Shown here: positions 1-64,000 of the stretch, piece by piece | Layout of the letters: the number at the start of each line of letters is the position of its first letter | Position numbering within the stretch: position 1 is the stretch's first letter | Assembly (NCBI GenBank): GCA_903889895.1 | Contig: CAISYZ010000257.1 | Location: forward strand, 6,196 to 70,195 | Direction: 5' to 3' | Length of the DNA: 64,000 bases | Source: an uncultured Verrucomicrobia subdivision 3 bacterium | Lineage (GTDB): Bacteria > Verrucomicrobiota > Verrucomicrobiia > Limisphaerales > UBA11358 | Made by a program: the position numbers and the translations under genes | Notes under the pieces: model-generated | Databases searched by the model: none | What the model was told of the DNA's origin: nothing | The model's input: the letters and a program-made list of their open reading frames with translations, nothing else

Positions 1-14
1 TTGCACCATATACT

Positions 15-425
15 ATGAAAATAACCAACCTTATCATCGTTACTCTGGCCACCGGGTTTATGGCCGCCACCAGCGCACTGGCGCAGGATGCCAAGCTGCC
101 GCCGGCTTCGGACAAGCAAGGTGTTACTTACGCCACGGACATCAAGCCGATTTTCGACGCCTCCTGCGTGAAGTGCCACAGCGGCGACAAACCCAAGGCA
201 CACCTCAAAATGGATACGCTCGAAGGCGTGCTCAAAGGCACGAAGCACGGTAAAATTGTGACGGCCGGTGACAGTGCCAACAGCCTGATCGTGAAAGCCA
301 TCGCCCATGCGATTCCCGACCAGGATAGCTGGATGCCGCCGCAGCACAATAAAGCCGGCATCAAGGATCTTACGCCGGAACAAATCGGCCTGATTCGTGC
401 ATGGATTGACCAGGGCGCGAAATAA
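15..425 (+). CDS. Exported c-type cytochrome, planctomycete cytochrome c domain
   Basis: Signal peptide, CVKCH heme motif, 'IKPIF..SC..CH', 'MPP', 'I..IRAWIDQGAK' family pattern. Confidence 0.85.
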   Translation: MKITNLIIVTLATGFMAATSALAQDAKLPPASDKQGVTYATDIKPIFDASCVKCHSGDKPKAHLKMDTLEGVLKGTKHGKIVTAGDSANSLIVKAIAHAIPDQDSWMPPQHNKAGIKDLTPEQIGLIRAWIDQGAK

Positions 426-445
426 TTTAGGAGCTTAAAATCCGC

Positions 446-480
446 AACGGCGCAGTCGCAAAACGGCTGCGCCGTTTTTA
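446..480. terminator. Rho-independent terminator between convergent cytochrome gene and dnaG
   Basis: Stem AACGGCGCAGTCG/CGGCTGCGCCGTT followed by T run. Confidence 0.7.
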
Positions 481-2298
481 TTATATCAGCGGCGAAAGCG
501 GCGAACGTTTTTGTTGTTTGAGCCGCTGCTGCTCGTGAAGAAATTCCAGCTTCTGCGCGTCGTCGGTTTCCGGTGAACCAATCTTCTGCGTGAGCGCCGC
601 GATTAGCCGGTCAAGAAACAGGTTGCGCAACTTCAGCGTCACGTCGGCAAGCTGGATTTCAGGATTGGGCATCTGGCGTTCATCGGCCACGGCTTCGGTG
701 ACCAGGCTGCGCATCGGCGGCGACTCGATGCCGCCCAGAAATTCAGCGAGACCATGCCACGCACCAGGTTCGGTGGCGGCAAGGCGCGCATGCACAATCT
801 GCCGCACTAGCGGATGAGCCAGCCATTGCACATCCAGATGTGCCGCTGTCCATTCGGCGAGGTTGTCGTGCAGCAGCAAGGTTTTCAGCAGGTGCAATTC
901 GTGGTTTGACGGCCGGCTTGGCGCTTCCGCCTCAACTTCGCCGGCGAGCACCGAATCGTCCGGTTCGTCATCATTCCGCGCGATGGCCGCCTGTGGTTTG
1001 ACCTTGGCAAATTCCTTGCGCACCGCGTCCACTGCCACGCCGAGGCGCAGCGCGGTTTTTTGCGCGTGCGTGTCGAGCAAAACCGAGTTGCCGGTCTTGT
1101 GCAGCGCCTCGGCCATGCCGCGCAGAACCGCCAGCCGGCCTTTGTCACTCGTCGCGTCGTTCGTGGCCAGCAGCCGCTTTAAAAGGTAATCAAAAAAACC
1201 TTCCGCGTTTTCAACGAGCGCGCGAAAGGCTTCGCCACCGTTGGCTTTGATGAAGCTGTCCGGGTCATGTGGCGACGGCACGACCGCGACGCGCACGGCC
1301 AAATCCGCCGCAAGCAGGTGGTCGAGCGAACGGACAATGGCGTTTTGCCCGGCATTATCGGAATCAAAACACAGCACGACTTCATTGCAATAGCGTTTCA
1401 AAATCCGTGCGTGTTGGTCGGTAAAGGCCGTGCCTTGCGGCGCGACGATGTTTTGCACGCCGTTCGTGAAGCAGGCGATGAGGTCGAGCTGGCCTTCGCA
1501 GATGATGGCGTAGCCGGCGTCGAGAATCGCGCGCTTGGATTTGTCGAGGCCGAAGAAGATTTTGCTCTTGGTAAAAATCGGCGTCTCCGGCGAGTTGACA
1601 TATTTCGCCGTCTTCTCGTCGCCGGACAAGACGCGGCCGCTGAAGCCGACGACGCGGCCTTGTTCGTTGCAAATCGGAAACATCAGCCGTCCGCGAAAGC
1701 GGTCATAGTGACGGCCGGTTTCTTCCTTTTTGATGATGAGGCCGGCTTGTTCGACGATGGCGAGGTCAAAGTTCTTGCTCCTCGCCCAGTTCACGGTGTC
1801 GTCCCAAAGTTCCGGCGCGGCACCGATGCGAAACAGTTTTATGGCCTCGGCGCTGACGCCGCGCTTGGCGAGATAATCGCGCGCCAATTGCCCGGCGGCT
1901 TCGTTCGCAAGACAGTTTTGCCAGCGTTGTGTCAGTTGCTCGTGAATGTCTTCCAACTGGCTTTTCAAATGCCGCGATTCCTGTGCGCCGGGCGTGTTTT
2001 CAAATTCGAGCGGAATCTTCGCGCGCTCGGCCAGCCGGCGCACGGCGTCCATGAAGCCGATGTTTTCGTATTCCTTGACGAACGTAAAAACGTCGCCGCC
2101 TTTGTGGCAGCCGAAGCAGTGGAAGATTTGCTTGTGCGGATTGACGTTGAAGCTCGGCGACTTTTCCTTGTGAAACGGGCAGAGCGCGGTGAAGTTCGCG
2201 CCGGTTTTTTTCAGCGGCAGATACGAGCCGATGACATCCACGATGTCGCTGGCGGCGCGGATTTGCTCGCGGGTCGCGGGAGAAAGAAAGCCGGCCAT
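481..2298 (-). CDS. dnaG: DNA primase
   Basis: CPFH-x-EKSPSF...CFGC zinc finger, KYVNSPET, TOPRIM CEGQLD and FDSDNAG. Confidence 0.97.
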   Translation of the reverse strand: MAGFLSPATREQIRAASDIVDVIGSYLPLKKTGANFTALCPFHKEKSPSFNVNPHKQIFHCFGCHKGGDVFTFVKEYENIGFMDAVRRLAERAKIPLEFENTPGAQESRHLKSQLEDIHEQLTQRWQNCLANEAAGQLARDYLAKRGVSAEAIKLFRIGAAPELWDDTVNWARSKNFDLAIVEQAGLIIKKEETGRHYDRFRGRLMFPICNEQGRVVGFSGRVLSGDEKTAKYVNSPETPIFTKSKIFFGLDKSKRAILDAGYAIICEGQLDLIACFTNGVQNIVAPQGTAFTDQHARILKRYCNEVVLCFDSDNAGQNAIVRSLDHLLAADLAVRVAVVPSPHDPDSFIKANGGEAFRALVENAEGFFDYLLKRLLATNDATSDKGRLAVLRGMAEALHKTGNSVLLDTHAQKTALRLGVAVDAVRKEFAKVKPQAAIARNDDEPDDSVLAGEVEAEAPSRPSNHELHLLKTLLLHDNLAEWTAAHLDVQWLAHPLVRQIVHARLAATEPGAWHGLAEFLGGIESPPMRSLVTEAVADERQMPNPEIQLADVTLKLRNLFLDRLIAALTQKIGSPETDDAQKLEFLHEQQRLKQQKRSPLSPLI

Positions 2299-2301
2299 GA
2301 A

Positions 2302-3018
2302 TCAGCGCGCCGGCTGTGGCTGTTTGAGAATGATTTCCGTCTGTCCTTGGCCCAGCGGCTTGAAATCGTGGTCAGGCGCTGCCGTATTGATGAGCAGGAT
2401 CGAAAGGTTGTTCTTGAGGAACGGTCCGCACAGCGACTCCTTGAAGATGGATGTCTGTGCTTCGGATGGCGTGGGAAAGAAATTGCCGCTATAACCCTGC
2501 ATCCCACCGCCGAACCACTTGTTGTTAAAATTACGCTGCTGAATGACATCCGCCAGCGTGTAAACCGGCGCGTTGAGCAGCGCCAGCAGGAAGATCAGCA
2601 GACAGGCGTAGCGCGTGATGCCCGAGAGAATGCCGAGGTAATATTCCCCGTCGCCGAAAAGGTTGCTGCCCTCGAGCTTGGCCTTCGCGCCGCGCTTGAA
2701 TGTCGAAAACACTATCAATGTCACCACCGTGATGAGCAGGTAGCCGGCGACGTAGGACACCGTTATCTCCTGAAAATTCTTGCCGAACAAATCCTTCGTG
2801 ATGCCCTGCCGGATGAGCAGGTCCCCGAGCGGCCGGTAGCCGAAGGCGCCGCCGATGACTGTCACCAGCCATTGCACCAGTGGCAGGAACTCCTTGGTCA
2901 TGCCGTTTTTGCGGCCGCGCCAAAAGCCGAAGAGCACGATGCCGATGAGCGCCACATCGAACCAGTTGAACAAAAGGTTGCTCGAGGTGTGAACTTGGGT
3001 GGCGGCCGCAATCATCAT
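2302..3018 (-). CDS. CvpA (colicin V production) family membrane protein
   Basis: 'NWFD.......G.W.G.KNG..KE' N-terminus and 4 TM segments; start moved to ATG 3018. Confidence 0.75.
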   Translation of the reverse strand: MMIAAATQVHTSSNLLFNWFDVALIGIVLFGFWRGRKNGMTKEFLPLVQWLVTVIGGAFGYRPLGDLLIRQGITKDLFGKNFQEITVSYVAGYLLITVVTLIVFSTFKRGAKAKLEGSNLFGDGEYYLGILSGITRYACLLIFLLALLNAPVYTLADVIQQRNFNNKWFGGGMQGYSGNFFPTPSEAQTSIFKESLCGPFLKNNLSILLINTAAPDHDFKPLGQGQTEIILKQPQPAR

Positions 3019-3105
3019 TCCATCATTAAACCGTCCGCCGCCAAACGCCAGCGAAATCTTGAACGGAGATAAAACGGTTGCCGGCACTGGCGGCGGAAAA
3101 GCCGG

Positions 3106-4830
3106 TTATTCCGGATTCGCCGCCAGCCAGAAGCGGATGTCCGCCGCCTGCGCGTTCTTGGGATCCAGTTCCAGCACCTTCTGGTAATGCCGCCGCGCCA
3201 GCGTCGGGTCGTGCAGTTGCTGCGCGCAGAGATTCGCCAACGCCAGATGCGCCCGCACCTCGGCGGGATTCGCCGCGAGGATTTTCTTCAGCTCATCCGC
3301 CGCGTCCGGCACAAAGCCGGAAGCCTTGAGCGCCAGCGCAAAGTTGTAACGCGCATCCACGGAATCCGGCTGGAGCGCCAGCGCCGTCTCGTAATTCACC
3401 AGCGCCGCGGAATAATTCCGCAGGCGGTGCGCGATGACGCCCGCGTTGTATTGCGCCTCGAACCACGCCGGATCCAGCTCCGCCGCCTGCCGGTAAGCCG
3501 CGAGCGCCGCGTCCCAATTCTCATTTTGCTCCGCCAGCCGCGCCTGTGTGAATGCGCCGCCCGCCGCGCGCCGGTCGCCCGCCGCCGGCCGTCGCGGCGA
3601 GAGATAATTATAGCGCGGAAAATCCACCGGCGCGGGCGGGATGATGACCACCGGTTGCGCGGGCTTGACCGTATTCCCGGGCAGCGGCGTGATCGGCTCC
3701 GGTGCGGGTTCCGGCCGGCTGTAGGCGAAAACGCGATGCCAGAAGCTGGGTTTCTCCGCCGCTGGCGGCACGGGAATTTCCACCGCCGGCTGTGGTGCGG
3801 GCGACGTGGCCACCGGCGTGGTGACAATCCGCTGCTCCGGTGCGACCTGAACGGTCTGCGTGGGAAGCGGATTCACCGCGCCCGTGGAACGCTGCGCTTG
3901 CGAACCATGTGTGCCGTTCGCCGTCACGGCGAGATTCGTCGGCACATGATACGCAGTGGCCGGCCGCGGGCTGGCAACGGGATAAGTTTTCGTCGTCGGC
4001 TTCGGCTCGGTGATGGCGAAGGGTGCCGGCGGCGGATTGGGGCGCGTCACCGGCTCTTGCGCGGGCGCGGGTGTCGCCGTGGCGCGGCTTTGCTCCAGCG
4101 CGTTGGCAAGGGCGTTCACGTCGTCATAATTCGCCGGCCTGGGCGTGAGCGAAAGATAGGCGCGGTAATTTTCCAGCGCGGTCTTGTTGTCGCGGAGATA
4201 CTGCTGGCTCACCGTGGCGAGGTTCAAGATGGCGGCGGCATAATCCGGCTTGGCCTGCACGGCGGCGGCGAAGAACTGCGCGGCGTCGCGGGGTTTGCCG
4301 CGCTGGATGCGGGCGAGACCGAGGCCGTTATAGGCTTCCGGCTCGCTGGTCTTGAGCGAAAGCACCGCGCTGAAGCTGCGTTCCGCCGGGACGATTTCAC
4401 CAAGCTTCAACTGCGCGGCGCCAAGCTTGAGCCAGCCCGCCGCCTCGTTGGGCCGGCGCAGCGTGTAGGCGGTGAACTCAGCCTTGGCCTCCTCGGCGCG
4501 GTTCTGTTCCAGCAGTAACGTGCCGAGATTCAAGCGTGCTTCCAGCAGGTCGCGATCCAGTTCCAGCGCGCGCTGGTAGGCGTTGATGGCGTCGTCCGGC
4601 TGGCCGGCGCGGTGCAGCGCCACACCGTAATAATTCCAGGCGGCGGCGTTGGTGGCGAGCAGCGCGGTGGCGGTCTTGAACTGCGCGGCGGCCTCGGTGT
4701 AATCGCCGTGGTCGAGATATTTTTTGCCCTTGAGCAGCGCGCGCGGTCCGGCTGGCGTGCAGCCGGCGGCGGCGAGGAGCAGCGCAAAAAATAAAACTGC
4801 GCTTCGAACTGAAATTATTTTTGCAGACAT
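3106..4830 (-). CDS. TPR-repeat lipoprotein with Pro-rich central linker
   Basis: Lipobox-like AAGC, two clusters of TPR repeats. Confidence 0.85.
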   Translation of the reverse strand: MSAKIISVRSAVLFFALLLAAAGCTPAGPRALLKGKKYLDHGDYTEAAAQFKTATALLATNAAAWNYYGVALHRAGQPDDAINAYQRALELDRDLLEARLNLGTLLLEQNRAEEAKAEFTAYTLRRPNEAAGWLKLGAAQLKLGEIVPAERSFSAVLSLKTSEPEAYNGLGLARIQRGKPRDAAQFFAAAVQAKPDYAAAILNLATVSQQYLRDNKTALENYRAYLSLTPRPANYDDVNALANALEQSRATATPAPAQEPVTRPNPPPAPFAITEPKPTTKTYPVASPRPATAYHVPTNLAVTANGTHGSQAQRSTGAVNPLPTQTVQVAPEQRIVTTPVATSPAPQPAVEIPVPPAAEKPSFWHRVFAYSRPEPAPEPITPLPGNTVKPAQPVVIIPPAPVDFPRYNYLSPRRPAAGDRRAAGGAFTQARLAEQNENWDAALAAYRQAAELDPAWFEAQYNAGVIAHRLRNYSAALVNYETALALQPDSVDARYNFALALKASGFVPDAADELKKILAANPAEVRAHLALANLCAQQLHDPTLARRHYQKVLELDPKNAQAADIRFWLAANPE

Positions 4831-4860
4831 CCGCCGTGGTGGTAACATCCGCGCCTTAAA

Positions 4861-5907
4861 GTGTCAAGAAACGCAAAGCTCCAACTTCTCCTGCTCGCGC
4901 TGGCGGGCGGGCTGCGTCTGGCGGTCGCGGCGGAGGTTTTTCCGCTGCACGCCACGAATGCCACCGCCCGCGTCGTCGAGGTGGACGGCCGCGGCCTGCA
5001 ATCTGCCTTTCTTGCGGACGACGCCCGCGTGGCCGCCGCGTTTGACCGCGGGCTGCTCGCGCTGACCCGCACCGCCAGTCCAACCGACGCGTGGCGCAGT
5101 CTTGTGCTGACGAACGACGTCGTCGGCATCAAGGTGTTTTCCCAGCCCGGCCAGTTGTCCGGCACGCGGCCCGCCGTGGTCGCGGCCATCGCGCGCGGGC
5201 TGCTCGCCGCCGGTTTGCCATCGGACAAAATTATTATTTGGGACAAGCACGCGGACGACTTGCGCGCGGCGGGGTTTTTCAAATTGGGCCAACAGCTCGG
5301 CGTGCGCGTCGCCGGTGCAGTGGAGGCGGGTTACGACACGAACACGTTTTACCTGCCGGAATCGCCGGTCGTCGGCTCACTCGTGTGGGGCGATTTTGAA
5401 TTTGGCAAGAAGGGCGACGGCGTCGGCAAGAAATCTTTTGTCTCCAATCTCGTCAGCCGGCGATTGACGAAAATTATTTCCGTTGTGCCGCTCATCAATG
5501 AAAACGACGCCGGCCTGTGCGGGCATTTCTTCAGCCTCGCGCTCGGCAGCGTGGACAATACGCGGCGTTTCGAGGGCGACGCCGACCGGCTCGCCATGGC
5601 GCTGCCGGAAATTTATGCGCTCCCCAGCGTGGGCGACCGCGTGGTGCTGCACGTCACCGACGCGCTGCTCGGCCAGTATCAGGGCGGGCCGGCCAGCTTC
5701 CTGGAATATTCCGCCGTGCTCGACCAGCTCTGGCTCAGCCATGATCCCGTGGCACTCGACACGCTGGCGCTCAAGCAACTCGCGGCGGAGCGAAAGACTT
5801 TTGACATCCCGCCGCCGAAATTAAATTACCAGATTTACACCAACGCCGTGCTGCTCCAGCTCGGCCTTAACGACCCGGCGCGCATCCAGATTGAAAAAGT
5901 GAAGTGA
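4861..5907 (+). CDS. DUF362 family exported protein
   Basis: Signal peptide, 'DVVGIKV', 'IIIWD', 'DPVALD' motifs typical of DUF362. Confidence 0.7.
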   Translation: MSRNAKLQLLLLALAGGLRLAVAAEVFPLHATNATARVVEVDGRGLQSAFLADDARVAAAFDRGLLALTRTASPTDAWRSLVLTNDVVGIKVFSQPGQLSGTRPAVVAAIARGLLAAGLPSDKIIIWDKHADDLRAAGFFKLGQQLGVRVAGAVEAGYDTNTFYLPESPVVGSLVWGDFEFGKKGDGVGKKSFVSNLVSRRLTKIISVVPLINENDAGLCGHFFSLALGSVDNTRRFEGDADRLAMALPEIYALPSVGDRVVLHVTDALLGQYQGGPASFLEYSAVLDQLWLSHDPVALDTLALKQLAAERKTFDIPPPKLNYQIYTNAVLLQLGLNDPARIQIEKVK

Positions 5908-5910
5908 CCG

Positions 5911-7323
5911 TCACCGCGCGTTGCCGAGTTCCGCTGCCAAATCTTCCACCGTCCAATTTTTCCGCGTGAGCGAAAGTTTGTCCGCCGCTGCGCCGTGTTG
6001 CCAGACCGCGTAGCGCAACGTTTTTTCCGCATCCGCCGCCAACGCCGGTTGCGCCAGCAATCCCGCGATGAAGCCGCCGAGCAAATCGCCGCTGCCGCCC
6101 TGCGCGAGGTGCGCGTTCCCGGAGCTGTTCACGAAAATGTTTCCCTCGTCGCGGCCGATCAAAGTCTGGTGGCCTTTCAGCACCACCCAAGCGCCGCCGA
6201 ATTTTTTGGACAGCTCGCGCAGCGCCGCCACGCGGTTTGCCTGCACGTTGGCCGCCGTGGTTTTGAGCAACCGCGCCGCCTCGCCGGGATGCGGCGTGAG
6301 CACGCGTGTGAAATTTTTCTGGAACGGCTCCGCGTCCAGCACGTCCAGCGCGCTGGCATCCACCACCAGCGGATACGCCGCGCTGCGCCAAAGATAGCGC
6401 GTGAATTTTTTTAAAGGCTCAAAAACTTCCGGCGCGGCCAGCCCCGGCCCGACCAGGGCGGCAGAGGTTTTTTCCGGCAGCTTGGTTTCCGGCTTCCATT
6501 GGTTCACCATCGCCGACTGCAATTGCGCGGCGACTGGATGATAAACGTCCGGCTGCGGGAACACCGTGACCAGTCCCGGCTGCGCCCGTTGCGCGCCGCG
6601 CGCCGCCAGCACCGCCGCGCCGTGGTAGCCGAAGCTGCCGGCGACAATCGCGACGTGGCCGAAATCGCCTTTGTTGCCGGCCGCCGTGCGCGCGGGCGGA
6701 AAATGTTCAAAATCCTCCGGTTGCGTCCAGTTCAACTCCGCTTGCAGCGGGCAGGGGACAAGGCCGACTTCTTCCGTCACTTCAAGTTTGCCGACGAACG
6801 GCCACGCAGCGGGCGTGAGCAGGCCGGTTTTCGGCGCGCCGACAGTTATCGTAATGGTTGCCTCGATGGCCGCACCGAAAGTTTCGCCGGTGTCGGCGTT
6901 CAGGCCGGACGGCACATCAATCGCAAGGACGGGAATTTTGGCGGCGTTGATGGCGGCAATGATTTGCAGCCACGCCTCGGAGAGCGGACGGTTTAACCCG
7001 GTGCCGAACAGTCCGTCCACGATGAGCGCGGGCTTTTCCTTGAGCGCGGATTCGAGCGGCAGCAGGTCGGTGTCCGGCAGGAACATTTCCAGCACTTCGC
7101 CCTCGCGGCCTTCGAGTTGTTTGGCGGCGGCGCGGGCGTCGTCGCCGTTGTGGCCTTTGCCGAGGAGAAAAAGAATCATATCGCCGGCGCGGGTAAGCTT
7201 GCGGGCGCGGCGGGCAACGCGTTGGCCGACGCGGCGGATGATCTCCGCCTCGGTCTGGCCGGTGGCCCAGGTGGCGGTTTCCCACGCGCGCATCTGGGCG
7301 GTGCTGATGACGGGAATCGGCAT
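5911..7323 (-). CDS. nnr: Bifunctional NAD(P)H-hydrate epimerase/dehydratase (YjeF)
   Basis: GKGHNGDD, DGLFGTG, DVPSG, NKGDFG, TPHPGEAARL, GGSGDLLGG. Confidence 0.93.
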   Translation of the reverse strand: MPIPVISTAQMRAWETATWATGQTEAEIIRRVGQRVARRARKLTRAGDMILFLLGKGHNGDDARAAAKQLEGREGEVLEMFLPDTDLLPLESALKEKPALIVDGLFGTGLNRPLSEAWLQIIAAINAAKIPVLAIDVPSGLNADTGETFGAAIEATITITVGAPKTGLLTPAAWPFVGKLEVTEEVGLVPCPLQAELNWTQPEDFEHFPPARTAAGNKGDFGHVAIVAGSFGYHGAAVLAARGAQRAQPGLVTVFPQPDVYHPVAAQLQSAMVNQWKPETKLPEKTSAALVGPGLAAPEVFEPLKKFTRYLWRSAAYPLVVDASALDVLDAEPFQKNFTRVLTPHPGEAARLLKTTAANVQANRVAALRELSKKFGGAWVVLKGHQTLIGRDEGNIFVNSSGNAHLAQGGSGDLLGGFIAGLLAQPALAADAEKTLRYAVWQHGAAADKLSLTRKNWTVEDLAAELGNAR

Positions 7324-7559
7324 GGCGGCAGCATAAACTTTTTGCCGGCGCGCAAAAAGGGGAAATGTATTACCTCCGTGGTGGCGGCAAAAAAGGTTTA
7401 AAAATTCGCTCGAAACGGGGAGTCATGGCTGGACCTTTTTGGAAATATCTTTTTGGAATCGGAATGAAGGCTTCGGGACAAATATCCATCCGGGCACCGC
7501 AAACCAGCGGCGGGGCCGCCATTTTTTATAGAGGCTTTTCCCGTGGGGCCGTCGTCCGT

Positions 7560-7780
7560 CCCCAATTGTCGGACCATTTTCCCCAATTACGAAGCACCGC
7601 CCCCAATTTACCAACGGTCGTCCCCATTTTTTGGATGGCTCCCCCCAATTCCCCGAAGGCTCCCCCCATTTGCCGGGGCACCGCCCCCAATTTTTTAGCC
7701 TCTCCCCCCAATTTTCGGAGGGTTCCCCCCAATTTCCCGACGACCTCCCCCAATTTTTTTACCGCCACTCCGGTTTTTAA
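7560..7780. repeat. Degenerate 21-bp-period tandem array 1, core CCCC(C)AATT plus ~12 variable nt, ~10 units
   Basis: First A after the C-run at 7564, 7585, 7605, 7626, 7647, 7668, 7689, 7710, 7731, 7752. Confidence 0.9.
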
Positions 7781-7836
7781 CAGCCTGTTTACCAGCCAGT
7801 TGCGTATGATTTGTCGGTTTTTAACCCCCTTGAACC

Positions 7837-8697
7837 ATGCGAATCGCGTATTTCGATTCCGGCGATCCGGAAATGCACTTCGACAATCCGAACTTAATTT
7901 GGTCCGACCCATCGTATCTGCGTGAGCCGGGCGATCCCGGTTACATACCACCCTCTCCACCACCGACCCCAACCACTAAACATAAAATGAAAACTCCGCA
8001 CTGCCCCGTCCCTGTCATCATCCACAACGGCAACCTCATCGTCGCCGCCGCGAACAAATATCCCAAGGTCGCTGCCCGGATGCCCGCCAACTATCTCGCC
8101 GAGACGACCACAGCCCTCGGCAAACTGCCCACCGACATCACCGGCCAGAAAATTGCCCAAGGCGAGACCGGCAACCTCACTGCCGCGCAACAAGCCAACC
8201 TCGATTCGCTGCTGCATTGCATGAGCCAGGCCCGCAAGACTGCCAAACTCGCCTTTCCCGGCCAGACCGTGAAGTTGCATCAGGAATTTCAAATCGGCAC
8301 CCACGATTCACACGAGCTGAATGCCGTGTTGAGCCGCGCCGACATCATTCTGGCCTCCGTGCAAACCACGGCGAACCTACCCGCGCTGAAACTCAAAGGC
8401 TGGACCGATGCCGAAACGCAAACCTTCACCACCGTGCGCGGCACGTTTCCCGCCAGCACCACCACGCAGCAATCCGGCCAGAGCGACGCCAAAAAGGCGA
8501 CCGCCACGAAAGCCGCCGATGCCGCCGATGCCTACGAACATCTGTTGACCATCCAAAACGCCGCCGACTTGGAATTTCCCGCCACGAACGCGGCCAACGC
8601 CCCGATCCGCGCCGAATTCCGGCTGGGCATATTCCCGCCCGATCACCACACCCCGCCCGAACCGCCAACGCCGGCGCCCGTGACTGCGAAGCCGTGA
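7837..8697 (+). CDS. Hypothetical protein: 50-aa leader plus two helical repeats; array-1-associated
   Basis: Plausible codon usage, Pro-rich linker and tail, internal Met at 7987; no recognised family. Confidence 0.8.
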   Translation: MRIAYFDSGDPEMHFDNPNLIWSDPSYLREPGDPGYIPPSPPPTPTTKHKMKTPHCPVPVIIHNGNLIVAAANKYPKVAARMPANYLAETTTALGKLPTDITGQKIAQGETGNLTAAQQANLDSLLHCMSQARKTAKLAFPGQTVKLHQEFQIGTHDSHELNAVLSRADIILASVQTTANLPALKLKGWTDAETQTFTTVRGTFPASTTTQQSGQSDAKKATATKAADAADAYEHLLTIQNAADLEFPATNAANAPIRAEFRLGIFPPDHHTPPEPPTPAPVTAKP

Positions 8698-8920
8698 GGT
8701 TTATTCCAAGATAGTCAGTTGAGTATTTGTGCGGCGTGAAGGCCGCGCCGCGACTGCTTTCGTGATAATAGCCCAGCCATTGCTGGCTGGGAAAATATGC
8801 CATCGAACTTCCAAGTCCTGTCATGGATGGTAGACAATTTTCTTTCGTCCCTAATTGGACTGGGGTGCTGCTACGTGAGAGAGCTGGACAGAAATCACCA
8901 GGGGGAATATGGTTGGAAGC

Positions 8921-9577
8921 ATGAAACGAATGGGGCACCAAGTCCGTGTTTTGTTTTTTTTCCTATTTGGGCTGGTTCCGGTGGGTTGGGCGCAAATAGC
9001 TGAGATTTCCCCGTTTCATATTCTGCCCGAGGACGTGGTTCCCGACAGCGTCCGTCTGGTTCGTTTTAACACCAATTTTTTTGCCGTCCGGTGGACTTAT
9101 ACGGAAGCCGGCGCGCAAAAGTTTCTGGCGTTCAATGAAGCCCACGCCGGGCAGCGGGCGTGCACGGTGGTGGGGGATTATGAGACGCGGCCGTTCGAGG
9201 TCCGGTTCACGCCCATGCCCGAGTTCACCAACTATGCCGCCTGGAAGGCGGGCTGGCTCCGGCATCCGACCGACAAATTTTTCGGGCTGAACGAAACCGA
9301 AGTCACGGCTATCGCCGCCGCTCTGAGGTATGGCGATCCAAAATTCAGGTGTCTTTCAATCACCAATCCAGCCGCCGCGCCCATCAAGGGAATCCTGACG
9401 GATCCTAATTTTCGGATGGTGATTCACGCGCTGGAGCAAAGAAGCGGTTATGAAAATTTGGCGGAGCCGGAAGTAACCACGAGTTCCGGGCGGGGGCAAA
9501 ATTCCATCCGCATCCAAAATCTGGACTGGAATGTTATCGCCCCTATTACCAACCCGCCGCCCGCATTGGCTAAATAG
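8921..9577 (+). CDS. Exported hypothetical protein (SecDF-head-like N-part, secretin-like C-terminal fragment)
   Basis: Signal peptide; 'TEAGAQKF..F...HAGQ'; 'GILTDPNFRMVIHALEQRSG...AEPEVTTSSGR'. Confidence 0.6.
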   Translation: MKRMGHQVRVLFFFLFGLVPVGWAQIAEISPFHILPEDVVPDSVRLVRFNTNFFAVRWTYTEAGAQKFLAFNEAHAGQRACTVVGDYETRPFEVRFTPMPEFTNYAAWKAGWLRHPTDKFFGLNETEVTAIAAALRYGDPKFRCLSITNPAAAPIKGILTDPNFRMVIHALEQRSGYENLAEPEVTTSSGRGQNSIRIQNLDWNVIAPITNPPPALAK

Positions 9578-9596
9578 CTTGCCGCCGCAGGCGTGC

Positions 9597-9634
9597 TTCA
9601 CTGTTCCGTCACCCAATCGTCACACGGTTGTCAC
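9597..9634 (+). promoter_or_regulatory. Pho-box-like direct repeats upstream of phoB
   Basis: TTCAC/GTCAC/GTCAC/GTCAC at 9597, 9608, 9619, 9630 (11-bp spacing). Confidence 0.75.
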
Positions 9635-9679
9635 CGGATTGAAATTGTGTGACGAATTGCGGCGTGTCACACTGGCAGC

Positions 9680-10360
9680 GTGAAACCGCGAATTTTAGTT
9701 GTGGATGACGAGCCGGAAGCGGTGGAACTCGTCGAGTTTAATTTGAAGCAGGCCGGTTATGCCGTCACCACGGCGGCGGACGGCGCGGAGGCGCTCAAAA
9801 AGGCGCGCGGCCAGGTGCCCGACCTGATCATTCTGGACGTGATGTTGCCGGAGATGGACGGCTTTGAGATCTGCAAGACGCTGCGCCTCGACGCGGCCAC
9901 GGCCAAGGTGCCCATCATCATGCTCACGGCCAAAGCGGCGGAGATTGACCGCGTGCTCGGCCTGGAACTCGGCGCGGACGATTATCTGACCAAGCCGTTC
10001 AGCCCGCGCGAGCTGCTCTTGCGCGTGAAAAAAATCCTCGCCCGTTTCCAGACCGAGGAAAAGCCGAAGGAACAACTGCGCTTCGGCGATTTGCTGATTG
10101 ATTTGCCGCGCCACATCGTGAGCTGGAAGAACAAGCCCATCGAGATGACGGCGACGGAGTTCAAGCTCATCACCGTCCTGGCGCAGCGCGCGGGCCGCGT
10201 GCAGTCGCGCGACCAGCTTTTGCGCGATGTGTGGGAATACGACAGCCTGATTGACACCCGCACGGTGGACACGCACATGCGACGTCTGCGCGAAAAAATC
10301 GGCCCGGCCTCCAAGCATCTGGACACGGTGCGCGGCGTGGGCTACCGGTTTGTGGAATGA
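9680..10360 (+). CDS. phoB: OmpR/PhoB-family response regulator
   Basis: Receiver plus winged helix, 'TRTVDTHMRRLREK', 'TVRGVGY'; next to PhoR-like kinase and Pho box. Confidence 0.85.
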   Translation: MKPRILVVDDEPEAVELVEFNLKQAGYAVTTAADGAEALKKARGQVPDLIILDVMLPEMDGFEICKTLRLDAATAKVPIIMLTAKAAEIDRVLGLELGADDYLTKPFSPRELLLRVKKILARFQTEEKPKEQLRFGDLLIDLPRHIVSWKNKPIEMTATEFKLITVLAQRAGRVQSRDQLLRDVWEYDSLIDTRTVDTHMRRLREKIGPASKHLDTVRGVGYRFVE

Positions 10361-10433
10361 AGAAGTTGGTTTTGCCACGTTCCGCTGCTTGCGGTTAGTT
10401 TCTGCATTCTGCATTCTTACTTCTGCCTTTGCC

Positions 10434-11606
10434 ATGTGGCTTTTTCTTTTCATTCTCGCGCTCGCGGCGCTGGCCGGACTCCATTTCCGATGGCGGGCCA
10501 AGTTTCAGGCGCAGCGCGAGCAGCGCGCGGCGGAGATGGAGGCTTTTCAACGCAAGCAGCAGCAGACCTCGCTGGACGCGCAGGCGCAGCAAAAAGTTTT
10601 GTTCGATTCCATGCTCGAAGGCCTGCTGCTCCTCGACCGCAGCCGGAAGATTTACCTCGCCAATCGCACATTCAAAAGCCTGTTCGGCGTCAAGACCGAG
10701 CTGCGCGGCAAAACCGTCGTCGAGGCGCTGCGGTTGCACGAACTGGACGGCCTGCTCCAGCGCGCCGAAACCGAGAAGCAGGTGCTCGACTACGAAATCA
10801 AATTGCCGGGACTCGCCGAGCGTTGGTTGCAGGTGAACGCCGCCGCCATCACGAACGCCGCCGGCGAGCGCGACGGAACGATTCTGGTTTTCCACGATTT
10901 GACGCGGCTAAAACAGCTTGAGCGGCAGCGCGAAGAATTCGTCGCCAACGTCAGTCACGAGTTGCGCACGCCGCTTTCGCTCATCAAAGGCTACGTTGAA
11001 ACGTTGCTGGACGGAGCCAAAGACAATCCCGAAGTGGCCGAGCGTTTTCTGAAAATCATTGAGCGCAACGCGAACCGGCTGGATTTGCTCATCCAGGATT
11101 TGTTGACGATTTCCGCGCTGGAATCCGGGCGGATGAAACTGGAATTGTCGCCGGTGGATTTGCACGCGCTGACGGACAAAGTCCTGACGTTCCTGCACAC
11201 CAAGGCGGAAAACAAAAACGTCACGCTGATCAACGAACTGCCGGCACTCACGATGAATGCCGACGCGAACCGGCTTGACCAGGTGCTTGCGAACCTCGTG
11301 GACAACGCCATCAAATATGGCCGTGCGGAAGGCCTGGTCATCGTTGGTGGAAAAAAACTGGCCGATGGTGCGCTGGAAATTTTTGTGCGTGATGACGGGC
11401 CGGGCATTCCGGCGGAAGCGTTGGAGCGCGTGTTTGAAAGGTTTTATCGCGTGGACAAGGCGCGTTCGCGTGATCAGGGCGGCACCGGTTTGGGACTGGC
11501 GATTGTGAAACACATCGTCCACGCCCACGGTGGCGAGGTGCGCGTGGAAAGCGAACCGGGCAAGGGCGCGACGTTTTTCTTCACACTGCCGCAGCCATCT
11601 ATTTAG
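10434..11606 (+). CDS. phoR: PhoR-like sensor histidine kinase (TM, PAS, HisKA, HATPase)
   Basis: 'EFVANVSHELRTPL', 'FERFYRVDKARSRDQGGTGLGLAIVKH'. Confidence 0.85.
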   Translation: MWLFLFILALAALAGLHFRWRAKFQAQREQRAAEMEAFQRKQQQTSLDAQAQQKVLFDSMLEGLLLLDRSRKIYLANRTFKSLFGVKTELRGKTVVEALRLHELDGLLQRAETEKQVLDYEIKLPGLAERWLQVNAAAITNAAGERDGTILVFHDLTRLKQLERQREEFVANVSHELRTPLSLIKGYVETLLDGAKDNPEVAERFLKIIERNANRLDLLIQDLLTISALESGRMKLELSPVDLHALTDKVLTFLHTKAENKNVTLINELPALTMNADANRLDQVLANLVDNAIKYGRAEGLVIVGGKKLADGALEIFVRDDGPGIPAEALERVFERFYRVDKARSRDQGGTGLGLAIVKHIVHAHGGEVRVESEPGKGATFFFTLPQPSI

Positions 11607-11904
11607 CAGCAGATTTTTTCTTGGCGGGAGCACGCTTGCGTGCCATTGCCTTTTTGATTTGTGCCGTGCGTTGCGGGTCGGGCGAATCCAACCCATCCAG
11701 CAAGCGGTTGGGGCTGGTTTCAAGAAATTGCGCCAACCGTGCAAAGGTGGTGAGCGCAATGGGATAACTTCCGCGCTCAATATGCCCGATGGTTTTCCAA
11801 TGCACCCCCACCAATTCAGCGAGACACTCCTGCGTCAAGTTGGCTTTCAACCGGGCTTCGCGGAAGTTTCGCCCAATCAATCGGAGCATTTGCTGGTTCT
11901 TCAC
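11599..11904 (-). CDS. XRE-family HTH transcriptional regulator
   Basis: 'LTQECLAELVGVHWKTIGHIERG' HTH. Confidence 0.8.
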   Translation of the reverse strand: MKNQQMLRLIGRNFREARLKANLTQECLAELVGVHWKTIGHIERGSYPIALTTFARLAQFLETSPNRLLDGLDSPDPQRTAQIKKAMARKRAPAKKKSAAK

Positions 11905-11975
11905 TCGGCATAATGGAATAGATATGCTCCTTTATTGACACTCCGCATACATTCCGTTAATTAAATGATGTCCGT

Positions 11976-12182
11976 ATGAAAATTAGCGAAGCAAAGGCCT
12001 TGGAAATGCGGCGGGGGAACCAACCGTGCAATTACCCATTTCTCGAAATGGAGCGTGATGAAATAGGAACTTCAACCGGCGATTATGTCTGCACGCGATG
12101 CGGTAAAGCTGGCTGGGACGGCGACTGGAACAAACTGCGTGAAAACAAGAAGAACCCAGAACAGAGGCAACGGAACTCCTAA
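11976..12182 (+). CDS. Small hypothetical zinc-ribbon-like protein
   Basis: 'PCNYP...TGDYVCTRCG'; ATG start behind a TTGACA element at ~11935. Confidence 0.6.
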   Translation: MKISEAKALEMRRGNQPCNYPFLEMERDEIGTSTGDYVCTRCGKAGWDGDWNKLRENKKNPEQRQRNS

Positions 12183-12209
12183 CCTTTGAAAAACCAACAT
12201 ATTCGCATT

Positions 12210-12683
12210 ATGAAAACAAAACACATCATCGCCTTGAAAGGCCCGGTCAATGTTGGCAAAAGCACAACAATCAGGAAAGTCTTTGCGCTTTTGAAGGAAG
12301 CCTACCCGACTGCACATATTCTGATATTCAACCCAAAGGGAATTGAAATCACTGTGACCATCGAAGTTGACATCACTGTGATCATAGAGATTAACGGGAC
12401 ATCCGTCGGCATGGAGAGTTGTGGCGACGCGCCGCCATATCACAACAGGCTTATTGAGAGCATTGAGCGGTTCAAGAAAGCCAAGTGTAGCATTATCCTC
12501 TGCGCCACGAGAACTAGCGGCATTTCAGTCACCACTGTCGAAAACTTTCAACGCGAACAGCCAGAATTCAGGCTTGTTTGGTATCACAATAAAGCGGAAC
12601 CCCAAGTCAACTTGCGTGAACAGCGCGATGACGCGATGGCACAGACTATCTTCAAGCAAATCCAGAATGCACTAAACACCTAA
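12210..12683 (+). CDS. Small P-loop NTPase-like hypothetical protein
   Basis: Walker A 'IIALKGPVNVGKSTT'. Confidence 0.7.
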   Translation: MKTKHIIALKGPVNVGKSTTIRKVFALLKEAYPTAHILIFNPKGIEITVTIEVDITVIIEINGTSVGMESCGDAPPYHNRLIESIERFKKAKCSIILCATRTSGISVTTVENFQREQPEFRLVWYHNKAEPQVNLREQRDDAMAQTIFKQIQNALNT

Positions 12684-12686
12684 CCT

Positions 12687-14165
12687 ATGAAAAATCTATT
12701 CCTATTGCCCGCACTGTTTGTCAGTCTCGGCTTGATTGCCGCGACCACAGATTGCCTTCACGCCGCCACCTTCAACGTGACGACAGCGAACATTTCCGGC
12801 CCGGGATCTTTGCCGGTCGCAATCGCACAGGCGAACGCCACGCCGGGGAGGAATCAAATCAAAATCTCCGTGACGAATGTCATCACGCTTGGATTGCAGT
12901 TGCCCACGATTACGAACAGCGTGGCAATCGCCGGCATTGCCGCAGTTCCCTCAATTATCAGCGGAGGCGGAGCCTTGCCGCTGTTCGCTTTTGCTGCGGG
13001 AACAACGAACAGCCTGTCAAACCTCGTGCTTGCCAATGGCTATACGACGAATAGTGGAGCGGCGATCAGCAATGCCAGCATTCTTTCGGTGAGCAGTTGT
13101 GTTATCACTAATCACGATTCTTTTTTTGGTTCAGGTGGAGCAATAATCAATAGTGGTGTGATGACAATTTCCTCCTCTGTAATATCTGGCAATCAAGCTG
13201 ATACTGGAAGCGGAGGCGCAGTTTATAATTCTGGCACGATGGCCCTGAACAAGTCTCAGTCGTCAGATAATCGAGCAGGAAATGGGGGGGCAATTTTTAA
13301 CGCCGGGACTTTAGCGGTTTCCATTTTCGTAATGTCCAACAATTTAGCTGAGGCAGGATTTGGGGGAGGCATATACAACACAGGTGCTTTGAGTGTTTCA
13401 CAATCAACATTTTTAACAAACACTGCAAAAGTTGTTTCTGGCATTGGCGGAGCGTTATTTATTTATTCTGGCACAGTCGCAATTACAAACTCTACATTCT
13501 GTCAAAATGTAGCAGGCGAAGGCGGTGCCGTAGAAATGCAGAGCGGATCTTGCATATTGGTCAACTGCACTATTGCCAACAATTTGTCATCAGTTGGCGG
13601 CGGCATCAGCGTCTATAACACTGTGGTTTCGCTCATAAATACGATTGTTGCTGGCAACAGCGCATCAAGCAGCAGCCCAGACCTTAAAGGAGCATTCGTC
13701 AGCAGTGGCGTCAACTTGATCGGCAACAACCAAGGGGCAACGGGCTTGAGTCTTTTTGATTTTCAGAACGTGGCTGCCAATCTCGGCCCTTTGCAAAACA
13801 ACGGTGGCCCAACTCTGACTTGCGCTCCGCTTCCGGGCAGCTATGCCATCGGTTACGGCACCAGTGCCGGTGCGCCAACAACCGATCAGCGCGGCGTGCC
13901 GCGTCCGCCAAACGGAGCCTATGACATTGGAGCCGTGCAAACGGTCACAAATTCTCCCTACCTGATGAGCAGTGCTTTTATCAAGGGAGTCGGGTTCACG
14001 TTGGATTCCATTTTCGATGCCAGCAACAAGTATCGAATCCAGTCCTCCACGAATTTGGCGGCATGGATTGATCTTTACACCAACACGAGCAGCGGGGTTT
14101 TGCATTTTACTGACACAACCGCCACCAACTTGAGCCGTCGTTTTTATCGCACGGCAAAACCGTGA
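12687..14165 (+). CDS. Secreted beta-helix (Pmp/pectin-lyase-like) protein with choice-of-anchor Q domain and verrucomicrobial C-terminal tail
   Basis: GGAI/GGAV repeats, 'LGPLQNNGGPT', 'TDQRG.PRP...DIGAVQ', 'STNL..W...FTDT..TN..RRFYR'. Confidence 0.85.
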   Translation: MKNLFLLPALFVSLGLIAATTDCLHAATFNVTTANISGPGSLPVAIAQANATPGRNQIKISVTNVITLGLQLPTITNSVAIAGIAAVPSIISGGGALPLFAFAAGTTNSLSNLVLANGYTTNSGAAISNASILSVSSCVITNHDSFFGSGGAIINSGVMTISSSVISGNQADTGSGGAVYNSGTMALNKSQSSDNRAGNGGAIFNAGTLAVSIFVMSNNLAEAGFGGGIYNTGALSVSQSTFLTNTAKVVSGIGGALFIYSGTVAITNSTFCQNVAGEGGAVEMQSGSCILVNCTIANNLSSVGGGISVYNTVVSLINTIVAGNSASSSSPDLKGAFVSSGVNLIGNNQGATGLSLFDFQNVAANLGPLQNNGGPTLTCAPLPGSYAIGYGTSAGAPTTDQRGVPRPPNGAYDIGAVQTVTNSPYLMSSAFIKGVGFTLDSIFDASNKYRIQSSTNLAAWIDLYTNTSSGVLHFTDTTATNLSRRFYRTAKP

Positions 14166-14284
14166 AAAAAGCTTAAGTCTTTAGGCCGATTCCTGCCAAG
14201 GTTCCGGCCTTTTTCATTTTCATTCGAGAAAATCAGCGGTTGAAAGTTCTTTTTCACCGCAGTAATTTTTTCTATCCTCCGCGT

Positions 14285-14761
14285 ATGGTTCACGTTGGCA
14301 TCGGCTATGACGTTCATCAATTGGTCGCCGGGCGCAAGCTCGTCCTCGGCGGCGTGGAGATTCCGCATACCAAAGGCCTCGACGGCCATTCGGATGCCGA
14401 CGCGCTGATGCACGCCATCTGCGACGCCGTCCTCGGCGCGCTGGGCGAGGAGGACATCGGCCACTTTTTCCTGAACACCGACCCGCGCTGGAAAGGCGTG
14501 CCGAGCAGTATTTTTCTGGAGGAGGCCGCGCGCCAGGTGCTCCGCCGCAACGGACGCATCGTCAACATTGACGCCACGGTCATCGCGCAAGCACCAAAAA
14601 TTTATCCGCACATTGCGGAGATGAAAAAACGCATCGCCGCCGCGCTGGGCATTTCCGAAGCGAAAGTCGGCGTGAAGGCGACGACGAATGAACTGATGGG
14701 TTTCATCGGTCGCGAAGAAGGCATCGCCGCGATGGCGGTGGCGAGTGTGGATCGTCCCTAA
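14285..14761 (+). CDS. ispF: 2-C-methyl-D-erythritol 2,4-cyclodiphosphate synthase
   Basis: GIGYDVH, GHSDAD, KATTNE. Confidence 0.96.
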   Translation: MVHVGIGYDVHQLVAGRKLVLGGVEIPHTKGLDGHSDADALMHAICDAVLGALGEEDIGHFFLNTDPRWKGVPSSIFLEEAARQVLRRNGRIVNIDATVIAQAPKIYPHIAEMKKRIAAALGISEAKVGVKATTNELMGFIGREEGIAAMAVASVDRP

Positions 14762-14763
14762 CC

Positions 14764-16617
14764 ATGAGCCGACGGGAAAATTGGTATGTCGGGATGGCAA
14801 TATTTCTGGTCACGATGGTTTTATATTGGCCGGTTGTCGGATTTCCTTTCGTGAATTTTGATGATCAACTTTATGTTTATCAAAATCCCAATGTAGTTCA
14901 CGGCTTCTCGTGGGAGGGAATCAAATGGTCATGCACCTCCGTAGTTGCGGCCAACTGGCATCCGCTGACTATGGTGTCGCACATGGCCGATTGGTCGGTC
15001 TACGGGCGGTATGCGGGCGGGCATCATCTGACCAACATCCTGCTGCATTCGTCCAATGCCGTGCTGCTTTGGCTGTTGTTAAAACGGATGACTAAATGTT
15101 TCTGGCCGAGCGCACTGGTGGCGGCACTGTTTGCGTGGCATCCGCTGAACGTGGAATCCGTGGCCTGGATCGCCGAGCGCAAAAATGTTTTAAGCGCATT
15201 TTTTTTCATCCTCACGGCCTGGGGCTATATGAGATATGTCGAGCATCCGCGACCAGCAAAATATGCGCTGGCGTTGCTGCTGTTCGCTGCGGGTTTGGCG
15301 GCCAAACCAATGCTGGTGACGCTGCCTTTTATCCTGTTATTGCTGGACTACTGGCCATTGCAAAGAATTTCCTTCAGTCAAAACCGGCTGGGTTGGGACG
15401 GGCGCAAACTTGGACGATTGTTGCTGGAGAAAATCCCATTTTTGATGGTTGCGGTCGCGGATTGCATTATCACCTTTTTGGCGCAAAACCACAGCGGGTC
15501 GGTTCGGACCTTGGAGGAAGTGCCGCTGGCCATGCGCTTGGTGAACATTCCAATCGCCTATCTGGCTTATTTGGGAAAAGCCTTTTACCCATCGCAACTG
15601 TGTGTCTTCTATGATTTTCCCAGCCACTTGCCGGTGCTGGCCGGCTTGGTTTCATTTATTATTCTGGTCGCGATGACATTTTTGGTCTGGCATTTCAAAT
15701 CCGCCTGCCGCTGGCTTCTGGTGGGCTGGCTATGGTATTTGGGGATGTTAATTCCCGTTATTGGCCTCGTGCAGACGGGTTCGCAGGCGATGGCGGATCG
15801 GCACACGTATTTGCCGCTGGTCGGCATATTTTTCATCCTGGCTTATACCCTGAATGAAGTGCTGGTTGAACGGCGGCAGCTCCGCTCGTTTGTCGTTGGT
15901 GGCGTCATGATAATGCTCCTTTGCAATCTGGTGCTGACCCGGCGGCAATTGATGCAATGGCAAAGCAGCGTTGCCTTGTTCACCCAGGCCGTGGCAATCA
16001 ATCCGGAGTGCCTTTTCTCGCAGGAAATGCTGGGCACGGCTTATCACGCGGAAGGCCGGATCGCTGAAGCGATTGAACATTACTCGGCTGCCGTGAATTT
16101 TCGTCCCACAGACCCTGACCTGCAGTATGTCTTGGGCCGTGAGCTGATTGAAGCCGGGAAGTTTAGCGAAGCTGAAAACCATCTGGCCATTGCGCTCCGG
16201 CACATGCCTGATAATCCGATTTTACACAATACGCGTGGCGTGGCTTTGTTGCAGTGCGGCAGGCCGCAAGAGGCCGAACTGGAATTTTCCCGCGCCATCA
16301 CAATTCAGTCGGATTATTCCAAGCCGTATTTCAACTTGGGCAAAACACTGCTGGCCGAAGGCCGAAATCAATTAGCCATCACTAACTTTCTCGCCGCCTT
16401 GCGGTTCGAAGCCGATTGGCCTGAAGCGCTGCAAAACCTTGCCCGCGCCTATGCCGCCGCCGGCGATCAGTCCAATGCGGTCAACACGGCCCGCGCGGCC
16501 TTAAAAATCGCCCAAGCCAGCCAGCAAGGAATTTTGGCCGGCCAGATTACGGATGAATTAAAGGCTTACCTAAACGCTTCAAATCCGCAATCATCGTCGT
16601 CGCATATTTCTCACTGA
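14764..16617 (+). CDS. TMTC-like membrane glycosyltransferase with C-terminal TPRs
   Basis: 'FDD..YV..N', 'NWHPLT', 'HPL.VESVAWIAERK', 'ADRHTYLP', TPR tail. Confidence 0.85.
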   Translation: MSRRENWYVGMAIFLVTMVLYWPVVGFPFVNFDDQLYVYQNPNVVHGFSWEGIKWSCTSVVAANWHPLTMVSHMADWSVYGRYAGGHHLTNILLHSSNAVLLWLLLKRMTKCFWPSALVAALFAWHPLNVESVAWIAERKNVLSAFFFILTAWGYMRYVEHPRPAKYALALLLFAAGLAAKPMLVTLPFILLLLDYWPLQRISFSQNRLGWDGRKLGRLLLEKIPFLMVAVADCIITFLAQNHSGSVRTLEEVPLAMRLVNIPIAYLAYLGKAFYPSQLCVFYDFPSHLPVLAGLVSFIILVAMTFLVWHFKSACRWLLVGWLWYLGMLIPVIGLVQTGSQAMADRHTYLPLVGIFFILAYTLNEVLVERRQLRSFVVGGVMIMLLCNLVLTRRQLMQWQSSVALFTQAVAINPECLFSQEMLGTAYHAEGRIAEAIEHYSAAVNFRPTDPDLQYVLGRELIEAGKFSEAENHLAIALRHMPDNPILHNTRGVALLQCGRPQEAELEFSRAITIQSDYSKPYFNLGKTLLAEGRNQLAITNFLAALRFEADWPEALQNLARAYAAAGDQSNAVNTARAALKIAQASQQGILAGQITDELKAYLNASNPQSSSSHISH

Positions 16618-16640
16618 AATCATTGCTGCAATAAAAAATC

Positions 16641-16910
16641 ATGCCCAAAGCCGAAATTGCCTGGAAGCGCGTCACCGAGGACGGTGAGAAGCTGCAAGTC
16701 TATGCCCAGCACGTCGGGCGCGAGTATCATTTCTACCAGCGCGCCAAACGGTTTGACGTGTGGGAGCGCGTCAAGGAACCGCCGCTGGAAGACTGGTTGG
16801 AACTCCTCGACGCCGTGGTGCGGCTCGTCAATCGCCGCCGCTACATGCCGGATGACGAGAAACGGCTGCGCGCGCAAATCATCGAAAAATTTCCCGAGGC
16901 GGAGATTTAG
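16641..16910 (+). CDS. Hypothetical protein
   Basis: 89-aa ORF with genome-typical codon usage, fits operon spacing. Confidence 0.65.
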   Translation: MPKAEIAWKRVTEDGEKLQVYAQHVGREYHFYQRAKRFDVWERVKEPPLEDWLELLDAVVRLVNRRRYMPDDEKRLRAQIIEKFPEAEI

Positions 16911-16965
16911 CGGTTCCCCTGAATTGGCGATGGCGGATTTATCGGCAAACGGGTTTAATCGACGC

Positions 16966-18057
16966 ATGCACAAATTGTCCGCATTCACCGTCGCCTGTTT
17001 TTTGGGCGCGACGCTATTGCTCGCCGGCTGCGCCTCGGCGCAAAATCATTTTGCCGGACTGCCCGCATCCGCCGATCCGCGCCTCGTTGGCCAGCGCATT
17101 GTGGAAAATTTGCTGGAGCGCAATTACCGCACAAACAAGACCGGCTTCATCGTTTATCCTGAAATCTGCGCGTCGTTCGGTGCGCTGCGGTTTGCCGCTG
17201 CGGCGGGCGACACGAACTTGGAGCAAAAATTGTTCGCGCGCTATGCGTCGGTGTGGCTGCCGGAAAGCAGCAAATTGATTCCGCCCGGCGGGCATGTGGA
17301 CAACAATGTTTTCGGCGTGCTGCCGCTGGAAATTTTTCTGTTGAACGGCGATTCCGGTTCTCTCGCGCTTGGCCTGAAATTGGCCGACCGGCAATGGGAT
17401 AATCCGCTGACGAACGGCCTTACGCGCGAGACGCGGTGGTGGGTGGATGACGCGTGGATGATCGGCAGTTTGCAGATTCAGGCCTACCGCGCCACGCAAG
17501 ACACAAAATACGCCGACCGCGTCACCACGCAGCTCGCGGCGTATCTTGACCAGTTGCAACTGACAAACGGGCTTTTCCATCACGGGCCGATTGCGCCGTA
17601 TTATTGGGGCCGCGGCAACGGCTGGGTGGCGGCGTCGCTCGCGGAAATTTTGCAGTCGTTGCCCCCGGCACATCCGCGTTACGCGCGGCTTATGGCTGGC
17701 TATCGGAAAATGATGGCAGGACTCAAGGCGACGCAGGGCGCGGATGGCTTGTGGCATCAGCTTCTGGATGATTCCAATTCGTGGGCGGAAACTTCCGGCA
17801 GCGGAATGTTCACCTACGCAATGATTGTGGGTGTGAAGCACGGCTGGCTGGACGCGGCAGTTTACGGCGACGCGGCGCGGCGCGGTTGGCTGGCGCTTTG
17901 CAACAAGCTGGACGCGCACGCAAACCTGCAGGAAATCTGCGCCGGCACGAACCAGGATGCGGATCGGCAATTTTATCTGGACCGCCCGCGCATCGCCGGC
18001 GATTTGCACGGGCAATCGCCCATGCTGTGGTGTGCGTGGGCGCTGCTGCAGAAATAA
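16966..18057 (+). CDS. Glycoside hydrolase family 88/105 lipoprotein (unsaturated glucuronyl/rhamnogalacturonyl hydrolase)
   Basis: LLAGC lipobox, 'WVDD', 'WGRGNGW', 'ETSGSGMF', 'DLHGQ'. Confidence 0.88.
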   Translation: MHKLSAFTVACFLGATLLLAGCASAQNHFAGLPASADPRLVGQRIVENLLERNYRTNKTGFIVYPEICASFGALRFAAAAGDTNLEQKLFARYASVWLPESSKLIPPGGHVDNNVFGVLPLEIFLLNGDSGSLALGLKLADRQWDNPLTNGLTRETRWWVDDAWMIGSLQIQAYRATQDTKYADRVTTQLAAYLDQLQLTNGLFHHGPIAPYYWGRGNGWVAASLAEILQSLPPAHPRYARLMAGYRKMMAGLKATQGADGLWHQLLDDSNSWAETSGSGMFTYAMIVGVKHGWLDAAVYGDAARRGWLALCNKLDAHANLQEICAGTNQDADRQFYLDRPRIAGDLHGQSPMLWCAWALLQK

Positions 18058-18128
18058 TTTTTCCGCAGGCCATTTTGTTTCGCGCGATTTTCCGCTGACA
18101 AATCTTCGCGATGCGCTACCTTCCGCGC

Positions 18129-18899
18129 ATGGCAAAAAAGCCGTTGATTTTAGTTTCGCCCAGCATTGAAAAACGAGGAGTGGAGTTTCACGATTTGTCT
18201 GCGAGCCTTTCGGTCAAATACGATTTGGCCGTGCTGCAAGCCGGCGGCATCCCGCTGACCATGCCGGCGACCACCGACCGCGCCGTGATTGCCGAATGCG
18301 TGCGCCGCGTGGAAGGCGTGCTGCTCACCGGCGGCGACGATATCAATCCCGATCTCTATGACAAAAAATTGCCGGCCAAAATCAAAAAAACCGTCGGCCA
18401 GACGCCGGACGGTGGCGCACGCGATTTGCGCGAGCTGATTTTGATCGAGGAAACTTTCCGGCAGCGCAAGCCGCTGCTGGCCATTTGCCGCGGGCATCAG
18501 TTGCTAAACATTGCTTTTGGCGGGCAGCTCGTGGCAGATATCCGGCAGCAGGTGCCGGGGGCGTTGAACCATCAGCAGCTCAATCGGGCGTTTGAATTGG
18601 TGCATGAAGCGGCGTTGACACCCGGCTCATTAGTGTCCAAAATCTGTAAAAGGCTCGTGTTGGGGGTGAACAGTTCGCATCATCAGGCGGTGCAAAAAGT
18701 CGCGGAGCCGTTTGTGGCCACGGCGGTCAGCCCAGACGGATTGGTTGAAGCGATGGAGTTAAAGCCGGTGGCCGCGCGAGGAATGCCGTTTTTGTTGAGC
18801 GTGCAGTTTCATCCGGAGCGGTTGACGCAAAAATTCGCCGAGCACCGGGCGATTTTTGGGAAGTTCGTCGAAGCCTGTGTCCGTAAAAATTTGAAATAA
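18129..18899 (+). CDS. Peptidase C26 / gamma-glutamyl-GABA hydrolase family glutamine amidotransferase
   Basis: LLTGGDD, AICRGHQ, NSSHHQ, VQFHPE. Confidence 0.9.
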   Translation: MAKKPLILVSPSIEKRGVEFHDLSASLSVKYDLAVLQAGGIPLTMPATTDRAVIAECVRRVEGVLLTGGDDINPDLYDKKLPAKIKKTVGQTPDGGARDLRELILIEETFRQRKPLLAICRGHQLLNIAFGGQLVADIRQQVPGALNHQQLNRAFELVHEAALTPGSLVSKICKRLVLGVNSSHHQAVQKVAEPFVATAVSPDGLVEAMELKPVAARGMPFLLSVQFHPERLTQKFAEHRAIFGKFVEACVRKNLK

Positions 18900-18901
18900 T
18901 C

Positions 18902-20248
18902 ATGAAAGGCAAAATTCTCATTGTGGACGACAACGCGCAGTTGCGCGAGTTGCTCAAGGCCGTGTTGTCGGACGATTATCTGGTGGCGGAAGCCGACAGC
19001 GGCGCCGCGCTGGAAAAAGCGTTTTCACAGGAAGCCCCCGACGTGGTGCTGCTCGACCTGAAGCTGCCGGATGCCAATGGTCTCGACCTTCTGCCGCAGA
19101 TCAAGAAAAACTGGACTGACACCGAGGTTGTGGTGCTCACTGGCGAGGCGGCCACGTTCGAGGCCGCTGTCGAAGCCACCAAGCGTGGCGCGTATCATTT
19201 CATCAACAAGCCGTTCGACACGCAGGTTCTGCTCGTCACGTTGGGTCGTGCCATTGAGAACAAACAGCAGAAAGAAGAGAACCATTCGCTTCGCCGCGCC
19301 ATCTCCACCATGAGCGGCAGTTCGGCGCCCGTGTTTCAAAGCCCGCAGATGCAGACCGTCGTCCGCACCATTGAGCGCATCGCACCGAGCGACGTGACGA
19401 TTTTGATCACCGGCGAAAGTGGCACCGGCAAGGAAGTCATCGCCGACCTCATCCACGCTTTAAGTCCGCGCAGCAAAAACCGCATCGTCAAGGTCAACTG
19501 CGCCGCGTTGCCCCGCGAACTCATCGAAAGCGAACTCTTCGGCTCGGTGAAAGGCGCGTTCACCGGCGCGAACACCGACCGTGACGGTCTGTTCCGCCAA
19601 GCTGAGGGTGGCACGCTGTTTCTCGACGAAATTTCTGAGATGCCGATTGATACGCAGAGCAAACTCCTGCGCGTGTTGCAGGATCAAAAAGTCCGGCCCG
19701 TCGGCGGCAAGTCGGATTACCAGACCAACTGCCGCATCATTGCCGCGACCAATCGCAAGCCCGAGGACGCCATCAAGGACGGCAAGCTGCGCGAAGATTT
19801 GTTCTACCGCATCAGCGCCATTTCCGTTTATCTGCCGCCGTTGCGTGAACGTCGCGACGACATCATGCCGCTGGCCAACTCCTTCTTGAAGCGCTTTTCC
19901 GCGCAGGCCAACCGCACGCTGCGCAGTTTCACGTTGCAGGCCGCCGACCGGCTGACCAGCTTCGAATGGCCGGGCAACATCCGCCAGCTCCAGAATGAAA
20001 TCCAACGCGCCGTCCTGCTTTGCGAAGGGCCGGACGTAGACTCCAGCGATTTGTCCGTCAGCGACATCAAAATCATTCCGTCCGAAGGCCACGACACGAG
20101 CTTCACACTGCTCGAAGGCGTCGAGCGCAACGCCATCATCCAGATGCTGCGTGAAACCGGCGGCAACAAGCTGGAGACCGCCAAGAAACTCGGCATCGGC
20201 CGCCAGACGCTCTACAACAAGATCAAGGCCTACGGGATTGAAGCCTAG
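18902..20248 (+). CDS. Sigma-54-dependent NtrC-family response regulator
   Basis: Receiver, GESGTGKE, GAFTGA, WPGNIRQL, Fis HTH. Confidence 0.93.
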   Translation: MKGKILIVDDNAQLRELLKAVLSDDYLVAEADSGAALEKAFSQEAPDVVLLDLKLPDANGLDLLPQIKKNWTDTEVVVLTGEAATFEAAVEATKRGAYHFINKPFDTQVLLVTLGRAIENKQQKEENHSLRRAISTMSGSSAPVFQSPQMQTVVRTIERIAPSDVTILITGESGTGKEVIADLIHALSPRSKNRIVKVNCAALPRELIESELFGSVKGAFTGANTDRDGLFRQAEGGTLFLDEISEMPIDTQSKLLRVLQDQKVRPVGGKSDYQTNCRIIAATNRKPEDAIKDGKLREDLFYRISAISVYLPPLRERRDDIMPLANSFLKRFSAQANRTLRSFTLQAADRLTSFEWPGNIRQLQNEIQRAVLLCEGPDVDSSDLSVSDIKIIPSEGHDTSFTLLEGVERNAIIQMLRETGGNKLETAKKLGIGRQTLYNKIKAYGIEA

Positions 20249-20306
20249 TTTTAGTTCTTAATTTTAAGTTTTTTGTTGGCAGCGCGGCTGTGCTCCAACT
20301 AAAAAC

Positions 20307-22034
20307 CTAAAACTTTCTTAATTCCGTTCTCGCCAGTTGAATCAGCGGACGAATTGTCGCTGCGTCGAAATCGAATCTGCAGCCTGCCGCCGCAAATAGT
20401 TCCGGCAATGGCCGGGAGCCGCCGAGCGTCAGCGCCAGCTTGTAATCACCCAGCGCCTTTGCCTTGTTCGCCTTGGAATTCGCCCACACCTGCAACGCGC
20501 CGAGCTGGGCGATGCCGTATTCGACATAGTAAAACGGATACAGAAAAATGTGCAACTGACGGTGCCACGAATGCGCCCGCACTTCCTCGAAGCCCGAATA
20601 ATCCACGTCGCCGCCGAAGCGATTCATCAGCGCGATGTAAGCCGCCTTGCGCTCGGCGCGCGTGTGGCTGGGATGCGTGTAAATCCAGTGCTGGAAACCG
20701 TCCACCACCGCCATCCACGGAAAAAATCCGATGATGCCTTCGAGGTGCGTCTTGCGCGCGCGCGCCGCTTCCGCCGGCGCGTAAAATTCCTCGATGAATT
20801 CATTGCCGAGCAGTTCCATCGCCATGGAGGCGACTTCGCAAAATTCAATCGGCGAGCTGCGATACGGATACAAATCTTCGCTGCGCGTCGCCTGCGCATG
20901 GAACGCGTGGCCGGCCTCGTGCAGAATCGTCTCCACATCGCGCTGCACGCCGACGGCGTTCATGAAGATGAACGGCACGCGCGCTTCCGCCAGCGTGGAC
21001 TGGTAGCCGCCCGGCGCCTTGCCTTTGCGATTGTCGAGGTCGAGCAGCTTCTTGTTCTGCATCTCTTGAAAATTTCCCGCCAGCTCCGCATCGAGTTGAT
21101 TGAAAATCTTCTGCGTGCGGGCCACCATTTCGCCGACATCAGCAAATGGTTTTAACGGCGCGCGATTCTGTGGATCCACCGCCAAGTCCCACGGCCGGAG
21201 TTTTCCCAGATTTAATTTCTGCCGGCGCTCATTCTGAATTTCGCGGACGGCGGGCATGATTTCGCTCTCGATGGCGTCGTGGAACTTCAGGCAATCCGCC
21301 GGCGTGTAATCGAAACGGCTCTTCTGGCGGAAAATGAATTCGAGATAATTGTTGAAGCCCGCGTTCTTGGCGATTTGATGCCGCAGCTTGATCAGCTCGT
21401 CCATGATTTCTTCGCACTTCTCGACATCCTCCAAACGGCGTTTGGCAACCAGCGTCCAAGCCTCCTGCCGCAGCGCGCGGTCCGGCTCTTCGAAAAAGCG
21501 GCCCATCTGCGCGAGCGTTTTTTCCTCGCCGCGAAAATTCACCGTCTGCGACCCGATGAGTTTTTGGTATTGCTGGCCGAGCTTCGCCTCCTCGGTTTCC
21601 AGCGCCACGTTTTCCGGGCGGAACAGTTGGACGTGATTCGCCACGTCGCGGTCAAACACTTCGTAACGCGCCTTCGGCAGATTTGTTCGCTGTGGATGCG
21701 CGACGTAAAGCTGTTCCAGCGCAAACTGGCGCGGCTTGAGCTGCGGCTCGACGTGCTCGACGAAATGCAGATACGCCTGCTCCGCCTCGGCGTTGTCCGT
21801 GTGGCAGGTCATCGCGATGTTGCGGCATGAACCTTCCTGATCCAGCGCGGCGGACAGCTCGCACCAGTCCAGCAGCCATTTCTCAAATGCGGCGGCGGTG
21901 GTGGCCTGTGCGGCACGCAGCTCGAGTTGGTCGAAGAGCGGCGCAATCTGCGGCCAGTCGCCGAGGTCAATTGTGGCGGGGACAAACGAGCGCGGTTTCG
22001 CAGGCGGCAATTTTCCGAATGGCAACAAATTCAT
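20307..22034 (-). CDS. M3 family oligoendopeptidase (PepF-like)
   Basis: HEAGHAFH, EVASM.MEL, 'HIF.YPFYY.EY'. Confidence 0.92.
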   Translation of the reverse strand: MNLLPFGKLPPAKPRSFVPATIDLGDWPQIAPLFDQLELRAAQATTAAAFEKWLLDWCELSAALDQEGSCRNIAMTCHTDNAEAEQAYLHFVEHVEPQLKPRQFALEQLYVAHPQRTNLPKARYEVFDRDVANHVQLFRPENVALETEEAKLGQQYQKLIGSQTVNFRGEEKTLAQMGRFFEEPDRALRQEAWTLVAKRRLEDVEKCEEIMDELIKLRHQIAKNAGFNNYLEFIFRQKSRFDYTPADCLKFHDAIESEIMPAVREIQNERRQKLNLGKLRPWDLAVDPQNRAPLKPFADVGEMVARTQKIFNQLDAELAGNFQEMQNKKLLDLDNRKGKAPGGYQSTLAEARVPFIFMNAVGVQRDVETILHEAGHAFHAQATRSEDLYPYRSSPIEFCEVASMAMELLGNEFIEEFYAPAEAARARKTHLEGIIGFFPWMAVVDGFQHWIYTHPSHTRAERKAAYIALMNRFGGDVDYSGFEEVRAHSWHRQLHIFLYPFYYVEYGIAQLGALQVWANSKANKAKALGDYKLALTLGGSRPLPELFAAAGCRFDFDAATIRPLIQLARTELRKF

Positions 22035-22076
22035 GCGCGGAGTTTAACGAAAATCCGCGCGGGGAAAATGAATTTG

Positions 22077-22469
22077 TCAGCCGCCGTCGTTGCTGGGCAG
22101 CCGGCAGGCGTTGGAAACCTTGTAACGGTTGGCGGCAAATCTGCGGTAGCTCCAATCAAAGATTTTCCGGCCGGCCGGCGCGACGGAAAAAAGGTAAATC
22201 GGATATGCCCACCAGATGCGGCGCATCGCGTAGCGGTAAGTGTCGGCGCCCGAAACCAGTTCGCCGTTCGCGAGGAGCAGCCGCAAATCCTGCAAAAGTT
22301 CGGCGTCGCTCATTGCCAGTTTTTCGCGCACCCAATCGGCTTGCAGCGGCGCGATTTCAAAGCCGCGCTTCTGCAAGGTGCTTTCCCAAAACGGAACCCA
22401 GCGACGGCAGAATCCGCATGATTCGTCGTAGAGAATCCAGCCAGCGGGCGCGGTCTTTTCCGGTTTCAT
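22077..22469 (-). CDS. DCC1-like thiol-disulfide oxidoreductase (DUF393)
   Basis: 'YDESCGFC', 'Y...A.NRY'. Confidence 0.8.
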   Translation of the reverse strand: MKPEKTAPAGWILYDESCGFCRRWVPFWESTLQKRGFEIAPLQADWVREKLAMSDAELLQDLRLLLANGELVSGADTYRYAMRRIWWAYPIYLFSVAPAGRKIFDWSYRRFAANRYKVSNACRLPSNDGG

Positions 22470-23194
22470 ATTTTGACGCCGTTGCTTACGGTCACGGCGG
22501 AGCCATCGGCGAGAAAGGCGGACGCCGGCGGGCGGCTCAATAATTTTGCGAACGCGGCTCCATACAAACCGGACGCATCGCAATCCAATTTGGCCGAGGC
22601 GGCAGCAATCGCGTTCCAGCGCGGATGCTCGACGCGGTATTCCATCGTCGAACCGTCGCGCTGGCGCGCATAACCCCAATAATGTTCGGCGATGAATTCC
22701 GTCAGCGAGCCGGCCGCAAGGGGGTCGGACGCACCTTCGGTTTTTAGGTGGATGAAATTTTCGCGACCGCCGAATTGCCAGGAATATCGGATGGATTTAG
22801 GCTTTTCGCCGCTCGGTTCAAGCCGGTGCGACATCGGCAGCGCGATGTATTTCTCATTGTAAAACTTGCGCGCGACCAATGCGATGGCCGGGCGGGGGAC
22901 GATTTCCTTGATGAAAGTCACGCCGCGCCGCCAGCCGTCGTCGGCTTTGCGCCGCACATAAAAGCGCAGGTTCACTTCCTCAAAATTTTGGTGGAACGGA
23001 ATCGGAAGTCCCTTCACGCGGGTCTTGAGAAACATAAACCCGACGAGGCTGACAAAAGTTTTTCCGTTCCAAAAATCCAGCTCCGTGCCCGCAGGCACGA
23101 ACGGCGCGACAATTTCCGGCGCAACTTCGTAATTCAGCATCGCGAGCCAACGCCATTCCGCCGAAATAAAAACTTTTGGTGATTTGCCGTTCAT
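22466..23194 (-). CDS. YqjF/DUF2071 family protein
   Basis: 'W..L.M.NY.V', 'F.EVNLRFYV', 'Y.VEHPRW'. Confidence 0.8.
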   Translation of the reverse strand: MNGKSPKVFISAEWRWLAMLNYEVAPEIVAPFVPAGTELDFWNGKTFVSLVGFMFLKTRVKGLPIPFHQNFEEVNLRFYVRRKADDGWRRGVTFIKEIVPRPAIALVARKFYNEKYIALPMSHRLEPSGEKPKSIRYSWQFGGRENFIHLKTEGASDPLAAGSLTEFIAEHYWGYARQRDGSTMEYRVEHPRWNAIAAASAKLDCDASGLYGAAFAKLLSRPPASAFLADGSAVTVSNGVKI

Positions 23195-25524
23195 TTTTGC
23201 TTCCATCGCAGCAGCCGCAGTGCGTTGCCAATGACGATCAAATCCGAAATGCCCATCGCCGCCGCGCAGAAAATCGGGCTGATGACGCCGCACGCCGCCA
23301 GCGGCACGCCGAGCGCGTTGTAAAAAAAAGCCCAGAACAAATTTTGCTTGATGGTGCGCAAAGTCGCGCGCGCCAGACCGAGCGCCTCCGGCACGGCTTC
23401 AATTTCTGATTTCAGCAGGATAATATCCGCCGCCTCGCGCGCCACGTCGCTCGCACGGCTCACTGCGATGCCGAGGTCAGCCTGCGTCAGCGACGGCGCG
23501 TCGTTGATGCCGTCGCCCACGAACGCCACGCGCTCGCCGCGCGACGGGGGCGTCGCGCCCACATTCTGCGACGGGGCGTCACAGCCACGCGCTTGAAGTT
23601 TTTTCACAAACTCCGCCTTTTGTTCCGGTCGCACTTCGGTAAACACATTTTCCGCCGCGATGCCGACTTGCTTGGCGATGCTGGCCGCCGTGAGTGAGTT
23701 GTCGCCGGTGATCAAATAGATTTTCAGCCCGTGCTGCTGGAGCTGTTTCACGACCTTCGCCGAATGCGTTTTCACCGTGTCGCGCACGGCGAAGAGGCTG
23801 AGCAATTCCTTTTCCGCCGATAGGCCGACAATTGTCGTGCCCTGCGCCGTCCATTCGGCGATAAATTTTTCGCCCGCCGCCAAATCCACGCCGCCTTCGC
23901 GTAGCCAGCTGAGCGAACCGAGGCGAATTTCCGATTTCCGATTTCCGATTGCCGATTTGGCTTCCACGCCGCAGCCGCAAATTTCCCTCCAGTCGGTAAA
24001 TTCAACTTTGTCCGAAGAAATTTTTGCAATCGCCTGACTGATTGGATGCGTGGAATTTCTGGCGAGCGCCGCCGCCAGTTTTTCCAATTGGCAATTGGCA
24101 ATTGGCAATTGGCAATCTAGCTGTGCGGCCACTTCCGGTTTGCCCAGCGTCAGCGTGCCGGTCTTGTCAAAAACCACCGCCGTGATTTTGCCGGCTTTTT
24201 CTAAGGCCACACCATCGCGGATCAAGATGCCGCGTTTCGCAGCGGTGTTCGCGCTCGCCATGATGGCGGCGGGTGTGGCCAAACCCATCGCGCAGGGACA
24301 CGCGACAATCAAAACACTGGCGGCGATGACAAATGCCTTGTCCGCGCCGGAATGGACAAACCAAAAGATGCCCGCTGCCAGCGCGATGGCGACGATAATC
24401 GGCACGAAGACGTTGCTGATGCGGTCGCCGAGGCGCTGGATGTCGGCGCGACTGGTCTGCGCGCGTTGCACGGCGGCGATGATGTGTGCCAGTGCGGTGG
24501 CTTCGCCGGTGGCGGTCACGCGCATAATTAGGCGACCGTTTAGATTCACCGTGCCGGCAAACAGTTCAGTGCCGGATTTTTTATCGGCGGGAACGGATTC
24601 GCCGGTGAGCATGGCTTCGTCCACGGCTGATTCGCCCTCCAGCACCACGCCATCCACCGGCACGCGGTCACCGGGGCGGAGCGCGAGACGGTCGCCTATT
24701 TTTAATTCCGCCACAGTGACATCAATTTCCACTTGCTGGTTCGGTGCCTGTCCGGAAGGACTTGCCGATTGCCGATTGCTGATTGCCGATTTGGGAAATG
24801 ACAATTTGCGAAGGTCAAACGGCTGGCCGGTCTGATTTGAAATTTGATATTCGGGATTTGAAATTCTTCGGGCCGTCTGCGGCGCGAGCTGCAACAAGGA
24901 TTTTAGCGCGCTGCTCGCTTTGTCGCTGACGCGCGCTTCAATCCAGTGGCCGGCGCTGATGAGCGAAATGATGGCGGCGGCTTCCATGAAATAGAGGTGT
25001 CCGCAACTGCTGCTGAACAAAACCCAGCAACTGAAGCCGAACGCCGTCGTGGAGCCGAGCGCGACGAGCGCGTCCATGTTGGACTGACCGACTTTGATTT
25101 GCCGCCACGCGCCGCGATAAAACTGCGCGCCGCAAAAAAGTTGCACGACGGCGGCGAGCGCAAACGACAGCCAGCGGAACCAGCCGGTCATCATCAGGCC
25201 GAAACCCCATTCGCCAACCATCAGCGCGGTGGTGACGGCGAGGCCGAGGATCAGATTCCATTGCCAGCGGCTTTGCCGCGCCGGTTCGCCGGATTTTTCG
25301 GGAACAATTTCTTTTGCCGCAAAACCGGCCTTGGCAATGGCGGTGAGAATTTCCGGAACACTCTTCGCTTCGGCGGAATGCCAGCGCACACTGGCGCGTT
25401 CCGTCGCCACGCTCACGCTGACGCTGTGGACGCCGGTGATTTTCTGCGCGGCCTCGGTGACTTTGCGGGCGCAGTTGTTGCAGGTCATGCCGGTGACGCG
25501 CAGTTCGGTGGTGGGCAGAGCCAT
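23191..25524 (-). CDS. copA: Cu(I)-type P1B ATPase carrying several in-frame repeat insertions
   Basis: HMA GMTCNNC, TGES, CPC, DKTGTLT, GDGIND, YN motif. Confidence 0.9.
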   Translation of the reverse strand: MALPTTELRVTGMTCNNCARKVTEAAQKITGVHSVSVSVATERASVRWHSAEAKSVPEILTAIAKAGFAAKEIVPEKSGEPARQSRWQWNLILGLAVTTALMVGEWGFGLMMTGWFRWLSFALAAVVQLFCGAQFYRGAWRQIKVGQSNMDALVALGSTTAFGFSCWVLFSSSCGHLYFMEAAAIISLISAGHWIEARVSDKASSALKSLLQLAPQTARRISNPEYQISNQTGQPFDLRKLSFPKSAISNRQSASPSGQAPNQQVEIDVTVAELKIGDRLALRPGDRVPVDGVVLEGESAVDEAMLTGESVPADKKSGTELFAGTVNLNGRLIMRVTATGEATALAHIIAAVQRAQTSRADIQRLGDRISNVFVPIIVAIALAAGIFWFVHSGADKAFVIAASVLIVACPCAMGLATPAAIMASANTAAKRGILIRDGVALEKAGKITAVVFDKTGTLTLGKPEVAAQLDCQLPIANCQLEKLAAALARNSTHPISQAIAKISSDKVEFTDWREICGCGVEAKSAIGNRKSEIRLGSLSWLREGGVDLAAGEKFIAEWTAQGTTIVGLSAEKELLSLFAVRDTVKTHSAKVVKQLQQHGLKIYLITGDNSLTAASIAKQVGIAAENVFTEVRPEQKAEFVKKLQARGCDAPSQNVGATPPSRGERVAFVGDGINDAPSLTQADLGIAVSRASDVAREAADIILLKSEIEAVPEALGLARATLRTIKQNLFWAFFYNALGVPLAACGVISPIFCAAAMGISDLIVIGNALRLLRWKQK
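23540..23588. repeat. REP-like palindrome doublet in frame within copA
   Basis: CGCGACGGGGGCGTCGCGCCCAC and TGCGACGGGGCGTCACAGCCAC; extra peptide before RVAFVGDG. Confidence 0.7.
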
Positions 25525-25597
25525 TCGTTCGGCTTCAGGATGCCACCCGCCGGCCAGTTCCGCAATCTAACGGAAGCTTTGGCAGCCTCCTGATTTG

Positions 25598-25671
25598 CGG
25601 AGCGCGGCATTCATGCCGCTTCAATGTCGCTTGAAATGCTACCGTTGAAACGGGCTAAAGCCCGCGCTCCG
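25598..25671. repeat. REP-like inverted-repeat element
   Basis: CGGAGCGCGG-CATTCATGCCGC ... CGGGCTAAAGCCCGCGCTCCG: terminal inverted repeat with two inner hairpins. Confidence 0.75.
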
Positions 25672-25694
25672 AAGCAATTTAGGATGCTTCCGAG

Positions 25695-26005
25695 CCTTTG
25701 CCAAAACCTTTGGAACGGCTGGGAAACCTTTGGGAACGCTTTCCAAACCTTTCGGAAGGCTTCCAAAACCTTTGGTAACGTCTAAAAGGTTTTGGAAATG
25801 TTTCCAAAAAGTTTTGGAAGACTTTCGGCGGAAAACAAGATGCGCCATTAACATTAAAGTTTTTTCCAAAGGTTTTTGAAGGCTTTCCAAAACCTTTTTT
25901 AGAGACAAAAGAAGGTTTAGAAATGTTTCCGAAACCTTTGGTAACGGCTAAAAAGGTTTTAGAAATGTTTCCAAAAGGTTTTGGAGACTCGCCAAAGGTT
26001 TTGAC
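25695..26005. repeat. Degenerate 21-bp-period tandem array 2, quasi-palindromic unit TTCCAAAA(CC/GG)TTT(T)GGAA, ~13 units with a gap near 25825-25860
   Basis: Consecutive units tttccgaaacctttggtaacg / gctaaaaaggttttagaaatg / tttccaaaaggttttggagac / tcgccaaaggttttgacaaag. Confidence 0.88.
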
Positions 26006-26325
26006 AAAGCCCCCCGATTCTGGTCAAAACCGCTCGAAAATGGGTGAAAACCGCATTTTTTGCCTCGCCCGGCGACTTTGCGGCCGCGGCCAAGGCATTG
26101 GCGGCTTGGTTTTAACCGGCATTAACCTCGCCAATTTTACTCCCTATCCGCAGCGGTTGGGGAGCAAGCCGGCTGGTCGCGCCTAAATCGGATGAAGGCG
26201 GAGGTGAGGTGCCACTCAACTGTTTCTTGCAACTATCAATTTTCCCGCGCAAACTCGCCGCTGTCCGAAATAAAAACAACGACCAAATATATTAACTAAA
26301 CAATTTGCGTAGCTACGGCTACGGG

Positions 26326-26441
26326 CTGCTCCGAAAACCGAGAATTTTCCAAGCCCGTTACACGAACCGACCGAGCGCGCCCAAATGGGCGCGGCTTGGC
26401 GTGTTCTCGTGTAACAGGCGCTTCTCGGTGCCTCGGAGCAG
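26326..26441. other. Long imperfect hairpin (candidate ncRNA or MITE) upstream of methylase
   Basis: Nested pairs CTGCTCCGA/TCGGAGCAG, ACCGAGAA/TTCTCGGT, GTTACACGA/TCGTGTAAC, CGCGCCCA/TGGGCGCG. Confidence 0.7.
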
Positions 26442-26505
26442 GGACGCGGCGAGTCCGCGCCTCTTCTTTTTAGAATTCCCGTTTCCGCCCGCTCGCAGCG
26501 GAAAC

Positions 26506-27702
26506 ATGGCACACGACAATCTCAAAAACGCAAAACGGGCAAGGAACGACGAGTTCTACACTCAATACGCCGATATTCAGAAGGAGATTGAAGCGTATCT
26601 GGAATACGATGCCGATGTGTTCCGGGGCAAGGTGGTTTATTGCAATTGCGACGATCCGTTTGAGAGCAATTTCTTCCGCTACTTCATTCTCAATTTCAAA
26701 AAGCTCGGTTTGAAGCAGCTCATTACCACCAGCTACAAACCTTCGCCCGTGGCAAATACGCAACTGGAATTGTATGGCGATGACAACACGCTCCCAAAAG
26801 CAAAAGGTCGTCCGAAGTTAACGGCCAATAAATTTATCATCAATGAAGTGCATGACATTGACGGGGGCAGCGAATTCAACTTGAAATCCGTGGCCAGAAA
26901 GTTAAAGGCCAACAAAAACAACGAGTGGACTCCGCTGGAAGGCGACGGCGATTTTCGCAGTGCCGAGTGCATCGAACTGCTGAAACAATCCGACATTGTG
27001 GTGACCAACCCACCGTTCTCTTTGTTTAAGGAGTATGTTGCCCAGCTCGTGGAATACGGGAAAAAATTCCTAATCATCGGCAACACCAATTCAATTACCT
27101 ACTTGGAGATTTTCCCACTTATTAGGAACAACAAAATTTGGCTGGGTTGCACAAATTTCAATGTCGGAATGTTTTTCAAGGTGCCCGACGACTGGGAGCG
27201 CTTTCACCACATTGACGATGAGACGGGCTGGAAAATAGCGCGAGTTTCAACGTCGTGTTGGTATACAAACCTCGACCACGGTCGCCGCCATGAGCCTTTA
27301 AACCTCATGACTATGGCAGAGAACCTTAAATATAGTAAAAACCTGAAAGGAAAGTCAGCGTATGACCGCTACTTCAACTACGATGCGATTGACGTCGGCA
27401 CCTATAAGGAAATTCCCAGCGACTACGATGGCGTAATGGGCGTCCCAGTAACCTTCCTCGACAAATATAACCCTGACCAATTTGAGATAGTCGGAAACAG
27501 TGACGACGGCAGTATGATGCGCGAGCTTGGAGTCCGAGCCCTTGGTCATAAATTCATTAGCGCATATCGCGCTCGCGGAGGCACTGGCCACTATAGTCCT
27601 GGCATGCGAATGCTTGGTCTGCTCGAACCTCAGGCACGAATCATCTTCAAGCGCCTCCTAATCCGGCATCGCACGAAGCCCACCAAACTAGAGAAAAGAT
27701 GA
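26506..27702 (+). CDS. Adenine-specific DNA methyltransferase, EcoRI family
   Basis: NDEFYT, YCNCDDP..SNF, GDGDFRS.EC, VTNPPFSLF, MGVPVTFLDKYNPDQF. Confidence 0.9.
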   Translation: MAHDNLKNAKRARNDEFYTQYADIQKEIEAYLEYDADVFRGKVVYCNCDDPFESNFFRYFILNFKKLGLKQLITTSYKPSPVANTQLELYGDDNTLPKAKGRPKLTANKFIINEVHDIDGGSEFNLKSVARKLKANKNNEWTPLEGDGDFRSAECIELLKQSDIVVTNPPFSLFKEYVAQLVEYGKKFLIIGNTNSITYLEIFPLIRNNKIWLGCTNFNVGMFFKVPDDWERFHHIDDETGWKIARVSTSCWYTNLDHGRRHEPLNLMTMAENLKYSKNLKGKSAYDRYFNYDAIDVGTYKEIPSDYDGVMGVPVTFLDKYNPDQFEIVGNSDDGSMMRELGVRALGHKFISAYRARGGTGHYSPGMRMLGLLEPQARIIFKRLLIRHRTKPTKLEKR

Positions 27703-28868
27703 AGACCACACTCCAAATCGACATCACCGTCGCCGACATCTGCGATGGCTTTGTTTACAACGAACTGGAAGGCAAGGGGCTTTTCGGTTTGTCCGGCAAA
27801 CTCACAATTCAGCCGGAATATCAGCGTAATTATATTTACGCTGCCGACGGCGGTAAAAAAGAGGCGGCGGTCATCGAATCCGTTCTCAATCGCTATCCGC
27901 TGGGGTTGATTTATTTCAATAAAGTGGCTGAAGACAAATTTGAAGTTTTGGACGGACAACAGCGCATCACCAGTCTTGGGCGTTTCATTGCCGGCAAATT
28001 TGCCATCAAAGATGAGGATGGCAATGAGCAGTATTTCAGCGGCATGGCAAAGGACAAGCGGGACAGAATTTTAGAAACCGAGCTGACGATTTACGAATGT
28101 GAGGGCAAGGAAAGTGAAATTAAAAAATGGTTTGAGACAATAAACATTGTCGGCGTCCCGCTCAATAAGCAGGAATTGCTCAACGCCATTTTTTCCGGTC
28201 CGTTTGTGACGCTCGCCAAGGCGGAGTTCAGCAACAGTCAAAATGCCAACATCCAGAAATGGAGCGCGTATGTTTCCGGCAGTGCCAACCGACAGCAATT
28301 TTTGGAATGTGCGCTGGATTGGGTGAGCAATGGCGACATCAGCGGTTACATGAGCCAGCATCGCAAAGATAAAAACATCAAAGAACTAAAAACCTATTTT
28401 AACACCGTCATTGATTGGGTGTCTGGTGTGTTTACAGAAGTTGAAAGCGAAATGTGCGGGCTGGAGTGGGGACGACTTTACGAAACATATCACCAGAAAG
28501 CATACAATCCCGCGAAGGTTTCGGCGGAAGTGCAGAAGCTATATGAGGATTCCTATGTTTCTGACAAACGTGGCATTTTTGAGTTCATCTTGGGCGGCTC
28601 AAAAGATACCAAGCTGCTGAATGTCCGGGTCTTTAATGAGGCAACGAAGAAATCCGTTCATGTCACGCAGACTAAAAAGGCCAAAGCGGAAGGGAAATCA
28701 AATTGCCCGCATTGCGCCATTGGGCATGATGCAAACAAAGCCAAAATTTGGGATCTCAAAGACATGGATGCCGACCATGTGGCTGCGTGGAGCAAAGGCG
28801 GCGGGACAAATGTTAAAAACTGCCAGATGTTGTGCAAGACGCACAACCGCGCAAAAGGCAATCGGTAA
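27699..28868 (+). CDS. DUF262 (GmrS/ParB-like) plus HNH endonuclease, putative restriction enzyme
   Basis: QPEYQRNY, DGQQRITS, C-terminal CxxC...DH...GG.T...NCQMLC..HN..K; overlaps methylase stop. Confidence 0.88.
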   Translation: MKTTLQIDITVADICDGFVYNELEGKGLFGLSGKLTIQPEYQRNYIYAADGGKKEAAVIESVLNRYPLGLIYFNKVAEDKFEVLDGQQRITSLGRFIAGKFAIKDEDGNEQYFSGMAKDKRDRILETELTIYECEGKESEIKKWFETINIVGVPLNKQELLNAIFSGPFVTLAKAEFSNSQNANIQKWSAYVSGSANRQQFLECALDWVSNGDISGYMSQHRKDKNIKELKTYFNTVIDWVSGVFTEVESEMCGLEWGRLYETYHQKAYNPAKVSAEVQKLYEDSYVSDKRGIFEFILGGSKDTKLLNVRVFNEATKKSVHVTQTKKAKAEGKSNCPHCAIGHDANKAKIWDLKDMDADHVAAWSKGGGTNVKNCQMLCKTHNRAKGNR

Positions 28869-28915
28869 CTCCTCACCCCGGACCGCTCCTCGTTTGGGCG
28901 AGGCGAGGGGGAAGA
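28869..28915. repeat. Degenerate REP-like palindrome / terminator
   Basis: CTCCTCACCCCGGACCGCTCCTCG..GGGCGAGGCGAGGGGG resembles CCCCTCACCCCGGCCCTCTCCC-type repeats. Confidence 0.4.
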
Positions 28916-28918
28916 ATT

Positions 28919-29572
28919 TCAGCGGCGGACGGTTTTCATCCGCGCGTGCCAGTCGCGGAGGTGCGGGCGCGCTTTCGGCAATTCGTAATTTTCGGAGAAC
29001 AAAAAGTTTTCCAGCATCCCGAACAGGTCGAAGTCCACAAACAGCGGGCGTTCGCCCAACAAAAATTCCGAGTGCGCGAGCATCTGTTCGTAAGGCGTAA
29101 GTGCGGCGGTGAGCTTTTGCAGCCAGAGTTTTTCGTCGCGCCGCCATTGGTCAATGCAGCCGCGACCGAACTTGCGTTCCTTGAAGCGCAGGTATTGCAA
29201 CTGCTCGGCGGGCTTCACGAAGTCGCGATACTGGCTGTCGTTCAAGCGGAACGCCGCGCCCTCGACTTCGCTTTCGATGTGCCGCCAGAGCAGCGATTGC
29301 ACGCCTTCGCGGTCGGCGGGAAACAAACCGAGCTTGAGTTTCGCATCAAGATATTTGGCGACAATCTGCTGGTCGTCGGTGTCGTCAAAAATAATTTTCG
29401 TGCCGTCGCGCAAGGTCGGCACGCCGTAGTATTTTTGCTTCGTGATTTTCCAGACGAGGTCGCGCGTTTGCGGCGGGAGGTTGGTGGTTTTGAATTTCAC
29501 GCCCGCGAATTCCAAAATGCGTCGCTGGACGATGCAGAACGGGCTCCAGGGAAATTGAATCAGTTCAATCAT
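28919..29572 (-). CDS. Glutathione S-transferase family protein
   Basis: 'WSPFC', 'VPTL.DG', 'FLLGERP...DF.LFG'. Confidence 0.8.
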   Translation of the reverse strand: MIELIQFPWSPFCIVQRRILEFAGVKFKTTNLPPQTRDLVWKITKQKYYGVPTLRDGTKIIFDDTDDQQIVAKYLDAKLKLGLFPADREGVQSLLWRHIESEVEGAAFRLNDSQYRDFVKPAEQLQYLRFKERKFGRGCIDQWRRDEKLWLQKLTAALTPYEQMLAHSEFLLGERPLFVDFDLFGMLENFLFSENYELPKARPHLRDWHARMKTVRR

Positions 29573-29653
29573 GTCCAATATTTCCGCCATCAGGCGCAGG
29601 AACTCAAGCGTAAAGCCGCTTTACTCTTTTGGGCGCGTGGCTAGAATCGCCAC

Positions 29654-30328
29654 ATGGCTGGCGAATACGATTCCACCGAATTTCTTGACACCGATTTTCT
29701 CGCGCAGAAGTCGCCTGCCGCCGCGCCTGTGTCCGGCTATGGTCGCGCGCCGTCGCCGGATGACGTGAACCGCAAGGTGGTTGAGGCGCAACAGAAACTC
29801 GTCGAGCTCAAGCGGGCGCAGGAGGAACTGGAACGCGAGCGCGCCGGGCTGGAAGAACTGCGCCGCCGGCAGAATGAATTTCAGACCGGTCGCGACGAGG
29901 TCATCCAAAATCTCACGCGCGGACTCGGCCTGCTGGAAGAGGCAGAGTTTGTCGCGCGCCGCGACGCCGAGCAGATGGTCAAAACCGTTGGTGATTTCCG
30001 CACGGCGCTGACGAAAGTGCAGGCCATCAACGATGCGGCGTGGACGAAGGAGAATTTTCAAATGGAACTCACCCGCGCGCTGACGACGATTGAAAATGCG
30101 CGGATGGAATGGAATTCTGCGCGGCTGAAAATCTCCGCGCTGGCAGGCGAGACCAAAAATGCCGCCGCGCCGCTGGACAAAAATTCTTCCGCCGTGGCCG
30201 CCGTGCCGTCGCTGGCGGAACTACCATTCGGCCAGCTTTGCAAAATCGGGCTGGCGATGACGTGGCCGTTGCTGCTCGTGGCGCTCGGCGCGTTGGGCAT
30301 CTTCATCGCGATTCTTCTGCGCAAGTGA
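29654..30328 (+). CDS. Hypothetical coiled-coil protein with C-terminal TM anchor
   Basis: Coiled-coil composition, hydrophobic tail. Confidence 0.8.
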   Translation: MAGEYDSTEFLDTDFLAQKSPAAAPVSGYGRAPSPDDVNRKVVEAQQKLVELKRAQEELERERAGLEELRRRQNEFQTGRDEVIQNLTRGLGLLEEAEFVARRDAEQMVKTVGDFRTALTKVQAINDAAWTKENFQMELTRALTTIENARMEWNSARLKISALAGETKNAAAPLDKNSSAVAAVPSLAELPFGQLCKIGLAMTWPLLLVALGALGIFIAILLRK

Positions 30329-30329
30329 C

Positions 30330-30845
30330 ATGGGCTTGCTGAACAAAAAGCCGGATCCGATCACCGACAAGGCGCGCGCGCTGGCGGCGGAAATCGCCGC
30401 ACTGGAAGCCGAGATCAAAAAACTTGATACGCAGGTCCAGCGCACGGCCACGCCAAAACTGCGTTCCACTGCGACGCCCGCCGGCGAAACCATTTCCCGC
30501 GCGTCGGAAAGACCTACGCCGGTTCCGAAGCCGAGCGAGCCGGTTTTTGAAGAAGTGAAGGCGGCCAAAATTGCGTCGAACATAACGGAAGTGCCGGAGT
30601 TATTTAACGAACTCGGTGTGCGCAAATATGATTTGCCGGCGCTGTTCAACCGGTTGCGCAACCATCTGCGCGGGCCGACGACGAGCAATCCGCGCTTGGT
30701 GAATTATCTCGCGGCCGGCGGCGTGCAGGGCTTGCGGCCGCTGCGCTACGAAAAGCGCGTGGCGCGTAACCGCTTCATCTGGCTGGTGGTGGTCGTGACG
30801 TTTGTGCTGTTTGGATTATTTTACTGGCTGCTGCCCAAACATTGA
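30330..30845 (+). CDS. Hypothetical protein with C-terminal TM anchor
   Basis: Tight operon spacing, N-terminal coiled coil, C-terminal TM helix. Confidence 0.75.
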   Translation: MGLLNKKPDPITDKARALAAEIAALEAEIKKLDTQVQRTATPKLRSTATPAGETISRASERPTPVPKPSEPVFEEVKAAKIASNITEVPELFNELGVRKYDLPALFNRLRNHLRGPTTSNPRLVNYLAAGGVQGLRPLRYEKRVARNRFIWLVVVVTFVLFGLFYWLLPKH

Positions 30846-30850
30846 AAATT

Positions 30851-31345
30851 ATGGAGTTGCTCATCGAATTGCCGGTTGCGACCGCCGACGGGATATTTCT
30901 GGCCCACTATTCTGACCAAGGATTGGCCGAACTTGACTGGCCGGCGGCCAAAAATGCGCGGGTCAGTTCGGGAAATCGAAAAACGTCGGTGCAAATTCTT
31001 CGTTGGCACAAGCTCACGACGGAGTCTTTGAAAAAAGCTTTGGCTGGCCATGAGGCGAAGGAATTGCCGCCGCTGGATTGGTCGGGCAAAACGGAATTTC
31101 AAATATCCGTCTGGCGCGCGATGCTGAAAATTCCGACGGGCAAAACGAAAAGCTACGGCGAAATTGCGGCGGCTATTGGCCGGCCAATGGCTGTGCGCGC
31201 CGTGGGCGGCGCGTGCGGGGCGAATCCGATTCCGGTGCTAGTGCCTTGCCACCGGATTCTGGCCGCGAACAAAAAGATTGGCGGCTTTTCCGGCGGGCTG
31301 CAGCGGAAGCGCGATTTGCTCGCGCGCGAGGGCATCAAAATTTAG
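30851..31345 (+). CDS. ogt: Methylated-DNA--protein-cysteine S-methyltransferase
   Basis: SYGEIA, RAVG.ACG.NP, PCHR. Confidence 0.92.
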   Translation: MELLIELPVATADGIFLAHYSDQGLAELDWPAAKNARVSSGNRKTSVQILRWHKLTTESLKKALAGHEAKELPPLDWSGKTEFQISVWRAMLKIPTGKTKSYGEIAAAIGRPMAVRAVGGACGANPIPVLVPCHRILAANKKIGGFSGGLQRKRDLLAREGIKI

Positions 31346-31446
31346 CTGCAGATTCCAAAAGATTAAGGCCGCAAGAACGCACAAAAAGCGCAAAATGATT
31401 ATTCATTCTGCGCCTTTGCGATTTGGATGGCAAAAATTTCCTGCGT

Positions 31447-32172
31447 TCAATTCAGCGCCGCTTTGCAGGCGGCTTCGATTTCGGCCTTGGCTTCGGCGGC
31501 TTCCTTTTCAAATTCGTCGCTCTTCTTGAATTGCTTCACGATGGCCTGGGCGAGGACGCGACCGGCGTAAATGTCGGTCGGATAATGCCGGGCAATCTGC
31601 ACGCGGTGCCAGCCCATCTGCCGGGCGTGGGCGATGATGGCGTCGTGCTGGGCGGGCAGCAAATCGGCAAGGACGAGCGCGAGCACCATGGTTTCGGTGG
31701 AATGGCCGCTGGGATAGCTGAAGGATTTTTCCAATTTGCCATTGGCGAGGCTGGGGTCGGTGGTGAACGGGCGCGGACGTTGAAAATGATCCTTGCCGAG
31801 ATCCGTCACGGTTTCGGCGTCTTTCTGGACTTTTTCAAAAAAAGCCGTGGTCTTGGGCAGGTTGGTCTCCACAAAATAAGCGCCGACGGTGGTGGTGAAA
31901 TTGAAGACGGAAAATTTCTTTTCGTCGTAGGCGGCCTGTTTGTCGGCGTCGCTGGCGGCTTGATAGACGGAGCGGACCGTCGCCATGTCAGCGGCCTGCT
32001 CGGCGGAATCAGGCAACGGCGGCGGCGGGAGGAGTTCGCTGGCGTTGGGTTTGCCCTCCTTGAGGAAATTGAGCGACGACTCCTTGGCAAAGGTGGCCAA
32101 AGTGGTAGCTGTCAGTAACGTGGCAAACATCGCCACCCGCATAAAACGGGCCGATTGGGGAATAAAAATCAT
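31447..32172 (-). CDS. Exported PAP2 / class A acid phosphatase
   Basis: K-x6-RP, SYPSGH, 'R.QIARHYPTD'; start uncertain. Confidence 0.88.
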   Translation of the reverse strand: MIFIPQSARFMRVAMFATLLTATTLATFAKESSLNFLKEGKPNASELLPPPPLPDSAEQAADMATVRSVYQAASDADKQAAYDEKKFSVFNFTTTVGAYFVETNLPKTTAFFEKVQKDAETVTDLGKDHFQRPRPFTTDPSLANGKLEKSFSYPSGHSTETMVLALVLADLLPAQHDAIIAHARQMGWHRVQIARHYPTDIYAGRVLAQAIVKQFKKSDEFEKEAAEAKAEIEAACKAALN

Positions 32173-32217
32173 GATTGGTAACAAATTGCGGGTTGCGAGT
32201 GGCAAAGAACTGGTTGT

Positions 32218-33096
32218 TTACTCTCCTGAGGCTGCTGGCACCTGCGTGCCTGAGCAATCCCAATTGATGTCAGGTTGCCCGGGATCCGATCCTGCAGTAG
32301 TGGCAGGACTTTGAACTACCACGTAACTATATTTGAAGTAAGAAGCATGTCCGTCACTGAAAGTGAGGAGACCGCCCTGACTGTGCCGCGATGAGAAGCG
32401 GGTTGTATAAACCTGCGGGGTGGCAAGCTTGATTTGGTTGGCGGTGCTGCCGGCATATGGAGTTTCTGCCGAACGGTTGCGGACATCGGCAAACAGAACC
32501 AAGGCCGAAGGGTGAACAATCTTCGAGGACTTCAGGGGAACTGTGTAGCCAGCAATGGCACTTTCAGCTGCGGTAGAGTGTGAATTCATCCCGTAACTAA
32601 ACAACGGGCGCGCGCCGGGAATCATGTCATACTGGTCGGAGCCCGCCTGTTTATCCACTGGGTCAATGCCTTGTGCGAAGGCGGTCGGACAGGTAAAAAT
32701 GGACTTGGAGCCATAGAAGATTGTAGGGTCCAAAGCCCAAGTATAGAGCGGTTTGTTAGCGACGAGGGGCGGCAGGGCATTGAACCAGACATCGTCACCT
32801 TGCCCATTTTGATGATAACTCCCGATGGACAGCCAGACCGGGTTGTCCTGATCCGTGCTAGTGGCATAGCCCTTCTGAAATTTCGGGTAGGGAAACACTT
32901 GACTGTTGTCATCCACATACATGTTTTCCGCCAAACCCCATTGTTTGGAGTTGCTCAGGCAAACCGCCTGTTGCGCCTTCGCCTTGGCCTTGGCCAGGGC
33001 CGGCAGCAGCATTGAGGCAAGAATCGCGATGATGGCGATGACCACCAAAAGTTCGATTAATGTGAATCCGGCGTTTTGCTTTTGTTTCAAGTTCAT
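32218..33096 (-). CDS. Prepilin-type N-methylation domain protein with H-X9-DG motif
   Basis: [25 protein letters not shown]; '[14 protein letters not shown]'. Confidence 0.92.
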
Positions 33097-33168
33097 GGCT
33101 CTGGCGGTTGATTTTTTAAATTTGGGAAAACGAACAAATTCCCTGTCCGCACAGAATGAGTCATCCAC

Positions 33169-33206
33169 GTTACAGGTGAATGGCGTAATTGTTACGTTTG
33201 CGTGAC
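33169..33206 (-). promoter_or_regulatory. Pho-box-like repeats upstream of prepilin/phosphatase genes
   Basis: Minus strand GTCAC/GTAAC/GCCAT/GTAAC at exact 11-bp spacing. Confidence 0.65.
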
Positions 33207-33247
33207 AAGCTGCCCACTTCCCGGCTGTGGCCAACGACCAAAAGCAA

Positions 33248-33277
33248 ACCCCGCCGACCATCGCTGGAAGGCGGGGT
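33248..33277 (-). terminator. Putative terminator of the FN3-domain gene
   Basis: ACCCCGCC/GGCGGGGT stem followed by TTGCTTTT on minus strand. Confidence 0.5.
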
Positions 33278-33294
33278 GAAGGTAATTAAACCTC

Positions 33295-34062
33295 TCAGGT
33301 GCTCATGCAGTTCACCGATGGGCAGTAATCGCTGGCCAAGTTTCCGCCGCCGAGGGCGCAAGCATCCACCGTATAGACCTTGCCCGGCGTCAGGTCGGGC
33401 AAAACAATGTTCAGCGTGGACGAAAAATTCTTGGTATAGACCAACGCGCCCGCCGCGTCGCGCACGCGCAGCAGATAGCCGCGCGCATGGGCCGAACCTT
33501 GCAGCTTCACCCCGAGGCTGCCGCTGCCCTTGTTGAAGAGGTTCACGATGGCTGGCACATCCGGGGTCATCGCGGCGTGATGGGCGGGAATAATCACGTC
33601 GAAGCCCGACAACATCGCCTGCTCCGGGGTGATGCCTGGAATGGCCTCGATGTAAGCCGCGAGCTGTCGGAGCAAAGCGATCAGAATTTCCTTCTTGGCG
33701 TTTTTGTCGGCAGTGAGCGGTTTGCCAAGGTTGGACGCGGCGGCATCGGCATCATGAAACGCGCCTTGGGCGGCGTCCAGATTGGCGATGGGGAAGGGCG
33801 GGTCTTTGAAGATGGCCGCATTCTTCGTCATCTGCGTGGCCACGTTGCTGGCGAATTTGTCCAGCGGCAGATCCATCAATTGCGCGAACGCGAGGGAGAT
33901 ATGGAACAGCATAACTTTTTTATTGGTCGGCTGGGGAGCCACGGGCGCGTCGTAATAAACCTTGTCCCCCCACTTGTAAGGCTGCCCGGTCAACGGATTG
34001 ATTCCGTTCCAAACCGCGCCATATTTTACGGGGTCGCTCATGCTCTCGTTCCAGCCAGGCAT
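33295..34062 (-). CDS. Hypothetical protein: 50-aa leader, helical domain, C-terminal fibronectin type III-like domain; array-3-associated
   Basis: 'L..LTPGKVYTVDA.A.GG...SD' FN3 signature; internal Met at 33912; upstream TTGACA at 34179-34174. Confidence 0.8.
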   Translation of the reverse strand: MPGWNESMSDPVKYGAVWNGINPLTGQPYKWGDKVYYDAPVAPQPTNKKVMLFHISLAFAQLMDLPLDKFASNVATQMTKNAAIFKDPPFPIANLDAAQGAFHDADAAASNLGKPLTADKNAKKEILIALLRQLAAYIEAIPGITPEQAMLSGFDVIIPAHHAAMTPDVPAIVNLFNKGSGSLGVKLQGSAHARGYLLRVRDAAGALVYTKNFSSTLNIVLPDLTPGKVYTVDACALGGGNLASDYCPSVNCMST

Positions 34063-34230
34063 TGGATATTTGGGGAACGCCTTCTACTCTGCCAAAAAAG
34101 CGTCGGCACCACAATAATTAATTTCAATAAATGTAATATAAAACGCTATAATCTATAAGATAAGAAAATCCTATGTCAACCGCCCGGCGGCCGAGGTTGA
34201 CGTCCCCGCCACCGCCCGCGAGCGGGTGGG

Positions 34231-34482
34231 CAGCTTGATTCAGGCCAGCGGGCGCTTGGTCTTGGACGGCGTTTCCTTGGTCAAGAATGGGGCTTCCTTA
34301 CTTAAAGATGCGGCTGCGTCGGTTAAGGAAATGATTTCCTCGGTCAAGGAAGCGCCAACCTTAACTGAGGATGAGATTTCCTTAGGTAAGGAAGCGGCAA
34401 TCTTGATTAAGGAAACGATTTCTTTAAATAAGGAAGCGCCTTCGTCGGTTAAGGAAGGCGCTTCCTTAACCGACTTTTCGGA
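34231..34482. repeat. Degenerate 21-bp-period tandem array 3, unit TTCCTT-N4-AAGGAA-N5, 10 clear plus 2 decayed units
   Basis: Unit starts 34273, 34294, 34315, 34336, 34357, 34378, 34399, 34420, 34441, 34462. Confidence 0.92.
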
Positions 34483-34547
34483 AAATTGGGGTAAAATTGC
34501 CCCAAAGGTGGACATTTTTGGTGTTTGCCGGCGGGTGAGGAGGCGTT

Positions 34548-34585
34548 GTCACCAAGTTGTCACGCAAAGCCCATAATCCTGTAAC
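34548..34585 (+). promoter_or_regulatory. Pho-box-like repeats upstream of giant surface protein
   Basis: GTCAC 34548, GTCAC 34559, CCCAT 34570, GTAAC 34581 (11-bp spacing). Confidence 0.65.
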
Positions 34586-34663
34586 ATGAATGTTGATAAT
34601 CCTCGGAGCACGCGTTGGAGTGCTGTGCGATTTACCAAACAAGAACCAAATAAACACCGCCCG

Positions 34664-37600
34664 ATGAAACTCAAAAACCTAGCCTGTATTGCTTCCCTGC
34701 TGGTTGCTTCGCTGTCAGGAGCGAACGCCGCCACCACTTTAACCGCCTGGACCTTTGACAATAATGCCGTCGGCCTCAATGCCTCCCCGGTCGCCTCGAC
34801 GGGGCTCGGGTCAGCCTCGGCCTTGGGCTTGACCAGCTCTACCTACAATAATACCAACAGTGTGAGCAATCCGGATGTCTATGCGGCGCCCACGGGCACG
34901 TCCTCCGGCGGAGCGAATGCCTGGCGGGTGCGTGCCTCGAGCACGGCGGGCGGCAGCCACGGCAATGGCTGGTCCACGAATGCGCCGATCGGCACGCAGG
35001 GCGCGCAGTTCTCGGGCAGCACCTTTGGTTATAACAAGGTCAAGGTGACGTTTGATGTGTATGCCACCTCCGACGCGGAAGCCAATTTGCAGGTGCAATA
35101 TTCCACGGATGTGGCCGGCACCAACTGGTGCAACGCCACCATCACGTCGGCAGGATCAGACACCATCGGGAACAACACCACGTCCGCCAACACCGTCACC
35201 GGGTCTTATGTCACGTTGGTGAGCGGCTGGAACAACCAGATCACGGTGGACTTGAGCGGTGTTTCCGCCGTGGACAACTCCACGAATTTCTCGATTCGCC
35301 TGGTGAATGCCTCGACCTGCGCAGATTGCGTGGACACGACCGGCGCGGTTTACAACAACAAGACCGGCAGTTGGACGTTTGACAACGTGGTGTTCACGGG
35401 CACGGGCTTGGACACCATCGTGGAATGGACGTTTGACAGCTATCCGAGTGCCTCGACCATCGTCACCAACCCGGTGCCGGAAATCGGCGGAGCCACGGCC
35501 GGCAAGGCCACCTCGATTGGTTTTAACAACGGTTATACTTATGCCGGTGGCAACGGCACGGGCAGCACGGACGCTTCCGACATCAACAACACCGGCGGCA
35601 GTTCTTCCGGCAGCGCCGGCCCGAACGCCTGGCGTGTGCGCGGAGCCATCCTCGCCACCGGCGTGGCTGGCATTGGCTGGAACTACAACGCTCCCATCGG
35701 CACCCAGGGTGCCGAATATGATGCGAGCACCGCGGGCTACTCGAACATCGTCGTTAATTTTGATTTGTATTTCACCAGCGCCGCCGAGGCGCGTGCTTGC
35801 GTGCTTTACACCACCGACGGCTGGGCCACGACGAATGTGGCCAATTCGCTGGCTTACGCCCCGAATCCTTCTTACATCCAGACGAACCTCCCGGTCGGCT
35901 CCGGCGGCAGCGCCAATACCGTGACCGGCACTTATTTTGTCGCGCCCAACAGCCAGGGTTTTTACAACAACATCATCGTGGATTTCACCGGTATTCCCGG
36001 CGTGGACAACAATCCGCTGTTTGGTTTCAAGGTCGTGAATGCCGCGACCGGCTCGGGTGACTGTTTGAACCTGTCGGGCACCGCCTATAATAACTCATCC
36101 GGCAACTGGCGTTTCGACAATGTGACGGTCGCCGGCACTGCTGGCACCCCGCCGCCGGCGATTGCGTTTGACCCCAATGCCACGGTGGATCATGCGTTCA
36201 CGAACACCTTCACCGATAATCCGGCCTGGCGCGCGGCGATTGCCGGCGTCTATGTGAATGGCCAGCCGTTGACGAACACGGCTTACACCGTTACGGCCGG
36301 CAAGATTGTCTTTACGCCCGCAAATTCCTCACTGCTCCAAGCGAGCGGTCTGTTGAACATTTCCATTCTTTCCGTTGGCTTTGGCACGGCCAAGGTGGCC
36401 CAGCCGATTGTTCCCGGTGTGGCTACCAAACTGGCCTTCACCAAGCAGGCCACGGGTCCTTCGGCCAGCACCGGAACACTTGTGGTCAACCCCGTCCTGT
36501 TGGTTTCCGATCAATACGGCAATGGCACCACCAATCCTTATTATAACGTCACCGTCTCCGCGGCGGTTAGCAACTCGGTGGCCTGGATCTTGGGCGGCGA
36601 CACCAACCAAACCGCGGTCAACGGTTTGATTGTGTTCTCCAACCTGACGGCGACGGTGGTCGGCGGCACGAATTATCCCGGCGCGGCCATCACGTTCACG
36701 GTGACGGGTTATAGCCCGCTGACGGTCACGAACTCCCCCGCGTTCAACATCGCCGCTGCCCCGGCCACGAATTTCACGCGTGGTGATCTGGCGGTCTTGC
36801 AGCTCGACAAGTCGGCGAACAACACGACCTTCAGCATCATCGAACTCAAGCCTTCGGCAGCAGGTCAAACCAACGCCTTCAACATCGTCCCCATCAGCGC
36901 CACGGGCCCGAATGCGTTGCGCATGTCTTCCGCCGGCACCTGTGGCCGGTTGTCATTGAATGATGACGGCACGTTGCTCTGCTTCGCCGCCTTTGTGGAC
37001 GGCAGCTCGGCCACGCCGGATGAAACGTTCAACCTCAACCGCGCGGCGGTGGGGCTGAATTACACGAATCAGGTGAGCATTGGCTTTACCTACACTTCCA
37101 CCTCGTTGGGCGGCAGCCAGGCTCGCTCCTGCACCGAATTGCTGGATACTTATGGCTCCGTCCATTGGATCGTGGACGACAAAGGTGGATTATATGATGG
37201 CAATACAAACAGCGGCACCATCACCCAGCCCAATTTGAACGCTTACAATAACGTCGTCGTCAAAAATTTTGCGGGAGTTCCTTACGTTGAAACGCAAAAG
37301 GCAGTCGGACCCTCCTTGCCCGTGCTTTATAATCTTGGCCTGGACACTGACACTGGTCTGTTCGATATCACACCTTACACTCCCGGCCTGACCACGGATG
37401 CCAACGCCACGGATTTCTATCTGATTTCCACCAACGGCGGCACAAGCTACGACGTCCTTTATATCATGGATTCCGTTTCCACGAACGGCATCATCACGAA
37501 GTATTCCTTGGTGAGTGGAACGTGGACGGCGAATGGTTCCTACACCAACCGGACCGGCGGTGACAGCCTCTTCGCCACGACCAACGGCAACGGCGGTGTT

Positions 37601-39250
37601 TATCTTTATTTCACCACCGCTCCGGCGTCCGGCCCCAACAGTGTCGTTCGCATCACGGATGCGGCGGGTTGGAATGGGAGCTTGAACATCATCTCCACCA
37701 ATGTGATTTATACCGCCTCCGGCAATGCCTATCTGAAAGGCATCACCTTTGTGCCGCAGCAGAACGCGAATGTTACCGAGTTGACACCGCCGCCCATCCT
37801 CACGGCACAATCGACGGCTTTCCCGGGCAGCGCCACCTTCGCCGTTACCAACTCGCCGGATGTTCCGGCTTGGCGCGGGGGAATCACGGGCATCACCGTG
37901 AACGGTTCCGCCTTGCCCACCGCCGCGTATGCGACGAATTCAGCCGGCAAGATTGTGTTCACTCCGTCCGCTTCCAGCGGCCTCCTGACCACATCCGGTC
38001 CCAAGACCATCGTGATTAGTTCGACGGGTTTCAGCACGAACTCGGTTGTCCAAATTCTGATTGGCAACGCGACTCAGCTTGTCATGGTAACTGAACCGTC
38101 AGCCACGAACACCGCCGGTGGAACGCTGGCCACGCAGCCGGTGCTTTATATCGAGGACGCCTATGGTGATGTGGTGAATACCAACAACAGCACCGTGGTG
38201 ACTGCCACGGTGGGCACGGGCACGGGCCCGTTGACTGGCACCTTGACGGCCACGGCAGTCAACGGAGTTGTGACCTTTAGCGGCTTGAAATCTCCGACCC
38301 TGGTTCAGACGGGTCTTTTGCTGACCTTCACAGCCACTGGCTTATCGAGCGCGGTGGATGCCACGAGCGTCACGATTACTCCGGCCAGTCCGAGCAAGTT
38401 GGTGATGGGAACCGAGCCTTCAACCACAGTGGCTGCAGGTGCAACTTTCTCAACGGCGCCGGCGGTTTACATTGAAGATACATACGGTAACGTGGTGACC
38501 ACGGCTAACTCCAATGTGGTGGCTACTGTTGGCACGGGCACGGGCCCGTTAACCGGTATACGGACCAACGCCGCCGTGGCGGGTATTGCTACCTTTACCA
38601 CCTTGGGAGCTCCAACCTTGGCGCAAACCGGTCTGAAACTTACATTCACAAACGCCGTGCTGACCAGCGCAGCGGATGCCACCAGCATCACAGTCACAGC
38701 TGCCGCCGCCAGCAAGCTTGGCATCACGACGCAGCCCACCGCTCCGGTCGGCAATGGTGGGGCACTTGGCACTCAACCCGTGGTTGTTGTGCAAGATCAA
38801 TACGGTAATACCATCACCTCCGCCACGTCCAACATCGTGGCTTCCGTTGGCGTTGGCACATGGGCGCTCGGTGGCACCACTACGAAGGCCGCTGTTTCCG
38901 GATCATCTGCCTTCACCGGTTTGACGGCCTTTAGCACCAACTCGGTCATGGGAGCCACCATCGTATTTAATGCTGGTTCATTGACCTCGGCGACCAGTTC
39001 GCCCTTTAACATTCCTTCACCCATCAAGTCAGTCTTGGGCGGTGCCAAACTTACCGGTGGAAAATTGAGTTTCGCCTTTACCAACATTACCGGATTAAGC
39101 TTCTCGGTGTTGGCGACGAACAACCTGACAGCACCTCAATCCACCTGGCCAGTGGTGGGAACGGCGGTTGAAGGTCCCGCCGGTATTTATAATTACACCA
39201 ATACGGCGGCAACTAACGCCAACCTGTTCTACATCCTGCGCCAACCGTAA
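34664..39250 (+). CDS. Large secreted Thr/Asn/Gly-rich multidomain surface protein
   Basis: Signal peptide; duplicated N-terminal domain (NAWRVR...NAPIGTQGA); two DUF1533-like 'PAWR..I....VNG' units; Ig-like 'QP.....D.YGN' repeats; verrucomicrobial C-terminal tail. Confidence 0.88.
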   Translation: MKLKNLACIASLLVASLSGANAATTLTAWTFDNNAVGLNASPVASTGLGSASALGLTSSTYNNTNSVSNPDVYAAPTGTSSGGANAWRVRASSTAGGSHGNGWSTNAPIGTQGAQFSGSTFGYNKVKVTFDVYATSDAEANLQVQYSTDVAGTNWCNATITSAGSDTIGNNTTSANTVTGSYVTLVSGWNNQITVDLSGVSAVDNSTNFSIRLVNASTCADCVDTTGAVYNNKTGSWTFDNVVFTGTGLDTIVEWTFDSYPSASTIVTNPVPEIGGATAGKATSIGFNNGYTYAGGNGTGSTDASDINNTGGSSSGSAGPNAWRVRGAILATGVAGIGWNYNAPIGTQGAEYDASTAGYSNIVVNFDLYFTSAAEARACVLYTTDGWATTNVANSLAYAPNPSYIQTNLPVGSGGSANTVTGTYFVAPNSQGFYNNIIVDFTGIPGVDNNPLFGFKVVNAATGSGDCLNLSGTAYNNSSGNWRFDNVTVAGTAGTPPPAIAFDPNATVDHAFTNTFTDNPAWRAAIAGVYVNGQPLTNTAYTVTAGKIVFTPANSSLLQASGLLNISILSVGFGTAKVAQPIVPGVATKLAFTKQATGPSASTGTLVVNPVLLVSDQYGNGTTNPYYNVTVSAAVSNSVAWILGGDTNQTAVNGLIVFSNLTATVVGGTNYPGAAITFTVTGYSPLTVTNSPAFNIAAAPATNFTRGDLAVLQLDKSANNTTFSIIELKPSAAGQTNAFNIVPISATGPNALRMSSAGTCGRLSLNDDGTLLCFAAFVDGSSATPDETFNLNRAAVGLNYTNQVSIGFTYTSTSLGGSQARSCTELLDTYGSVHWIVDDKGGLYDGNTNSGTITQPNLNAYNNVVVKNFAGVPYVETQKAVGPSLPVLYNLGLDTDTGLFDITPYTPGLTTDANATDFYLISTNGGTSYDVLYIMDSVSTNGIITKYSLVSGTWTANGSYTNRTGGDSLFATTNGNGGVYLYFTTAPASGPNSVVRITDAAGWNGSLNIISTNVIYTASGNAYLKGITFVPQQNANVTELTPPPILTAQSTAFPGSATFAVTNSPDVPAWRGGITGITVNGSALPTAAYATNSAGKIVFTPSASSGLLTTSGPKTIVISSTGFSTNSVVQILIGNATQLVMVTEPSATNTAGGTLATQPVLYIEDAYGDVVNTNNSTVVTATVGTGTGPLTGTLTATAVNGVVTFSGLKSPTLVQTGLLLTFTATGLSSAVDATSVTITPASPSKLVMGTEPSTTVAAGATFSTAPAVYIEDTYGNVVTTANSNVVATVGTGTGPLTGIRTNAAVAGIATFTTLGAPTLAQTGLKLTFTNAVLTSAADATSITVTAAAASKLGITTQPTAPVGNGGALGTQPVVVVQDQYGNTITSATSNIVASVGVGTWALGGTTTKAAVSGSSAFTGLTAFSTNSVMGATIVFNAGSLTSATSSPFNIPSPIKSVLGGAKLTGGKLSFAFTNITGLSFSVLATNNLTAPQSTWPVVGTAVEGPAGIYNYTNTAATNANLFYILRQP

Positions 39251-39268
39251 TTTCAGGTCATAATCACG

Positions 39269-39303
39269 ACGGGCGGGTTTCATCTGAAACCCGCCCGTTT
39301 TCT
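39269..39303 (+). terminator. Rho-independent terminator
   Basis: ACGGGCGGGTTTCA-TC-TGAAACCCGCCCGT followed by T run. Confidence 0.85.
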
Positions 39304-39342
39304 ATTATCAAAACCCTTATTTTTTAAAGCTTTTTGATAGAA

Positions 39343-40062
39343 TCACCCGTTTTTGCACTTGGAAAGCACGGTGAATAACTCGCCGTTTTCCCGTTTTAAC
39401 GAAGTCAATTCAAAATTGGTTGCATCGGTGAGCCGTTGACAACCAAGCCCGTCCGCAAACGTCGATGCCGTGCGCCCGCCGAAAATTTTTGGGCAGACGG
39501 TCAGGTGAATCTCATCCACCAAATCTGCCCGGAACAGCGCATCATTCAATTCACCGCCGCCTTCGCACAAAAGCCGTTTCACTCCGAATTGTTTTCGCAG
39601 CCAGCGGAGCACGGAAGGGAAATTGATTTCCGTTTCGCCGCAGATTTTTACGTGGTCAGCCAGTTTGCTGAGTTGAGCTAGCTTCCTGGCCGATGCGCGT
39701 TCGGTAGTCAAAATGACGATGGGTGAAAAGCGTTTTTGGAAAATATTCGCCACCGGATCAATCGAGCCGCTGCCGCTGACAATGATGCGCAAGGGATATT
39801 CGGCCAATCCGCTTTTCAGGCGCCGCTTCCGAAATTTTTCACCGCCGTTACCGAGAATTGTTTCCGAAATTTTAACCGTCCGCGCGCCGCACATCACCGC
39901 GTCCGCCGTCGCCCGCAATTCGTAAAGATGCGCCAAGTCTCGTTGGCTGCCGAACGAGTGCACCGCGCGGTTCGCGGTCGCAATTTTTCCGTCCGCCGTC
40001 ATCGCCATGTTGACGAAGACGAAGGGTAATTTTGAATTCTTGGTTTTGTGTTTTGAGTTCAC
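39343..40062 (-). CDS. RibD C-terminal (pyrimidine reductase/DHFR-like) protein
   Basis: 'AMTADGKIA', 'LLCEGGG', 'LVDEI.L...PKIFGG'. Confidence 0.85.
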   Translation of the reverse strand: MNSKHKTKNSKLPFVFVNMAMTADGKIATANRAVHSFGSQRDLAHLYELRATADAVMCGARTVKISETILGNGGEKFRKRRLKSGLAEYPLRIIVSGSGSIDPVANIFQKRFSPIVILTTERASARKLAQLSKLADHVKICGETEINFPSVLRWLRKQFGVKRLLCEGGGELNDALFRADLVDEIHLTVCPKIFGGRTASTFADGLGCQRLTDATNFELTSLKRENGELFTVLSKCKNG

Positions 40063-41132
40063 AGAATCAGCATCGCATCGCCGTAGCTGAAGAACCGGTA
40101 TCGCTCGCGGATTGCTTCCGCGTAGGTTTTCAAAATCAAATCGCGGCCGCGCGCTTTTTCGCCCGGCGCGGCGAACGCGCTGACCAACATCAGCAGCGTG
40201 GATTCCGGCAGGTGAAAGTTCGTCAGCAGCGCGTCCACGATTTGAAACTGCGCTGGCGGAAACAGAAAGATGTCGGTTTTGCCCGCATAAACATTGAGTT
40301 TTCCGGCATTCAATCGCGCCATGCTTTCCAGCGTGCGCGTGGCGGTGGTGCCGACGGCGATGACGCGGTGGCCGGATTTTTTTGCGGCGTTGATGGCGGC
40401 AACCGTCTCTTCGCCGATCTCAAAATATTCGCTGTGCATTTTGTGGTCGACGACATTTTCGACCTTCACCGGCAGAAAAGTTCCGGCGCCGACATGCAGC
40501 GTGACGAAGCAAATCTTAACGCCGAGCGCGCGGATTTTGTCGAGCAGTTCCGGCGTGAAATGCAGACCGGCGGTCGGCGCGGCGACGGAGCCGGCGGCCC
40601 GCGCATAGACGGTTTGGTAGCGTTCCTTGTCCTCGGCTTTTTCGGTGGCGCGCTCGATGTAAGGCGGCAGCGGCATTTCGCCCAACTTTTCGAGTTCGCC
40701 AAAAAGATTTTTGGTGCCGGAAAATTGCAAACGCCGGTGACCTTCGGCGTTGGTTTCCGTGACCGTCGCAAAAAAATCTGTCAACGCGCCGGATTTTTCT
40801 TGCAATCGGATTTGTGTCCCGATTTTGGCGCGTTTGCCGGGACGCATCATCGCCCACCAGTCGTTCGGCGCGTTTTCTTCGAGCAGCATAATCTCAAATT
40901 TCCCGCCGGTTTTCTCATTCACGCCGTGGAGCCGCGCGGGAATGACGCGCGAGTTGTTCAGCACCAAAACATCGCCGGATTTCAGAAATTCCAGCAGATC
41001 GGGAAATTGCCGATGCCGGATTTTCCCCGATTTCCGCTCCAAAACCAGCAGGCGCGAGCCGTCGCGGCGCGCGGCGGGTTGCTGCGCGATCAATTCCGGC
41101 GGCAAATCAAAATGGAAATCAGCGGTTCGCAC
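40059..41132 (-). CDS. queA: S-adenosylmethionine:tRNA ribosyltransferase-isomerase
   Basis: F.F.LP.ELIAQ, PLPPYI, AAPTAGLHF, TNFHLP, YRFFSYGDAM. Confidence 0.96.
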   Translation of the reverse strand: MRTADFHFDLPPELIAQQPAARRDGSRLLVLERKSGKIRHRQFPDLLEFLKSGDVLVLNNSRVIPARLHGVNEKTGGKFEIMLLEENAPNDWWAMMRPGKRAKIGTQIRLQEKSGALTDFFATVTETNAEGHRRLQFSGTKNLFGELEKLGEMPLPPYIERATEKAEDKERYQTVYARAAGSVAAPTAGLHFTPELLDKIRALGVKICFVTLHVGAGTFLPVKVENVVDHKMHSEYFEIGEETVAAINAAKKSGHRVIAVGTTATRTLESMARLNAGKLNVYAGKTDIFLFPPAQFQIVDALLTNFHLPESTLLMLVSAFAAPGEKARGRDLILKTYAEAIRERYRFFSYGDAMLIL

Positions 41133-41232
41133 TGGGCGAGCGTAACGGAGCGGGGCGGGGGCTGACAATTCACATTGCCGGCAAAATGTGAATAACTTTT
41201 GAATAAATATCGGTTTCGGAGCCATAAAACCG

Positions 41233-41276
41233 TTGACAGTGGTGGGGTATTGTGGGTAATAATGGGGCGTTGTGGG
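41233..41276 (+). promoter_or_regulatory. dcw promoter with MraZ operator repeats
   Basis: TTGACA at 41233; GTGGG/ATGGG at 41242, 41252, 41262, 41272 (10-bp spacing). Confidence 0.85.
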
Positions 41277-41311
41277 TGATTCTGGCCGTTTTCAGAATTG
41301 CAGTGAATAAA

Positions 41312-41776
41312 ATGAGCGCCGCCAAAACAGATTCGCTGGCCGTTTATAATTCGTGCTTCCGGCACGGAGTGGACGAGAAGCGGCGCGTCCAGATTCCGGC
41401 GAAGTGGCGGCCCGAGGACGACGGCGTCGAACTGACGATGATGCTCTGGCCGAAACACAATGCGGGGATTTGTCTGCGCGTGTTGCCGCCGGCGCAGATG
41501 GGGCAGTTGATGGCGGACATTGACGCGATGCCGAAGGGCGATGAGAAGAAGATTTATTTGAAGCGTTTCATCGGCAGCGAATCCGCGCAGGTGACGCTCG
41601 ACAAAGCCGGCCGCATTTGCGTGCCGGACGAAATGGCGCGCAAGGCGGACATCAAGGACGAGGCGGTGCTCGTCGGCCTGCTCGACCGGTTTGAGATTTG
41701 GAATCCGGCCCGTTACGAAAAAGTCAAGGCGGCGGACGCGATGCTCGCGCACGAAGCCTTCAAATTCATGGAGTGA
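41312..41776 (+). CDS. mraZ: Division/cell-wall cluster repressor MraZ
   Basis: D.K.R..IP..W and D..GRI..P repeats, FEIWNP. Confidence 0.92.
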   Translation: MSAAKTDSLAVYNSCFRHGVDEKRRVQIPAKWRPEDDGVELTMMLWPKHNAGICLRVLPPAQMGQLMADIDAMPKGDEKKIYLKRFIGSESAQVTLDKAGRICVPDEMARKADIKDEAVLVGLLDRFEIWNPARYEKVKAADAMLAHEAFKFME

Positions 41777-41778
41777 TT

Positions 41779-42270
41779 ATGAACCTAGGAAAATTGCTTG
41801 GCGCAGGAAAAAGTTTTTTTGGCGGCGGCGGCAAAGTGGCCTACCGCGAGGACAAAAAATTTCACCTGCCAAAATTCAACGCCGACAAAAATCCGTTCGC
41901 GCCGAAAGCTGCCAACGGTGCCGGCGAATTGAACAAGGTGTCGCTGCCCGCTGCGGCGAAGACGCAGCGGATTCCCGTGGTTGCCACCGCGCGCGCCGCG
42001 AAAGTCGCCGAGCCGGTTCGCGCTGCGAGCTGGAAGGACAAATTAAATCCGTTCCGCGCGCCGACGCCGGTTGCACCCGCCGCGAGCGCCGTGCAGGTCG
42101 AGCTTTCGCTCGAATCCGTGAAAGTGGTTCACAATGATTTGGCCGACGCCGACATCGAAGTCGTGCCGGTGAAGTCGCAGACGATTTCGCAGCCGGAAGC
42201 GCCGATGCTGCCGCCCGCGCGGCAGTCGTGGGAATTTCTCGGCGAACGCCTCGTGCAGCCGCAAAGCTGA
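41779..42270 (+). CDS. Hypothetical protein between mraZ and rsmH
   Basis: ATG immediately after mraZ stop; stop shortly before rsmH. Confidence 0.7.
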   Translation: MNLGKLLGAGKSFFGGGGKVAYREDKKFHLPKFNADKNPFAPKAANGAGELNKVSLPAAAKTQRIPVVATARAAKVAEPVRAASWKDKLNPFRAPTPVAPAASAVQVELSLESVKVVHNDLADADIEVVPVKSQTISQPEAPMLPPARQSWEFLGERLVQPQS

Positions 42271-42279
42271 CCATGCGCA

Positions 42280-43212
42280 GTGCCCGAATTCATTCACAAA
42301 CCAGTGATGGCGGCGGAGGTGCTGGCCGCGCTGAAGCCGCACCCGAACGGCCGCTACGCCGACGGGACGCTCGGTGGAGCTGGTCACGCGGCGAGCATTT
42401 TGGCCGCGAGTTCGCCGACTGGATGGCTGTCTGGGTGCGATCGCGATGGCGTCGCGGTTGAAACCGCCACGGCGCGGCTGAATGAAAAATTTGCCGGACG
42501 GTTTAAAATCCGGCGCGGAAATTTTTCGGAACTGGCGGACTGGGTGGCGGAAAAAAGTTGTGACGGCGTGCTGCTGGATTTGGGCGTGAGTTCGCCGCAA
42601 CTGGATGTCGCCGAACGCGGCTTCAGTTTCATGCAGGACGGCCCGCTGGACATGCGGATGGACGATCGGCAGCCGGTGACGGCGGCGGATTTGGTGAACG
42701 GCGAGGACGCCGAGCCGCTGGCGAAAATTTTTTGGGAATACGGCGACGAGCGCGATTCGCGCCGGTTTGCGAAGGCGATTGTGCACGACCGCGCGCTGCG
42801 AAAATTTGAAACGACGAAACAGTTGGCGGATTTGATCGAGCGGCTCGCGCCGCGTCACGGAAAAAAGTCGCATCCGGCGACGAAAGTTTTTCAGGCGCTG
42901 CGCATCGCGGTGAACGACGAGATTGGTTCGCTGAAGCGCGGTCTCGAAGGCGCGGTGAGAATTTTGAAGCCGGGCGGAAGGCTGGCGGTAATCACTTTTC
43001 ACTCGCTCGAAGACCGCGTGGTGAAAGAGTTCGGCCGCGAAAAGACGCGCGATTATTCGTTCGCCGGCGAAGTGGATGTGCCGGAGTTGCGGACGCCGCG
43101 CGTGCCGGAATTGAAATGGGTTTCGCGCAAGGCGATTTTGCCGGGCGACGAAGAATTGAACGCAAATCCGCGTGCCAGAAGCGCGCAGTTACGAGTGTTG
43201 GAGAAAATTTAG
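42280..43212 (+). CDS. rsmH: 16S rRNA m4C1402 methyltransferase
   Basis: HKPV, DGTLGGAGH, DLGVSSPQ, PLDMRM, FHSLEDR, NPRARSA. Confidence 0.96.
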   Translation: MPEFIHKPVMAAEVLAALKPHPNGRYADGTLGGAGHAASILAASSPTGWLSGCDRDGVAVETATARLNEKFAGRFKIRRGNFSELADWVAEKSCDGVLLDLGVSSPQLDVAERGFSFMQDGPLDMRMDDRQPVTAADLVNGEDAEPLAKIFWEYGDERDSRRFAKAIVHDRALRKFETTKQLADLIERLAPRHGKKSHPATKVFQALRIAVNDEIGSLKRGLEGAVRILKPGGRLAVITFHSLEDRVVKEFGREKTRDYSFAGEVDVPELRTPRVPELKWVSRKAILPGDEELNANPRARSAQLRVLEKI

Positions 43213-43590
43213 ATGGCCAAAAATCGTAAAAATCAGGCGGCGGCGATCCGGTTCGGTCCGGCGCTGAAGGCGTCGTTCTTGTGCCTGCTCATCGGCGGCT
43301 CGGCGGTCGGCTATGTCTGGCAGAAGAACGAGATTTACCGGCTCGGCCAGCAGATCCGCCAGCGCGAGACGAAGCTTGCGCAGTTGCAGAACGACAACAA
43401 GCGTCTCGGCGACCAGATTTCGATTTTGCATTCGCCGGTGATGATTGACCGCCGCGCGAAGGAGCTGAATCTCGGTCTCGCGCCGGCCACGCCGCTGCAG
43501 GTCGTGCGGTTGACGGAAACGCCGGTCGCGCCGGAGAAAAATGGTTCGCGCCAGTTCGCCCAGCGGCCGGTGACCGAACTCACGCCGTAA
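43213..43590 (+). CDS. ftsL: FtsL-like cell division protein
   Basis: Single TM plus coiled coil; position between rsmH and ftsI. Confidence 0.7.
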   Translation: MAKNRKNQAAAIRFGPALKASFLCLLIGGSAVGYVWQKNEIYRLGQQIRQRETKLAQLQNDNKRLGDQISILHSPVMIDRRAKELNLGLAPATPLQVVRLTETPVAPEKNGSRQFAQRPVTELTP

Positions 43591-43669
43591 ACAAAAATAA
43601 ATTTTGGCCGCCGCTCGTGACGCCGTTGGTTGAGGAACCGATCGCCACGGGCGGCTGGCCGTTTTTAGG

Positions 43670-45553
43670 ATGAACAACAAGACGCAAATCCGCCGCGCGC
43701 TGCTGCTCCTCGGTTTTCTGGGGCTGGCGTTCGCCGGTTTGAGCTACCGGCTCGTGGATTTGCAGGTGTTGCGGCACGACGAACTCAGCGCCAAGGCCGA
43801 GCACAATACGCAGCACGAATATTGGCAGGCACCGCGCCGCGGCGACATCCTCGATGTCAACGGCAACATCCTCGCCACGAGCGTGCCGGTGAAAACCATC
43901 TGTGCCGACCCGTCGCTCATCGGCACTTTCCAGCCGCTCGTCGCCCGCGCCATCGCGCCGCTGCTGCAACTCAACGAAAACGATCTCGCGCAAAAACTCA
44001 CGCCGCGATTGGCGCGCAATGCGAAGGGCGAAATCGTCACGAACAATTTGCATTATGTCCGGCTGGCGAAAAATATTTCTGACGACACCTGGCGGCAAAT
44101 CGTGACGGCGATGACGAATCTCAATTTCGGCGTGGACGAGAAAAAATTGCCGCGCGCGCAAAAGGAATTTGTCCGCAATCTTCGCCAGCACGCGATTTTC
44201 ACCGAACCCGACCAGATGCGCGTTTATCCGAACGGTTCGCTCGCGTCGCAGGTCATTGGTTTTCCGGCGGCGGAAGAAGAAAAAATCAGCGGGCGGCTGG
44301 TTTCACAAATCGTCGGGCGCGACGGTGTGGAACTCGCGATGAACAAGCAGTTGGGCGGCGTCGCCGGCTGGAAAGTCACCGAGACCGACCGCGCGCAGCA
44401 CGAATTGGTCGCCTTGCGTGACGAGGATGTGCATCCGCGCGACGGTTTGAATGTCGTGCTGACGGTGGATTCCGTCGTGCAGCACATCGTTGAGACCGCG
44501 CTGGCCGACGCGCTGCAAAAACACACGCCGCGCAGCATCACCGGCATCGTCATGCGCCCGAAGACCGGCGAAATTCTGGCGATGGCGTCGCTGCCGAATT
44601 ACGACCCGAACCAGCCGAATACCATCACGCCGGAAACGCGCAACCGCGTGCTGACCGATGTCGTCGAACCTGGTTCGACTTTCAAAATCGTCGTCGTCTC
44701 CGGCGCGTTGAACAACGGCATCGTCAATTTGAACACGCCGGTCTTTTGCGAGAACGGCGCGTTTGCGTTCGCTGGCCGCGTGTTGCACGACCACGAGCGG
44801 CTCGGCAACGAGACGGTGAAAAGCGTCATCACCAAATCCTCCAACATCGGCGCGGCGAAAATCGGCATCCAACTCGGCGCGGACAACCTTTACAGCTACG
44901 CGTGGAATTACGGTTTCGGCCAGCGCACCGGCATTCCACTGCCGGGCGAGGCGCGTGGATTTTTGTATCCGGTCAAGGACTGGAGCAAGGTTTCCATTGC
45001 ACAGATTCCGATGGGCCACGGCGTCGCGGTCACGCGCTTGCAGATGCTTTACGCGATGGCGGCCATCGCCAATCACGGCGTGCTGATGCGACCGATGATT
45101 GTGAAGCAGCTTCAGGAACGCGACGGCTCGGTGGTGCAGCGTTACGCGCCGGAAAGCGTCCGCAAAATCATCAGTGACAAAGCTGTCGCGGACATGATCG
45201 AAGCGCTGAAAACCGTGCCGACGAAGGACGGCACCGCGCCCGACGCGGCGATGAAAAATTATGTCGTCGCCGGCAAAACCGGCACGGCGCAAAAGGCGGA
45301 GAACGGCGCGTATGCCTCGGGAAAATATATTTCCTCGTTCATCGGATTTTTTCCCGCCGACGATCCGCAGATTTGCATTTCCGTCGTGATGGACGAGCCG
45401 AAGGAAGGTTATTACGGTGGCAAAGTCTGCGGCCCGGTATTCCGCGACATCGCCGAGCGGTGCGCCAGTTATTTGAACATTCCGCCCGATCCCAGCCGCA
45501 TGACGAATAATCCGTCCGCGCTCGTCGTGGAAAACGGTTCGCGCAAACTTTGA
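43670..45553 (+). CDS. ftsI: Class B penicillin-binding protein
   Basis: RG.I.D.NG, EPGSTFK, SSN, KTGT. Confidence 0.92.
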   Translation: MNNKTQIRRALLLLGFLGLAFAGLSYRLVDLQVLRHDELSAKAEHNTQHEYWQAPRRGDILDVNGNILATSVPVKTICADPSLIGTFQPLVARAIAPLLQLNENDLAQKLTPRLARNAKGEIVTNNLHYVRLAKNISDDTWRQIVTAMTNLNFGVDEKKLPRAQKEFVRNLRQHAIFTEPDQMRVYPNGSLASQVIGFPAAEEEKISGRLVSQIVGRDGVELAMNKQLGGVAGWKVTETDRAQHELVALRDEDVHPRDGLNVVLTVDSVVQHIVETALADALQKHTPRSITGIVMRPKTGEILAMASLPNYDPNQPNTITPETRNRVLTDVVEPGSTFKIVVVSGALNNGIVNLNTPVFCENGAFAFAGRVLHDHERLGNETVKSVITKSSNIGAAKIGIQLGADNLYSYAWNYGFGQRTGIPLPGEARGFLYPVKDWSKVSIAQIPMGHGVAVTRLQMLYAMAAIANHGVLMRPMIVKQLQERDGSVVQRYAPESVRKIISDKAVADMIEALKTVPTKDGTAPDAAMKNYVVAGKTGTAQKAENGAYASGKYISSFIGFFPADDPQICISVVMDEPKEGYYGGKVCGPVFRDIAERCASYLNIPPDPSRMTNNPSALVVENGSRKL

Positions 45554-45561
45554 AAATTTTT

Positions 45562-46293
45562 ATGAACGAATCTCGTCCGCAACTTTTTGGTATGCTGGCC
45601 GGCCTGTTTCTGGCCGCCGGCCTGGTGCTGTCCGCGATGCTTGGCACGAGCGCGTGGATGAAAATTAAAAATTCGCAGTTTATCACCGTTAAAGGCTCGG
45701 TGCAGAAAAACATCGAGTCCGACCTCGCCATCTGGTCCGGCGGTTTTCAGGTGGAGGCGGAAACGCTGTTGGACGCGCAGCACAAAATTCAGGCGAACCG
45801 CGCGGTGGTGGCGAAGTTTCTCACGGACGCCGGTGTGACGAATTTTTCCTTCGGTTCCATCGGCATTGAAGAATTGAAGGCCACGCAAAAATCGGCCGAG
45901 GGCTGGGTCACCCAGCGCACGACCGGATTTCATTTGAGCCAGAATGTTTGCGTCGAGTCGCCGGATGTGGATCGGCTTGACCGCTTGGATTCCACGCCGC
46001 TCGTGGAGCAAAATGTTATTTTCACCGTCGCGCCGGCGGAATTCATTTACACCAAGGCCGGTGACACCAAAATCGAGATGCTCGCCGACGCGACGAAAGA
46101 CGCCCGCGCCCGCGCCGAGCAGATTGCGTCGCAAGGCGGCCGCAGCATCGCGCGGTTGCAAAGCGCGGATCAGGGGATTTTTCAAATCACGCCGGTGCAC
46201 AGCGTCGCGACGAGTTGGCAGGGCGAAAGCGACACCAGCTCGCGCCAGAAAACCATCACCGCCGTGGTGACCGCGACCTTTTTGCTGAAATAA
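45562..46293 (+). CDS. SIMPL (DUF541) domain protein
   Basis: N-terminal TM, 'ITVKG', 'A..DA..RA..IA', 'GIFQIT'. Confidence 0.8.
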   Translation: MNESRPQLFGMLAGLFLAAGLVLSAMLGTSAWMKIKNSQFITVKGSVQKNIESDLAIWSGGFQVEAETLLDAQHKIQANRAVVAKFLTDAGVTNFSFGSIGIEELKATQKSAEGWVTQRTTGFHLSQNVCVESPDVDRLDRLDSTPLVEQNVIFTVAPAEFIYTKAGDTKIEMLADATKDARARAEQIASQGGRSIARLQSADQGIFQITPVHSVATSWQGESDTSSRQKTITAVVTATFLLK

Positions 46294-46297
46294 AATT

Positions 46298-47716
46298 GTG
46301 GAAACGCGCTCTTTGAAATGGATTGCCGAAGCCTGCGGTGCCGAAATCATCGGCGGCGCGGCGGATGCCGAAGTGAAAGCCGTCTGCACCGATTCGCGGG
46401 CGGCGAAGGCGGGCGATTTGTTCTTTGCCATCAAGGGCGACAAGTTTGACGGCCATGATTTTGTCGCCGAAGTCGCGGTGAAAGGCGTCGCGGCGGTCGT
46501 TGTGGAAAAGAAGCAGGTAGGGCGCGTCACTCCGTGCGCGCCGACGGCGGGCAGAGGACTGCCCGCCCTACCTTGCGCGGTGCTGGCTGTTAAGGATGTT
46601 CGCGCGGCGCTGGGCAAATTGGCGGCGGCTTACCGGCGCGAATTTGATTTGCCGGTCATTGCGGTCGGCGGCTCGAATGGCAAGACGACGGTGAAGGAAT
46701 TGCTCGCGTCTGTGTTGCGGCAAAAATTTTCGACGCTGTGGAGCGAGGCGAGTTTCAACAACGACATCGGCGTGCCGATGACTTTGCTGCGGCTGGAAAA
46801 ATCGCATCAGGCGGCGGTGGTGGAAGCGGGAACGAATCATCCCGGCGAACTCGCGCCGCTGGTGAAAATGATCGCGCCGAAGTTCGGCATCATCACGAGC
46901 ATCGGGCGCGAGCATCTGGAATTTTTTGGCGACGTGGCCGGCGTGGCGCAGGAAGAAGGCTGGCTCGCGGAGTTGCTGCCGGCGGACGGAAAACTTTTTT
47001 TGAATGGCGACAGCGAGTGGGCGGATAAAATCGCGGCGCGGACGAAATCGCAGGTTGTGCGCGTCGGCCTTGGCGAAAAAAACGACTGGCGCGCGAAGAA
47101 AATCCGGTTGGACAAAAACGGCGTCACTTTTCAGGTCGCCGCGCCGGACGAAAAGTTTTCCGGCGAATATCGCGTGAGCCTGCTCGGAAAACATCAGGCG
47201 GTGAACGCGCTGTTCGCCGCCGCCGTCGGCGCGGAACTGGGTTTGACGCGCGACGAAATCCGCGACGGGCTGGTGGCGTGCCAGCCGGCGAAGATGCGGC
47301 TGAATTTTTGGGAGGCGAACGGCGTGCGCGTGCTGGACGACAGCTACAACGCCAATGCGGATTCGACCGTCGCGGCGCTGGAAACGCTGTGCGGCCTGCC
47401 GTTGCAGGGGCGGCGCGTGGCGGTGCTTGGCGACATGGCGGAACTCGGCGCGCACAGTGCGGCGGCGCACGCGGAGGTCGGGCGGCGCGCGGCGGAGCTG
47501 GCGGTCGGGCAGTTGTTCGCGGTCGGCAAGATGGCGGCGGTCACGGCGCAGGCGGCGCGCGACGCGGGGCTGATGCGCGTGTTTGAATTTGCGGAGGTCG
47601 AGGCGGCGCTGGGCGTGGTGCGGAGTTTTGTGAAGCCGGGCGATGTGGTGCTGTTGAAGGCGTCGCGCGCGGCGCGGCTGGAGCGGATCGCGGAAATGTT
47701 GAAGGCGGAGAAATAA
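46298..47716 (+). CDS. murF: UDP-MurNAc-tripeptide--D-Ala-D-Ala ligase
   Basis: GSNGKTT, NN.IG.P, DDSYNAN, LGDMAELG, LKASR. Confidence 0.95.
   Translation: METRSLKWIAEACGAEIIGGAADAEVKAVCTDSRAAKAGDLFFAIKGDKFDGHDFVAEVAVKGVAAVVVEKKQVGRVTPCAPTAGRGLPALPCAVLAVKDVRAALGKLAAAYRREFDLPVIAVGGSNGKTTVKELLASVLRQKFSTLWSEASFNNDIGVPMTLLRLEKSHQAAVVEAGTNHPGELAPLVKMIAPKFGIITSIGREHLEFFGDVAGVAQEEGWLAELLPADGKLFLNGDSEWADKIAARTKSQVVRVGLGEKNDWRAKKIRLDKNGVTFQVAAPDEKFSGEYRVSLLGKHQAVNALFAAAVGAELGLTRDEIRDGLVACQPAKMRLNFWEANGVRVLDDSYNANADSTVAALETLCGLPLQGRRVAVLGDMAELGAHSAAAHAEVGRRAAELAVGQLFAVGKMAAVTAQAARDAGLMRVFEFAEVEAALGVVRSFVKPGDVVLLKASRAARLERIAEMLKAEK
46516..46572. repeat. REP-like GTAG palindrome pair inserted in frame in murF
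   Basis: GGTAGGGCG...CGCCCTACC, 57 bp, two inner hairpins. Confidence 0.8.
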
Positions 47717-47755
47717 AATAATGAAATTCGTTTTCGGCAATAACAGAAAATAAAT

Positions 47756-48130
47756 ATGACGCGCGACGATTTCAAAAAATATGTTGAGGAAACGATTGAA
47801 AGCCTCATTCAGGAAGCTGAAAAACAGACTGGTCGTGTATTGCCGCGTCGGTTTTGTTTCGGTTTTATCAAGCCAAGCAGAGTTACTGTTGAGCAAAATC
47901 AGGTTGCTGAACATTTGACTGAACAGATTTTTGTTGATGAACAAAACATTTATCCGTGTTTTGATTTGATTCTTGGAGATATACTTGAGGATGGTCGACT
48001 TTTGTTTGTTGGATATCGAGCAGGATTTGCTCCTCGGCCTTGGCAGAAAAATTACACCGGACGAGAAGGACCATTTGTTCGGATGATTTCTGAAGGGTTT
48101 TTTGAGAAACTTGGCGTTAAGAAAAATTGA
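47756..48130 (+). CDS. AT-rich hypothetical protein inserted in dcw cluster
   Basis: 124-aa ORF with composition distinct from neighbours. Confidence 0.7.
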   Translation: MTRDDFKKYVEETIESLIQEAEKQTGRVLPRRFCFGFIKPSRVTVEQNQVAEHLTEQIFVDEQNIYPCFDLILGDILEDGRLLFVGYRAGFAPRPWQKNYTGREGPFVRMISEGFFEKLGVKKN

Positions 48131-48178
48131 GCGATTGGAATTTTTTTTCTGCGCGGTTTTTAATTTTGAAAAATTAAA

Positions 48179-49357
48179 ATGCTTTACCTTTTGAGCCAGC
48201 ACATTTTGGACTGGGCGCACGGCGGCGAATGGGAGTCGCGGCTGGCGTTTTTGCGCCTGTTCAAATACATCACGGTGCGCAGCGCCGGCGCGGCGATCAC
48301 TTCGCTCGTGCTGTGCTGGTGGCTCGGGCCGGGCGTCATCCGCTGGCTGAAGGCGCAGCGGTTCGGCCAGGAATACGCGGACAAGGCGCAGGAAGCCGGC
48401 GTGCAGCATGTCGTGGACAAAAAAGGCACGCCGACGATGGGCGGCATCCTCATCGTGCTGTCGCTCGTGCTTTCGACGATGCTCTGGGCGCAGTGGAACG
48501 CGCAGGTGGAACTCACGATGCTCTCGGTGCTGGTGCTGGCGGGGCTGGGTTTCTACGACGACTACGCGAAAATATTGAAACAGTCCGGCGGCGGCACGCC
48601 ACCGCGCGTGAAGCTGATCACGCAATTTGCGCTGGCGATTTTCGTGGGAATTTATCTCTGGAATCTGCCGGCGAAAAGCGAACTGCACCTGCTCGGCGTG
48701 AAAGCTGTCTGGCACAGCAATCTCGTCTCGACGCTGATGCTGCCGTTCTACAAATATCCGCTGCACATCGGCGCGGTGGCCGGCGTGATCATCGTGGCGC
48801 TGGCGATTGTCGGCAGCTCGAACGCGGTGAATCTGACCGACGGCCTCGACGGCCTCGCGACCGGTTGCACGCTGATTGTCGGGTTTGTGTTTTTATTTTT
48901 CACCTACCTCGCCGGCAACATCAAGGCGGCGGCGTATCTGCAAATTCCGTATGTCGCCGGCGCGGGCGAGTTGACGGTGTTTTGCGCGGCGCTGCTCGGC
49001 GCGGGGCTGGGATTTTTGTGGTTCAACTGCCATCCGGCGCAGGTGTTCATGGGCGACACCGGTTCGCTCGCGCTCGGCGGCGCGTTTGGCATCGTGGCGG
49101 TGCTAATCCATCAGCCGTTCGTGTTGGTTATCGCGGGCGGCGTATTTGTGGCGGAGGCGGTGTCGGTGATTTTGCAGAAGGGCTGGTTCAAGTTCACGCG
49201 CATCCGCACCGGCACGGGACAAAGAATTTTTTTGATGGCGCCGTTGCATCATCATTTTCAGAAAAAAGGCTGGCACGAATCGCAGGTGGTGATGCGGTTT
49301 TTCATCTTGTGCCTGCTGTGCGCGGTCGTCGCGCTGGCCACGCTGAAGCTCCGGTAA
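48179..49357 (+). CDS. mraY: Phospho-N-acetylmuramoyl-pentapeptide transferase
   Basis: TPTMGG, NAVNLTDGLDGL, FMGDTGS, APLHHHF. Confidence 0.96.
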   Translation: MLYLLSQHILDWAHGGEWESRLAFLRLFKYITVRSAGAAITSLVLCWWLGPGVIRWLKAQRFGQEYADKAQEAGVQHVVDKKGTPTMGGILIVLSLVLSTMLWAQWNAQVELTMLSVLVLAGLGFYDDYAKILKQSGGGTPPRVKLITQFALAIFVGIYLWNLPAKSELHLLGVKAVWHSNLVSTLMLPFYKYPLHIGAVAGVIIVALAIVGSSNAVNLTDGLDGLATGCTLIVGFVFLFFTYLAGNIKAAAYLQIPYVAGAGELTVFCAALLGAGLGFLWFNCHPAQVFMGDTGSLALGGAFGIVAVLIHQPFVLVIAGGVFVAEAVSVILQKGWFKFTRIRTGTGQRIFLMAPLHHHFQKKGWHESQVVMRFFILCLLCAVVALATLKLR

Positions 49358-49647
49358 AATGAAATTGTCCGACCGCCAAAAAATCGTTGCGAATCCGCGC
49401 TTTGCTGCTTGCGAAAGCGGCGCGCGGTTGTTACAAATTTGTGCCAGAGCGGCTGGGTGTCGGCCGGTCAGCAAGAGCGTTTCACCAAGTCATCTTTCTG
49501 CCGGTCGGAATTTCCATGGTGGAGTGTCGTCCGGCCTCCAAAAAATAAATTTAACGCGCTGCGAAATTTTTCGGGGAAAAGTTCCGCGCGCCAAATCAAA
49601 AACCAAAAACCTCCCCGAAAACAAAACGCGTCCGCGCCAAAAAAATT

Positions 49648-50442
49648 ATGAATAATCCGAATCCCTTCGTGCCGAAAGGCTCGCTCCTTGAACAGCAAAG
49701 CCAGCGCCGTTCGCGCCTCAAGCTCGCGGTGTTCTGCGTGCTCGCGGTGAGCGTCACCGGCCTCGTCGCCATGCTCATCCAAGGTTGCAAGCGCGAGAAG
49801 CCGTCGGATGAATCTTTGAACCCGCCGACGCTCGACACGAACGCGCCGGCGATGGACACGAATCTGCCGCCGATGTCGGTCTCCAATCCGCCGGTCACCG
49901 TGCCGCCGGTGGCGACGAATCCGCCGGTAATCATTCCGCCGGTCGCGCCAGTTGAACCGCTGGCACCTGCGGCAGCCACCGGTTCCGAATACGTTGTGGT
50001 GAAGGGCGATTCTCCCGCCAAGATCGCGAAGAAAAACGGCGTGTCGACCAAGGCGCTTCTCGCCGCGAATCCCGGTTTGGTGCCGACGAAATTGAAAGTA
50101 GGACAGAAGCTGACGATTCCTGCCGGCGGCAAAACCTCGGCTGACGCGGCGGCTCCGTCCGTTGCCGCTGGCGGCGATACCGGCGGTGCGACTTACACCG
50201 TGAAGTCCGGCGACACGCTGACCAAGATTGCGAAAAAGAACGGCACGACCGCGAAAGCGATTCAAGCCGCGAACGGTTTGAGCACGACCAAAATCAAGGT
50301 CGGTCAGAAATTGAAAATTCCGTCGAAGGCCGAAGCCGCCGCTCCGGCTGCGCCCGCTGCGCCCGTCGTGGACACCACGCCCGCGCCTGCGCTGCCGCCG
50401 GTTTCCGCTCCGGCGGCTCCGGCTCCCGCCCCGGCGCATTGA
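49648..50442 (+). CDS. Membrane-anchored protein with two LysM domains
   Basis: Y.V..GD...KIAKKNG......AAN......LKVGQKL.IP twice. Confidence 0.9.
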   Translation: MNNPNPFVPKGSLLEQQSQRRSRLKLAVFCVLAVSVTGLVAMLIQGCKREKPSDESLNPPTLDTNAPAMDTNLPPMSVSNPPVTVPPVATNPPVIIPPVAPVEPLAPAAATGSEYVVVKGDSPAKIAKKNGVSTKALLAANPGLVPTKLKVGQKLTIPAGGKTSADAAAPSVAAGGDTGGATYTVKSGDTLTKIAKKNGTTAKAIQAANGLSTTKIKVGQKLKIPSKAEAAAPAAPAAPVVDTTPAPALPPVSAPAAPAPAPAH

Positions 50443-50479
50443 GCGCCGGCGACGCGGCTGGATTTTTTGAAACCCGGAA

Positions 50480-51618
50480 ATGAAAGTCGCCGTCACTACT
50501 CTGGCATTTTGCGTCACCAGCCTCCTCGCGTTGGGGCTGGTGATGCTTTATAGCTCCAGTATGACGCAGGTAGGCGCGCACTACCTGATGATGCAACTGG
50601 TTTGGTGCATTTTTGGTTTCATCCTCTGTGTTTCGGCGGCGTCGCTCGATTACCAGCTCCTGAAAAAATACGCGTGGCCGATTTTTGGCCTTGCGTTTTT
50701 TTTGCTGCTGCTCGTGCTGGTGCCGCACATCGGCCGAAAAATCAACGGTGCGCGGCGCTGGTTTGATTTGCACGGCGTCCGGTTTCAGCCGTCCGAACTC
50801 GGCAAAATCGCCCTCATCATCGCGTTGGCGTGGTATGGCGACCGGTATCAACGCCGGATGCACACCTTCACTTGGGGCATCGCCGTGCCCATCGCCATCA
50901 TCGGCGCGATTCTCACCCTGATTTTCGTCGAACCGGATCGCGGCACGACGATTTTGCTCGCGGCCGTCAGCGGCGCAATTTTGCTGCTCGCCGGCGTGCA
51001 ATGGAAATTTATCGTTCCGCCGGTCATCCTCGCGATTGTTGGTCTGGTTGTTTCCATTCTGCACGACCCGATGCGCATGAAGCGCATCTTCAGTTGGCTT
51101 TACATGGAGCAGAACAAGGACGGCGTTGGCTATCAGGCGTATCAGGCGATGATTGCGCTCGGCTCCGGCGGTTGGAACGGTCTTGGCCTTGGCAACGGCC
51201 GGCAGAAACTCGGCTTCGTGCCCGAGCATCACACCGATTTTATTTTTTCCATCATCGGCGAGGAACTCGGTCTCGTCGCCACGCTCGCGGTGATTCTCGC
51301 GTTCGTCATCCTTGCGCTTTGCGGACTTTACATCGCGCTGCACGCCCGCGACACCTTTGGCACGCTGCTCGCCACCGGCATCACGCTGCTTATCAGTTTG
51401 CAGGCCGCCATCAACATCGGTGTCGTCACCAGCGCGTTGCCGAACAAGGGATTGCCGCTGCCGTTCATCAGCTACGGCGGCTCGAACCTGCTCGCCATGC
51501 TGACCTGCGTCGGCATTTTGCTGAGCGTCGCGCGGCAGGCAAATTCCTCGGTGCCGAAAGTTTCCGTGTCGGATTTCGTCTCGAAGTCCAACGACAATCC
51601 CTTTGCCGCCAAGGCGAC

Positions 51619-51622
<4 letters not shown>
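50480..51622 (+). CDS. ftsW: SEDS peptidoglycan polymerase
   Basis: GARRW, QPSE, PE.HTDFIF, PFISYGGS. Confidence 0.95.
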
Positions 51623-52721
<1,099 letters not shown>

Positions 52722-52725
<4 letters not shown>

Positions 52726-53651
52726 GCACGACCCTAGAAAAACCTGACGTTTTGGCGGACGAACTTGTGGCGCACGTTTCATCCGCGACCGTCATCCGGC
52801 GTGACGAGCCGATGGCTAAACACACGACTCTGCGCGTCGGTGGCCTGGCGGATTTTTACGTCGAGCCGGCGAACGAAAACGACTTGTCGGCAATCCTGAA
52901 ATTTTGCAGCGAGCGCGACTTGAAATTTTTCATTCTCGGCCGTGGCTCGAATCTGCTAGTGCGTGACGGCGGTTTCCGCGGCGTGGTGATTTGTTTGCAA
53001 ACGCCGGAATTTTCGCGCGTCGAGATTGACGGCACGCGCATCCGCGCGGGCGCGGGCGCGAAACAGAAGACCGTCGCCGTCGAGGCCAAGCGCGCGGGTT
53101 TGAGTGGCGTGGAATTTTTGGAAGGCATTCCCGGCAGCATCGGCGGCGCGCTCCGCATGAATGCGGGCGCGATGGGCGGTGAGACGTTCAACGCCGTCGA
53201 ATCCGTCCGCGTGATGGATTACGCCGGCAATATCCGCGAACTGACGCCGGCGGAAATGTCCGTCAGCTATCGCAGTTGCGCGACGCTGAAAGACCACATT
53301 GCCTTGAGCGCGGTTTTCCGCTGCGCGCCGGCACCGCGCGAGGAAATCGAGTCGCGGATGAAGGCGTTCAGCGAAAAGCGCTGGAGTTCGCAGCCCGCCG
53401 CGCCGAGCGCCGGCTGCATGTTCAAGAATCCGGCGGCGATTCCGGCGGGCAAACTGATTGACGAACTCGGCTTGAAGGGCACGAAAATCGGTGGCGCGCG
53501 AGTTTCGCTGGAGCACGGCAATTTTCTTGTGAACGACGGGAACGCTACGGCGAAGGACGTGCTGAATTTGATAGAGTTATTGCGGCAAAAGGCGCAGGCG
53601 GAGCGGGGGATTGAATTGTCGCCGGAAGTTGAGATTTTTGGCGAAGATTGA
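52722..53651 (+). CDS. murB: UDP-N-acetylenolpyruvoylglucosamine reductase
   Basis: HTT.RVGG, GRGSN, GIPG.IGG...MNAGA, SAGC.FKNP. Confidence 0.95.
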
Positions 53652-53685
53652 TTGACAACCAAAATGGTTTCTTTATGGTTCCAAT

Positions 53686-53880
53686 ATGATAACGCTCACG
53701 CTTAAAGGCATTCCCAAAGCGACGCACCGCGAGCTGAAAAAGCGCGCGGCGGTTAATCGGCGCAGTCTGAACAACGAGATCATTTTCACGTTGGAAACAT
53801 TGCTTGGCAGCGCGCGGCAGGAGGCCGTTCAGCTTCAGCAATTTCGCAAGTCGGTCAAAAAAATATCCCGTCGGAAATGA
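53686..53880 (+). CDS. Arc/FitA-like ribbon-helix-helix protein (orphan antitoxin-like)
   Basis: 'TLTLKGIP...H..LK.RA..NRRSLN.EII..LE'. Confidence 0.8.
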   Translation: MITLTLKGIPKATHRELKKRAAVNRRSLNNEIIFTLETLLGSARQEAVQLQQFRKSVKKISRRK

Positions 53881-54839
53881 GCCGAAAACTGAACATCACC
53901 GTGATGCTGGGCGGACCGAGCGCGGAACGCGAAGTCTCGCTGCGCTCCGGCGCGGCGGTGGCCAAGGGGCTGCGTTCGCTCGGCCATGAAGTGAGCGAGC
54001 TTGACCCGCGCACGCCGAACTGGAATTTGCCCGCTGGAACGGAGGTTGTTTTTCTCGCTTTGCACGGAACTTATGGCGAGGACGGCACAGTGCAGAAGCA
54101 GCTGGATGAACTCGGCGTGCCTTACACCGGTTGCGACGCCGAGGCGAGCCGCATCGCGTTCGACAAGGTGTTGACGAAGCAGAGCTGCATTCAAGCCGGC
54201 GTGCAGACGGCAAAGTTTGTGTCGGTGCATTCGGCGACGGAGCCGTTTCCGGCCAATTTTACCGTGCCGCTGGTGGTCAAGCCGTCGCGGCAGGGTTCGA
54301 GCGTCGGACTGGAATTTGTCGAGCGTGGCGAGGATTGGCCGGCGGCATTGGCCTCGGCGTTGAAATTTGATTCGGAAGTTCTAGTGGAAGAAAAAATCAT
54401 CGGCCGCGAGACGACGGTGGGGATTTTGGATGGCAAAGCGTTACCCCTCGTTGAGGTGCGTCCGAAAACCGGCAGTTACGATTACAAAAATAAATACACG
54501 GCCGGTAACACCGAGTATTTTTGTCCGGCGGATTTTGACGCAGTGACGACGAAGCGGATTCAGGCTGCCGCGCTTGGCGCGTTTAAGTCCGTGGGCGGGC
54601 GCGATTACGCCCGCGTGGACGTGATGGTGCGCGCGGATGGTTCCCCGGTGGTGCTGGAAGTGAATACCCTGCCGGGCATGACCGAGACAAGTTTGCTGCC
54701 GAAAGCCGCCGCTGCTGCCGGAATGAATTTTGCCGAACTCTGCCAGCGCATGGTGGACTTGGCGTTTGAAAGAAGACGGGGCGAAACCCAATTCCTGACC
54801 GCAGCGGCTGCGGTCAATACGATGTGCCATGTGGTTTAA
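53877..54839 (+). CDS. ddl: D-alanine--D-alanine ligase
   Basis: GG.S.ERE.SL.SG, HG.YGEDG, GSSVG, YDYKNKY, EVNTLPG. Confidence 0.95.
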   Translation: MSRKLNITVMLGGPSAEREVSLRSGAAVAKGLRSLGHEVSELDPRTPNWNLPAGTEVVFLALHGTYGEDGTVQKQLDELGVPYTGCDAEASRIAFDKVLTKQSCIQAGVQTAKFVSVHSATEPFPANFTVPLVVKPSRQGSSVGLEFVERGEDWPAALASALKFDSEVLVEEKIIGRETTVGILDGKALPLVEVRPKTGSYDYKNKYTAGNTEYFCPADFDAVTTKRIQAAALGAFKSVGGRDYARVDVMVRADGSPVVLEVNTLPGMTETSLLPKAAAAAGMNFAELCQRMVDLAFERRRGETQFLTAAAAVNTMCHVV

Positions 54840-55800
54840 ACGCGAACAAAACAAGAACCGCCGCCTCTACCGGCACAATGTGCTGGACGTGAAGCTGCGC
54901 TCCGACCAGGTGCGCGCGAATCGCACGCGGCTCGGCCTGTTTTTGTTCCTCGTCACTGCCGGTCCATTTTTCGGGCTGTATTTGCTGTGGCGCGTTGGCG
55001 AAGTGGCGCTGAATACTTTTGTTTACGAGAACAATGATTTCGCCATCCAGCAGATTGACATCAAGACCGACGGCGTCATCGCACCGGATCAACTGCGCCG
55101 CTGGACAGGCGTGAAGCCGGGCGCGAATCTCATCGCACTCGATCTCGCGGCGGTGAAGCGCAATCTGGAACTCGTCTCGGTGATTGATTCGGTTTCCGTC
55201 GAGCGCGTTTTGCCGCGCACGCTGAAAATCAGCGTAACGGAGCGCGACCCGATTGCGCAGGTCAACGTGCCGCGCGCTGACGGTGCCAGCGGCATCGCGG
55301 TTTCCGTTTTTCAACTCGATGCCGACGGCGTGGTGATGCAGCCGCTTGACCCGCGCCTGTGCATCGTGCCGCTGGCGCAGATGAAGGCGGAACTGCCGGT
55401 AATTTCCGGTTTGAACGCGTTCCAGTTGCAGCCGGGCCGGCGCGTGGAATTGCCGGCGGTGCAGTCGGCGCTCAAATTGATTGCCGCGTTTGCCAGTTCG
55501 CCGATGGCGGGCTTGGTGGACTTGCGCCGCGTGGACGTTTCCGCGCCCGGCGTGCTCGTGGCCACGACGGGGCAGGGCAGCCAGATTACTTTTGCGCCGG
55601 ACAATCCGCAGCAGCAGTTGCGGCGCTGGCGGCAGATTTACGATTTTGGCAAGCAGGCGAATAAAGGCGACATCGCGTCGCTGGATCTGGCGGTGGGCAA
55701 TAACGTGCCCGTCCGCTGGATGCTGGCGAGCGCTGCGCCGGTGAATAATTTGACGCCCAAGGCGGTGAAACCCCCAAAGAACCGGAGGAAAAATGTTTGA
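54829..55800 (+). CDS. ftsQ: Cell division protein FtsQ/DivIB
   Basis: TM plus POTRA 'V.R.LP.TLKI.V.ER.P.A'. Confidence 0.85.
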   Translation: MWFKREQNKNRRLYRHNVLDVKLRSDQVRANRTRLGLFLFLVTAGPFFGLYLLWRVGEVALNTFVYENNDFAIQQIDIKTDGVIAPDQLRRWTGVKPGANLIALDLAAVKRNLELVSVIDSVSVERVLPRTLKISVTERDPIAQVNVPRADGASGIAVSVFQLDADGVVMQPLDPRLCIVPLAQMKAELPVISGLNAFQLQPGRRVELPAVQSALKLIAAFASSPMAGLVDLRRVDVSAPGVLVATTGQGSQITFAPDNPQQQLRRWRQIYDFGKQANKGDIASLDLAVGNNVPVRWMLASAAPVNNLTPKAVKPPKNRRKNV

Positions 55801-57004
55801 CGATGGCAATATCATAGCCGGCCTCGAAATCGGCACGTCCAAAATCTGCGTCGTGGTCGGCGAGTTGACCGCCGACGGCGGGCTGAACATCATCGGCCTC
55901 GGCCAGTCGCCGTCGCAAGGCGTGCGCAAGGGCGAGATCACCGACCCGCAAAAGGTCGAGGAGAACCTCCGCACCGCGATGTTCGAGGCCGAACAGATGG
56001 CCGACGTGGAAATCCGCAGCGTCTATCTCGGCGTGAGCGGCGGTCATATCCGCGGCTTCAACAATCGCGGCGTGCATCCGGTCGTTTCCGCCGATCGCGA
56101 GATTTCCCCCGATGACGTGGACGACGTTTTGAAAAACGCCAAGGCCATCAATCTGCCCGCCGAAAACACCGTCATTCATGCGGTGCGGCAGCACTTTTTT
56201 ATTGATGGTCAGGACGGCGTGACGAATCCCATCGGCATGCTCGGCGCGCGTTTGGAAGTGGATATGCACGTCATCCATGGCCATGCCAACCGCCTGCAAA
56301 ACGCCATCCGCCTCGTCAAGGCCACGTCGCTCGAGGTGGAAGAAATTGTTTTCACCGGCCTCGCCTCGGCGCTCGCGTTGCTCACCAACGAACAGAAAGA
56401 ACTCGGCGCGCTCGTCATTGATATCGGCGGTGGCACCACGGAATACGTCGTGTTCGCGGACGGCGTCATCCGGCACAGCGGCGTCATTGCGGTTGGCGGC
56501 GACCACGTTTCCAACGACCTCGCCTACGGTTTGAAAGTTCCCTTGAGCCGCGCGGAAAAATTGAAGCTGGAACACGGCTCCGCGCTCGTCGCTGAATCGG
56601 CCAAGGGTCAGTCCATCAGCATCACCAACGATCTCGGCCTCGAACTCAAGCGCGTGAACGTCGAGCATCTCCAGCGCATCTCGTCGCTGCGCCTCGAAGA
56701 AATTTTCCGGCTCATCGCGCAGGATTTGGACGCCGCCGGTCTCACGGATTATCTGCGTGCCGGCGTGTTCCTGTGCGGCGGCAGCTCGCGCGTGCCCGGC
56801 CTGGTGCCGCTGGCCGAAAATGTTTTCCAGATGAACGTCGCCCCCGGCCACGCCACCGCCATCAGCGGCCTGACCACCGCGCTCGACCAGCCGGAATTCG
56901 CCGCTGCCATCGGCCTCGTGAAATATGGCTCGCTCAAAAACCGCAAACGCGCCGAGCGCCCTTTTCTGAAAGGGTTCCTTGGTCGTTTGCTCCAACGAAC
57001 CTGA
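55793..57004 (+). CDS. ftsA: Cell division protein FtsA
   Basis: EIGTSK, DIGGGTT, AE.LK...G. Confidence 0.95.
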   Translation: MFDDGNIIAGLEIGTSKICVVVGELTADGGLNIIGLGQSPSQGVRKGEITDPQKVEENLRTAMFEAEQMADVEIRSVYLGVSGGHIRGFNNRGVHPVVSADREISPDDVDDVLKNAKAINLPAENTVIHAVRQHFFIDGQDGVTNPIGMLGARLEVDMHVIHGHANRLQNAIRLVKATSLEVEEIVFTGLASALALLTNEQKELGALVIDIGGGTTEYVVFADGVIRHSGVIAVGGDHVSNDLAYGLKVPLSRAEKLKLEHGSALVAESAKGQSISITNDLGLELKRVNVEHLQRISSLRLEEIFRLIAQDLDAAGLTDYLRAGVFLCGGSSRVPGLVPLAENVFQMNVAPGHATAISGLTTALDQPEFAAAIGLVKYGSLKNRKRAERPFLKGFLGRLLQRT

Positions 57005-57014
57005 TTGACTGGTT

Positions 57015-58229
57015 ATGCAAACTCCTGAACAAGCTTCGCTTTTGGAAACCACCGCCACGCTGACCGTCAAGATCATCGGCGTGGGCAACGCCGCGGACGC
57101 GCTGCTCGGCGCGCTCGCCACGCCGGAATTCGCCGCCGCGCAGTTCATCAGCGTGAACAGCGATGCCGCCGCGCTCGCCGCGTCGTCCGCCACGGTGAAG
57201 ATCAATCTCGAAAACAAACTGCTGCGCGGCCTCGGCACCGGCGGCGACCCCGAACGCGGGCAGGCGCTGGCCGAGGAACATTTCTCCACGCTCAAAGCCG
57301 CCTGCGAAGGCGCCAAGGTCGTGTTCATCCTGGCCGGCCTCGGCGGCGGCGCGGGCAGCGGCATTTCGCCCGTGCTGGCGAAGGCCGCGCGCGAGGCGGG
57401 CGCGCTGGTGCTGGCGTTTGTCACGCTGCCGTTCGAATGCGAGGGCAACCGCCGCGAGGCGCAGGCCCAGGCGGCGCTGGCGCAATTGAAGGCCGCCGCC
57501 GACGGCGTCATCTGCCTGCCGAGCCAGAAAATCTTCAAGCTGATCAATGAGCACACCGGCATCGTGGAGACGTTCAAGTTCAGCGGCGGCTTCCTGCTGG
57601 AAGGCGTGCGCGGCGTGTGGCAGTTGCTCACGCGGCCCGGGCTCATCCAGGTTCACTTTGACGACCTGCGCCAGTTGCTCCACGAACGCCATGCGGAGAA
57701 CGCCTTTGCGTTCGTCGAGGCGGCCGGCGCGGGGCGCGCGCGCGAGGCGGTGGAGAAAATCATCGCGCATCCGCTGCTCGACGAGGGCCGCGTGCTGGCG
57801 GAATCCGACGCCGTGCTGGTGAGCCTCATTGCCGGCAAGGATTTGACGATGGCCGAGGTCAACCGCGTGATGGAGCAGGTGCGCCGCCAGTGCGCCCACG
57901 CGCAGATCATCATGGGCGCGGCGGTGGACGCGGCGCTCAAGGAAAAACTCTGCGTCACCATCATCGCCGCCCGGCAAAGCGCGGCGCCCACGAATCTCTC
58001 GCCGCGCACCGAGACGCGTTCCCCGGCGACGACCACGACCGTTCACCGCGAACCCGCCGCCTCGCGCCCGGTGACCAAGCGGCGATCCGGCGGCAGCAAG
58101 GCCATCCAGACGCAACTGCCGCTGAGCATCATCTCCAAGGGGCGGTTCGACAAGAGCGAGCCGACCAAGCACAACGGCGAGGATTTGGACATCCCGACCT
58201 TCATCCGCCGCGGCGTGCCGCTGAATTGA
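57015..58229 (+). CDS. ftsZ: Cell division protein FtsZ (divergent motifs)
   Basis: GLGGGAGSG, PF..EG..R, C-terminal DIPTFIRR, position after ftsA. Confidence 0.88.
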   Translation: MQTPEQASLLETTATLTVKIIGVGNAADALLGALATPEFAAAQFISVNSDAAALAASSATVKINLENKLLRGLGTGGDPERGQALAEEHFSTLKAACEGAKVVFILAGLGGGAGSGISPVLAKAAREAGALVLAFVTLPFECEGNRREAQAQAALAQLKAAADGVICLPSQKIFKLINEHTGIVETFKFSGGFLLEGVRGVWQLLTRPGLIQVHFDDLRQLLHERHAENAFAFVEAAGAGRAREAVEKIIAHPLLDEGRVLAESDAVLVSLIAGKDLTMAEVNRVMEQVRRQCAHAQIIMGAAVDAALKEKLCVTIIAARQSAAPTNLSPRTETRSPATTTTVHREPAASRPVTKRRSGGSKAIQTQLPLSIISKGRFDKSEPTKHNGEDLDIPTFIRRGVPLN

Positions 58230-58231
58230 AT

Positions 58232-58570
58232 TCAATTCTTCGTCCAGGCGGCGAGGACGTTGTTGGTGCCGAAGGTCAGGCGCAGGTAGCTGGCCTGCGC
58301 GGTGCGGGCGGGCGGAAGGAGATTCGCGCTGGCGGCGTGGTAATGGAAATCGTCATCGTTGTCCGCCGGGGCGGGCGCGGCGCGGGAAATCCATTCGGCG
58401 ACGAGCCGGCCATCCGGCTGTTTCTCCATCCGGTCGGGCGCGCCCAGATAACCGGTGGCCTGGTCAAAGGTCAGTTCCCCCACCTGATGGCTCCAGTCCA
58501 TTTCCGCCGTGGCGCAGCCAGCCAGCAGCAGGGCCGCGCCGAGCAGGCTGGCGGTAAGATGTTTTTTCAT
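58232..58570 (-). CDS. Small lipoprotein
   Basis: MKK...LLAGC lipobox. Confidence 0.75.
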   Translation of the reverse strand: MKKHLTASLLGAALLLAGCATAEMDWSHQVGELTFDQATGYLGAPDRMEKQPDGRLVAEWISRAAPAPADNDDDFHYHAASANLLPPARTAQASYLRLTFGTNNVLAAWTKN

Positions 58571-59478
58571 GGGAGCTTCAAAGTGACCAGCAGCGGACGA
58601 TGGTCGGAGCCAACGCCCCAATCGGGAAGGTTCGGGATATAAGTGGCTTCCGTGATGCGGCGGTTTTTCAGGGTGGCGCTCAACAGGAGATAATCAATGC
58701 GGCTGAAGGTGTCATTCTTGCCATAATAATAAGTCCAGACGCTGCGGCGCGGAACCAAATACGGCGGCTCGCCGGCGGCGTGATCGCCGTTGCGCTCGGC
58801 GGGACGCGGGTCGGTGAGTTGCCGGGCGCCGTGGCCGATGACTTCCTTGACGGCGGCGGAATCCGGCGTGTCGTTGAAATCACCGGCCACCACGAGGTTC
58901 GCCGCGGGTTCGCGGGCGAGCCGCGCGTCGAGGAGGCCGCGCAGCACTTTCGCCTCGCCCAGCCGCTCCTCGGCTTCATCCGCCTCGGCGGTGGTGAGGT
59001 GCGATTTCAAATGCGCGACGAACAGGGTGAACACAAAATTGGTCGCCGCCTGCAGGTCCACCTCGGCGAAACCGCGTTTGACCTGAAAACGTTTGCCATC
59101 GAGCAGAAAAAAATCATTCGTGTGCGGCCGGCGCGCGACGATGGGCAGCTTGCTCAACACGGCGACATGGATGCTGGGGTCGAAGCCGCTGACGTGTTCC
59201 CAGAACGGAAAATCGAGGCCGTCGTTTTTCAGCGATGCGCGGAGTTCGAGCAGGGCGTTGGTGGTGCCCATTTCTTCGAGCGCGATAACATCGGGATTCA
59301 AGGTGCGGATGGTCTCGCGGACTTTGGCTTTCGCCTCGGCGGACTTGACGTGCGGGCGCGTGGCGGTCGGCGCGTCGAGGTAGTTTTCGACGTTGTAGGT
59401 CGCGAGGCGGACGACGGTGCCGGCGAAAGTGTTGAGGCCAGCCAGCGCCAGCACGAAGATGGCGAGACGACGGTTCAC
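58567..59478 (-). CDS. Exported endonuclease/exonuclease/phosphatase family protein
   Basis: TYNVEN, GDFND, RIDY, SDHRP. Confidence 0.9.
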   Translation of the reverse strand: MNRRLAIFVLALAGLNTFAGTVVRLATYNVENYLDAPTATRPHVKSAEAKAKVRETIRTLNPDVIALEEMGTTNALLELRASLKNDGLDFPFWEHVSGFDPSIHVAVLSKLPIVARRPHTNDFFLLDGKRFQVKRGFAEVDLQAATNFVFTLFVAHLKSHLTTAEADEAEERLGEAKVLRGLLDARLAREPAANLVVAGDFNDTPDSAAVKEVIGHGARQLTDPRPAERNGDHAAGEPPYLVPRRSVWTYYYGKNDTFSRIDYLLLSATLKNRRITEATYIPNLPDWGVGSDHRPLLVTLKLP

Positions 59479-59601
59479 GCCGGCAGGTTAAATCCGGCGG
59501 GCGGGGGACAAAAGCAAAACTGCCAAAAAATATTTGAAAATAGTTTGAACGATTTCCGGACCCGCCCGGTCTATTTAATCGATTGGATTGGGTTTGGGTT
59601 G

Positions 59602-59644
59602 AAGCGCCTGACTTTTATTGGGTTTTAGTCAGGCGCTTTTTTTT
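59602..59644 (+). terminator. Intrinsic terminator directly upstream of folE2
   Basis: AAGCGCCTGACT/AGTCAGGCGCTT stem plus T run. Confidence 0.7.
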
Positions 59645-59676
59645 GCCAAAATCGGCAAAGCTGCTACTTTCTCCCC

Positions 59677-60510
59677 ATGTCTCTAACGGCCAAAAAGCAT
59701 TCGTCTCCGCTGAAGCTCGACGACAAGCAGAGCGAACGCGACACGCGCGAGCTGCGCATCGACAAGGTCGGCGTGCGCGGACTGCGCTTTCCCATCCAGG
59801 TGCGCGACCGGACGCGGCGCGTGCAGAATACGGTGGCGACGTTGGGGATGTTCGTGGATTTGCCGAAGGAATTCAAAGGCACGCACATGAGCCGGTTCGT
59901 CGAGGTGCTGCACGCCCACGGCAACATCATCCATGTGGAAAACATTTCAGCCATCCTCCACGAGCTGCAAAAAAAACTGCACTCGGCCACGTCGCACCTG
60001 GAAATCGAGTTTCCGTATTTCATGTCCAAGCGGTCGCCCGTCACCAAAAAAGAAAGCGTGATGGATTACATCGCGCGCTTCGACGCGGCGGCGTGCGGCC
60101 ACGAAACGGATTTTGTGCTGACGGTGAAGGTCAACGTCACGACGCTCTGTCCCTGCTCCAAGGCGATTGCCAAATATGGCGCGCACAACCAGCGCGGCGA
60201 GGTGACGGTGGCCTTGCGCTCGCGGAAGATTGTCTGGATCGAGGAAGTCATCGAGATGATCGAGGCCTCGGCGAGCTCGGAATTGTATTCACTGCTCAAG
60301 CGGCAGGACGAAAAGGCCGTGACCGAGCGCGCCTACGAAAACCCGGTGTTCGTCGAGGACCTGGTGCGCAATGTCGCCTTGCGGCTCAATGCGCACCCGC
60401 AGGTGACGTGGTATAAGGTCGAGGCCGAGAACTATGAGAGCATCCACAACCACAATGCTTACGCGTGTATCGAGCGTTATCCTGAGGTGCGCATCAAGGT
60501 GAAACGGTAA
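59677..60510 (+). CDS. folE2: GTP cyclohydrolase IB
   Basis: KGTHMSRF, TLCPCSK, GAHNQR, LKR.DE, ESIHNH. Confidence 0.94.
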   Translation: MSLTAKKHSSPLKLDDKQSERDTRELRIDKVGVRGLRFPIQVRDRTRRVQNTVATLGMFVDLPKEFKGTHMSRFVEVLHAHGNIIHVENISAILHELQKKLHSATSHLEIEFPYFMSKRSPVTKKESVMDYIARFDAAACGHETDFVLTVKVNVTTLCPCSKAIAKYGAHNQRGEVTVALRSRKIVWIEEVIEMIEASASSELYSLLKRQDEKAVTERAYENPVFVEDLVRNVALRLNAHPQVTWYKVEAENYESIHNHNAYACIERYPEVRIKVKR

Positions 60511-60639
60511 AAGCGGATGGCGGTGGCGGGCGGGGGCTTCAAGATAGTCAAAAATTTTTATGGATTATTTGCCGCACTTTGCTACATTCCCGCCCCTTTG
60601 AAGCATTGGCCGAAGATTCGGCCGGAACCAATTTTGTTT

Positions 60640-61242
60640 GTGACCACGAAGAAAAAAGTCGTAAAAAAAGCCGCTGCGCGCGGCAAGTCCCAGGCTGTCG
60701 CCACCGCGGCGGCCATTCTTGGCCGTCCCGTCGCCAAGGCCAGCGCTCCCGCGGTGGACTTGAAAAAAGTGAAGCCGGAATGGCAGAAATTCTGCCAGCA
60801 CTTGCTGGAGTTGCGCGAGCAGCTCACCAAGCAGATGAGCGGCCTCGCCGAGGAATCGGCGCAGGAACTCGCCGGCTACAGCCTGCACATGGCCGACTCG
60901 GGCACGGATAATTTTGACCGCGATTTCGCGTTGAGCCTGTTGTCCTCCGATCAGGACGCGGTTTACGAAATCGAGGAGGCGCTCAAGCGCATCGAGCGCA
61001 AAACCTACGGCGTTTGTGAACTGACCGGCAAATCCATCCCGAAGGCGCGGTTAGAGGCGATTCCGTGGACGCGTTTCACCGTCGAGGCGCAGGCGCAACT
61101 CGAGCGCGAAGGCGCTTTAAAATCCCGCCGGCTTGGCACGCTCGGCACGATTGATTCCGTCGGCACCACATCGGATGTTGATGGCGACGAGGATGGCGAA
61201 CATTCTGACGATCAGGTCAAGGCTAACAAAGAGAAAGAATAA
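60640..61242 (+). CDS. dksA: DksA/TraR family transcription factor lacking the 4-Cys zinc finger
   Basis: HMADSGTD, AL.RI...TYG.CE.TG..I...RLEA.PW. Confidence 0.8.
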   Translation: MTTKKKVVKKAAARGKSQAVATAAAILGRPVAKASAPAVDLKKVKPEWQKFCQHLLELREQLTKQMSGLAEESAQELAGYSLHMADSGTDNFDRDFALSLLSSDQDAVYEIEEALKRIERKTYGVCELTGKSIPKARLEAIPWTRFTVEAQAQLEREGALKSRRLGTLGTIDSVGTTSDVDGDEDGEHSDDQVKANKEKE

Positions 61243-61245
61243 TTT

Positions 61246-61413
61246 ATGGCACGTGAAGTTATCACCATTGAATGCACCGAGGCGCGTAAAGAAGGCAAGT
61301 CGCCCTCGCGCTACACCACCACCCGCAACAAGAAGCTGCAGTTGGAAAAGCTGGAAGTAAAAAAATACAATCCCGCCCTCCGCCGCCACACGTTGCACAA
61401 GGAGATCAAGTAA
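61246..61413 (+). CDS. rpmG: 50S ribosomal protein L33 (not in ORF track)
   Basis: Hand translation [55 protein letters not shown]. Confidence 0.95.
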
Positions 61414-61416
61414 TTT

Positions 61417-61668
61417 ATGCCCCGCAAGACCAATACCGACAAGAAATCCGACAAGCGCGGCAACCGCGAGAACCGCACCCCGCGCCCGAAGCCGAAGTGC
61501 GATTTCACGATTGACGCGCTCGATTACAAGAACGTCAATCTGCTCAAGACGTTTGTGACCGATCAGGGTCGCATCCTCCCGCGCAAATACACCGGCCTGC
61601 CCGCGCCCTACCAGCGCCGCATGACTGCCGCCATCAAGCGCGCGCGCCAGATGCTGCTGATGAAGTAA
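61417..61668 (+). CDS. rpsR: 30S ribosomal protein S18
   Basis: DYKN..LL..F....G.ILPR..TG....QR....AIKRAR. Confidence 0.95.
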
Positions 61669-61676
61669 TTTTACCG

Positions 61677-61715
61677 CCGCCCCGTTCCGCACGTGTGGGA
61701 TGGGGCGGTTTTTTT
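61677..61715 (+). terminator. Rho-independent terminator after rpsR
   Basis: CCGCCCCGTTCCGC/GTGGGATGGGGCGG plus T7. Confidence 0.85.
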
Positions 61716-61723
61716 ATGATTTG

Positions 61724-61746
61724 TAATTGCAAATGATTTGCAATTA
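61724..61746. promoter_or_regulatory. Perfect palindrome, candidate Zur/Fur operator
   Basis: TAATTGCAAAT-G-ATTTGCAATTA upstream of ZIP-zur operon. Confidence 0.75.
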
Positions 61747-61761
61747 ATTATTGTTTATTCC

Positions 61762-62490
61762 ATGGATTATCTGGTTCTCCTTTCCAGCATTGCGCTTGGC
61801 GCGGGCACGGTTTTTGGGCTGCGTCTGACCGATGCCCGGCGCGTGAAGGTGCTGAACGCCTTCACCGGCGCTTATCTCATCGCGCTGGTCATGCTGCACC
61901 TGCTGCCAGATTTGTATGAGCCGGAAGCCGGCGTTACGCTCAAGCCGCTCGTCATCGGCGGGTTTATCCTGTTTGGTTTTTTTCTCCAAATTGCGATGGA
62001 CTCGATTTCCATGGGCATTGAGCACGGGCACGCGCACGAACTGCAGGGGCGCATGGCCTACGGCGTGCTCGCTGGCTTGTGCATTCACGCGTTTGTCGAG
62101 GCACTCGCGCTCGGCAAATCGCCGGCGCACCAGACGGCGCACGATCTGGCGGCGCACCATTTTCTGCTCGTCAGCGTCGTGGTCCATAATTATCCCATTT
62201 CCATCGCGCTGCTGGGAATGCTGCTGCAAAGTGGCATGAAAAAATCCTCCGCGCTCGCCTGTCTCGGCCTGTTCGCGGCGATGGCGCCGATTGGCATGTT
62301 CGTCAGCGGCTACACCGGCCTGGCCGTTTATTCGCGTTACTTGATGGCGATTGTCATCGGCATCTTCATGCACATCTCGACGACAATCTTGTTCGAGAGC
62401 GAAGACCACCATAAATTTCCGCTGGCAAAGATGTATGCCGTTCTCATCGGCCTGCTGCTCGGCGTGGCCAGCGTGATTTTTGAAGCGTGA
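61762..62490 (+). CDS. ZIP family metal transporter
   Basis: HLLP, HGHAH loop, H..VE, H..P motifs, multiple TMs. Confidence 0.85.
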   Translation: MDYLVLLSSIALGAGTVFGLRLTDARRVKVLNAFTGAYLIALVMLHLLPDLYEPEAGVTLKPLVIGGFILFGFFLQIAMDSISMGIEHGHAHELQGRMAYGVLAGLCIHAFVEALALGKSPAHQTAHDLAAHHFLLVSVVVHNYPISIALLGMLLQSGMKKSSALACLGLFAAMAPIGMFVSGYTGLAVYSRYLMAIVIGIFMHISTTILFESEDHHKFPLAKMYAVLIGLLLGVASVIFEA

Positions 62491-62957
62491 AGAAACCCTG
62501 CCATTGCGCCCAGCACTCGCATCAGAAGCAGGAACTTGCCTCGCTGACGACGCGCCTGCGCCGGGAGGACCGGAAGATCACCGGGCCGCGCGCCGCGATT
62601 CTGGAAATTCTGCGGCAGCATTCCCATCCGCTGACGACCAAGGAGATTTTTGCCGAGCTGCCGAAGGGCGAATGCGACCTCGTCACGATTTACCGGGCGA
62701 TGCAGCTGCTGGAAAAACTCGGGATGGTGAAGCGCTTTGACTTCGGCGACGGTGCCGCGCGGTTTGAACTCGTCGAAGAGGGCGACGATGGCCATCACCA
62801 CCATTTGATCTGCACGCAATGCGCGCAGGTGGTGGAGATCGAGGAATGTTTTCCGCCGGAAATCGAACGGCGCATCGCGCAACAAAACGGCTATCGCGCG
62901 GTGACGCACCGGCTCGAATTCTTCGGCGTCTGCCCCGACTGTCAGCGGCTGAAATGA
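62487..62957 (+). CDS. zur: Fur-family regulator, probably Zur
   Basis: T..R..IL, TIYR, HHHHLIC..C, C..C; operon with ZIP. Confidence 0.75.
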   Translation: MKKPCHCAQHSHQKQELASLTTRLRREDRKITGPRAAILEILRQHSHPLTTKEIFAELPKGECDLVTIYRAMQLLEKLGMVKRFDFGDGAARFELVEEGDDGHHHHLICTQCAQVVEIEECFPPEIERRIAQQNGYRAVTHRLEFFGVCPDCQRLK

Positions 62958-62987
62958 AAAAGGCGGCGATTGCTCGCCGCCGACATT

Positions 62988-63152
62988 TCAAACTGCTTCC
63001 TCGGTCATCCAATCGCCGAGATGCAGATACTCCCTGATTTTACGCCGCTCATGTCTGTTCTTGAGCGACTTTTTGGTATGATGTTCAGTTTTACGGAACG
63101 GATGTTTCGGATTGCGAATTACTTCGCCCATGGCTTCGATCGTTTTCATCAT
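62988..63152 (-). CDS. Small basic hypothetical protein
   Basis: 54 aa, purine-rich RBS-like sequence upstream, 'KNRHERRKIREYL'. Confidence 0.5.
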   Translation of the reverse strand: MMKTIEAMGEVIRNPKHPFRKTEHHTKKSLKNRHERRKIREYLHLGDWMTEEAV

Positions 63153-63272
63153 AGCTTTTACCTTTCGTTTTCCTTTCACCGGACTGACAGCGTAAATAAT
63201 GCCAACCATTGTCAGCCCGGAATTCAGCTTCAAATCATCAGACGCCTTACCGTCGCATCTGTTCAAAATTTT

Positions 63273-64000
63273 TCAACTGAAACAAAAAGCGCCAGAACAC
63301 CACTCGTTTTCTTCGCGTTTGGCGGCCAGTTTCAAGCCTGATTGCTCGAACGCCGCCTGCACTTTGCTGAATTCCATCGCCAAAATTCCCGCCAGCACCA
63401 GCGTGCCGCCCGGTTTCAAACGGTTGACGATGCGCTGCCGCTCGGCGATGAGCAGGTTGGAAATCAGGTTCGCACAAACCAAATCATATTGTCGCGCCGG
63501 GCGCAACGGCAATTTTGTCACGTCGCCGCGCGTCAGCTTGATTCGGTCGTCCACGCGGTTCTTGCGGGCGTTGGCGTTGGCCACGCGCACGGATTCCGGG
63601 TCAAAATCAAACGCGTGCACCGGGGCAAAGCCCAGTTTCGCCGCCGCGATGGCCAAAATCCCCGAACCTGTGCCGATGTCCAAAAAAGATTTGGTAGCCG
63701 CGACGCCTTCGTCGCGATTCGGACGGCGACGAGGCGTCGCCGCCACAATTTGCGAAAGACAAAACGAAGTCGTCGGGTGTTGGCCCGTGCCAAAACTCAA
63801 GCCGGGGTCCAGAATTACGACAGCCTGGCCTTTTTTGGGACGCTGTTTGATCCAACTCGGCTTGATGAGCAGTTCCGCACCGATTTCCAGCGGATGAAAA
63901 TGCCGCTTCCACGACTCCGCCCAATCCTCGCGCTTCACCTTGATGACTTCAACCTGGGCAGCTCCCACGTTTAGCCCGCACGCGGAGATGTTTTTCAGGC
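63273..64000 (-). CDS. prmA: Ribosomal protein L11 methyltransferase (5' end probably outside window)
   Basis: DW...WK..F.P, DPG..FGTG.H.TT, LD.G.GSGIL. Confidence 0.92.
   Translation of the reverse strand, partial: LKNISACGLNVGAAQVEVIKVKREDWAESWKRHFHPLEIGAELLIKPSWIKQRPKKGQAVVILDPGLSFGTGQHPTTSFCLSQIVAATPRRRPNRDEGVAATKSFLDIGTGSGILAIAAAKLGFAPVHAFDFDPESVRVANANARKNRVDDRIKLTRGDVTKLPLRPARQYDLVCANLISNLLIAERQRIVNRLKPGGTLVLAGILAMEFSKVQAAFEQSGLKLAAKREENEWCSGAFCFS
63694..63746. repeat. REP-like GTAG palindrome pair in frame within prmA
   Basis: GTAGCCGCGACGCCTTCGTCGCG...GCGACGAGGCGTCGCCGCCAC. Confidence 0.75.

Follow-up and report, generated by a model that had tools for sequence, protein, structure and literature searches.

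Phased 21-bp repeat arrays upstream of small helical-protein genes as candidate mobile cassettes in a Verrucomicrobia genome

Tandem repeats with a constant size of 20–21 nt and a variable sequence have been described in a set of Bacillus genomes by Subirana and Messeguer (2021; PMC8161180). As presented in the parts of that paper drawn on here, they form several families per genome, are mostly non-coding and have no known function, and the authors suggest a protein that requires a constant repeat size for polymerising. A second parallel is ParMRC, in which a direct-repeat array, parC, lies upstream of a small-protein gene and differs between families, each array being read only by its cognate protein, ParR; the pSK41 ParR binds 20-bp repeats (excerpts of PMC9426499).

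Here we describe arrays from a 64,000-nt window (the whole stretch of DNA analysed) of an uncultured Verrucomicrobia subdivision 3 bacterium. They share with the Bacillus repeats the fixed period, the several unrelated sequence families per genome and a generally non-coding character, whereas a partner gene, a family-specific period and empty sites are features seen here and not named in the excerpts of PMC8161180. The sequence-only reading of this window had known of no named system with such a layout. The repeat class itself is published; a description of its pairing with these genes was not found in the literature searched, which lay mostly outside subscription papers.

Similar to ParMRC, a direct-repeat array lies upstream of the gene for a candidate binding protein. 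Unlike in ParMRC, a scan of the window neighbours found families other than ParM or ParA, or no family at all, beside the cassettes, and the neighbours vary from locus to locus. The cassettes are chromosomal, with up to ~25 paralogs per genome, and the protein, whose binding we infer, is predicted to form a three-helix bundle, in some cases joined to FN3, instead of a recognised ribbon-helix-helix. Searches gave no match for one family-F protein in plasmid or phage records and none for family A in viral contigs. In our best reading the cassette would resemble ParR on parC, without the motor.

Sigma-54 upstream activator sites come in groups of two or three. In one family-F subgroup the array similarly lies 100–500 bp upstream of a −24/−12-like box, but there are 10–20 sites here, each locus has a consensus of its own, and most cassettes lack the box. 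Palindromic elements of the REP-like and Rickettsia types are inserted in frame or at the boundaries of genes; the arrays likewise are lineage-specific insertions, located between genes and within a coding gene. Unlike those elements, they yielded no common terminal hairpin or transposase, and their unit is a tandem array that keeps phase and is linked to a protein gene.

All three arrays reported for the window, with their 21-bp period and described cores, are present where they had been placed. Autocorrelation peaks at lags 21/42 with z of 9.8 for array 1, 9.3–9.7 for array 2 and 10.5 for array 3 relative to base shuffles, and Tandem Repeats Finder returns periods of 21, 42 and 63 at the three sites. 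Array 1 (7560..7770) consists of ten 21-bp units in one register, with a C-run and an AATT-type core, and is the cassette array of a family-A gene (7837-8697, + strand). Array 2 (25697..26005) has dyad-symmetric 21-bp units in two blocks that are out of register with each other, with a gap near 25817-25866. It has no partner gene and is flanked by a gene for a heavy-metal P-type ATPase on one side and by a type II methyltransferase-endonuclease pair on the other; none of the matches listed among 150 congeners spans it. Array 3 (34231..34482), the cassette array of a family-F gene (33295..34062, − strand), has dyad-symmetric 21-bp units (dyad z 4.7) that keep register from ~34271 to 34480. Between this array and its gene lies a putative sigma-70-like promoter (34150..34179, − strand), a consensus match at 10 of 12 positions.

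Across the genome the 21-bp period stands out: 73 arrays have it, and each of the other periods between 12 and 33 accounts for 0–9. An array lies upstream of 22 of the 26 partner-set genes and downstream of one (1/26), and in 2.7% of random windows. A lack of enrichment of such arrays beside homologs had been named as refuting the proposal; this was not what was seen, and among family-A homologs of the 7837-8697 gene, a set of loci that like the other homolog sets includes near-duplicates and is not independent, an array is upstream at 56/56 loci and downstream at 0/56. For family F the upstream count is 16/24 and the downstream count 0/23, with arrays in 10/11 in a further count and in 4/4 distant members of the phylum; family H has them in 11/13. 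Partner genes without an array exist, such as L141 in the family-H set and C159:8392 in the set from this genome. These linkage and period counts support the proposal of a functional module in which period and gene partner are kept and sequence drifts.

The presence of arrays at random intergenic sites whatever the neighbour had been the second refuting condition, and it applies in part: about two thirds of the arrays in this genome, array 2 included, are gene-less and adjoin unrelated genes. Sixty-nine arrays fall into 10 small unit-sharing groups and 46 singletons, and in 8 of the 10 groups one cassette array is linked to gene-less copies. Array density is 16 per Mb in this genome versus 4 arrays in 1.3 Mb from six relatives; gene-less relatives (1 in 729 kb) and gene-bearing ones (3 in 575 kb) are not told apart by it. 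The genome also contains one weak reverse-transcriptase match.

The period follows the partner family, being 21 bp in families A, F and H and 42 bp in family D, where no 21-bp signal was seen at 9 of 9 loci. The family-D gene of this genome lies at C193:30573-31409. In family-A arrays the signal is 0.59 at lag 21 and 0.57 at lag 42, the latter being higher in 11 of 44. Between orthologous arrays the core differs by 4–5% and the flanking positions by 30–60%, as expected from the earlier description of a conserved core with variable flanks; synonymous sites of the partner gene differ by 34% versus the 4–5% of the array core. Most arrays have a consensus of their own, and 10 groups share units. 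Dyad symmetry was found in 51/69 arrays, and strong folding is seen for over half of the arrays, to the same degree on both strands. This combination of symmetry and strand-equal folding fits double-stranded DNA.

The family-A partner in the window is a 286-aa protein, predicted to be all-helical and possibly built of two tandem modules, with no Pfam family. An optional aromatic/Asp-rich leader and Pro-rich linker (7837..7986, + strand) precede a second ATG at 7987, and this leader is shared with other partner families. The family-F partner has a leader, a predicted three-helix bundle and a C-terminal FN3 domain; its homologs begin at the ATG at 34041. Leaders had been reported for both window proteins, and both carry one, although many homologs do not. 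In one RNA library, three contigs map to the 7837-8697 gene, whereas array 1 has none; such contigs prove neither transcription nor its absence. The two genes had also been credited with a common architecture. Their position downstream of an array is indeed shared, but their products lack sequence similarity (best E by BLASTP 0.48) and differ in predicted fold, and no convincing homology was found among the partner families. The two halves of the family-A protein align with each other at 4–6 bits (reversed, 0–0.5), so that it looks weakly duplicated; the family-D protein gave no sign of a duplication. Because the weakly duplicated family A has the 21-bp period and family D has no detected duplication, a simple ruler based on module count is not established.

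Pfam, NCBIfam and fold searches revealed no DNA-binding fold or family in the partner proteins. A ribbon-helix-helix had no Pfam or NCBIfam match, monomer models are helical bundles, and fold searches with the helical parts gave nothing clear; these parts have mean net charges from −7 to +4 and thus lack a strongly basic character. With the family-A model, Foldseek gave no match at E 0.001, and the best hits (Z 8.5) were generic helical bundles. The Avd and IVS four-helix bundles were considered as family-A relatives and set aside, as their Z of 6.3–6.8 is not above background. A profile search of 1.84 billion representatives was uninformative, the 150 matches listed being large multi-FN3 proteins. 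FN3 is not needed, since a 123-aa helical-only gene at C236:5692-6066 likewise has a 21-bp array. The partners resemble two groups of small, all-helical, uncharacterised proteins, the NCBIfam PQLLE family NF052641 and DUF6261 (PF19775), at levels below cut-off. NF052641 matches a family-A paralog over most of its length with E 2e-8, and a cluster with 16% DUF6261 scores 0.83; the bit scores obtained, 16 and 34, fall short of the cut-off of 80, and PF19775 matched none of 34 family-A members.

Some relatives lack the window cassettes. Cassette 1 lies together with the 8909-9577 gene in a lineage-specific inserted block (7328..9599) between an nnr gene and the 9695-10501 gene. The flanks of this block are 54 bp apart in one relative (G118) and 116 bp apart in another (G064), and close copies of a gene from the block are located elsewhere in G118 and G012. 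Cassette 3 also has an empty site; in G087 its place is taken by ~360 bp of other sequence. Neighbours, which were clustered rather than annotated, comprise 22 upstream types among 29 loci and 30 downstream types among 48 loci. Empty sites were found for five of the six gene-less arrays examined, and because of these, and since several share a unit with a cassette array, the gene-less arrays look like inserted copies. At one gene-less site two different cassette arrays stand back to back, and one 42-bp array lies in frame within a variable loop of alaS. Flanks are common to 3 of 11 array pairs, and no shared ends or target duplications are definable with relatives only ~85% identical.

Several explanations could account for these arrays. 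One, which we regard as unlikely, is that the array acts as RNA. It would belong to a 5′ leader, either translated regardless of frame or bound by the partner protein, and would adjust expression of the gene that follows or be cleaved into 21-nt pieces. Ahead of family-A arrays come a promoter-like box, an invariant ATG (31/31), a frame free of stops and a hairpin in which one base pair is compensatory; similar heads were seen by eye before some H and D arrays. Because they lie downstream of this conserved promoter-ATG-hairpin head, family-A arrays are probably transcribed and could function as RNA. At 31/32 family-A homolog loci an ORF that begins with ATG runs through the array, in varying frames, and mostly stops within ~40 nt of the partner start; in the window, the corresponding candidate upstream ORF (7365..7925, + strand, ATGs at 7365 and 7464) carries no trace of selection on a peptide. 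However, many family-F arrays, array 3 among them, are upstream of the gene's own promoter, a spanning ATG frame occurs in 10/21 cassettes in sense versus 9/21 in antisense, and the strong folding has no strand preference. The specific proposal of guide-like RNAs finds no positive support: the arrays have no Rfam match, and the partners gave no PADLOC or Pfam effector match, so that neither a known repeat RNA family nor an effector nuclease or Nop-domain gene, as in CRISPR- or TIGR-like guide arrays, was found in these searches. The variable segment is only ~12 nt per unit. That the arrays encode heptad-repeat peptides pairing with the helical partner, also proposed earlier, is very improbable and largely refuted. 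A stop-free frame does exist in 54/65 arrays (11 best-frame stops versus 27 expected), and head, array and partner are joined in frame in several homologs. Yet stops are depleted in every frame, as is TA genome-wide, frameshifts are tolerated in homolog arrays, and no single frame is under purifying selection: pN/pS is 0.75–1.14 over all six frames of 18 orthologous arrays, against 0.35 for the partner-gene control, and in 65 arrays the best-frame value of 0.66 is close to the null of 0.64, with no codon-phase pattern.

The abundance of gene-less, lineage-specific arrays and their high density in this genome could instead reflect selfish or recombinogenic satellites, homogenised by slippage and conversion, that aid cassette capture at new sites while the protein hitch-hikes. 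The back-to-back arrays and the alaS insertion are compatible with this, but neutral homogenisation leaves unexplained the fixed core beside free flanks, the family-tied period and the strict upstream position, and the lack of definable shared ends and the common flanks in 3 of 11 pairs also speak against it; we consider it rather improbable. We give still less weight to the array being an unusually large enhancer read by a host regulator, for example a sigma-54 activator, or a general nucleoid-protein site. By eye, about a dozen of 24 loci in one family-F subgroup have a sigma-54-like box between array and gene, and nucleoid-protein polymerisation on such repeats is proposed in the excerpts of PMC8161180. 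Against this, a strict sigma-54 box occurs in 1/25 cassettes of this genome and in neither window cassette. IHF-like sites, at 11/25, show no clear excess over the 40% seen among 487 control regions. The arrays do not follow a universal curvature code of AA/TT at 10.5 bp, and since most have their own consensus and no such common signal, one host reader would not explain them.

The reading we prefer, to which we assign a probability of a little under one half, is a mobile cassette of array and protein in which the protein would bind its own array and polymerise on it, with one unit for every two turns of DNA. Because repeat length is fixed by protein family and sequence drifts, the array is probably a series of DNA sites that the protein occupies; a protein-binding lattice thus fits best of the three options first proposed, at the level of inference. 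The array would make up the upstream, non-coding half of a small cassette recurring at many chromosomal sites, and the partner protein its reader. Array and protein may drift together as cognate pairs, which would account for the different consensus at each locus. The coated array may control the cassette's own promoter, and gene-less arrays could be captured fragments serving as remote sites for the cognate protein. We would guess that cassettes move via host recombination at permissive gene boundaries.

It is tempting to speculate, more tentatively, that these cassettes belong to an undescribed DNA-coating class, with dozens of paralogous helical-bundle proteins that each read their own phased array with a ruler, 21 or 42 bp long, set by the protein, and with orthogonal cognate pairs spreading through the chromosome, where gene-less copies would be remote sites for looping, silencing or organising DNA. 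If so, a reader would be named for an unexplained class of 20–21-nt bacterial repeats, together with a new programmable DNA-binding fold. One genome holds ~25 natural candidate cognate pairs, and families contrast in their 21- and 42-bp periods; with a candidate reader in hand, the question thus reduces to a plain binding matrix. If the partner does read the array, a small helical bundle without a known DNA-binding fold would recognise many sequences at a fixed pitch.

The sequence-only reading had described three arrays with a 21-bp period in the window, and all of them (7560..7770, 25697..26005 and 34231..34482) were confirmed, their autocorrelation at lag 21 giving z around 10. Contig C257, on which the window lies, comes from a genome of 4.1 Mb that is 76% complete, and a whole-genome scan found period 21 to be strong in 73 regions, compared to 0-9 regions at each other period from 12 to 33. 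Genome arrays typically contain 8-20 units, nearly every one has its own consensus, and 51 of 69 show dyad symmetry; no curvature signal common to them was found. Because the consensus differs between homologs whose proteins are 52-83% identical, array sequence turns over faster than protein. Several short 7-bp tandem runs also occur, inside a P-type ATPase gene and elsewhere (23927-24865, 52135-52168).

Arrays 1 and 3 each precede a partner gene (7837-8697, + strand, family A; 33295..34062, − strand, family F), and we refer to such pairs as cassettes. The architecture said to be common to the two proteins did not hold up: they share no similarity, and AlphaFold models the family-A protein as all-helical (pLDDT 75) and the family-F protein as a three-helix bundle plus FN3 (pLDDT 83; FN3 matched at E 3e-6). 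Neither has a Pfam family, and the helical parts of the models gave no clear match in fold searches. The source names of their homologs indicate Verrucomicrobiota, order Limisphaerales. Searching the genome's reading frames yielded 26 small genes in three families: A (helical only), F (three helices and FN3) and H (helices and an Ig-like domain, the latter read from the alignment). Closer inspection added three cassettes and a fourth family, D. An aromatic-Asp leader is common to otherwise unrelated partner families (window 7837-7986; loci L341, L015 and L019); it is optional within a family and internal to the protein in some family-D members. Among 30 relatives the distribution is patchy: 13 carry family F, 9 family H and 5 family A, and the genomes richest in one family are also the richest in the other two. 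Look-alikes in the Atlas fall in unnamed clusters, most commonly from Verrucomicrobiota, Bacteroidota and Myxococcota, and serve as leads only.

Array 2 has no partner gene. It adjoins a type II methyltransferase gene followed by a GmrSD-N/HNH endonuclease gene (26305-28868), with a non-coding element of ~245 bp (26238-26482) upstream of the methyltransferase gene. Many congeners carry this element at 78-88% identity, sometimes as several copies; it has no Rfam match at gathering score. Elsewhere, a 1131-aa frame contains one weak reverse-transcriptase match (L339, G000:C62:4144-4593, where G000 is the source genome).

Arrays are strongly linked to the upstream side of partner genes. In the source genome, 22 of 26 carry one within the upstream 1.1 kb and 1 of 26 downstream, compared to 2.7% of random windows; the four exceptions comprise a gene truncated by a contig end, two that match through the FN3 part only and one with a weak signal. 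The enrichment around homologs is borne out in metagenomes, where 76 of 80 collected family-A loci were analysed (four lacked a gene start): the array is upstream in 56/56 loci with at least 550 bp of upstream sequence, some of them near-duplicates, and downstream in 0/56. In genomes, arrays accompany family A in 7/9, family H in 11/13, and family F in relatives in 16/24 upstream and 0/23 downstream, as well as in 10/11 members of two further family-F subfamilies and 4/4 loci from two distant members of the phylum. The array lies downstream of two partner-like helical genes (L342, G000:C89:121972-122625; L343, G000:C96:19659-20021), and two arrays precede small genes that by eye resemble ArsR and not the helical-bundle partners (L244, G000:C33:13944-14309; L255, G000:C217:1189-1563).

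Array period is specific to the protein family. The 21-bp scan overlooked two 42-bp arrays, one of which precedes a 276-aa helical gene of family D; its homologs have a 42-bp array lacking 21-bp signal at 9/9 loci, and a downstream array at 0/8. Family A has a weak look of duplication (its halves score 4-6 bits against each other), yet its period is 21 bp, and no duplication was detected in family D. The data bear out a family-specific period, but do not confirm that a doubled period goes with a doubled helical module.

The cassettes are mobile. Genes neighbouring family A are diverse: 29 loci show 22 types on the upstream side and 48 loci show 30 on the downstream side, with similarity between loci ending at the stop codon. 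The sites of window cassettes 1 and 3 are empty in congeners, as are those of 5 of 6 gene-less arrays examined. A 42-bp array of family-D type sits in frame within a variable loop of alaS (L340, G000:C248, about 2410-2650) and is absent from four congeners, whose loops hold different inserts, one a short palindrome. Of 10 groups of arrays with a common unit, 8 join one cassette to gene-less copies, but flanks are common to just 3 of 11 pairs. Neither insertion ends nor target duplications were definable from comparisons with congeners, and the queries used (family A for viral, one family-F protein for plasmid and phage collections) matched no homolog. At L249 (G000:C196:6959-7694), two different cassette-type arrays stand back to back without a gene, and their flank matches the cassette on contig C96 at 95% identity over 250 bp; this is either a recent partial copy or a misassembly.

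Most family-A loci have a promoter-like box, an invariant ATG and a hairpin (one compensatory pair) 5' of the array. The ORF from this ATG spans the array in 31/32 loci, in differing frames, and at two loci this ORF forms a fusion with the partner; pN/pS of the ORF head is 0.75. Window array 1 has a different head and the same open frame. A small variable gene often begins a few bases after the family-A stop codon (L021-L100), as if the cassette lent its promoter to passenger genes.

An encoded heptad peptide, one option of the sequence-only reading, is very improbable. Stop codons are scarce in arrays, but in every frame, in accord with genome-wide TA depletion. When 18 orthologous family-A arrays are compared, the six frames all give pN/pS values in the range 0.75-1.14, compared to 0.35 for the family-A gene as control. 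In 65 genome arrays the best frame, with a pN/pS of 0.66, does no better than the 0.64 of a column-permuted null, and no codon-phase pattern appears. Four core bases differ by 4-5% among orthologous family-A arrays, compared to 34% synonymous divergence of the gene, a conservation somewhat inflated by choosing arrays on the core motif. Constraint thus acts on nucleotides. Action at the RNA level seems unlikely: the two strands fold equally well (mean z −4.0 and −4.1, 20 cassettes), and promoter position varies, with a sigma-70-like promoter lying between array 3 and its gene, so array transcription is not general. Control by sigma-54 is not general either, since its box, seen by eye in one family-F subgroup, occurs by strict pattern in 1/25 cassettes of the genome; we consider a host enhancer a slim prospect. 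Spread as a selfish satellite is rather improbable.

These arrays fit the class of constant-size 20-21-nt repeats described by Subirana and Messeguer (PMC8161180), who suggested a polymerising protein without naming it. Our literature search found no paper on array-gene linkage. This analysis adds the empty sites, an insertion in frame in alaS, selection tests in all six frames with a gene control, the conserved family-A head and the check on doubled periods. A cassette would function in the manner of a centromere-operator array, but it is not a ParMRC system: no motor gene adjoins the window cassettes, and there is no plasmid. In ParMRC, each ParR protein reads its cognate parC array alone (PMC9426499). 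Against a binding role, no known DNA-binding fold is present in the partner proteins, nor are they strongly basic. Nevertheless, given the locus-specific consensus, a pitch of two or four DNA turns depending on the family, the dyad cores and the obligatory upstream position, the simplest account is that each partner protein would bind, and read, its own array.

Follow-up and report, generated by a model that had tools for sequence, protein, structure and literature searches.

Introduction

Direct repeats that are phased at about two helical turns and lie beside the gene of their ligand are found in plasmid iterons and in parC-type centromeres. Autoregulation has been demonstrated for KfrA of plasmid RA3, a helix-turn-helix (HTH) protein whose five 9-bp repeats, located on the plasmid, overlap the -35 and -10 boxes (PMC7783346). 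In type III toxin-antitoxin systems, the repeats are 34-36 nt or longer, form pseudoknot RNAs and are followed by a terminator and then by an endoribonuclease (PMC5086642). Bacterial tandem repeats of constant size (20-21 nt) and variable sequence have been published by Subirana and Messeguer; the part of that publication available to us gives neither a function nor an identified ligand (PMC8161180) and reports no link between array and gene, and the corresponding part of PMC6749651 holds nothing further on this class. A literature search that stopped short of the 2020 J. Bacteriol. paper by the same authors, which is possibly relevant, found no description of the array-gene pairing that is presented here.

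The locus studied here belongs to a family of promoter-leader-array-gene cassettes of about 1.3 kb, and lies in a 64,000-nt stretch of DNA (hereafter, the window) from a Verrucomicrobiota genome. KfrA and the type III toxin-antitoxin systems are its nearest working models, and both fail on defining features.

Results

Layout of the array and of the cassette

The boxes of the window array start at positions 7560, 7581, 7601, 7622, 7643, 7664, 7685, 7706, 7727 and 7748, with inter-box steps of 21, 20 and then seven times 21 bp. These positions bear out the sequence-only reading, in which ten phased CCCC(C)A(A/T)TT boxes with a single 20-bp step had been described. Given that a first step of 20 bp is kept in most relatives, it is not an assembly error. 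All ten spacers differ, as had been claimed, and their mean pairwise identity is 39%. The spacer length of about 12 nt given earlier holds only at the 20-bp step, the regular steps leaving 13 nt. The periodic segment stops 59 nt upstream of the ATG at 7837, which agrees with the end at about 60 bp ahead of it that had been proposed. The number of boxes in the window is only mildly high (12 against 5.7 expected, with 0 of 100 shuffles reaching 12); the strong signal is the phasing, the lag-21 identity being 0.64 in the window array. The array is non-palindromic (dyad z = 1.7), and its sense strand is C-rich and G-poor (C 0.41, G 0.15).

Table 1. Features of the cassette, of the insertion that contains it and of its chromosomal flanks (window coordinates).
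Feature	Position	Strand	Basis
yjeF / NAD(P)HX epimerase-dehydratase, left chromosomal flank outside the cassette	5911..7323	-	Pfam YjeF_N, Carb_kinase
Lineage-specific insertion of about 2.2 kb, from yjeF to the phoB promoter (junctions approximate)	7369..9600	+	Both flanks match the empty site of relatives
5' leader region of the window copy	7369..7559	+	blastn: no match to the leaders of relatives
Period-21 array	7560..7768	+	Ten units of 21 bp (one of 20 bp): box CCCCA(A/T)TT and 13-nt spacer
Conserved 3' tail of the array	7769..7810	+	Gap-free alignment in most of 42 close homologues
Trp/Pro-rich N-terminal module, 50 aa, optional	7837..7986	+	Present in some homologues; also on unrelated array-linked genes
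Gene body: 236-aa all-helical protein, internal duplication, Pro/Thr tail	7987..8697	+	AlphaFold pLDDT 94
REP-like short dispersed palindromic repeat	8760..8865	.	blastn matches on several other contigs of the genome
Cargo gene inside the insertion, unknown function	8909..9577	+	ORF; no Pfam match; missing from empty sites
phoB-like response regulator, right chromosomal flank	9680..10360	+	ORF; 86-95% identical genes adjoin yjeF in relatives

Most close homologues have a TTGAC and, 17 nt further on, a -10-like hexamer rich in A, with an invariant CATG about 14 nt beyond it. Next come a leader of about 130 nt, which contains a single small hairpin, then the array and its short conserved tail, and last the gene. 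TTGA and CATG are invariant in 31 orthologues, in which the -35/-10 spacing is 17 nt, and homology among the cassette copies stops at the stop codon of the gene. No match to a sigma-70 consensus was found in 7369..7559. As the window leader is not homologous to the promoter and leader of the relatives, the window copy looks chimeric. In the relatives, the conserved promoter-like motif suggests that the array is co-transcribed with the gene. No terminator-like site was detected on the plus strand between 7770 and 7836; weak matches lie before the array, inside it and at the start codon. The single RNA run (X20, kept as contigs) covered the gene with three short contigs and did not reach the array, a coverage too thin to be of use.

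Linkage of the array to the gene

An array was detected upstream of the gene at 78 of 79 distinct homologous loci and downstream of it at none of 61, against a background of 2%. The threshold is a lag-21 identity of at least 0.5 within 800 nt, the background being the share of random 800-nt segments of the genome that reach 0.5; 65 of the 79 loci pass at 0.55. One locus (L016) has the gene without an array. On a quick protein tree, in which rows L051 and L100 are mistranslated, the box follows protein distance: CCCCA(A/T)TT is found at about 78% identity and above, and GCCGC or CCCGCG and GCCCCG are found further out; the paralogue on contig C33 has a GCCCCG array. With L016 and eight second-position genes set aside, residue 6 of the protein is C or Y at all 41 CCCCA loci and F at all 15 GCCGC or CCCGCG loci; as counter-cases, three altered-box loci retain C at this position. 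Seven loci (L088, L080, L089, L118, L123, L015 and L126) have a gene for a basic helical protein of 140 aa between the array and the cassette gene, and the box differs at six of them, the exception being L126 with a GCCCCG box. At four of these six loci, the proteins are 95-97% identical to ones that have their own box elsewhere. The same type of 140-aa helical gene occurs as downstream cargo in L103. The co-variation of box and protein is confounded by shared ancestry.

The family is patchy, being present in 10 of 40 relatives and in 2 of 300 genomes of the phylum. Three records titled Bifidobacteriaceae (L107, L111 and L123) contain alleles nested among the Verrucomicrobiota copies, and L107 matches a metagenome locus (L031); these records are probably mislabelled.

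Inheritance and constraint of the units

The units align one to one in 42 close homologues, with 11-12 units per array and inter-box steps of 21 (288 times), 20 (47 times) and 22 bp (16 times). One strain, from a different study, is short of precisely one 21-nt unit (a single contig at depth 5). Four further DNA runs showed no unit change over the parts covered, one of them having two spacer substitutions. The units of the window copy are reshuffled relative to those of the relatives. The comparison of orthologous loci that had been recommended yielded point drift, whole-unit loss and unit shuffling, and no polar gain of spacers.

In a parsimony analysis of 31 orthologues, columns 1-4 of the box change 0.2-1.3 times, compared with 4.3 times for spacer columns and 3.4 times for third positions of the gene. 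In the same set, the wobble base of the Pro codon in the box has 0.4 changes, compared with 2.0 at C-ending four-fold sites of the gene. The spacers drift at about the neutral rate, and the CCCC core is kept even at wobble positions. These tree-based counts indicate that the box is conserved as bases and the spacers are conserved as length.

The layout of conserved boxes and variable spacers, adjoining a gene of unknown function, had been likened to a miniature guide array. While the layout itself stands, a CRISPR- or TIGR-like array with acquired spacers is extremely improbable and appears from these comparisons to be already largely refuted: the units are positionally orthologous between species and show no polar gain, and the spacers are mutually alike (39% identity), with no excess of matches elsewhere in the genome. 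Among the families and folds searched, the adjacent protein matches no defence or nuclease one, a result that a new type of effector would also give.

Coding potential

One open frame per strand had been noted, giving heptads in both cases. PNF (plus strand) and KLG (minus strand) are indeed open, but two plus-strand frames are free of stops in the array. The proposed check for synonymous-site bias gave none in either open frame, with dN/dS of 1.07 for PNF and 1.00 for KLG, so that the array is not an ordinary repeat protein. The same pairwise comparison, which covers 38 of the 42 homologues (the other four have non-homologous leaders), gave 0.72 for PQF, 0.59 for the leader frame and 0.32 for the gene. 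Counted on the tree of 31 loci, the gene shows 1.71/1.20/3.43 changes by codon position, the array 3.36/3.45/2.94 and the leader 3.86/3.64/4.29, with p = 0.19 for the leader excess.

Leader and array might still be translated, either as a heptad-repeat peptide or as an upstream ORF that acts by its translation and not by its sequence. The ATG about 129 nt ahead of the first box is invariant, and in many loci its frame passes the 20-bp step into the PNF register. The frame is also preserved by leader indels of -30, -6 and +39, and dN/dS is below 1 in the leader and PQF frames. In the window copy, the ATGs at 7365, 7425 and 7464 share the PNF frame. A 40-bp step is however present in 9 of 42 loci, as is a 2-nt internal deletion; the deletion is offset by a further 1-nt loss in three lineages, which speaks for the frame, but several lineages have no compensation, other loci are frame-shifted too, and the stop position is scattered among homologous loci. 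Similarly, open frames across the arrays exceed those of a column-permuted control (120 against 94), an excess which stop content accounts for, as it predicts 118, and stops are not depleted across 25 oriented arrays (199 against 191). Given, in addition, the PNF and KLG values near 1 compared with 0.32 for the gene, the flat codon-position profile of the array, the weak excess in the leader and the absence of a coding or amphipathic signal in 67 of the 69 arrays of the genome, translation of the leader and array is judged to be very unlikely.

Seven-bp tandem repeats were also observed inside coding genes of the window (heavy-metal ATPase, murG-like) at 23927-23958, 24085-24116, 24762-24865 and 52135-52168, where they add in-frame residues.

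RNA features

The sense strand of the window array folds no better than shuffled sequences (z = +0.93). In the leader hairpin, one pair is changed on both sides in 11 of 30 sequences and broken in 4 of 30; a compensatory change is seen in only 2 of the 10 predicted leader pairs, and Rfam gave no match. If the array acted as RNA, it would form a transcribed leader with little structure. Its repeated boxes would be bound by the downstream protein or by a host factor such as Rho, and it would serve as an attenuator or an antitoxin-like RNA. We regard this as unlikely. The position of the array between the promoter-like motif and the gene in the relatives, the composition of the sense strand here without excess folding, and the two-sided pair change are in its favour, but the few compensated pairs, the broken hairpin pair and the negative Rfam search are not. 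Furthermore, C exceeds G in only 16 of the 25 oriented arrays of the genome, the period is fixed at two DNA turns without an obvious RNA reason, and the protein matches no nuclease family or fold.

The cassette protein

The structural model of the gene body (pTM 0.70) is a two-repeat helical bundle, the two halves of which are homologous and align at 95% probability. The protein is distantly related to a named family. NF052641, the PQLLE family of NCBIfam, gave a weak profile match in 56 of 71 alignment members, the best member having E = 6.7e-12. The window protein itself scored 17.1 bits (E = 0.0033) against a curated cut-off of 80 bits, and this low score indicates a distant sister family. 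PQLLE-type genes in the order have period-21 arrays with unrelated boxes at 8 of the 11 loci examined (11 of the 17 listed). In a second phylum, that of an Ignavibacteriota record (G511), PQLLE-type loci have the array upstream in 14 of 27 cases and downstream in 1 of 26, the remaining 13 of the 27 lying below the array threshold.

Pfam, PHROGs and PADLOC gave no family common to the alignment. The PDB sequence search gave no match under E 0.3, the plasmid search gave no match, and the ESM Atlas returned only unnamed clusters. No significant fold match was obtained with Foldseek (best E of 0.2 in the PDB and 0.07 among viral structures); the best VIA hits were generic helical bundles (Z 8.5), and Avd and Xcc0516, at Z of about 7, are within noise. 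No HTH, winged helix or ribbon-helix-helix was detected by profile or fold search. The median net charge (K+R-D-E) is 0 and the pI is about 7, and this zero net charge counts against simple DNA binding.

Two further candidates were discarded. DUF6261, which was a lead only (0.87), was not found in this genome, and its control gave no match anywhere. The helical repeat showed weak homology, or none, to the N-terminal domains found in array-linked FN3 families (best 11%). The optional 50-aa N-terminal module, for which no family match was found, is fused to different array-linked gene families (L003, L004, L012 and L013).

Insertion site and cargo

Among the best 29 of 57 genomes with a match, every congeneric yjeF locus lacks both cassette and array, and phoB lies no more than 1.5 kb from yjeF in 21 of them. 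Positions 7369-9600 are therefore an insertion. The gene on the right flank is named phoB-like from its sequence; a phoB-like gene is also present at three other cassette loci (L083, L084 and L085). At other loci, the housekeeping gene next to the cassette on the upstream side usually differs from one site to the next. MoxR AAA and DUF58 genes are normally adjacent in one operon; at L108:2189-6982, the cassette lies between the two, and the DUF58 site is also used in L116.

In 44 of 53 loci, the ORF that comes first downstream has the same orientation as the cassette; the cargo is varied, comprising BspA-type LRR (5), NHL (3), Kelch, TIR, ParE, TPR and numerous genes of unknown function. A scan of 90 of the 129 listed flanking proteins found a single IS110 gene and no integrase. 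No target duplication is visible, the empty sites being too divergent to judge. One genome has two copies that are 99.2% identical over 1327 bp, from the promoter to the end of the gene, with unrelated flanks, and several pairs of copies share the same upstream site and diverge right after the gene. These sequence patterns fit copies that spread and exchange cargo by host recombination, which is inferred from the fact that no integrase travels with them. An accessory block comprising an HTH gene, a small NTPase-like gene and a secreted repeat protein follows a phoR-like gene at 11599-14165.

Period-21 arrays across the genome

A periodicity scan of the host assembly (76% complete) gave 70 regions at lag 21 and 65 at lag 42, compared with 0-7 regions at each of the remaining lags between 8 and 45. 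Of the 70 lag-21 regions, a single one lies inside a called gene of at least 150 aa. The window array is thus one of about 69 period-21 arrays in this genome. Their unit consensuses are mostly unrelated (about 40 different boxes), with small families common to several arrays. Units are dyad-symmetric in 41 of the 69 arrays (z > 2 against a column-permuted control), a symmetry that would be expected of sites for two-fold symmetric proteins on double-stranded DNA. About 25 of the 69 arrays can be oriented by an uncharacterised gene directly downstream, mostly encoding helical or helical-plus-FN3/Ig proteins, the FN3/Ig label being a sequence pattern for which Pfam gave no match in the window copy. 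As only about 25 can be oriented, many arrays have no cognate gene alongside. A sigma-54 promoter was rejected as a rule of the class, its pattern being found downstream in 0 and upstream in 1 of the 25 oriented arrays (sense strand).

Near-homogeneous arrays, with a lag-21 identity of 0.85-0.98, were observed at C196:40848, C159:1, C260:1 and C2:24812. Several of them stop at contig breaks, so that array number and length are probably underestimated. The window contains two further arrays. The second (25700-26010) has period 21, two blocks and AT-rich, near-palindromic units. Genes for an EcoRI-type methylase and a GmrSD-HNH nuclease lie downstream of it (26506-28868), and no helical gene is called nearby. 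The third (34229-34466) precedes a gene for a helical and FN3-like protein with a Trp-rich N-terminal module (33295-34062, minus strand), whose paralogue on contig C145 has a different box.

Discussion

Box sequence and 21-bp spacing are constrained and spacer sequence is not, and the box changes between gene lineages while the period stays at 21. Taken together, the constraint on the box, the spacing of two turns, the frequent dyads and the one-sided linkage to the gene are best explained by an array of DNA sites. We propose, with a probability of roughly 45%, that the units are helically phased sites which are probably bound by the cassette's own protein, its predicted ligand, and which form an autoregulatory roadblock. 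The boxes, two helical turns apart and free of coding selection, would stand at the front of a promoter-array-gene cassette; the helical protein encoded downstream would bind them cooperatively, and binding would throttle transcription of the cassette and of the cargo genes, by repression or by blocking transcription. This presumes that the upstream motif of the relatives is a working promoter, that the ligand is the cassette's own protein and that the effect is repression or a roadblock. The autoregulation known from KfrA is thus what we propose for the cassette.

Several observations count against this proposal. The window copy has no conserved promoter and its array is non-palindromic, the protein has no HTH match, many arrays lack a neighbouring family gene, and the gene at L016 has no array. 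In addition, 21 bp is exactly the length of 7 codons.

The arrays without an adjacent family gene share boxes with gene-linked ones, and unrelated gene families (helical-FN3, an HTH gene, the 140-aa helical gene) also have arrays. Both facts would suit one general host protein, such as a nucleoid or recombination factor, that measures 21 bp, or else arrays that arose by slippage and act as substrates for recombination, with plain co-inheritance accounting for the tie to the gene; so would the two nearly identical copies at different sites of one genome. Protein polymerisation on such repeats has been proposed in the available part of PMC8161180. Base-level constraint on boxes with distinct spacers, in contrast, is unlike the outcome of slippage or homogenisation, about 40 different boxes per genome are ill-suited to a single sequence-specific host protein, and the arrays lie upstream of the gene and almost never downstream. 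A host factor of this kind is thus an improbable explanation.

Binding of the array by the cassette protein may also be placed in a wider frame, which we put forward as a less likely extension. The cassettes would form a self-contained class that crosses phyla, in which a helical-bundle protein that has no known fold for binding nucleic acids polymerises on its own 21-bp-phased array, the box being rewritten between lineages and the period remaining fixed. Such a class would regulate and anchor the swapping of accessory cargo, and would be the missing ligand system of the constant-size 21-nt repeats. For this published enigma, the locus offers a possible ligand, naturally occurring variants in which box and protein are paired, and a precise expectation for the spacing. 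If binding is true, the protein would be a DNA-recognition scaffold of a new kind, with dozens of specificities already present in one genome, and the cassette a new kind of integrase-free hotspot for accessory genes.

With regard to known systems, the spacers of CRISPR- and TIGR-like arrays are acquired, turned over and mutually unrelated, whereas those described here are orthologous by position and mutually similar. Type III toxin-antitoxin systems (ToxIN, AbiQ, CptIN) resemble the cassette in having a promoter, a repeat array and one gene, with repeat and protein diverging together (PMC5086642). Their repeats are near-identical and measure about 34 nt or more; the units here are however 21 nt long, divergent (spacers 39% alike) and unstructured, and the Rho-independent terminator of these systems between array and gene is absent on the plus strand at 7770-7836. 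The protein is a helical bundle, with an all-helical model and no Pfam, PADLOC or fold match to an endoribonuclease of the ToxN, CptN or TenpN type.

KfrA of plasmid RA3 is likewise an alpha-helical protein with a repeat array ahead of its own gene (PMC7783346). As in KfrA, iteron and parC operators, the repeats adjoin and are linked to the gene of the putative ligand (78 of 79 loci). The cassette differs from KfrA in having 10-12 units of 21 bp, a chromosomal location and no HTH match, and its array does not overlap a promoter: it lies about 130 nt downstream of the promoter-like motif, and in the relatives its first unit is about 130 nt beyond the ATG found downstream of the -35/-10 motif. 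Compared with iterons and parC, there is no Rep or partition NTPase gene, the arrays number dozens and are chromosomal, and the spacers are longer than the box. True members of the PQLLE family (NF052641) also have upstream period-21 arrays, but the cassette protein reaches only 17 bits against the cut-off of 80.

The constant-size repeats resemble the arrays described here in that the unit has a fixed length close to two DNA turns, a genome contains several repeat families, a short core is conserved and the location is mostly non-coding (PMC8161180). In the genome studied, tandem repeats of a single size are likewise numerous (70 regions at lag 21) and their sequence families differ and are mostly non-coding, but instead of a single motif common to most arrays it has many small families with unrelated boxes. 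The present arrays differ from the repeats of PMC8161180 in having a strict period of 21, units that keep their positions from one species to another, and a link, within a cassette, to the 5' side of one particular gene family.

Follow-up and report, generated by a model that had tools for sequence, protein, structure and literature searches.

A shared leader peptide, likely bypassed by a second start codon, precedes array-linked genes of different families

Two genes on opposite strands of a 64,000-nucleotide stretch of DNA (the window) from an uncultured Verrucomicrobia subdivision 3 bacterium each encode a protein that carries a short leader ahead of an internal methionine. A preliminary description of the window had taken the two for distant paralogs that may each be translated from two starts. 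This raises the question of what the leader is, and whether the kinship extends beyond it. Both open reading frames and both N-termini are present as described, with internal ATG codons (the junctions) at 7987 and 33912, and each gene does lie behind a 21-bp array. The features are listed below.

7560..7776, + strand: array 1, 21-bp, with a CCCCAATT-type core and variable spacers, 5' of gene 1
7365..7925, + strand: candidate open frame crossing array 1 and ending within leader 1 in another frame
7837-8697, + strand: gene 1 open reading frame, 286 aa, junction ATG at 7987
7837..7950, + strand: leader 1, an aromatic/Asp/Gly/Pro mini-domain (aa 1-38), upstream start ATG at 7837
7951..7986, + strand: Pro/Thr/Lys linker of gene 1, interpreted as the A/C-rich region for initiation at the core start
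7987..8697, + strand: gene 1 core from the junction ATG, two predicted helical units and a Pro-rich tail
34255..34456, - strand: array 2, 21-bp, TTAAGGAA-type, partly palindromic, 5' of gene 2
34150..34179, - strand: putative sigma70-like consensus match (10/12) between array 2 and gene 2
34062-33295, - strand: gene 2 open reading frame, 255 aa, junction ATG at 33912
34042..34062, - strand: seven extra in-frame codons of gene 2 from its first ATG, absent from homologs
33913..34041, - strand: leader 2, 43 aa when counted from the conserved start Met8; the A-rich run that precedes the core start is part of it
33583..33912, - strand: gene 2 core from the junction ATG, one predicted helical unit
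33295..33573, - strand: gene 2 FN3 domain, through the stop codon

The two proteins had been thought to share a 50-residue leader with a methionine at position 51. However, the 15 close homologs of gene 2 with a full leader start at Met8 (247-248 aa); since this is the conserved start, giving a leader of 43 residues, the matching Met51 is a coincidence. Leaders of the first type (that of gene 1) have their junctions at positions 46-56, and at position 51 in only 4 of 58 cases. Direct similarity between leaders 1 and 2 is weak (E 0.014), and their relationship becomes apparent through intermediates. The motif INP.TG.P[FY], typical of the second type, occurs in register in 14 of the 150 matches of the first-type leader profile. 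A bridge profile built from 12 of these 14 sequences, which carry both motif types, matches type 1 at E 4e-24 and type 2 at E 9e-12. Among the 57,563 six-frame segments of this genome (G000) it finds exactly five leaders, both window leaders included, at E 8e-11 to 1e-4, the next match lying at E 1.2. A profile made from second-type leaders only scores 11 of the 12 bridges at E 6e-7 to 3e-4, and the remaining one at 0.035. On this sequence evidence leaders 1 and 2 are one kind of element, with a kinship that runs through intermediate sequences only.

The cores behave differently. The weak alignment of helical cores put forward in the preliminary description was not confirmed: BLASTP between the two proteins gives E 0.48, profiles of the two helical units E 0.11, and whole-family profiles E 0.03, the last over the leader and junction only. 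The helical cores may or may not be distant paralogs: their profiles do not match significantly, although helix lengths and positions in the predicted models are similar. Core-to-core profile comparison of five families gave no significant helical match other than between the two units of family D (E 0.002); beyond the helical parts, FN3 was shared. The proposed repetition of the helical unit in gene 1 (about aa 51-155 and 156-268) fits the predicted model and a weak profile match between the units (E 0.024, 90 columns). The FN3 domain assigned to gene 2 is indeed a seven-strand sandwich by structural comparison (Foldseek E 1e-6; Z 14.1, rmsd 1.5, 88 aligned). As FN3 filled the match lists, the gene 2 helical unit was barely probed by the fold search, and gene 1 returned generic helical bundles only (no Foldseek match under E 0.001, best Z 8.7). 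Neither window protein is named by Pfam, PHROGs or NCBIfam, a single NCBIfam row at E 0.006 being far under its cut-off. Judged by language-model features, the named family that the gene 1 core resembles most is DUF6261 (PF19775; score 0.89), found on 32% of the cluster; the core has no Pfam match, PF19775 included, and DUF6261 serves as a lead only.

The leader caps at least six core families. The first type precedes cores A (gene 1), B, D, HU-like/Ig, P0197/P0314 and P0247, and the second type precedes core E (gene 2) and L063. The HU-like leader-capped cores may have the HU fold, 6 of their 7 PDB matches being HU/TF1 (best E 0.022), and 5 of 17 contain the C-terminal Ig domain DUF4469 at E<=0.01, two of them above the Pfam cut-off. 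Within this genome, a leader is present at 10 of the 26 family loci, five detected by profile and five, short forms, by eye; one row (C135) was excluded as a likely false FN3 match. The range of the first type is narrow (10 of 163 genomes of the genus and 2 of 401 genomes drawn from the phylum). In family A, where leader-bearing loci were retrieved via the leader motif, 20 of 29 loci lack it, and 18 of these 20 have an in-frame stop within 27 codons. Leader presence changed at least 2-3 times on the family A tree, and broken leaders stand ahead of intact cores at three loci (L088, L136 and L034). Homologs without an open leader had been named as a finding that would speak against a leader. They prove to be the majority, yet the leader is real; its absence from most relatives marks it as an optional module that can be swapped, not an artefact.

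Protein-level constraint on the leader is evident in its codons. Mean pS is 0.62 against a pN of 0.20, pS exceeds pN in 1644 of 1653 pairs, third positions vary most, and residues W, N, G, D, P and Y are invariant. Leader 1 is predicted to fold (pLDDT 79-88), followed by a linker at aa 43-51 with pLDDT below 50; the predicted leader of gene 2 is of low confidence (pLDDT 42-66). The PGDPGY unit is duplicated in some leader copies. This turn also occurs in two of eight long repetitive unrelated proteins that were set aside from the 150 profile matches. A Sec or Tat signal peptide is ruled out by composition: the best 8-residue hydropathy is 0.11 (leader 1) and 0.5 (leader 2), so neither has a hydrophobic stretch, the net charges are -5 and 0, and RR is found in neither. 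The non-Sec targeting or assembly role suggested in the preliminary description is still a candidate. A resemblance of leader 2 to one half, the first, of the CBM5/12 chitin-binding motif was rejected, as homologs do not conserve these residues and nothing corresponds to the second half. The leader matches no known family, gave no usable match in the Atlas, and no solved structure matches it (the best of the PDB sequences, at E 0.068, was put down to chance). Viral collections contained no relative in IMG/VR, nor in GenBank phages when searched with the bridging protein. No description of the leader was found in the openly accessible papers searched.

The junction has the marks of a start codon. 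It is ATG in 58 of 64 loci, and where it encodes Val the codon is GTG in all four cases with DNA, two of them preceded by GGAGG; the loci are related, so that these and the following counts, and their p-values, overstate independence. The A content of the 21 nt before the junction is 61%, compared with 51% before leaderless cores, 31% at 805 genome starts identified heuristically and 18% ahead of leader starts, whose context is pyrimidine-rich. Synonymous codons ending in A are enriched in the last eight codons before the junction relative to the cores, for Thr (33% vs 2%), Pro (62% vs 4%) and Gln (87% vs 34%). Only these three biases are junction-specific, as Lys AAA is equally high inside the leader (87%) and before the junction (85%). 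What had been described as a Pro linker and basic patch is read here as being, for the most part, A/C-rich sequence that serves initiation at the core and is translated along with the leader. In one low-depth, unstranded RNA run, which may include DNA, a contig at 7828-8011 spans leader 1 and the junction, and another lies inside gene 2. The idea of two translation starts agrees well with these signatures: the inner start lies in an A-rich or GGAGG context and is conserved as a start codon in homologs. That the core keeps its own start, with a synonymous A-bias upstream, makes it likely that leader-bearing genes produce long and short isoforms from two in-frame starts.

The explanation that we favour, with a probability of about one half, is that of a common leader tag with two isoforms per gene. 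The leaders are versions of one small aromatic peptide module, placed in frame before different array-linked genes, and each such gene would yield a long tagged and a short untagged protein, with initiation at both starts in the cell. Of the two, the short form is probably the main product, because the leader start has no A-rich context. The module would spread by recombination along with the array and promoter. Its folded acidic-aromatic head is predicted to be a binding tag on a flexible tether, docking the long form on a common partner.

Several alternatives have to be weighed against this. The leader could instead be a regulatory peptide acting during translation, with ribosomes on the leader or array frame tuning core initiation; two starts would again be used, but the long product would have no job of its own. 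We think this unlikely, albeit worth taking seriously. It would suit the polyproline run before the junction, the 11 family A loci in which a sigma70-like site is accompanied by a conserved ATG opening a frame through the whole array, and the coincidence of leader presence with absence of a sigma54-like motif (0/5 vs 17/25). The array frame has 0 stops in 130 codons, whereas the other two sense frames contain 8 and 23. However, one antisense frame is nearly stop-free too (4 stops), so that the open frame may reflect composition. Moreover, leaders almost always run in frame into a core instead of ending at a stop codon, and their invariant residues, predicted fold and PGDPGY duplications also speak against a purely regulatory role. 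It is rather improbable that leader-bearing genes yield the long form alone, with a junction Met and an A-rich run left over from the start of a leaderless ancestor. With a midpoint root, none of the deeper-branching family A loci sampled has a leader, which may therefore have been gained recently, and ancestral start regions may persist for some time. Nevertheless, the junction stays ATG or turns to GTG despite the high divergence of leader synonymous sites (pS 0.62), and the synonymous A-bias is still there.

A still more doubtful possibility is that the short form alone matters, the leader being rarely translated or a hitch-hiker of a mobile array-promoter cassette, or, in a variant, a peptide kept for the cassette's own sake. 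Stubs consisting of an array and a truncated leader without a core do occur (L077-L079, L111, L135 and L154), the leader start context is A-poor, and the genes flanking the window loci show no synteny beyond near-identical loci, being shared by no relative from another species. Yet the constraint at the protein level and the frame-keeping indels in about 60 leaders on different cores require that leader translation is under selection. Very improbable, to our minds, is an export or pro-peptide that is cleaved off at the basic patch. There is a Lys/Arg cluster ahead of the core, and FN3 and Ig domains are usually extracellular, but the lack of a hydrophobic stretch and the net charges do not fit, most relatives function without the leader, and the junction resembles a start codon, not a cleavage site.

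Encapsulin and microcompartment tags, and the long and short forms of CcmM, are short terminal tags on flexible linkers common to unrelated proteins, and the leader may be likened to such cargo-loading or docking peptides. Unlike those systems, no shell or partner gene adjoins the window genes, and no solved structure matches in sequence. In-frame dual-start genes, with a primary and an internal start as proposed here, include infB, clpB, mrcB, arcB, speA and rpn/ypaA in the gene-by-gene account of bioRxiv 10.1101/520783. There, the short form of rpnE-C/ypaA equals a stand-alone gene elsewhere, as in the leader families, and the 5'-proximal start of speA may alter targeting, as the leader start might; each case discussed is one gene family, whereas the leader is common to unrelated families, and close relatives differ by its gain, loss or exchange. 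One leader-capped core family, HU-like with DUF4469, may correspond to the Ig-fused HU-HIG subclade (PMC5499826, main text). HU-HIG and window families are alike scattered, multi-copy, fast-diverging and without operon partners; the window proteins have helical cores in place of HU, and the main-text description of HU-HIG speaks of neither a leader nor 21-bp arrays. The window arrays, with their fixed 21-nt period, short conserved core and variable remainder, resemble the constant-length 20-21-nt bacterial repeats of PMC8161180, of which there are many families per genome, much as this genome has 72-77 21-bp arrays. In contrast to the situation here, the repeat descriptions in that paper link them to no downstream gene family or leader.

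A bolder and distinctly tentative version of the shared-tag reading is that a mobile promoter/array/leader cassette has been captured by unrelated genes (helical, helical-FN3 and HU-Ig), providing an optional address tag, applied by start choice, that would send them all to a single assembly or export pathway, as yet undescribed. Whilst dual starts are known gene by gene, one folded tag traded among unrelated families would be unusual. Differences between 'short' and 'long' family forms in gene calls partly reflect true presence or absence of the module. The leader connects things that have so far been unexplained, namely helical-FN3 proteins, HU-HIG proteins and 21-bp arrays, and its 38 residues offer a concrete bait for the predicted common partner of these families.

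The two array-linked genes that begin with an aromatic leader were read, in their N-termini and internal ATG codons, as the preliminary description had given them, and each is indeed preceded by a 21-bp array. The features are:

7837-8697, forward strand: gene 1, 286 amino acids (aa), ATG at 7987
34062-33295, reverse strand: gene 2, 255 aa, ATG at 33912
34586-39250: a protein of 1554 aa that has two Shr-like haemoglobin-interacting domains; its gene and gene 2 diverge from opposite sides of array 2
23927-23958, 24085-24116, 24762-24791 and 52135-52168: short 7-bp tandem runs

A third 21-bp array, in two parts, occupies 25688-26009, with a heavy-metal ATPase gene on one side and an EcoRI-like methylase plus GmrSD/HNH pair on the other; none of the family genes was found adjoining it.

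A common 50-residue leader followed by Met51 had also been proposed, but the equal length proved accidental. Gene 2's Met8 is the start in 15 close full-leader homologs, so that its conserved leader has 43 residues, and leaders of the gene 1 kind (type 1) have their leader/core junction at positions 46-56, with position 51 in 4 of 58. The two proteins gave no significant alignment (E 0.48; profiles E 0.03). Type 1 and type 2 (gene 2 kind) leaders are kin, by way of bridging leaders that carry motifs of both. A 37-position type 1 profile run against 1.84 billion representatives gave 152 matches (150 listed), and at least 14 of the matches listed have the type 2 motif INP.TG.P[FY] between aromatic anchors 1 and 2; locus L063 is an additional intermediate. 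A profile of 12 complete bridging leaders, selected by presence of the type 2 motif, was run against 57,563 six-frame segments of the window's genome and found five leaders only, including both window leaders (E 8e-11 to 1e-4; next E 1.2). Profile-profile comparison gave E 4e-24 for type 1/bridge, 9e-12 for type 2/bridge and 0.014 for type 1/type 2, and a type 2-only profile recovers 11 of the 12 bridging leaders at E 3e-4 or better. Both kinds follow one layout, in which two to four aromatics, spaced at least six residues apart and mostly preceding Asp, Asn or Gly, lead into a Pro-rich linker.

The leader is coded and, on the models, probably folded. Mean pS was 0.62 and pN 0.20 across 58 leaders, with pS above pN in 1644 of 1653 pairs, and the non-consensus fraction per codon position was 0.16, 0.14 and 0.37. 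In the gene 1 model, residues 1-40 reach pLDDT 79-88 and form three short strand pairings, and the linker is disordered; the gene 2 leader is modelled at low confidence (pLDDT 42-66). Solved structures and families gave no match to the leader, and a Sec or Tat signal identity was rejected.

The junction itself reads as the start site of the core. Its codon is ATG in 58 of 64 leader ORFs; of the remaining six, three are stubs and the rest comprise a GTG, a longer linker and a frameshift. Val at the junction is GTG in all four cases with DNA, two of them preceded by GGAGG. The 21 nt before the junction are 61% A, which resembles the 51% before leaderless cores and differs from the 18% before leader starts and the 31% upstream of 805 heuristic genome starts (Shine-Dalgarno in 5%). 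Because the loci are related, the junction statistics overstate independence. A-ending synonymous codons are enriched in the last eight positions relative to cores (Thr 33 versus 2%, Pro 62 versus 4%, Gln 87 versus 34%); the Lys AAA bias is not junction-specific (87% inside the leader too). Given this context, the 'PT-x-K patch' described earlier is largely an initiation region read as protein. Locus L136 carries the same gene as L076 (C199 in the window's genome) but lacks one A in the junction run, leaving the core intact and the leader out of frame, by either sequencing error or a slippage switch.

One metatranscriptome, a single low-depth, unstranded run found via gene 1, has contigs near-identical to the window at 7828-8011, covering leader and junction, and at 8260-8554, with two more at 99% or above within 20001-40000, one of them in gene 2. 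This gives a weak hint of leader and gene expression.

The leader is optional and portable. An open in-frame leader upstream of homologs was present in nine of 29 distinct loci of family A (the gene 1 core family) and absent from 20, of which 18 are closed by an in-frame stop within 27 codons. The nine were retrieved via the leader motif, which biases the leader-bearing share upward. The tree calls for at least two to three changes in leader presence, and among cores sharing 80-90% identity some have the leader and others lack it. The leader also precedes cores not aligning with gene 1, namely a helical-plus-Ig family (41 of 54 loci) and a two-unit helical FN3 family (six loci) and, among the matches listed in the wider search, at least 17 HU-like/Ig proteins and at least two small helical families. 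The HU match is weak; DUF4469 is matched by five of the 17 (two above cut-off), and the group resembles the Ig-fused HU-HIG clade of PMC5499826. The cores are not all unrelated, as families B and D, both leader-preceded, connect weakly (E 5e-5). In the genus, 10 of 163 genomes had a type 1 leader; in a draw of 401 genomes from the phylum, two had it. The names of homologs put the window's genome (4.1 Mb, 76% complete) in Verrucomicrobiota, close to subdivision 3 / Limisphaerales. A periodicity scan gives it 72-77 arrays, and related core families occupy 26 loci in it once one doubtful row is dropped. A leader precedes 10 of these loci; the profile identified five, and the other five, all short forms, were assigned by eye. 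The window's neighbour genes are shared by no examined locus from another species. Core-less truncated leaders (L077-L079, L111, L135, L154) run into unrelated DNA.

Gene 2 has one helical unit plus FN3, as claimed, and the repeated unit of gene 1 is borne out by an all-helical model with two units (unit-to-unit E 0.024). FN3 is optional too in the gene 1 family: P0068 and P0105 have 313 aa, with a C-terminal FN3 on P0068. Distant paralogy had been suggested for the cores. Helices of gene 1 unit 1 and the gene 2 unit are alike in length and position (58-80, 86/92-107/109, 114/116-139/140, 144/146-150), but profiles give no link (E 0.11) and fold searches return common bundles only; paralogy is plausible and unproven.

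Upstream, 11 family A loci (L002-L007, L081-L085, L087; 7365-7925 in the window) have a sigma70-like site and conserved ATG before the array, and the frame from that ATG crosses the array for 132-400 codons; in three loci it stops 12 nt short of the core start, and in one it fuses to leader and core. The array may be transcribed and translated as an upstream ORF. In the gene 2 family (L031-L062), 17 of 25 leaderless loci have a sigma54-like motif 73-113 nt upstream of the core start, as against none of the five leader-bearing loci (Fisher p 0.009, for loci that are kin and hence not independent). Three ORFs of the window's genome (C217, C33 and C89), related to one another and about 120-130 aa long, sit next to array calls and resemble, by eye, ArsR-type winged helices.

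Internal in-frame starts (bioRxiv 10.1101/520783), constant-length 21-nt repeats (PMC8161180) and HU-HIG expansions (PMC5499826) are established. We found no account of the leader or its cross-family sharing in the open literature searched; the supplements of PMC5499826 and PMC8161180 could list some of the proteins.

A leader acting in translational control is a minority possibility, and production of the long form alone, with the junction ATG silent, is unlikely. It is quite doubtful that the leader is a hitch-hiker, and a cleaved pro-peptide is very improbable. We favour, with a probability of about one half, two isoforms per leader-bearing gene, of which the short one would likely be the main product and the long one would carry the leader as a docking tag. 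Since helical, FN3 and HU-like cores are all served by it, such a tag would be unlikely to bind its own core, and a shared outside partner or self-association is predicted instead.

Follow-up and report, generated by a model that had tools for sequence, protein, structure and literature searches.

The spacer between two back-to-back promoters holds an accessory unit of 1.3 kb, whose helical-bundle/FN3 protein may recognize the unit of its own 21-bp array, probably in a cooperative way; from sequence comparisons we give this reading a probability of about 0.5. All positions refer to the window, i.e., the whole stretch of 64,000 nucleotides that was analyzed. The cassette lies between a prepilin-motif gene (ATG 33096, minus strand), after which an acid phosphatase gene is located, and a gene for a surface-type protein of 1528 aa (ATG 34664). 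The features of the region are the following.

33169-33208, minus strand: Pho-box-like element of the pilin-like gene with GTCAC / GTAAC half-sites (third-best genome match of the empty-allele matrix)
33240-33277, minus strand: intrinsic-terminator-like hairpin with U-rich tail, which closes the cassette (z -3.7 for 33236-33297)
33295-34041, minus strand: cassette gene, 248 aa; the alignment of homologs begins at the ATG at 34041
within 33295-34041, minus strand: residues 1-44, N-terminal extension (models and fold searches)
within 33295-34041, minus strand: residues 45-152, predicted three-helix bundle (models and fold searches)
within 33295-34041, minus strand: residues about 160-248, FN3 domain (structure model and fold searches)
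33865-33885, minus strand: codons 53-59, patch that tracks array divergence, candidate specificity determinant (covariation)
34086-34114, minus strand: likely promoter of the cassette gene, TTGTGG-N17-CAGAGT (from conservation)
34115-34173, no strand: AT-rich tract, 82% AT (67-89% in 9/9 subfamily loci)
34174-34201, no strand: GC-rich hairpin overlapping a TTGACA, kept only in the near copy L023
34249-34479, no strand: 21-bp array of about 11 degenerate units, free of indels, consensus TTCCTT-N4-AAGGAA plus 5 nt
34546-34585, plus strand: Pho-box-like element of the large surface-protein gene (best genome match of the empty-allele matrix)

The site was compared among relatives. A search of 163 genomes of the genus gave 54 that match the large flanking gene; the loci of 29 of the 53 other matching genomes and three from another search were examined, and two loci ended at contig edges. 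In all 30 remaining loci the flanking genes are 212-536 bp apart, with neither the cassette gene nor the array between them, and G139 and G158 are empty at the site as well. In line with the original prediction that array and gene form one unit, both are absent from the site in 32 of 32 informative genomes of the genus, and both are present in the two full metagenome copies of the site (2/2). One of these, L023, encodes a protein that is 90% identical and carries the same array, whereas L024 encodes a protein of 61% identity with a drifted array unit and an N-terminal extension that is broken by a stop. In L024 (1641-1682) this stop lies at codon 14 of the 44-codon extension, the length of the extension and the phase of the array being unchanged. 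A further locus, L031, is a partial copy from the same species. Both boxes were placed in 22 of 30 empty alleles, where the distance from box to box is 16-316 bp; in the filled alleles it is 1337, 1352 and 1464 bp. In other species the empty spacer of 16-316 bp is unrelated DNA. The insert of 1337 bp holds the helical/FN3 gene only and no gene for a partition NTPase.

The cassette had been described as lying between two divergent Pho boxes. This holds for its position; the boxes themselves belong to the flanking genes and are larger than described, with three half-sites at 0, +11 and +33 in both. A Pho box consists of direct repeats bound by PhoB at 11-bp spacing. The flanking elements match this half-site layout, whereas the array differs from it in sequence and symmetry. 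The matrix was built from the empty alleles only and then scanned across the genome, where the second-best match precedes a porin and a pstS-like gene, with a weaker match upstream of a phoB/phoR-like pair at 9606 (9606-11606). Matches under the top three are near the shuffle level (15 real versus 5-10 shuffled at score 16), and the phoB, phoR and pstS assignments come from matches below curated cut-offs. From the sites, the two flanking promoters are back-to-back and likely PhoB-controlled. Since the boxes are intact in the empty alleles, they are ancestral promoters of the flanking genes and not parts of the cassette.

A functional role in the phosphate regulon, in which the cassette couples or insulates the two boxes or is itself controlled by PhoB, is nevertheless suggested by its position exactly between the boxes in three alleles, the proteins of which form one clade together with P0003, and by a 33%-identical cassette in the same locus of G139. 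We consider such a role very improbable. No box-like site was found inside the cassette (best score 1.1 versus 29-30 for the boxes of the window), both boxes are intact without the cassette and point away from it, the empty spacer holds unrelated DNA, and other members of the family are found at unrelated loci. In G139 the cassette follows the same pilin-like gene and occupies another gap, and as this distant relative lies elsewhere in the same locus, the boxes are better seen as landing context.

The empty alleles are too diverged to give more than a bracket for the ends of the unit, which fall within about 33209-33240 and 34480-34545. Nucleotide-exact ends were ruled out for this reason, the closest promoter-type relative (G179) having 240 bp of unrelated DNA at the site. 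No joint that skips the cassette was found when a within-species empty allele was searched for in the contigs of 4 of 16 listed DNA runs (those with the lowest word shares), and contigs drop rare variants. Neither a shared terminal inverted repeat nor a target duplication was detected, as sequence matches at the junctions reach no more than 5-7 nt and are not the same in the three filled alleles, and a 12-bp inverted pair (33206-33217 / 34226-34237) was rejected as element ends because it is not kept in L023. The earlier statement that no transposase or target duplication can be seen was thus confirmed, also by the protein of the window, for which Pfam, NCBIfam and PHROG gave no match, neither to FN3 nor to a transposase.

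Insertion sequences, MITEs and REP/BIME elements are patchy at intergenic sites and have dispersed related copies. The cassette has both traits in common with insertion sequences and MITEs but is without transposase, terminal inverted repeat and target duplication; with REP/BIME arrays it likewise shares the dispersed related copies and the patchy intergenic presence. Concerning the number of gains, the tree of the large flanking gene needs two changes, whereas promoter-leader trees are compatible with one. Since these trees disagree the region looks recombined, and from them one gain at the site, followed by recombination, is likely.

The hairpin, the TTGACA, the AT-rich tract and the terminator-like hairpin are all located where the original prediction had put them. 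The arms of the GC-rich hairpin are GTCAACC (34175-34181) and GGTTGAC (34195-34201), with the TTGACA at 34179-34174 on the minus strand; by itself the hairpin is unremarkable (z -1.5, 17 of 200 shuffles). Hairpins like the terminator at 33240-33277 follow the stop codon in L023 and L024. Use of the TTGACA at 34179 as promoter of the gene was rejected, since among eight relatives it is kept only in L023 and one other has a TTGACA elsewhere. A -10-like hexamer with a weak -35 is present 45-51 nt before the ATG in 10/10 loci of the 248-aa subfamily, and the scan for promoter-like sites gave 2 with 1.2 expected. The assumption of a promoter between array and gene therefore needs correction in one part: the array does lie upstream of the likely promoter, which is the motif about 50 nt before the ATG and not the TTGACA. 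With either choice the array would be outside the mRNA of the gene. A sigma-54 promoter was rejected, as the -24/-12 motif TGGC-N7-TTGC is absent within 200 nt of the ATG (0/9 subfamily loci). In two of four metatranscriptomes parts of the gene are matched by RNA contigs without a single difference, for which DNA carry-over is possible; none of the RNA contigs in the four metatranscriptomes was placed in the array, a gap that proves nothing.

The start of the cassette protein has no signal peptide recognizable by inspection. The designation as an FN3 gene is supported by the predicted model, whose C-terminal domain folds as FN3 (Z 13.3, rmsd 1.8, 87 residues aligned to 3f7q), but not by Pfam for the protein of the window itself; PF00041 is found on 3 of 17 homologs. 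Residues 45-152 are modeled as a three-helix bundle at pLDDT 97. For this helical module Foldseek and VIA gave no specific fold match, the matches in the Atlas were unnamed clusters, and the best Z of 9.9 (talin-like bundles) is in a range which the tool calls common for helical bundles. The module fits no DNA-binding fold, as the listed structural matches are generic bundles with no ribbon-helix-helix or helix-turn-helix among them, and it is not basic (median net charge -1). Of 148 family sequences, 70-80% retain K113, R117 and R125. In the model residues 53-59 form a turn and the first turn of helix 1, and residues 69-75 the other end of this helix. A homolog with 53% identity to the protein of the window is found in a named Verrucomicrobiota record. 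No DNA-level constraint was detected in the 5' coding region, where the identity at fourfold sites is 0.45 versus 0.52-0.74 elsewhere (L024 cut at the early stop).

The array has a lag-21 identity of 0.55 over 34230-34480 versus 0.13-0.31 at lags 19, 20, 22 and 23, and neither this identity nor the complementarity of the arms was reached by any of 5000 shuffles. Palindromes of 16 bp every 21 bp had been proposed; array and period are real, the palindromes mostly imperfect, as nine centers (34280.5-34448.5) pair 3-6 of 6 arm bases and one is perfect. With a unit of 21 bp, successive half-sites have opposite orientation and are spaced 10 and 11 bp apart in turn. The units are arranged head-to-tail with 5-nt linkers and without unique spacers, whereas CRISPR-like repeat-spacer arrays have unique spacers between conserved repeats. 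A gene for a heptad peptide in the array was rejected: its 91-aa frame is interrupted by a stop in L023, and 93 arrays have no codon signature, with neither frame preference nor third-position excess. The excess of open frames in these 93 arrays is alike on both strands (57 versus 41 expected, and 53 versus 39). By these measures the array is non-coding.

As RNA the array of the cassette folds strongly (z -7.9), and its transcription into a hairpin-rich RNA that is bound by the cassette protein would also account for the covariation described below. We regard an RNA partner as improbable, since strong folding is expected of any palindromic repeat, no Rfam family was found in the array at gathering score, and a period of two helical turns suits duplex DNA.

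Members of the family are often led by such arrays. A profile search gave more than 100 full-length relatives of about 205 aa among the best 150 matches. We collected 148 family loci, left out nine with too little upstream DNA and counted the remaining 139. Upstream of these genes 96 strict 21-bp arrays, 6 weaker ones, 16 arrays of 41/42 bp and one of 39 bp were found, and 20 genes had none; an array of 21 or 41/42 bp thus leads 118 of the 139, compared with 14 of 540 random control genes (strict 21-bp threshold). In the sixteen family loci with 41/42-bp arrays (L169, L186, L192, L194, L221, L234 and others) the length of the protein is normal. The source genome (G000) contains 16 helical-module genes and 69 arrays at lag 21, with 0-1 at lags 19, 20, 22 and 23 and with unrelated consensus units. 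By crude gene calls, 11 of these arrays precede members of this family, 9 precede those of a second family and 49 neither. Independent gain or loss of gene and array, which is not seen at the site of the cassette, is therefore partly seen genome-wide, as 49/69 arrays lead no recognized cassette gene. For 11 of the 49, a gene-led array in the same genome is similar at a level of at least 0.77; the array of the cassette has no such twin among the 49 in G000 (76% complete).

The second array-led family consists of unknown proteins, one of which matches the profile of the first family weakly. In the window a second 21-bp array (7546-7792) leads a member of this family, a 286-aa gene at 7837-8697 on the plus strand (9 members in G000). 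This gene gave no Pfam or NCBIfam match, and no match in a profile comparison with the first family. A further 21-bp array of the window, at 25701-25976, is without a cassette gene and has as neighbors a gene for a heavy-metal P-type ATPase and a pair of EcoRI-type methylase and GmrSD/HNH nuclease. Short 7-bp tandem repeats are located at 23927-23958, 24085-24116, 24762-24791 and 52135-52168. Elsewhere in G000 two copies of an array and its flank, 93% identical, occur without the gene (C96:491-1038 and C196:7454-8025), and dispersed repeats of 120-180 bp adjoin several arrays. One gene-less array inside a conserved operon is found in G000 and G148 only, the unit having drifted, and 21 of 22 other informative loci lack it; by this distribution it is a lineage-specific gain. 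In L254 (G018) a two-gene module, presumably of the toxin-antitoxin type, fills the same gap. L002 and L025 both have a single palindrome like the array unit of L025 just after the stop, and the upstream array of L002 has drifted to another unit.

That the arrays are functionless satellites, homogenized by slippage upstream of a gene with which they merely co-travel, would fit the quick turnover of units among close relatives and the many gene-less arrays. In 10/10 loci of the 248-aa subfamily, which cover three clades, the distance between array dyad and ATG is 8-10 bp (mod 21), and unequal crossover could by itself keep this phase without selection. A family-wide lock of the phase was rejected, as only 10 of the 24 close pairs agree to 1 bp or better, and the phase holds in the 248-aa subfamily only. 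We assign a low probability to neutral satellites in view of the single period, the narrow array size (median 12 units, interquartile 11-14), the excess of palindromy (at least 0.6 in 51% of arrays versus 0% of column shuffles) and the covariation with a patch of the protein.

This covariation was discovered in the pair L028 and L029, the genes of which are 97% identical. Of the 21 coding bases that differ, 13 are located in codons 52-63, and 5 of 6 amino-acid changes fall at 53-59, while the arrays are only 58% alike; there are 2 base differences in codons 1-51 and 12 in the 215-bp spacer. The test used 34 disjoint pairs of closest relatives, each at least 60% identical outside these residues, from which the discovery pair and a near-identical pair were dropped. 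Array divergence tracks residues 53-59 beyond the overall divergence (partial rho 0.44, p 0.007, n=32), also without two more pairs with broken N-termini (partial rho 0.52, p 0.002, n=30). With random disjoint pairings the median was 0.48, compared with 0.04 in control windows. Residues 69-75 score as high as 53-59, whereas no significant covariation was found for residues 45-51 and 60-66 in the close pairs. Taken blindly across all residue windows, the maximum of the scan did not reach significance (permutation p 0.11), and a two-by-two count of 22 close pairs, with residue numbering offset by one, gave 14 concordant and 8 discordant pairs. Array similarity also tracks the overall identity (rho 0.53), and the pairs are not fully independent. 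Spacer identity and array do not go together (rho -0.36), which speaks against a single recombination tract. A convergent recognition code among distant proteins was not found for the patch, since distant proteins with similar arrays do not share residues 53-59; there, residues 59-65 scored above the patch, in non-independent pairs. As the array unit and a short patch of the protein change together, the protein likely binds its own array.

Alternatively, a host or trans-acting factor could read the array via its two-turn geometry, with the protein as regulated cargo, e.g., an adaptor, and the covariation as a result of shared ancestry or patchy recombination. A period that is fixed while the sequence is free, as in the 69 arrays of G000, fits such a factor, as do the persistence of a gene-less array with a drifted unit in two species and the constant phase in the 248-aa subfamily. 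The patch of L028/L029 includes synonymous changes, as a conversion tract would give, and 41 of 99 family members match phage tail-protein profiles, probably through FN3. Against this, the covariation is confined to the two ends of helix 1: the spacer shows none, nor do residues 45-51, which are nearer to the array, and family-wide the phase is poorly kept. We regard a host factor as unlikely, and prefer the reading in which the protein recognizes its own array.

Plasmid centromere arrays that are bound by an adjacent small protein are known from ParR/parC and SopB/sopC. ParB of pCXC100 is an adjacent small protein which binds a centromere-operator array cooperatively, according to the available part of the paper (PMC3074162). 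Such par systems have an uninterrupted row of repeats beside the gene of the binder, as does the cassette with its inferred binder, and they can serve as a model of how it works. The cassette differs from them in having no partition ATPase and in its chromosomal location, and a single genome can hold as many as 16 paralogues, whose units differ; the structural matches listed for its protein include no ribbon-helix-helix or helix-turn-helix protein. By this analogy it would work like a centromere-operator and is a member neither of the par systems nor of IS/MITEs or CRISPR arrays. Non-coding tandem repeats of 20-21 nt, with fixed length, variable sequence and several families per genome, are described for Bacillus in the available part of a study by Subirana and Messeguer (PMC8161180), who equate the repeat length with two helical turns, suggest a protein that polymerizes on the repeats and call the function of such constant-length bacterial repeats unexplained. 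The 21-bp arrays share with these repeats, as described there, the fixed period, the variable sequence, the several families per genome and the non-coding nature; an adjacent gene family, a palindromic half-site layout, empty-site alleles or a candidate cognate protein are not described in that part of the text. Literature searches, mostly outside the subscription journals, found no description of the cassette. Apparently new here are the empty-site resolution and the covariation of patch and array.

In the preferred reading array, promoter region, gene and terminator form a 1.3-kb accessory unit, which probably arrived once at this site between two back-to-back promoters by recombination without a transposase. 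Copies of the protein would occupy half-sites 10 and 11 bp apart on one face of the DNA, upstream of their own promoter. The outcome would be autoregulation or a nucleoprotein structure at the locus. By concerted evolution the unit would be rewritten 21 bp at a time, with the patch where helix 1 begins changing alongside, and gene-less arrays that carry the same unit would be read in trans. A wider reading, which is tentative and somewhat doubtful, is that of dispersed self-addressing pairs, in which a swappable patch of seven residues sets the 21-bp palindrome that the protein polymerizes on, with dozens of such pairs being orthogonal within one chromosome and gene-less copies of the array elsewhere addressed as well.

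The locus supplies empty and filled alleles, a candidate binder and the natural near-isogenic pair L028/L029, which makes the question of recognition a direct swap of two proteins and two DNAs. If binding holds, the helical bundle would be a new DNA-recognition module with natural orthogonal variants. Self-addressing pairs, if true, would make the bundle a DNA-binding fold of a new kind, whose specificity is set by a short code that can be reprogrammed, and would account for the constant-length 21-nt repeats of bacteria.
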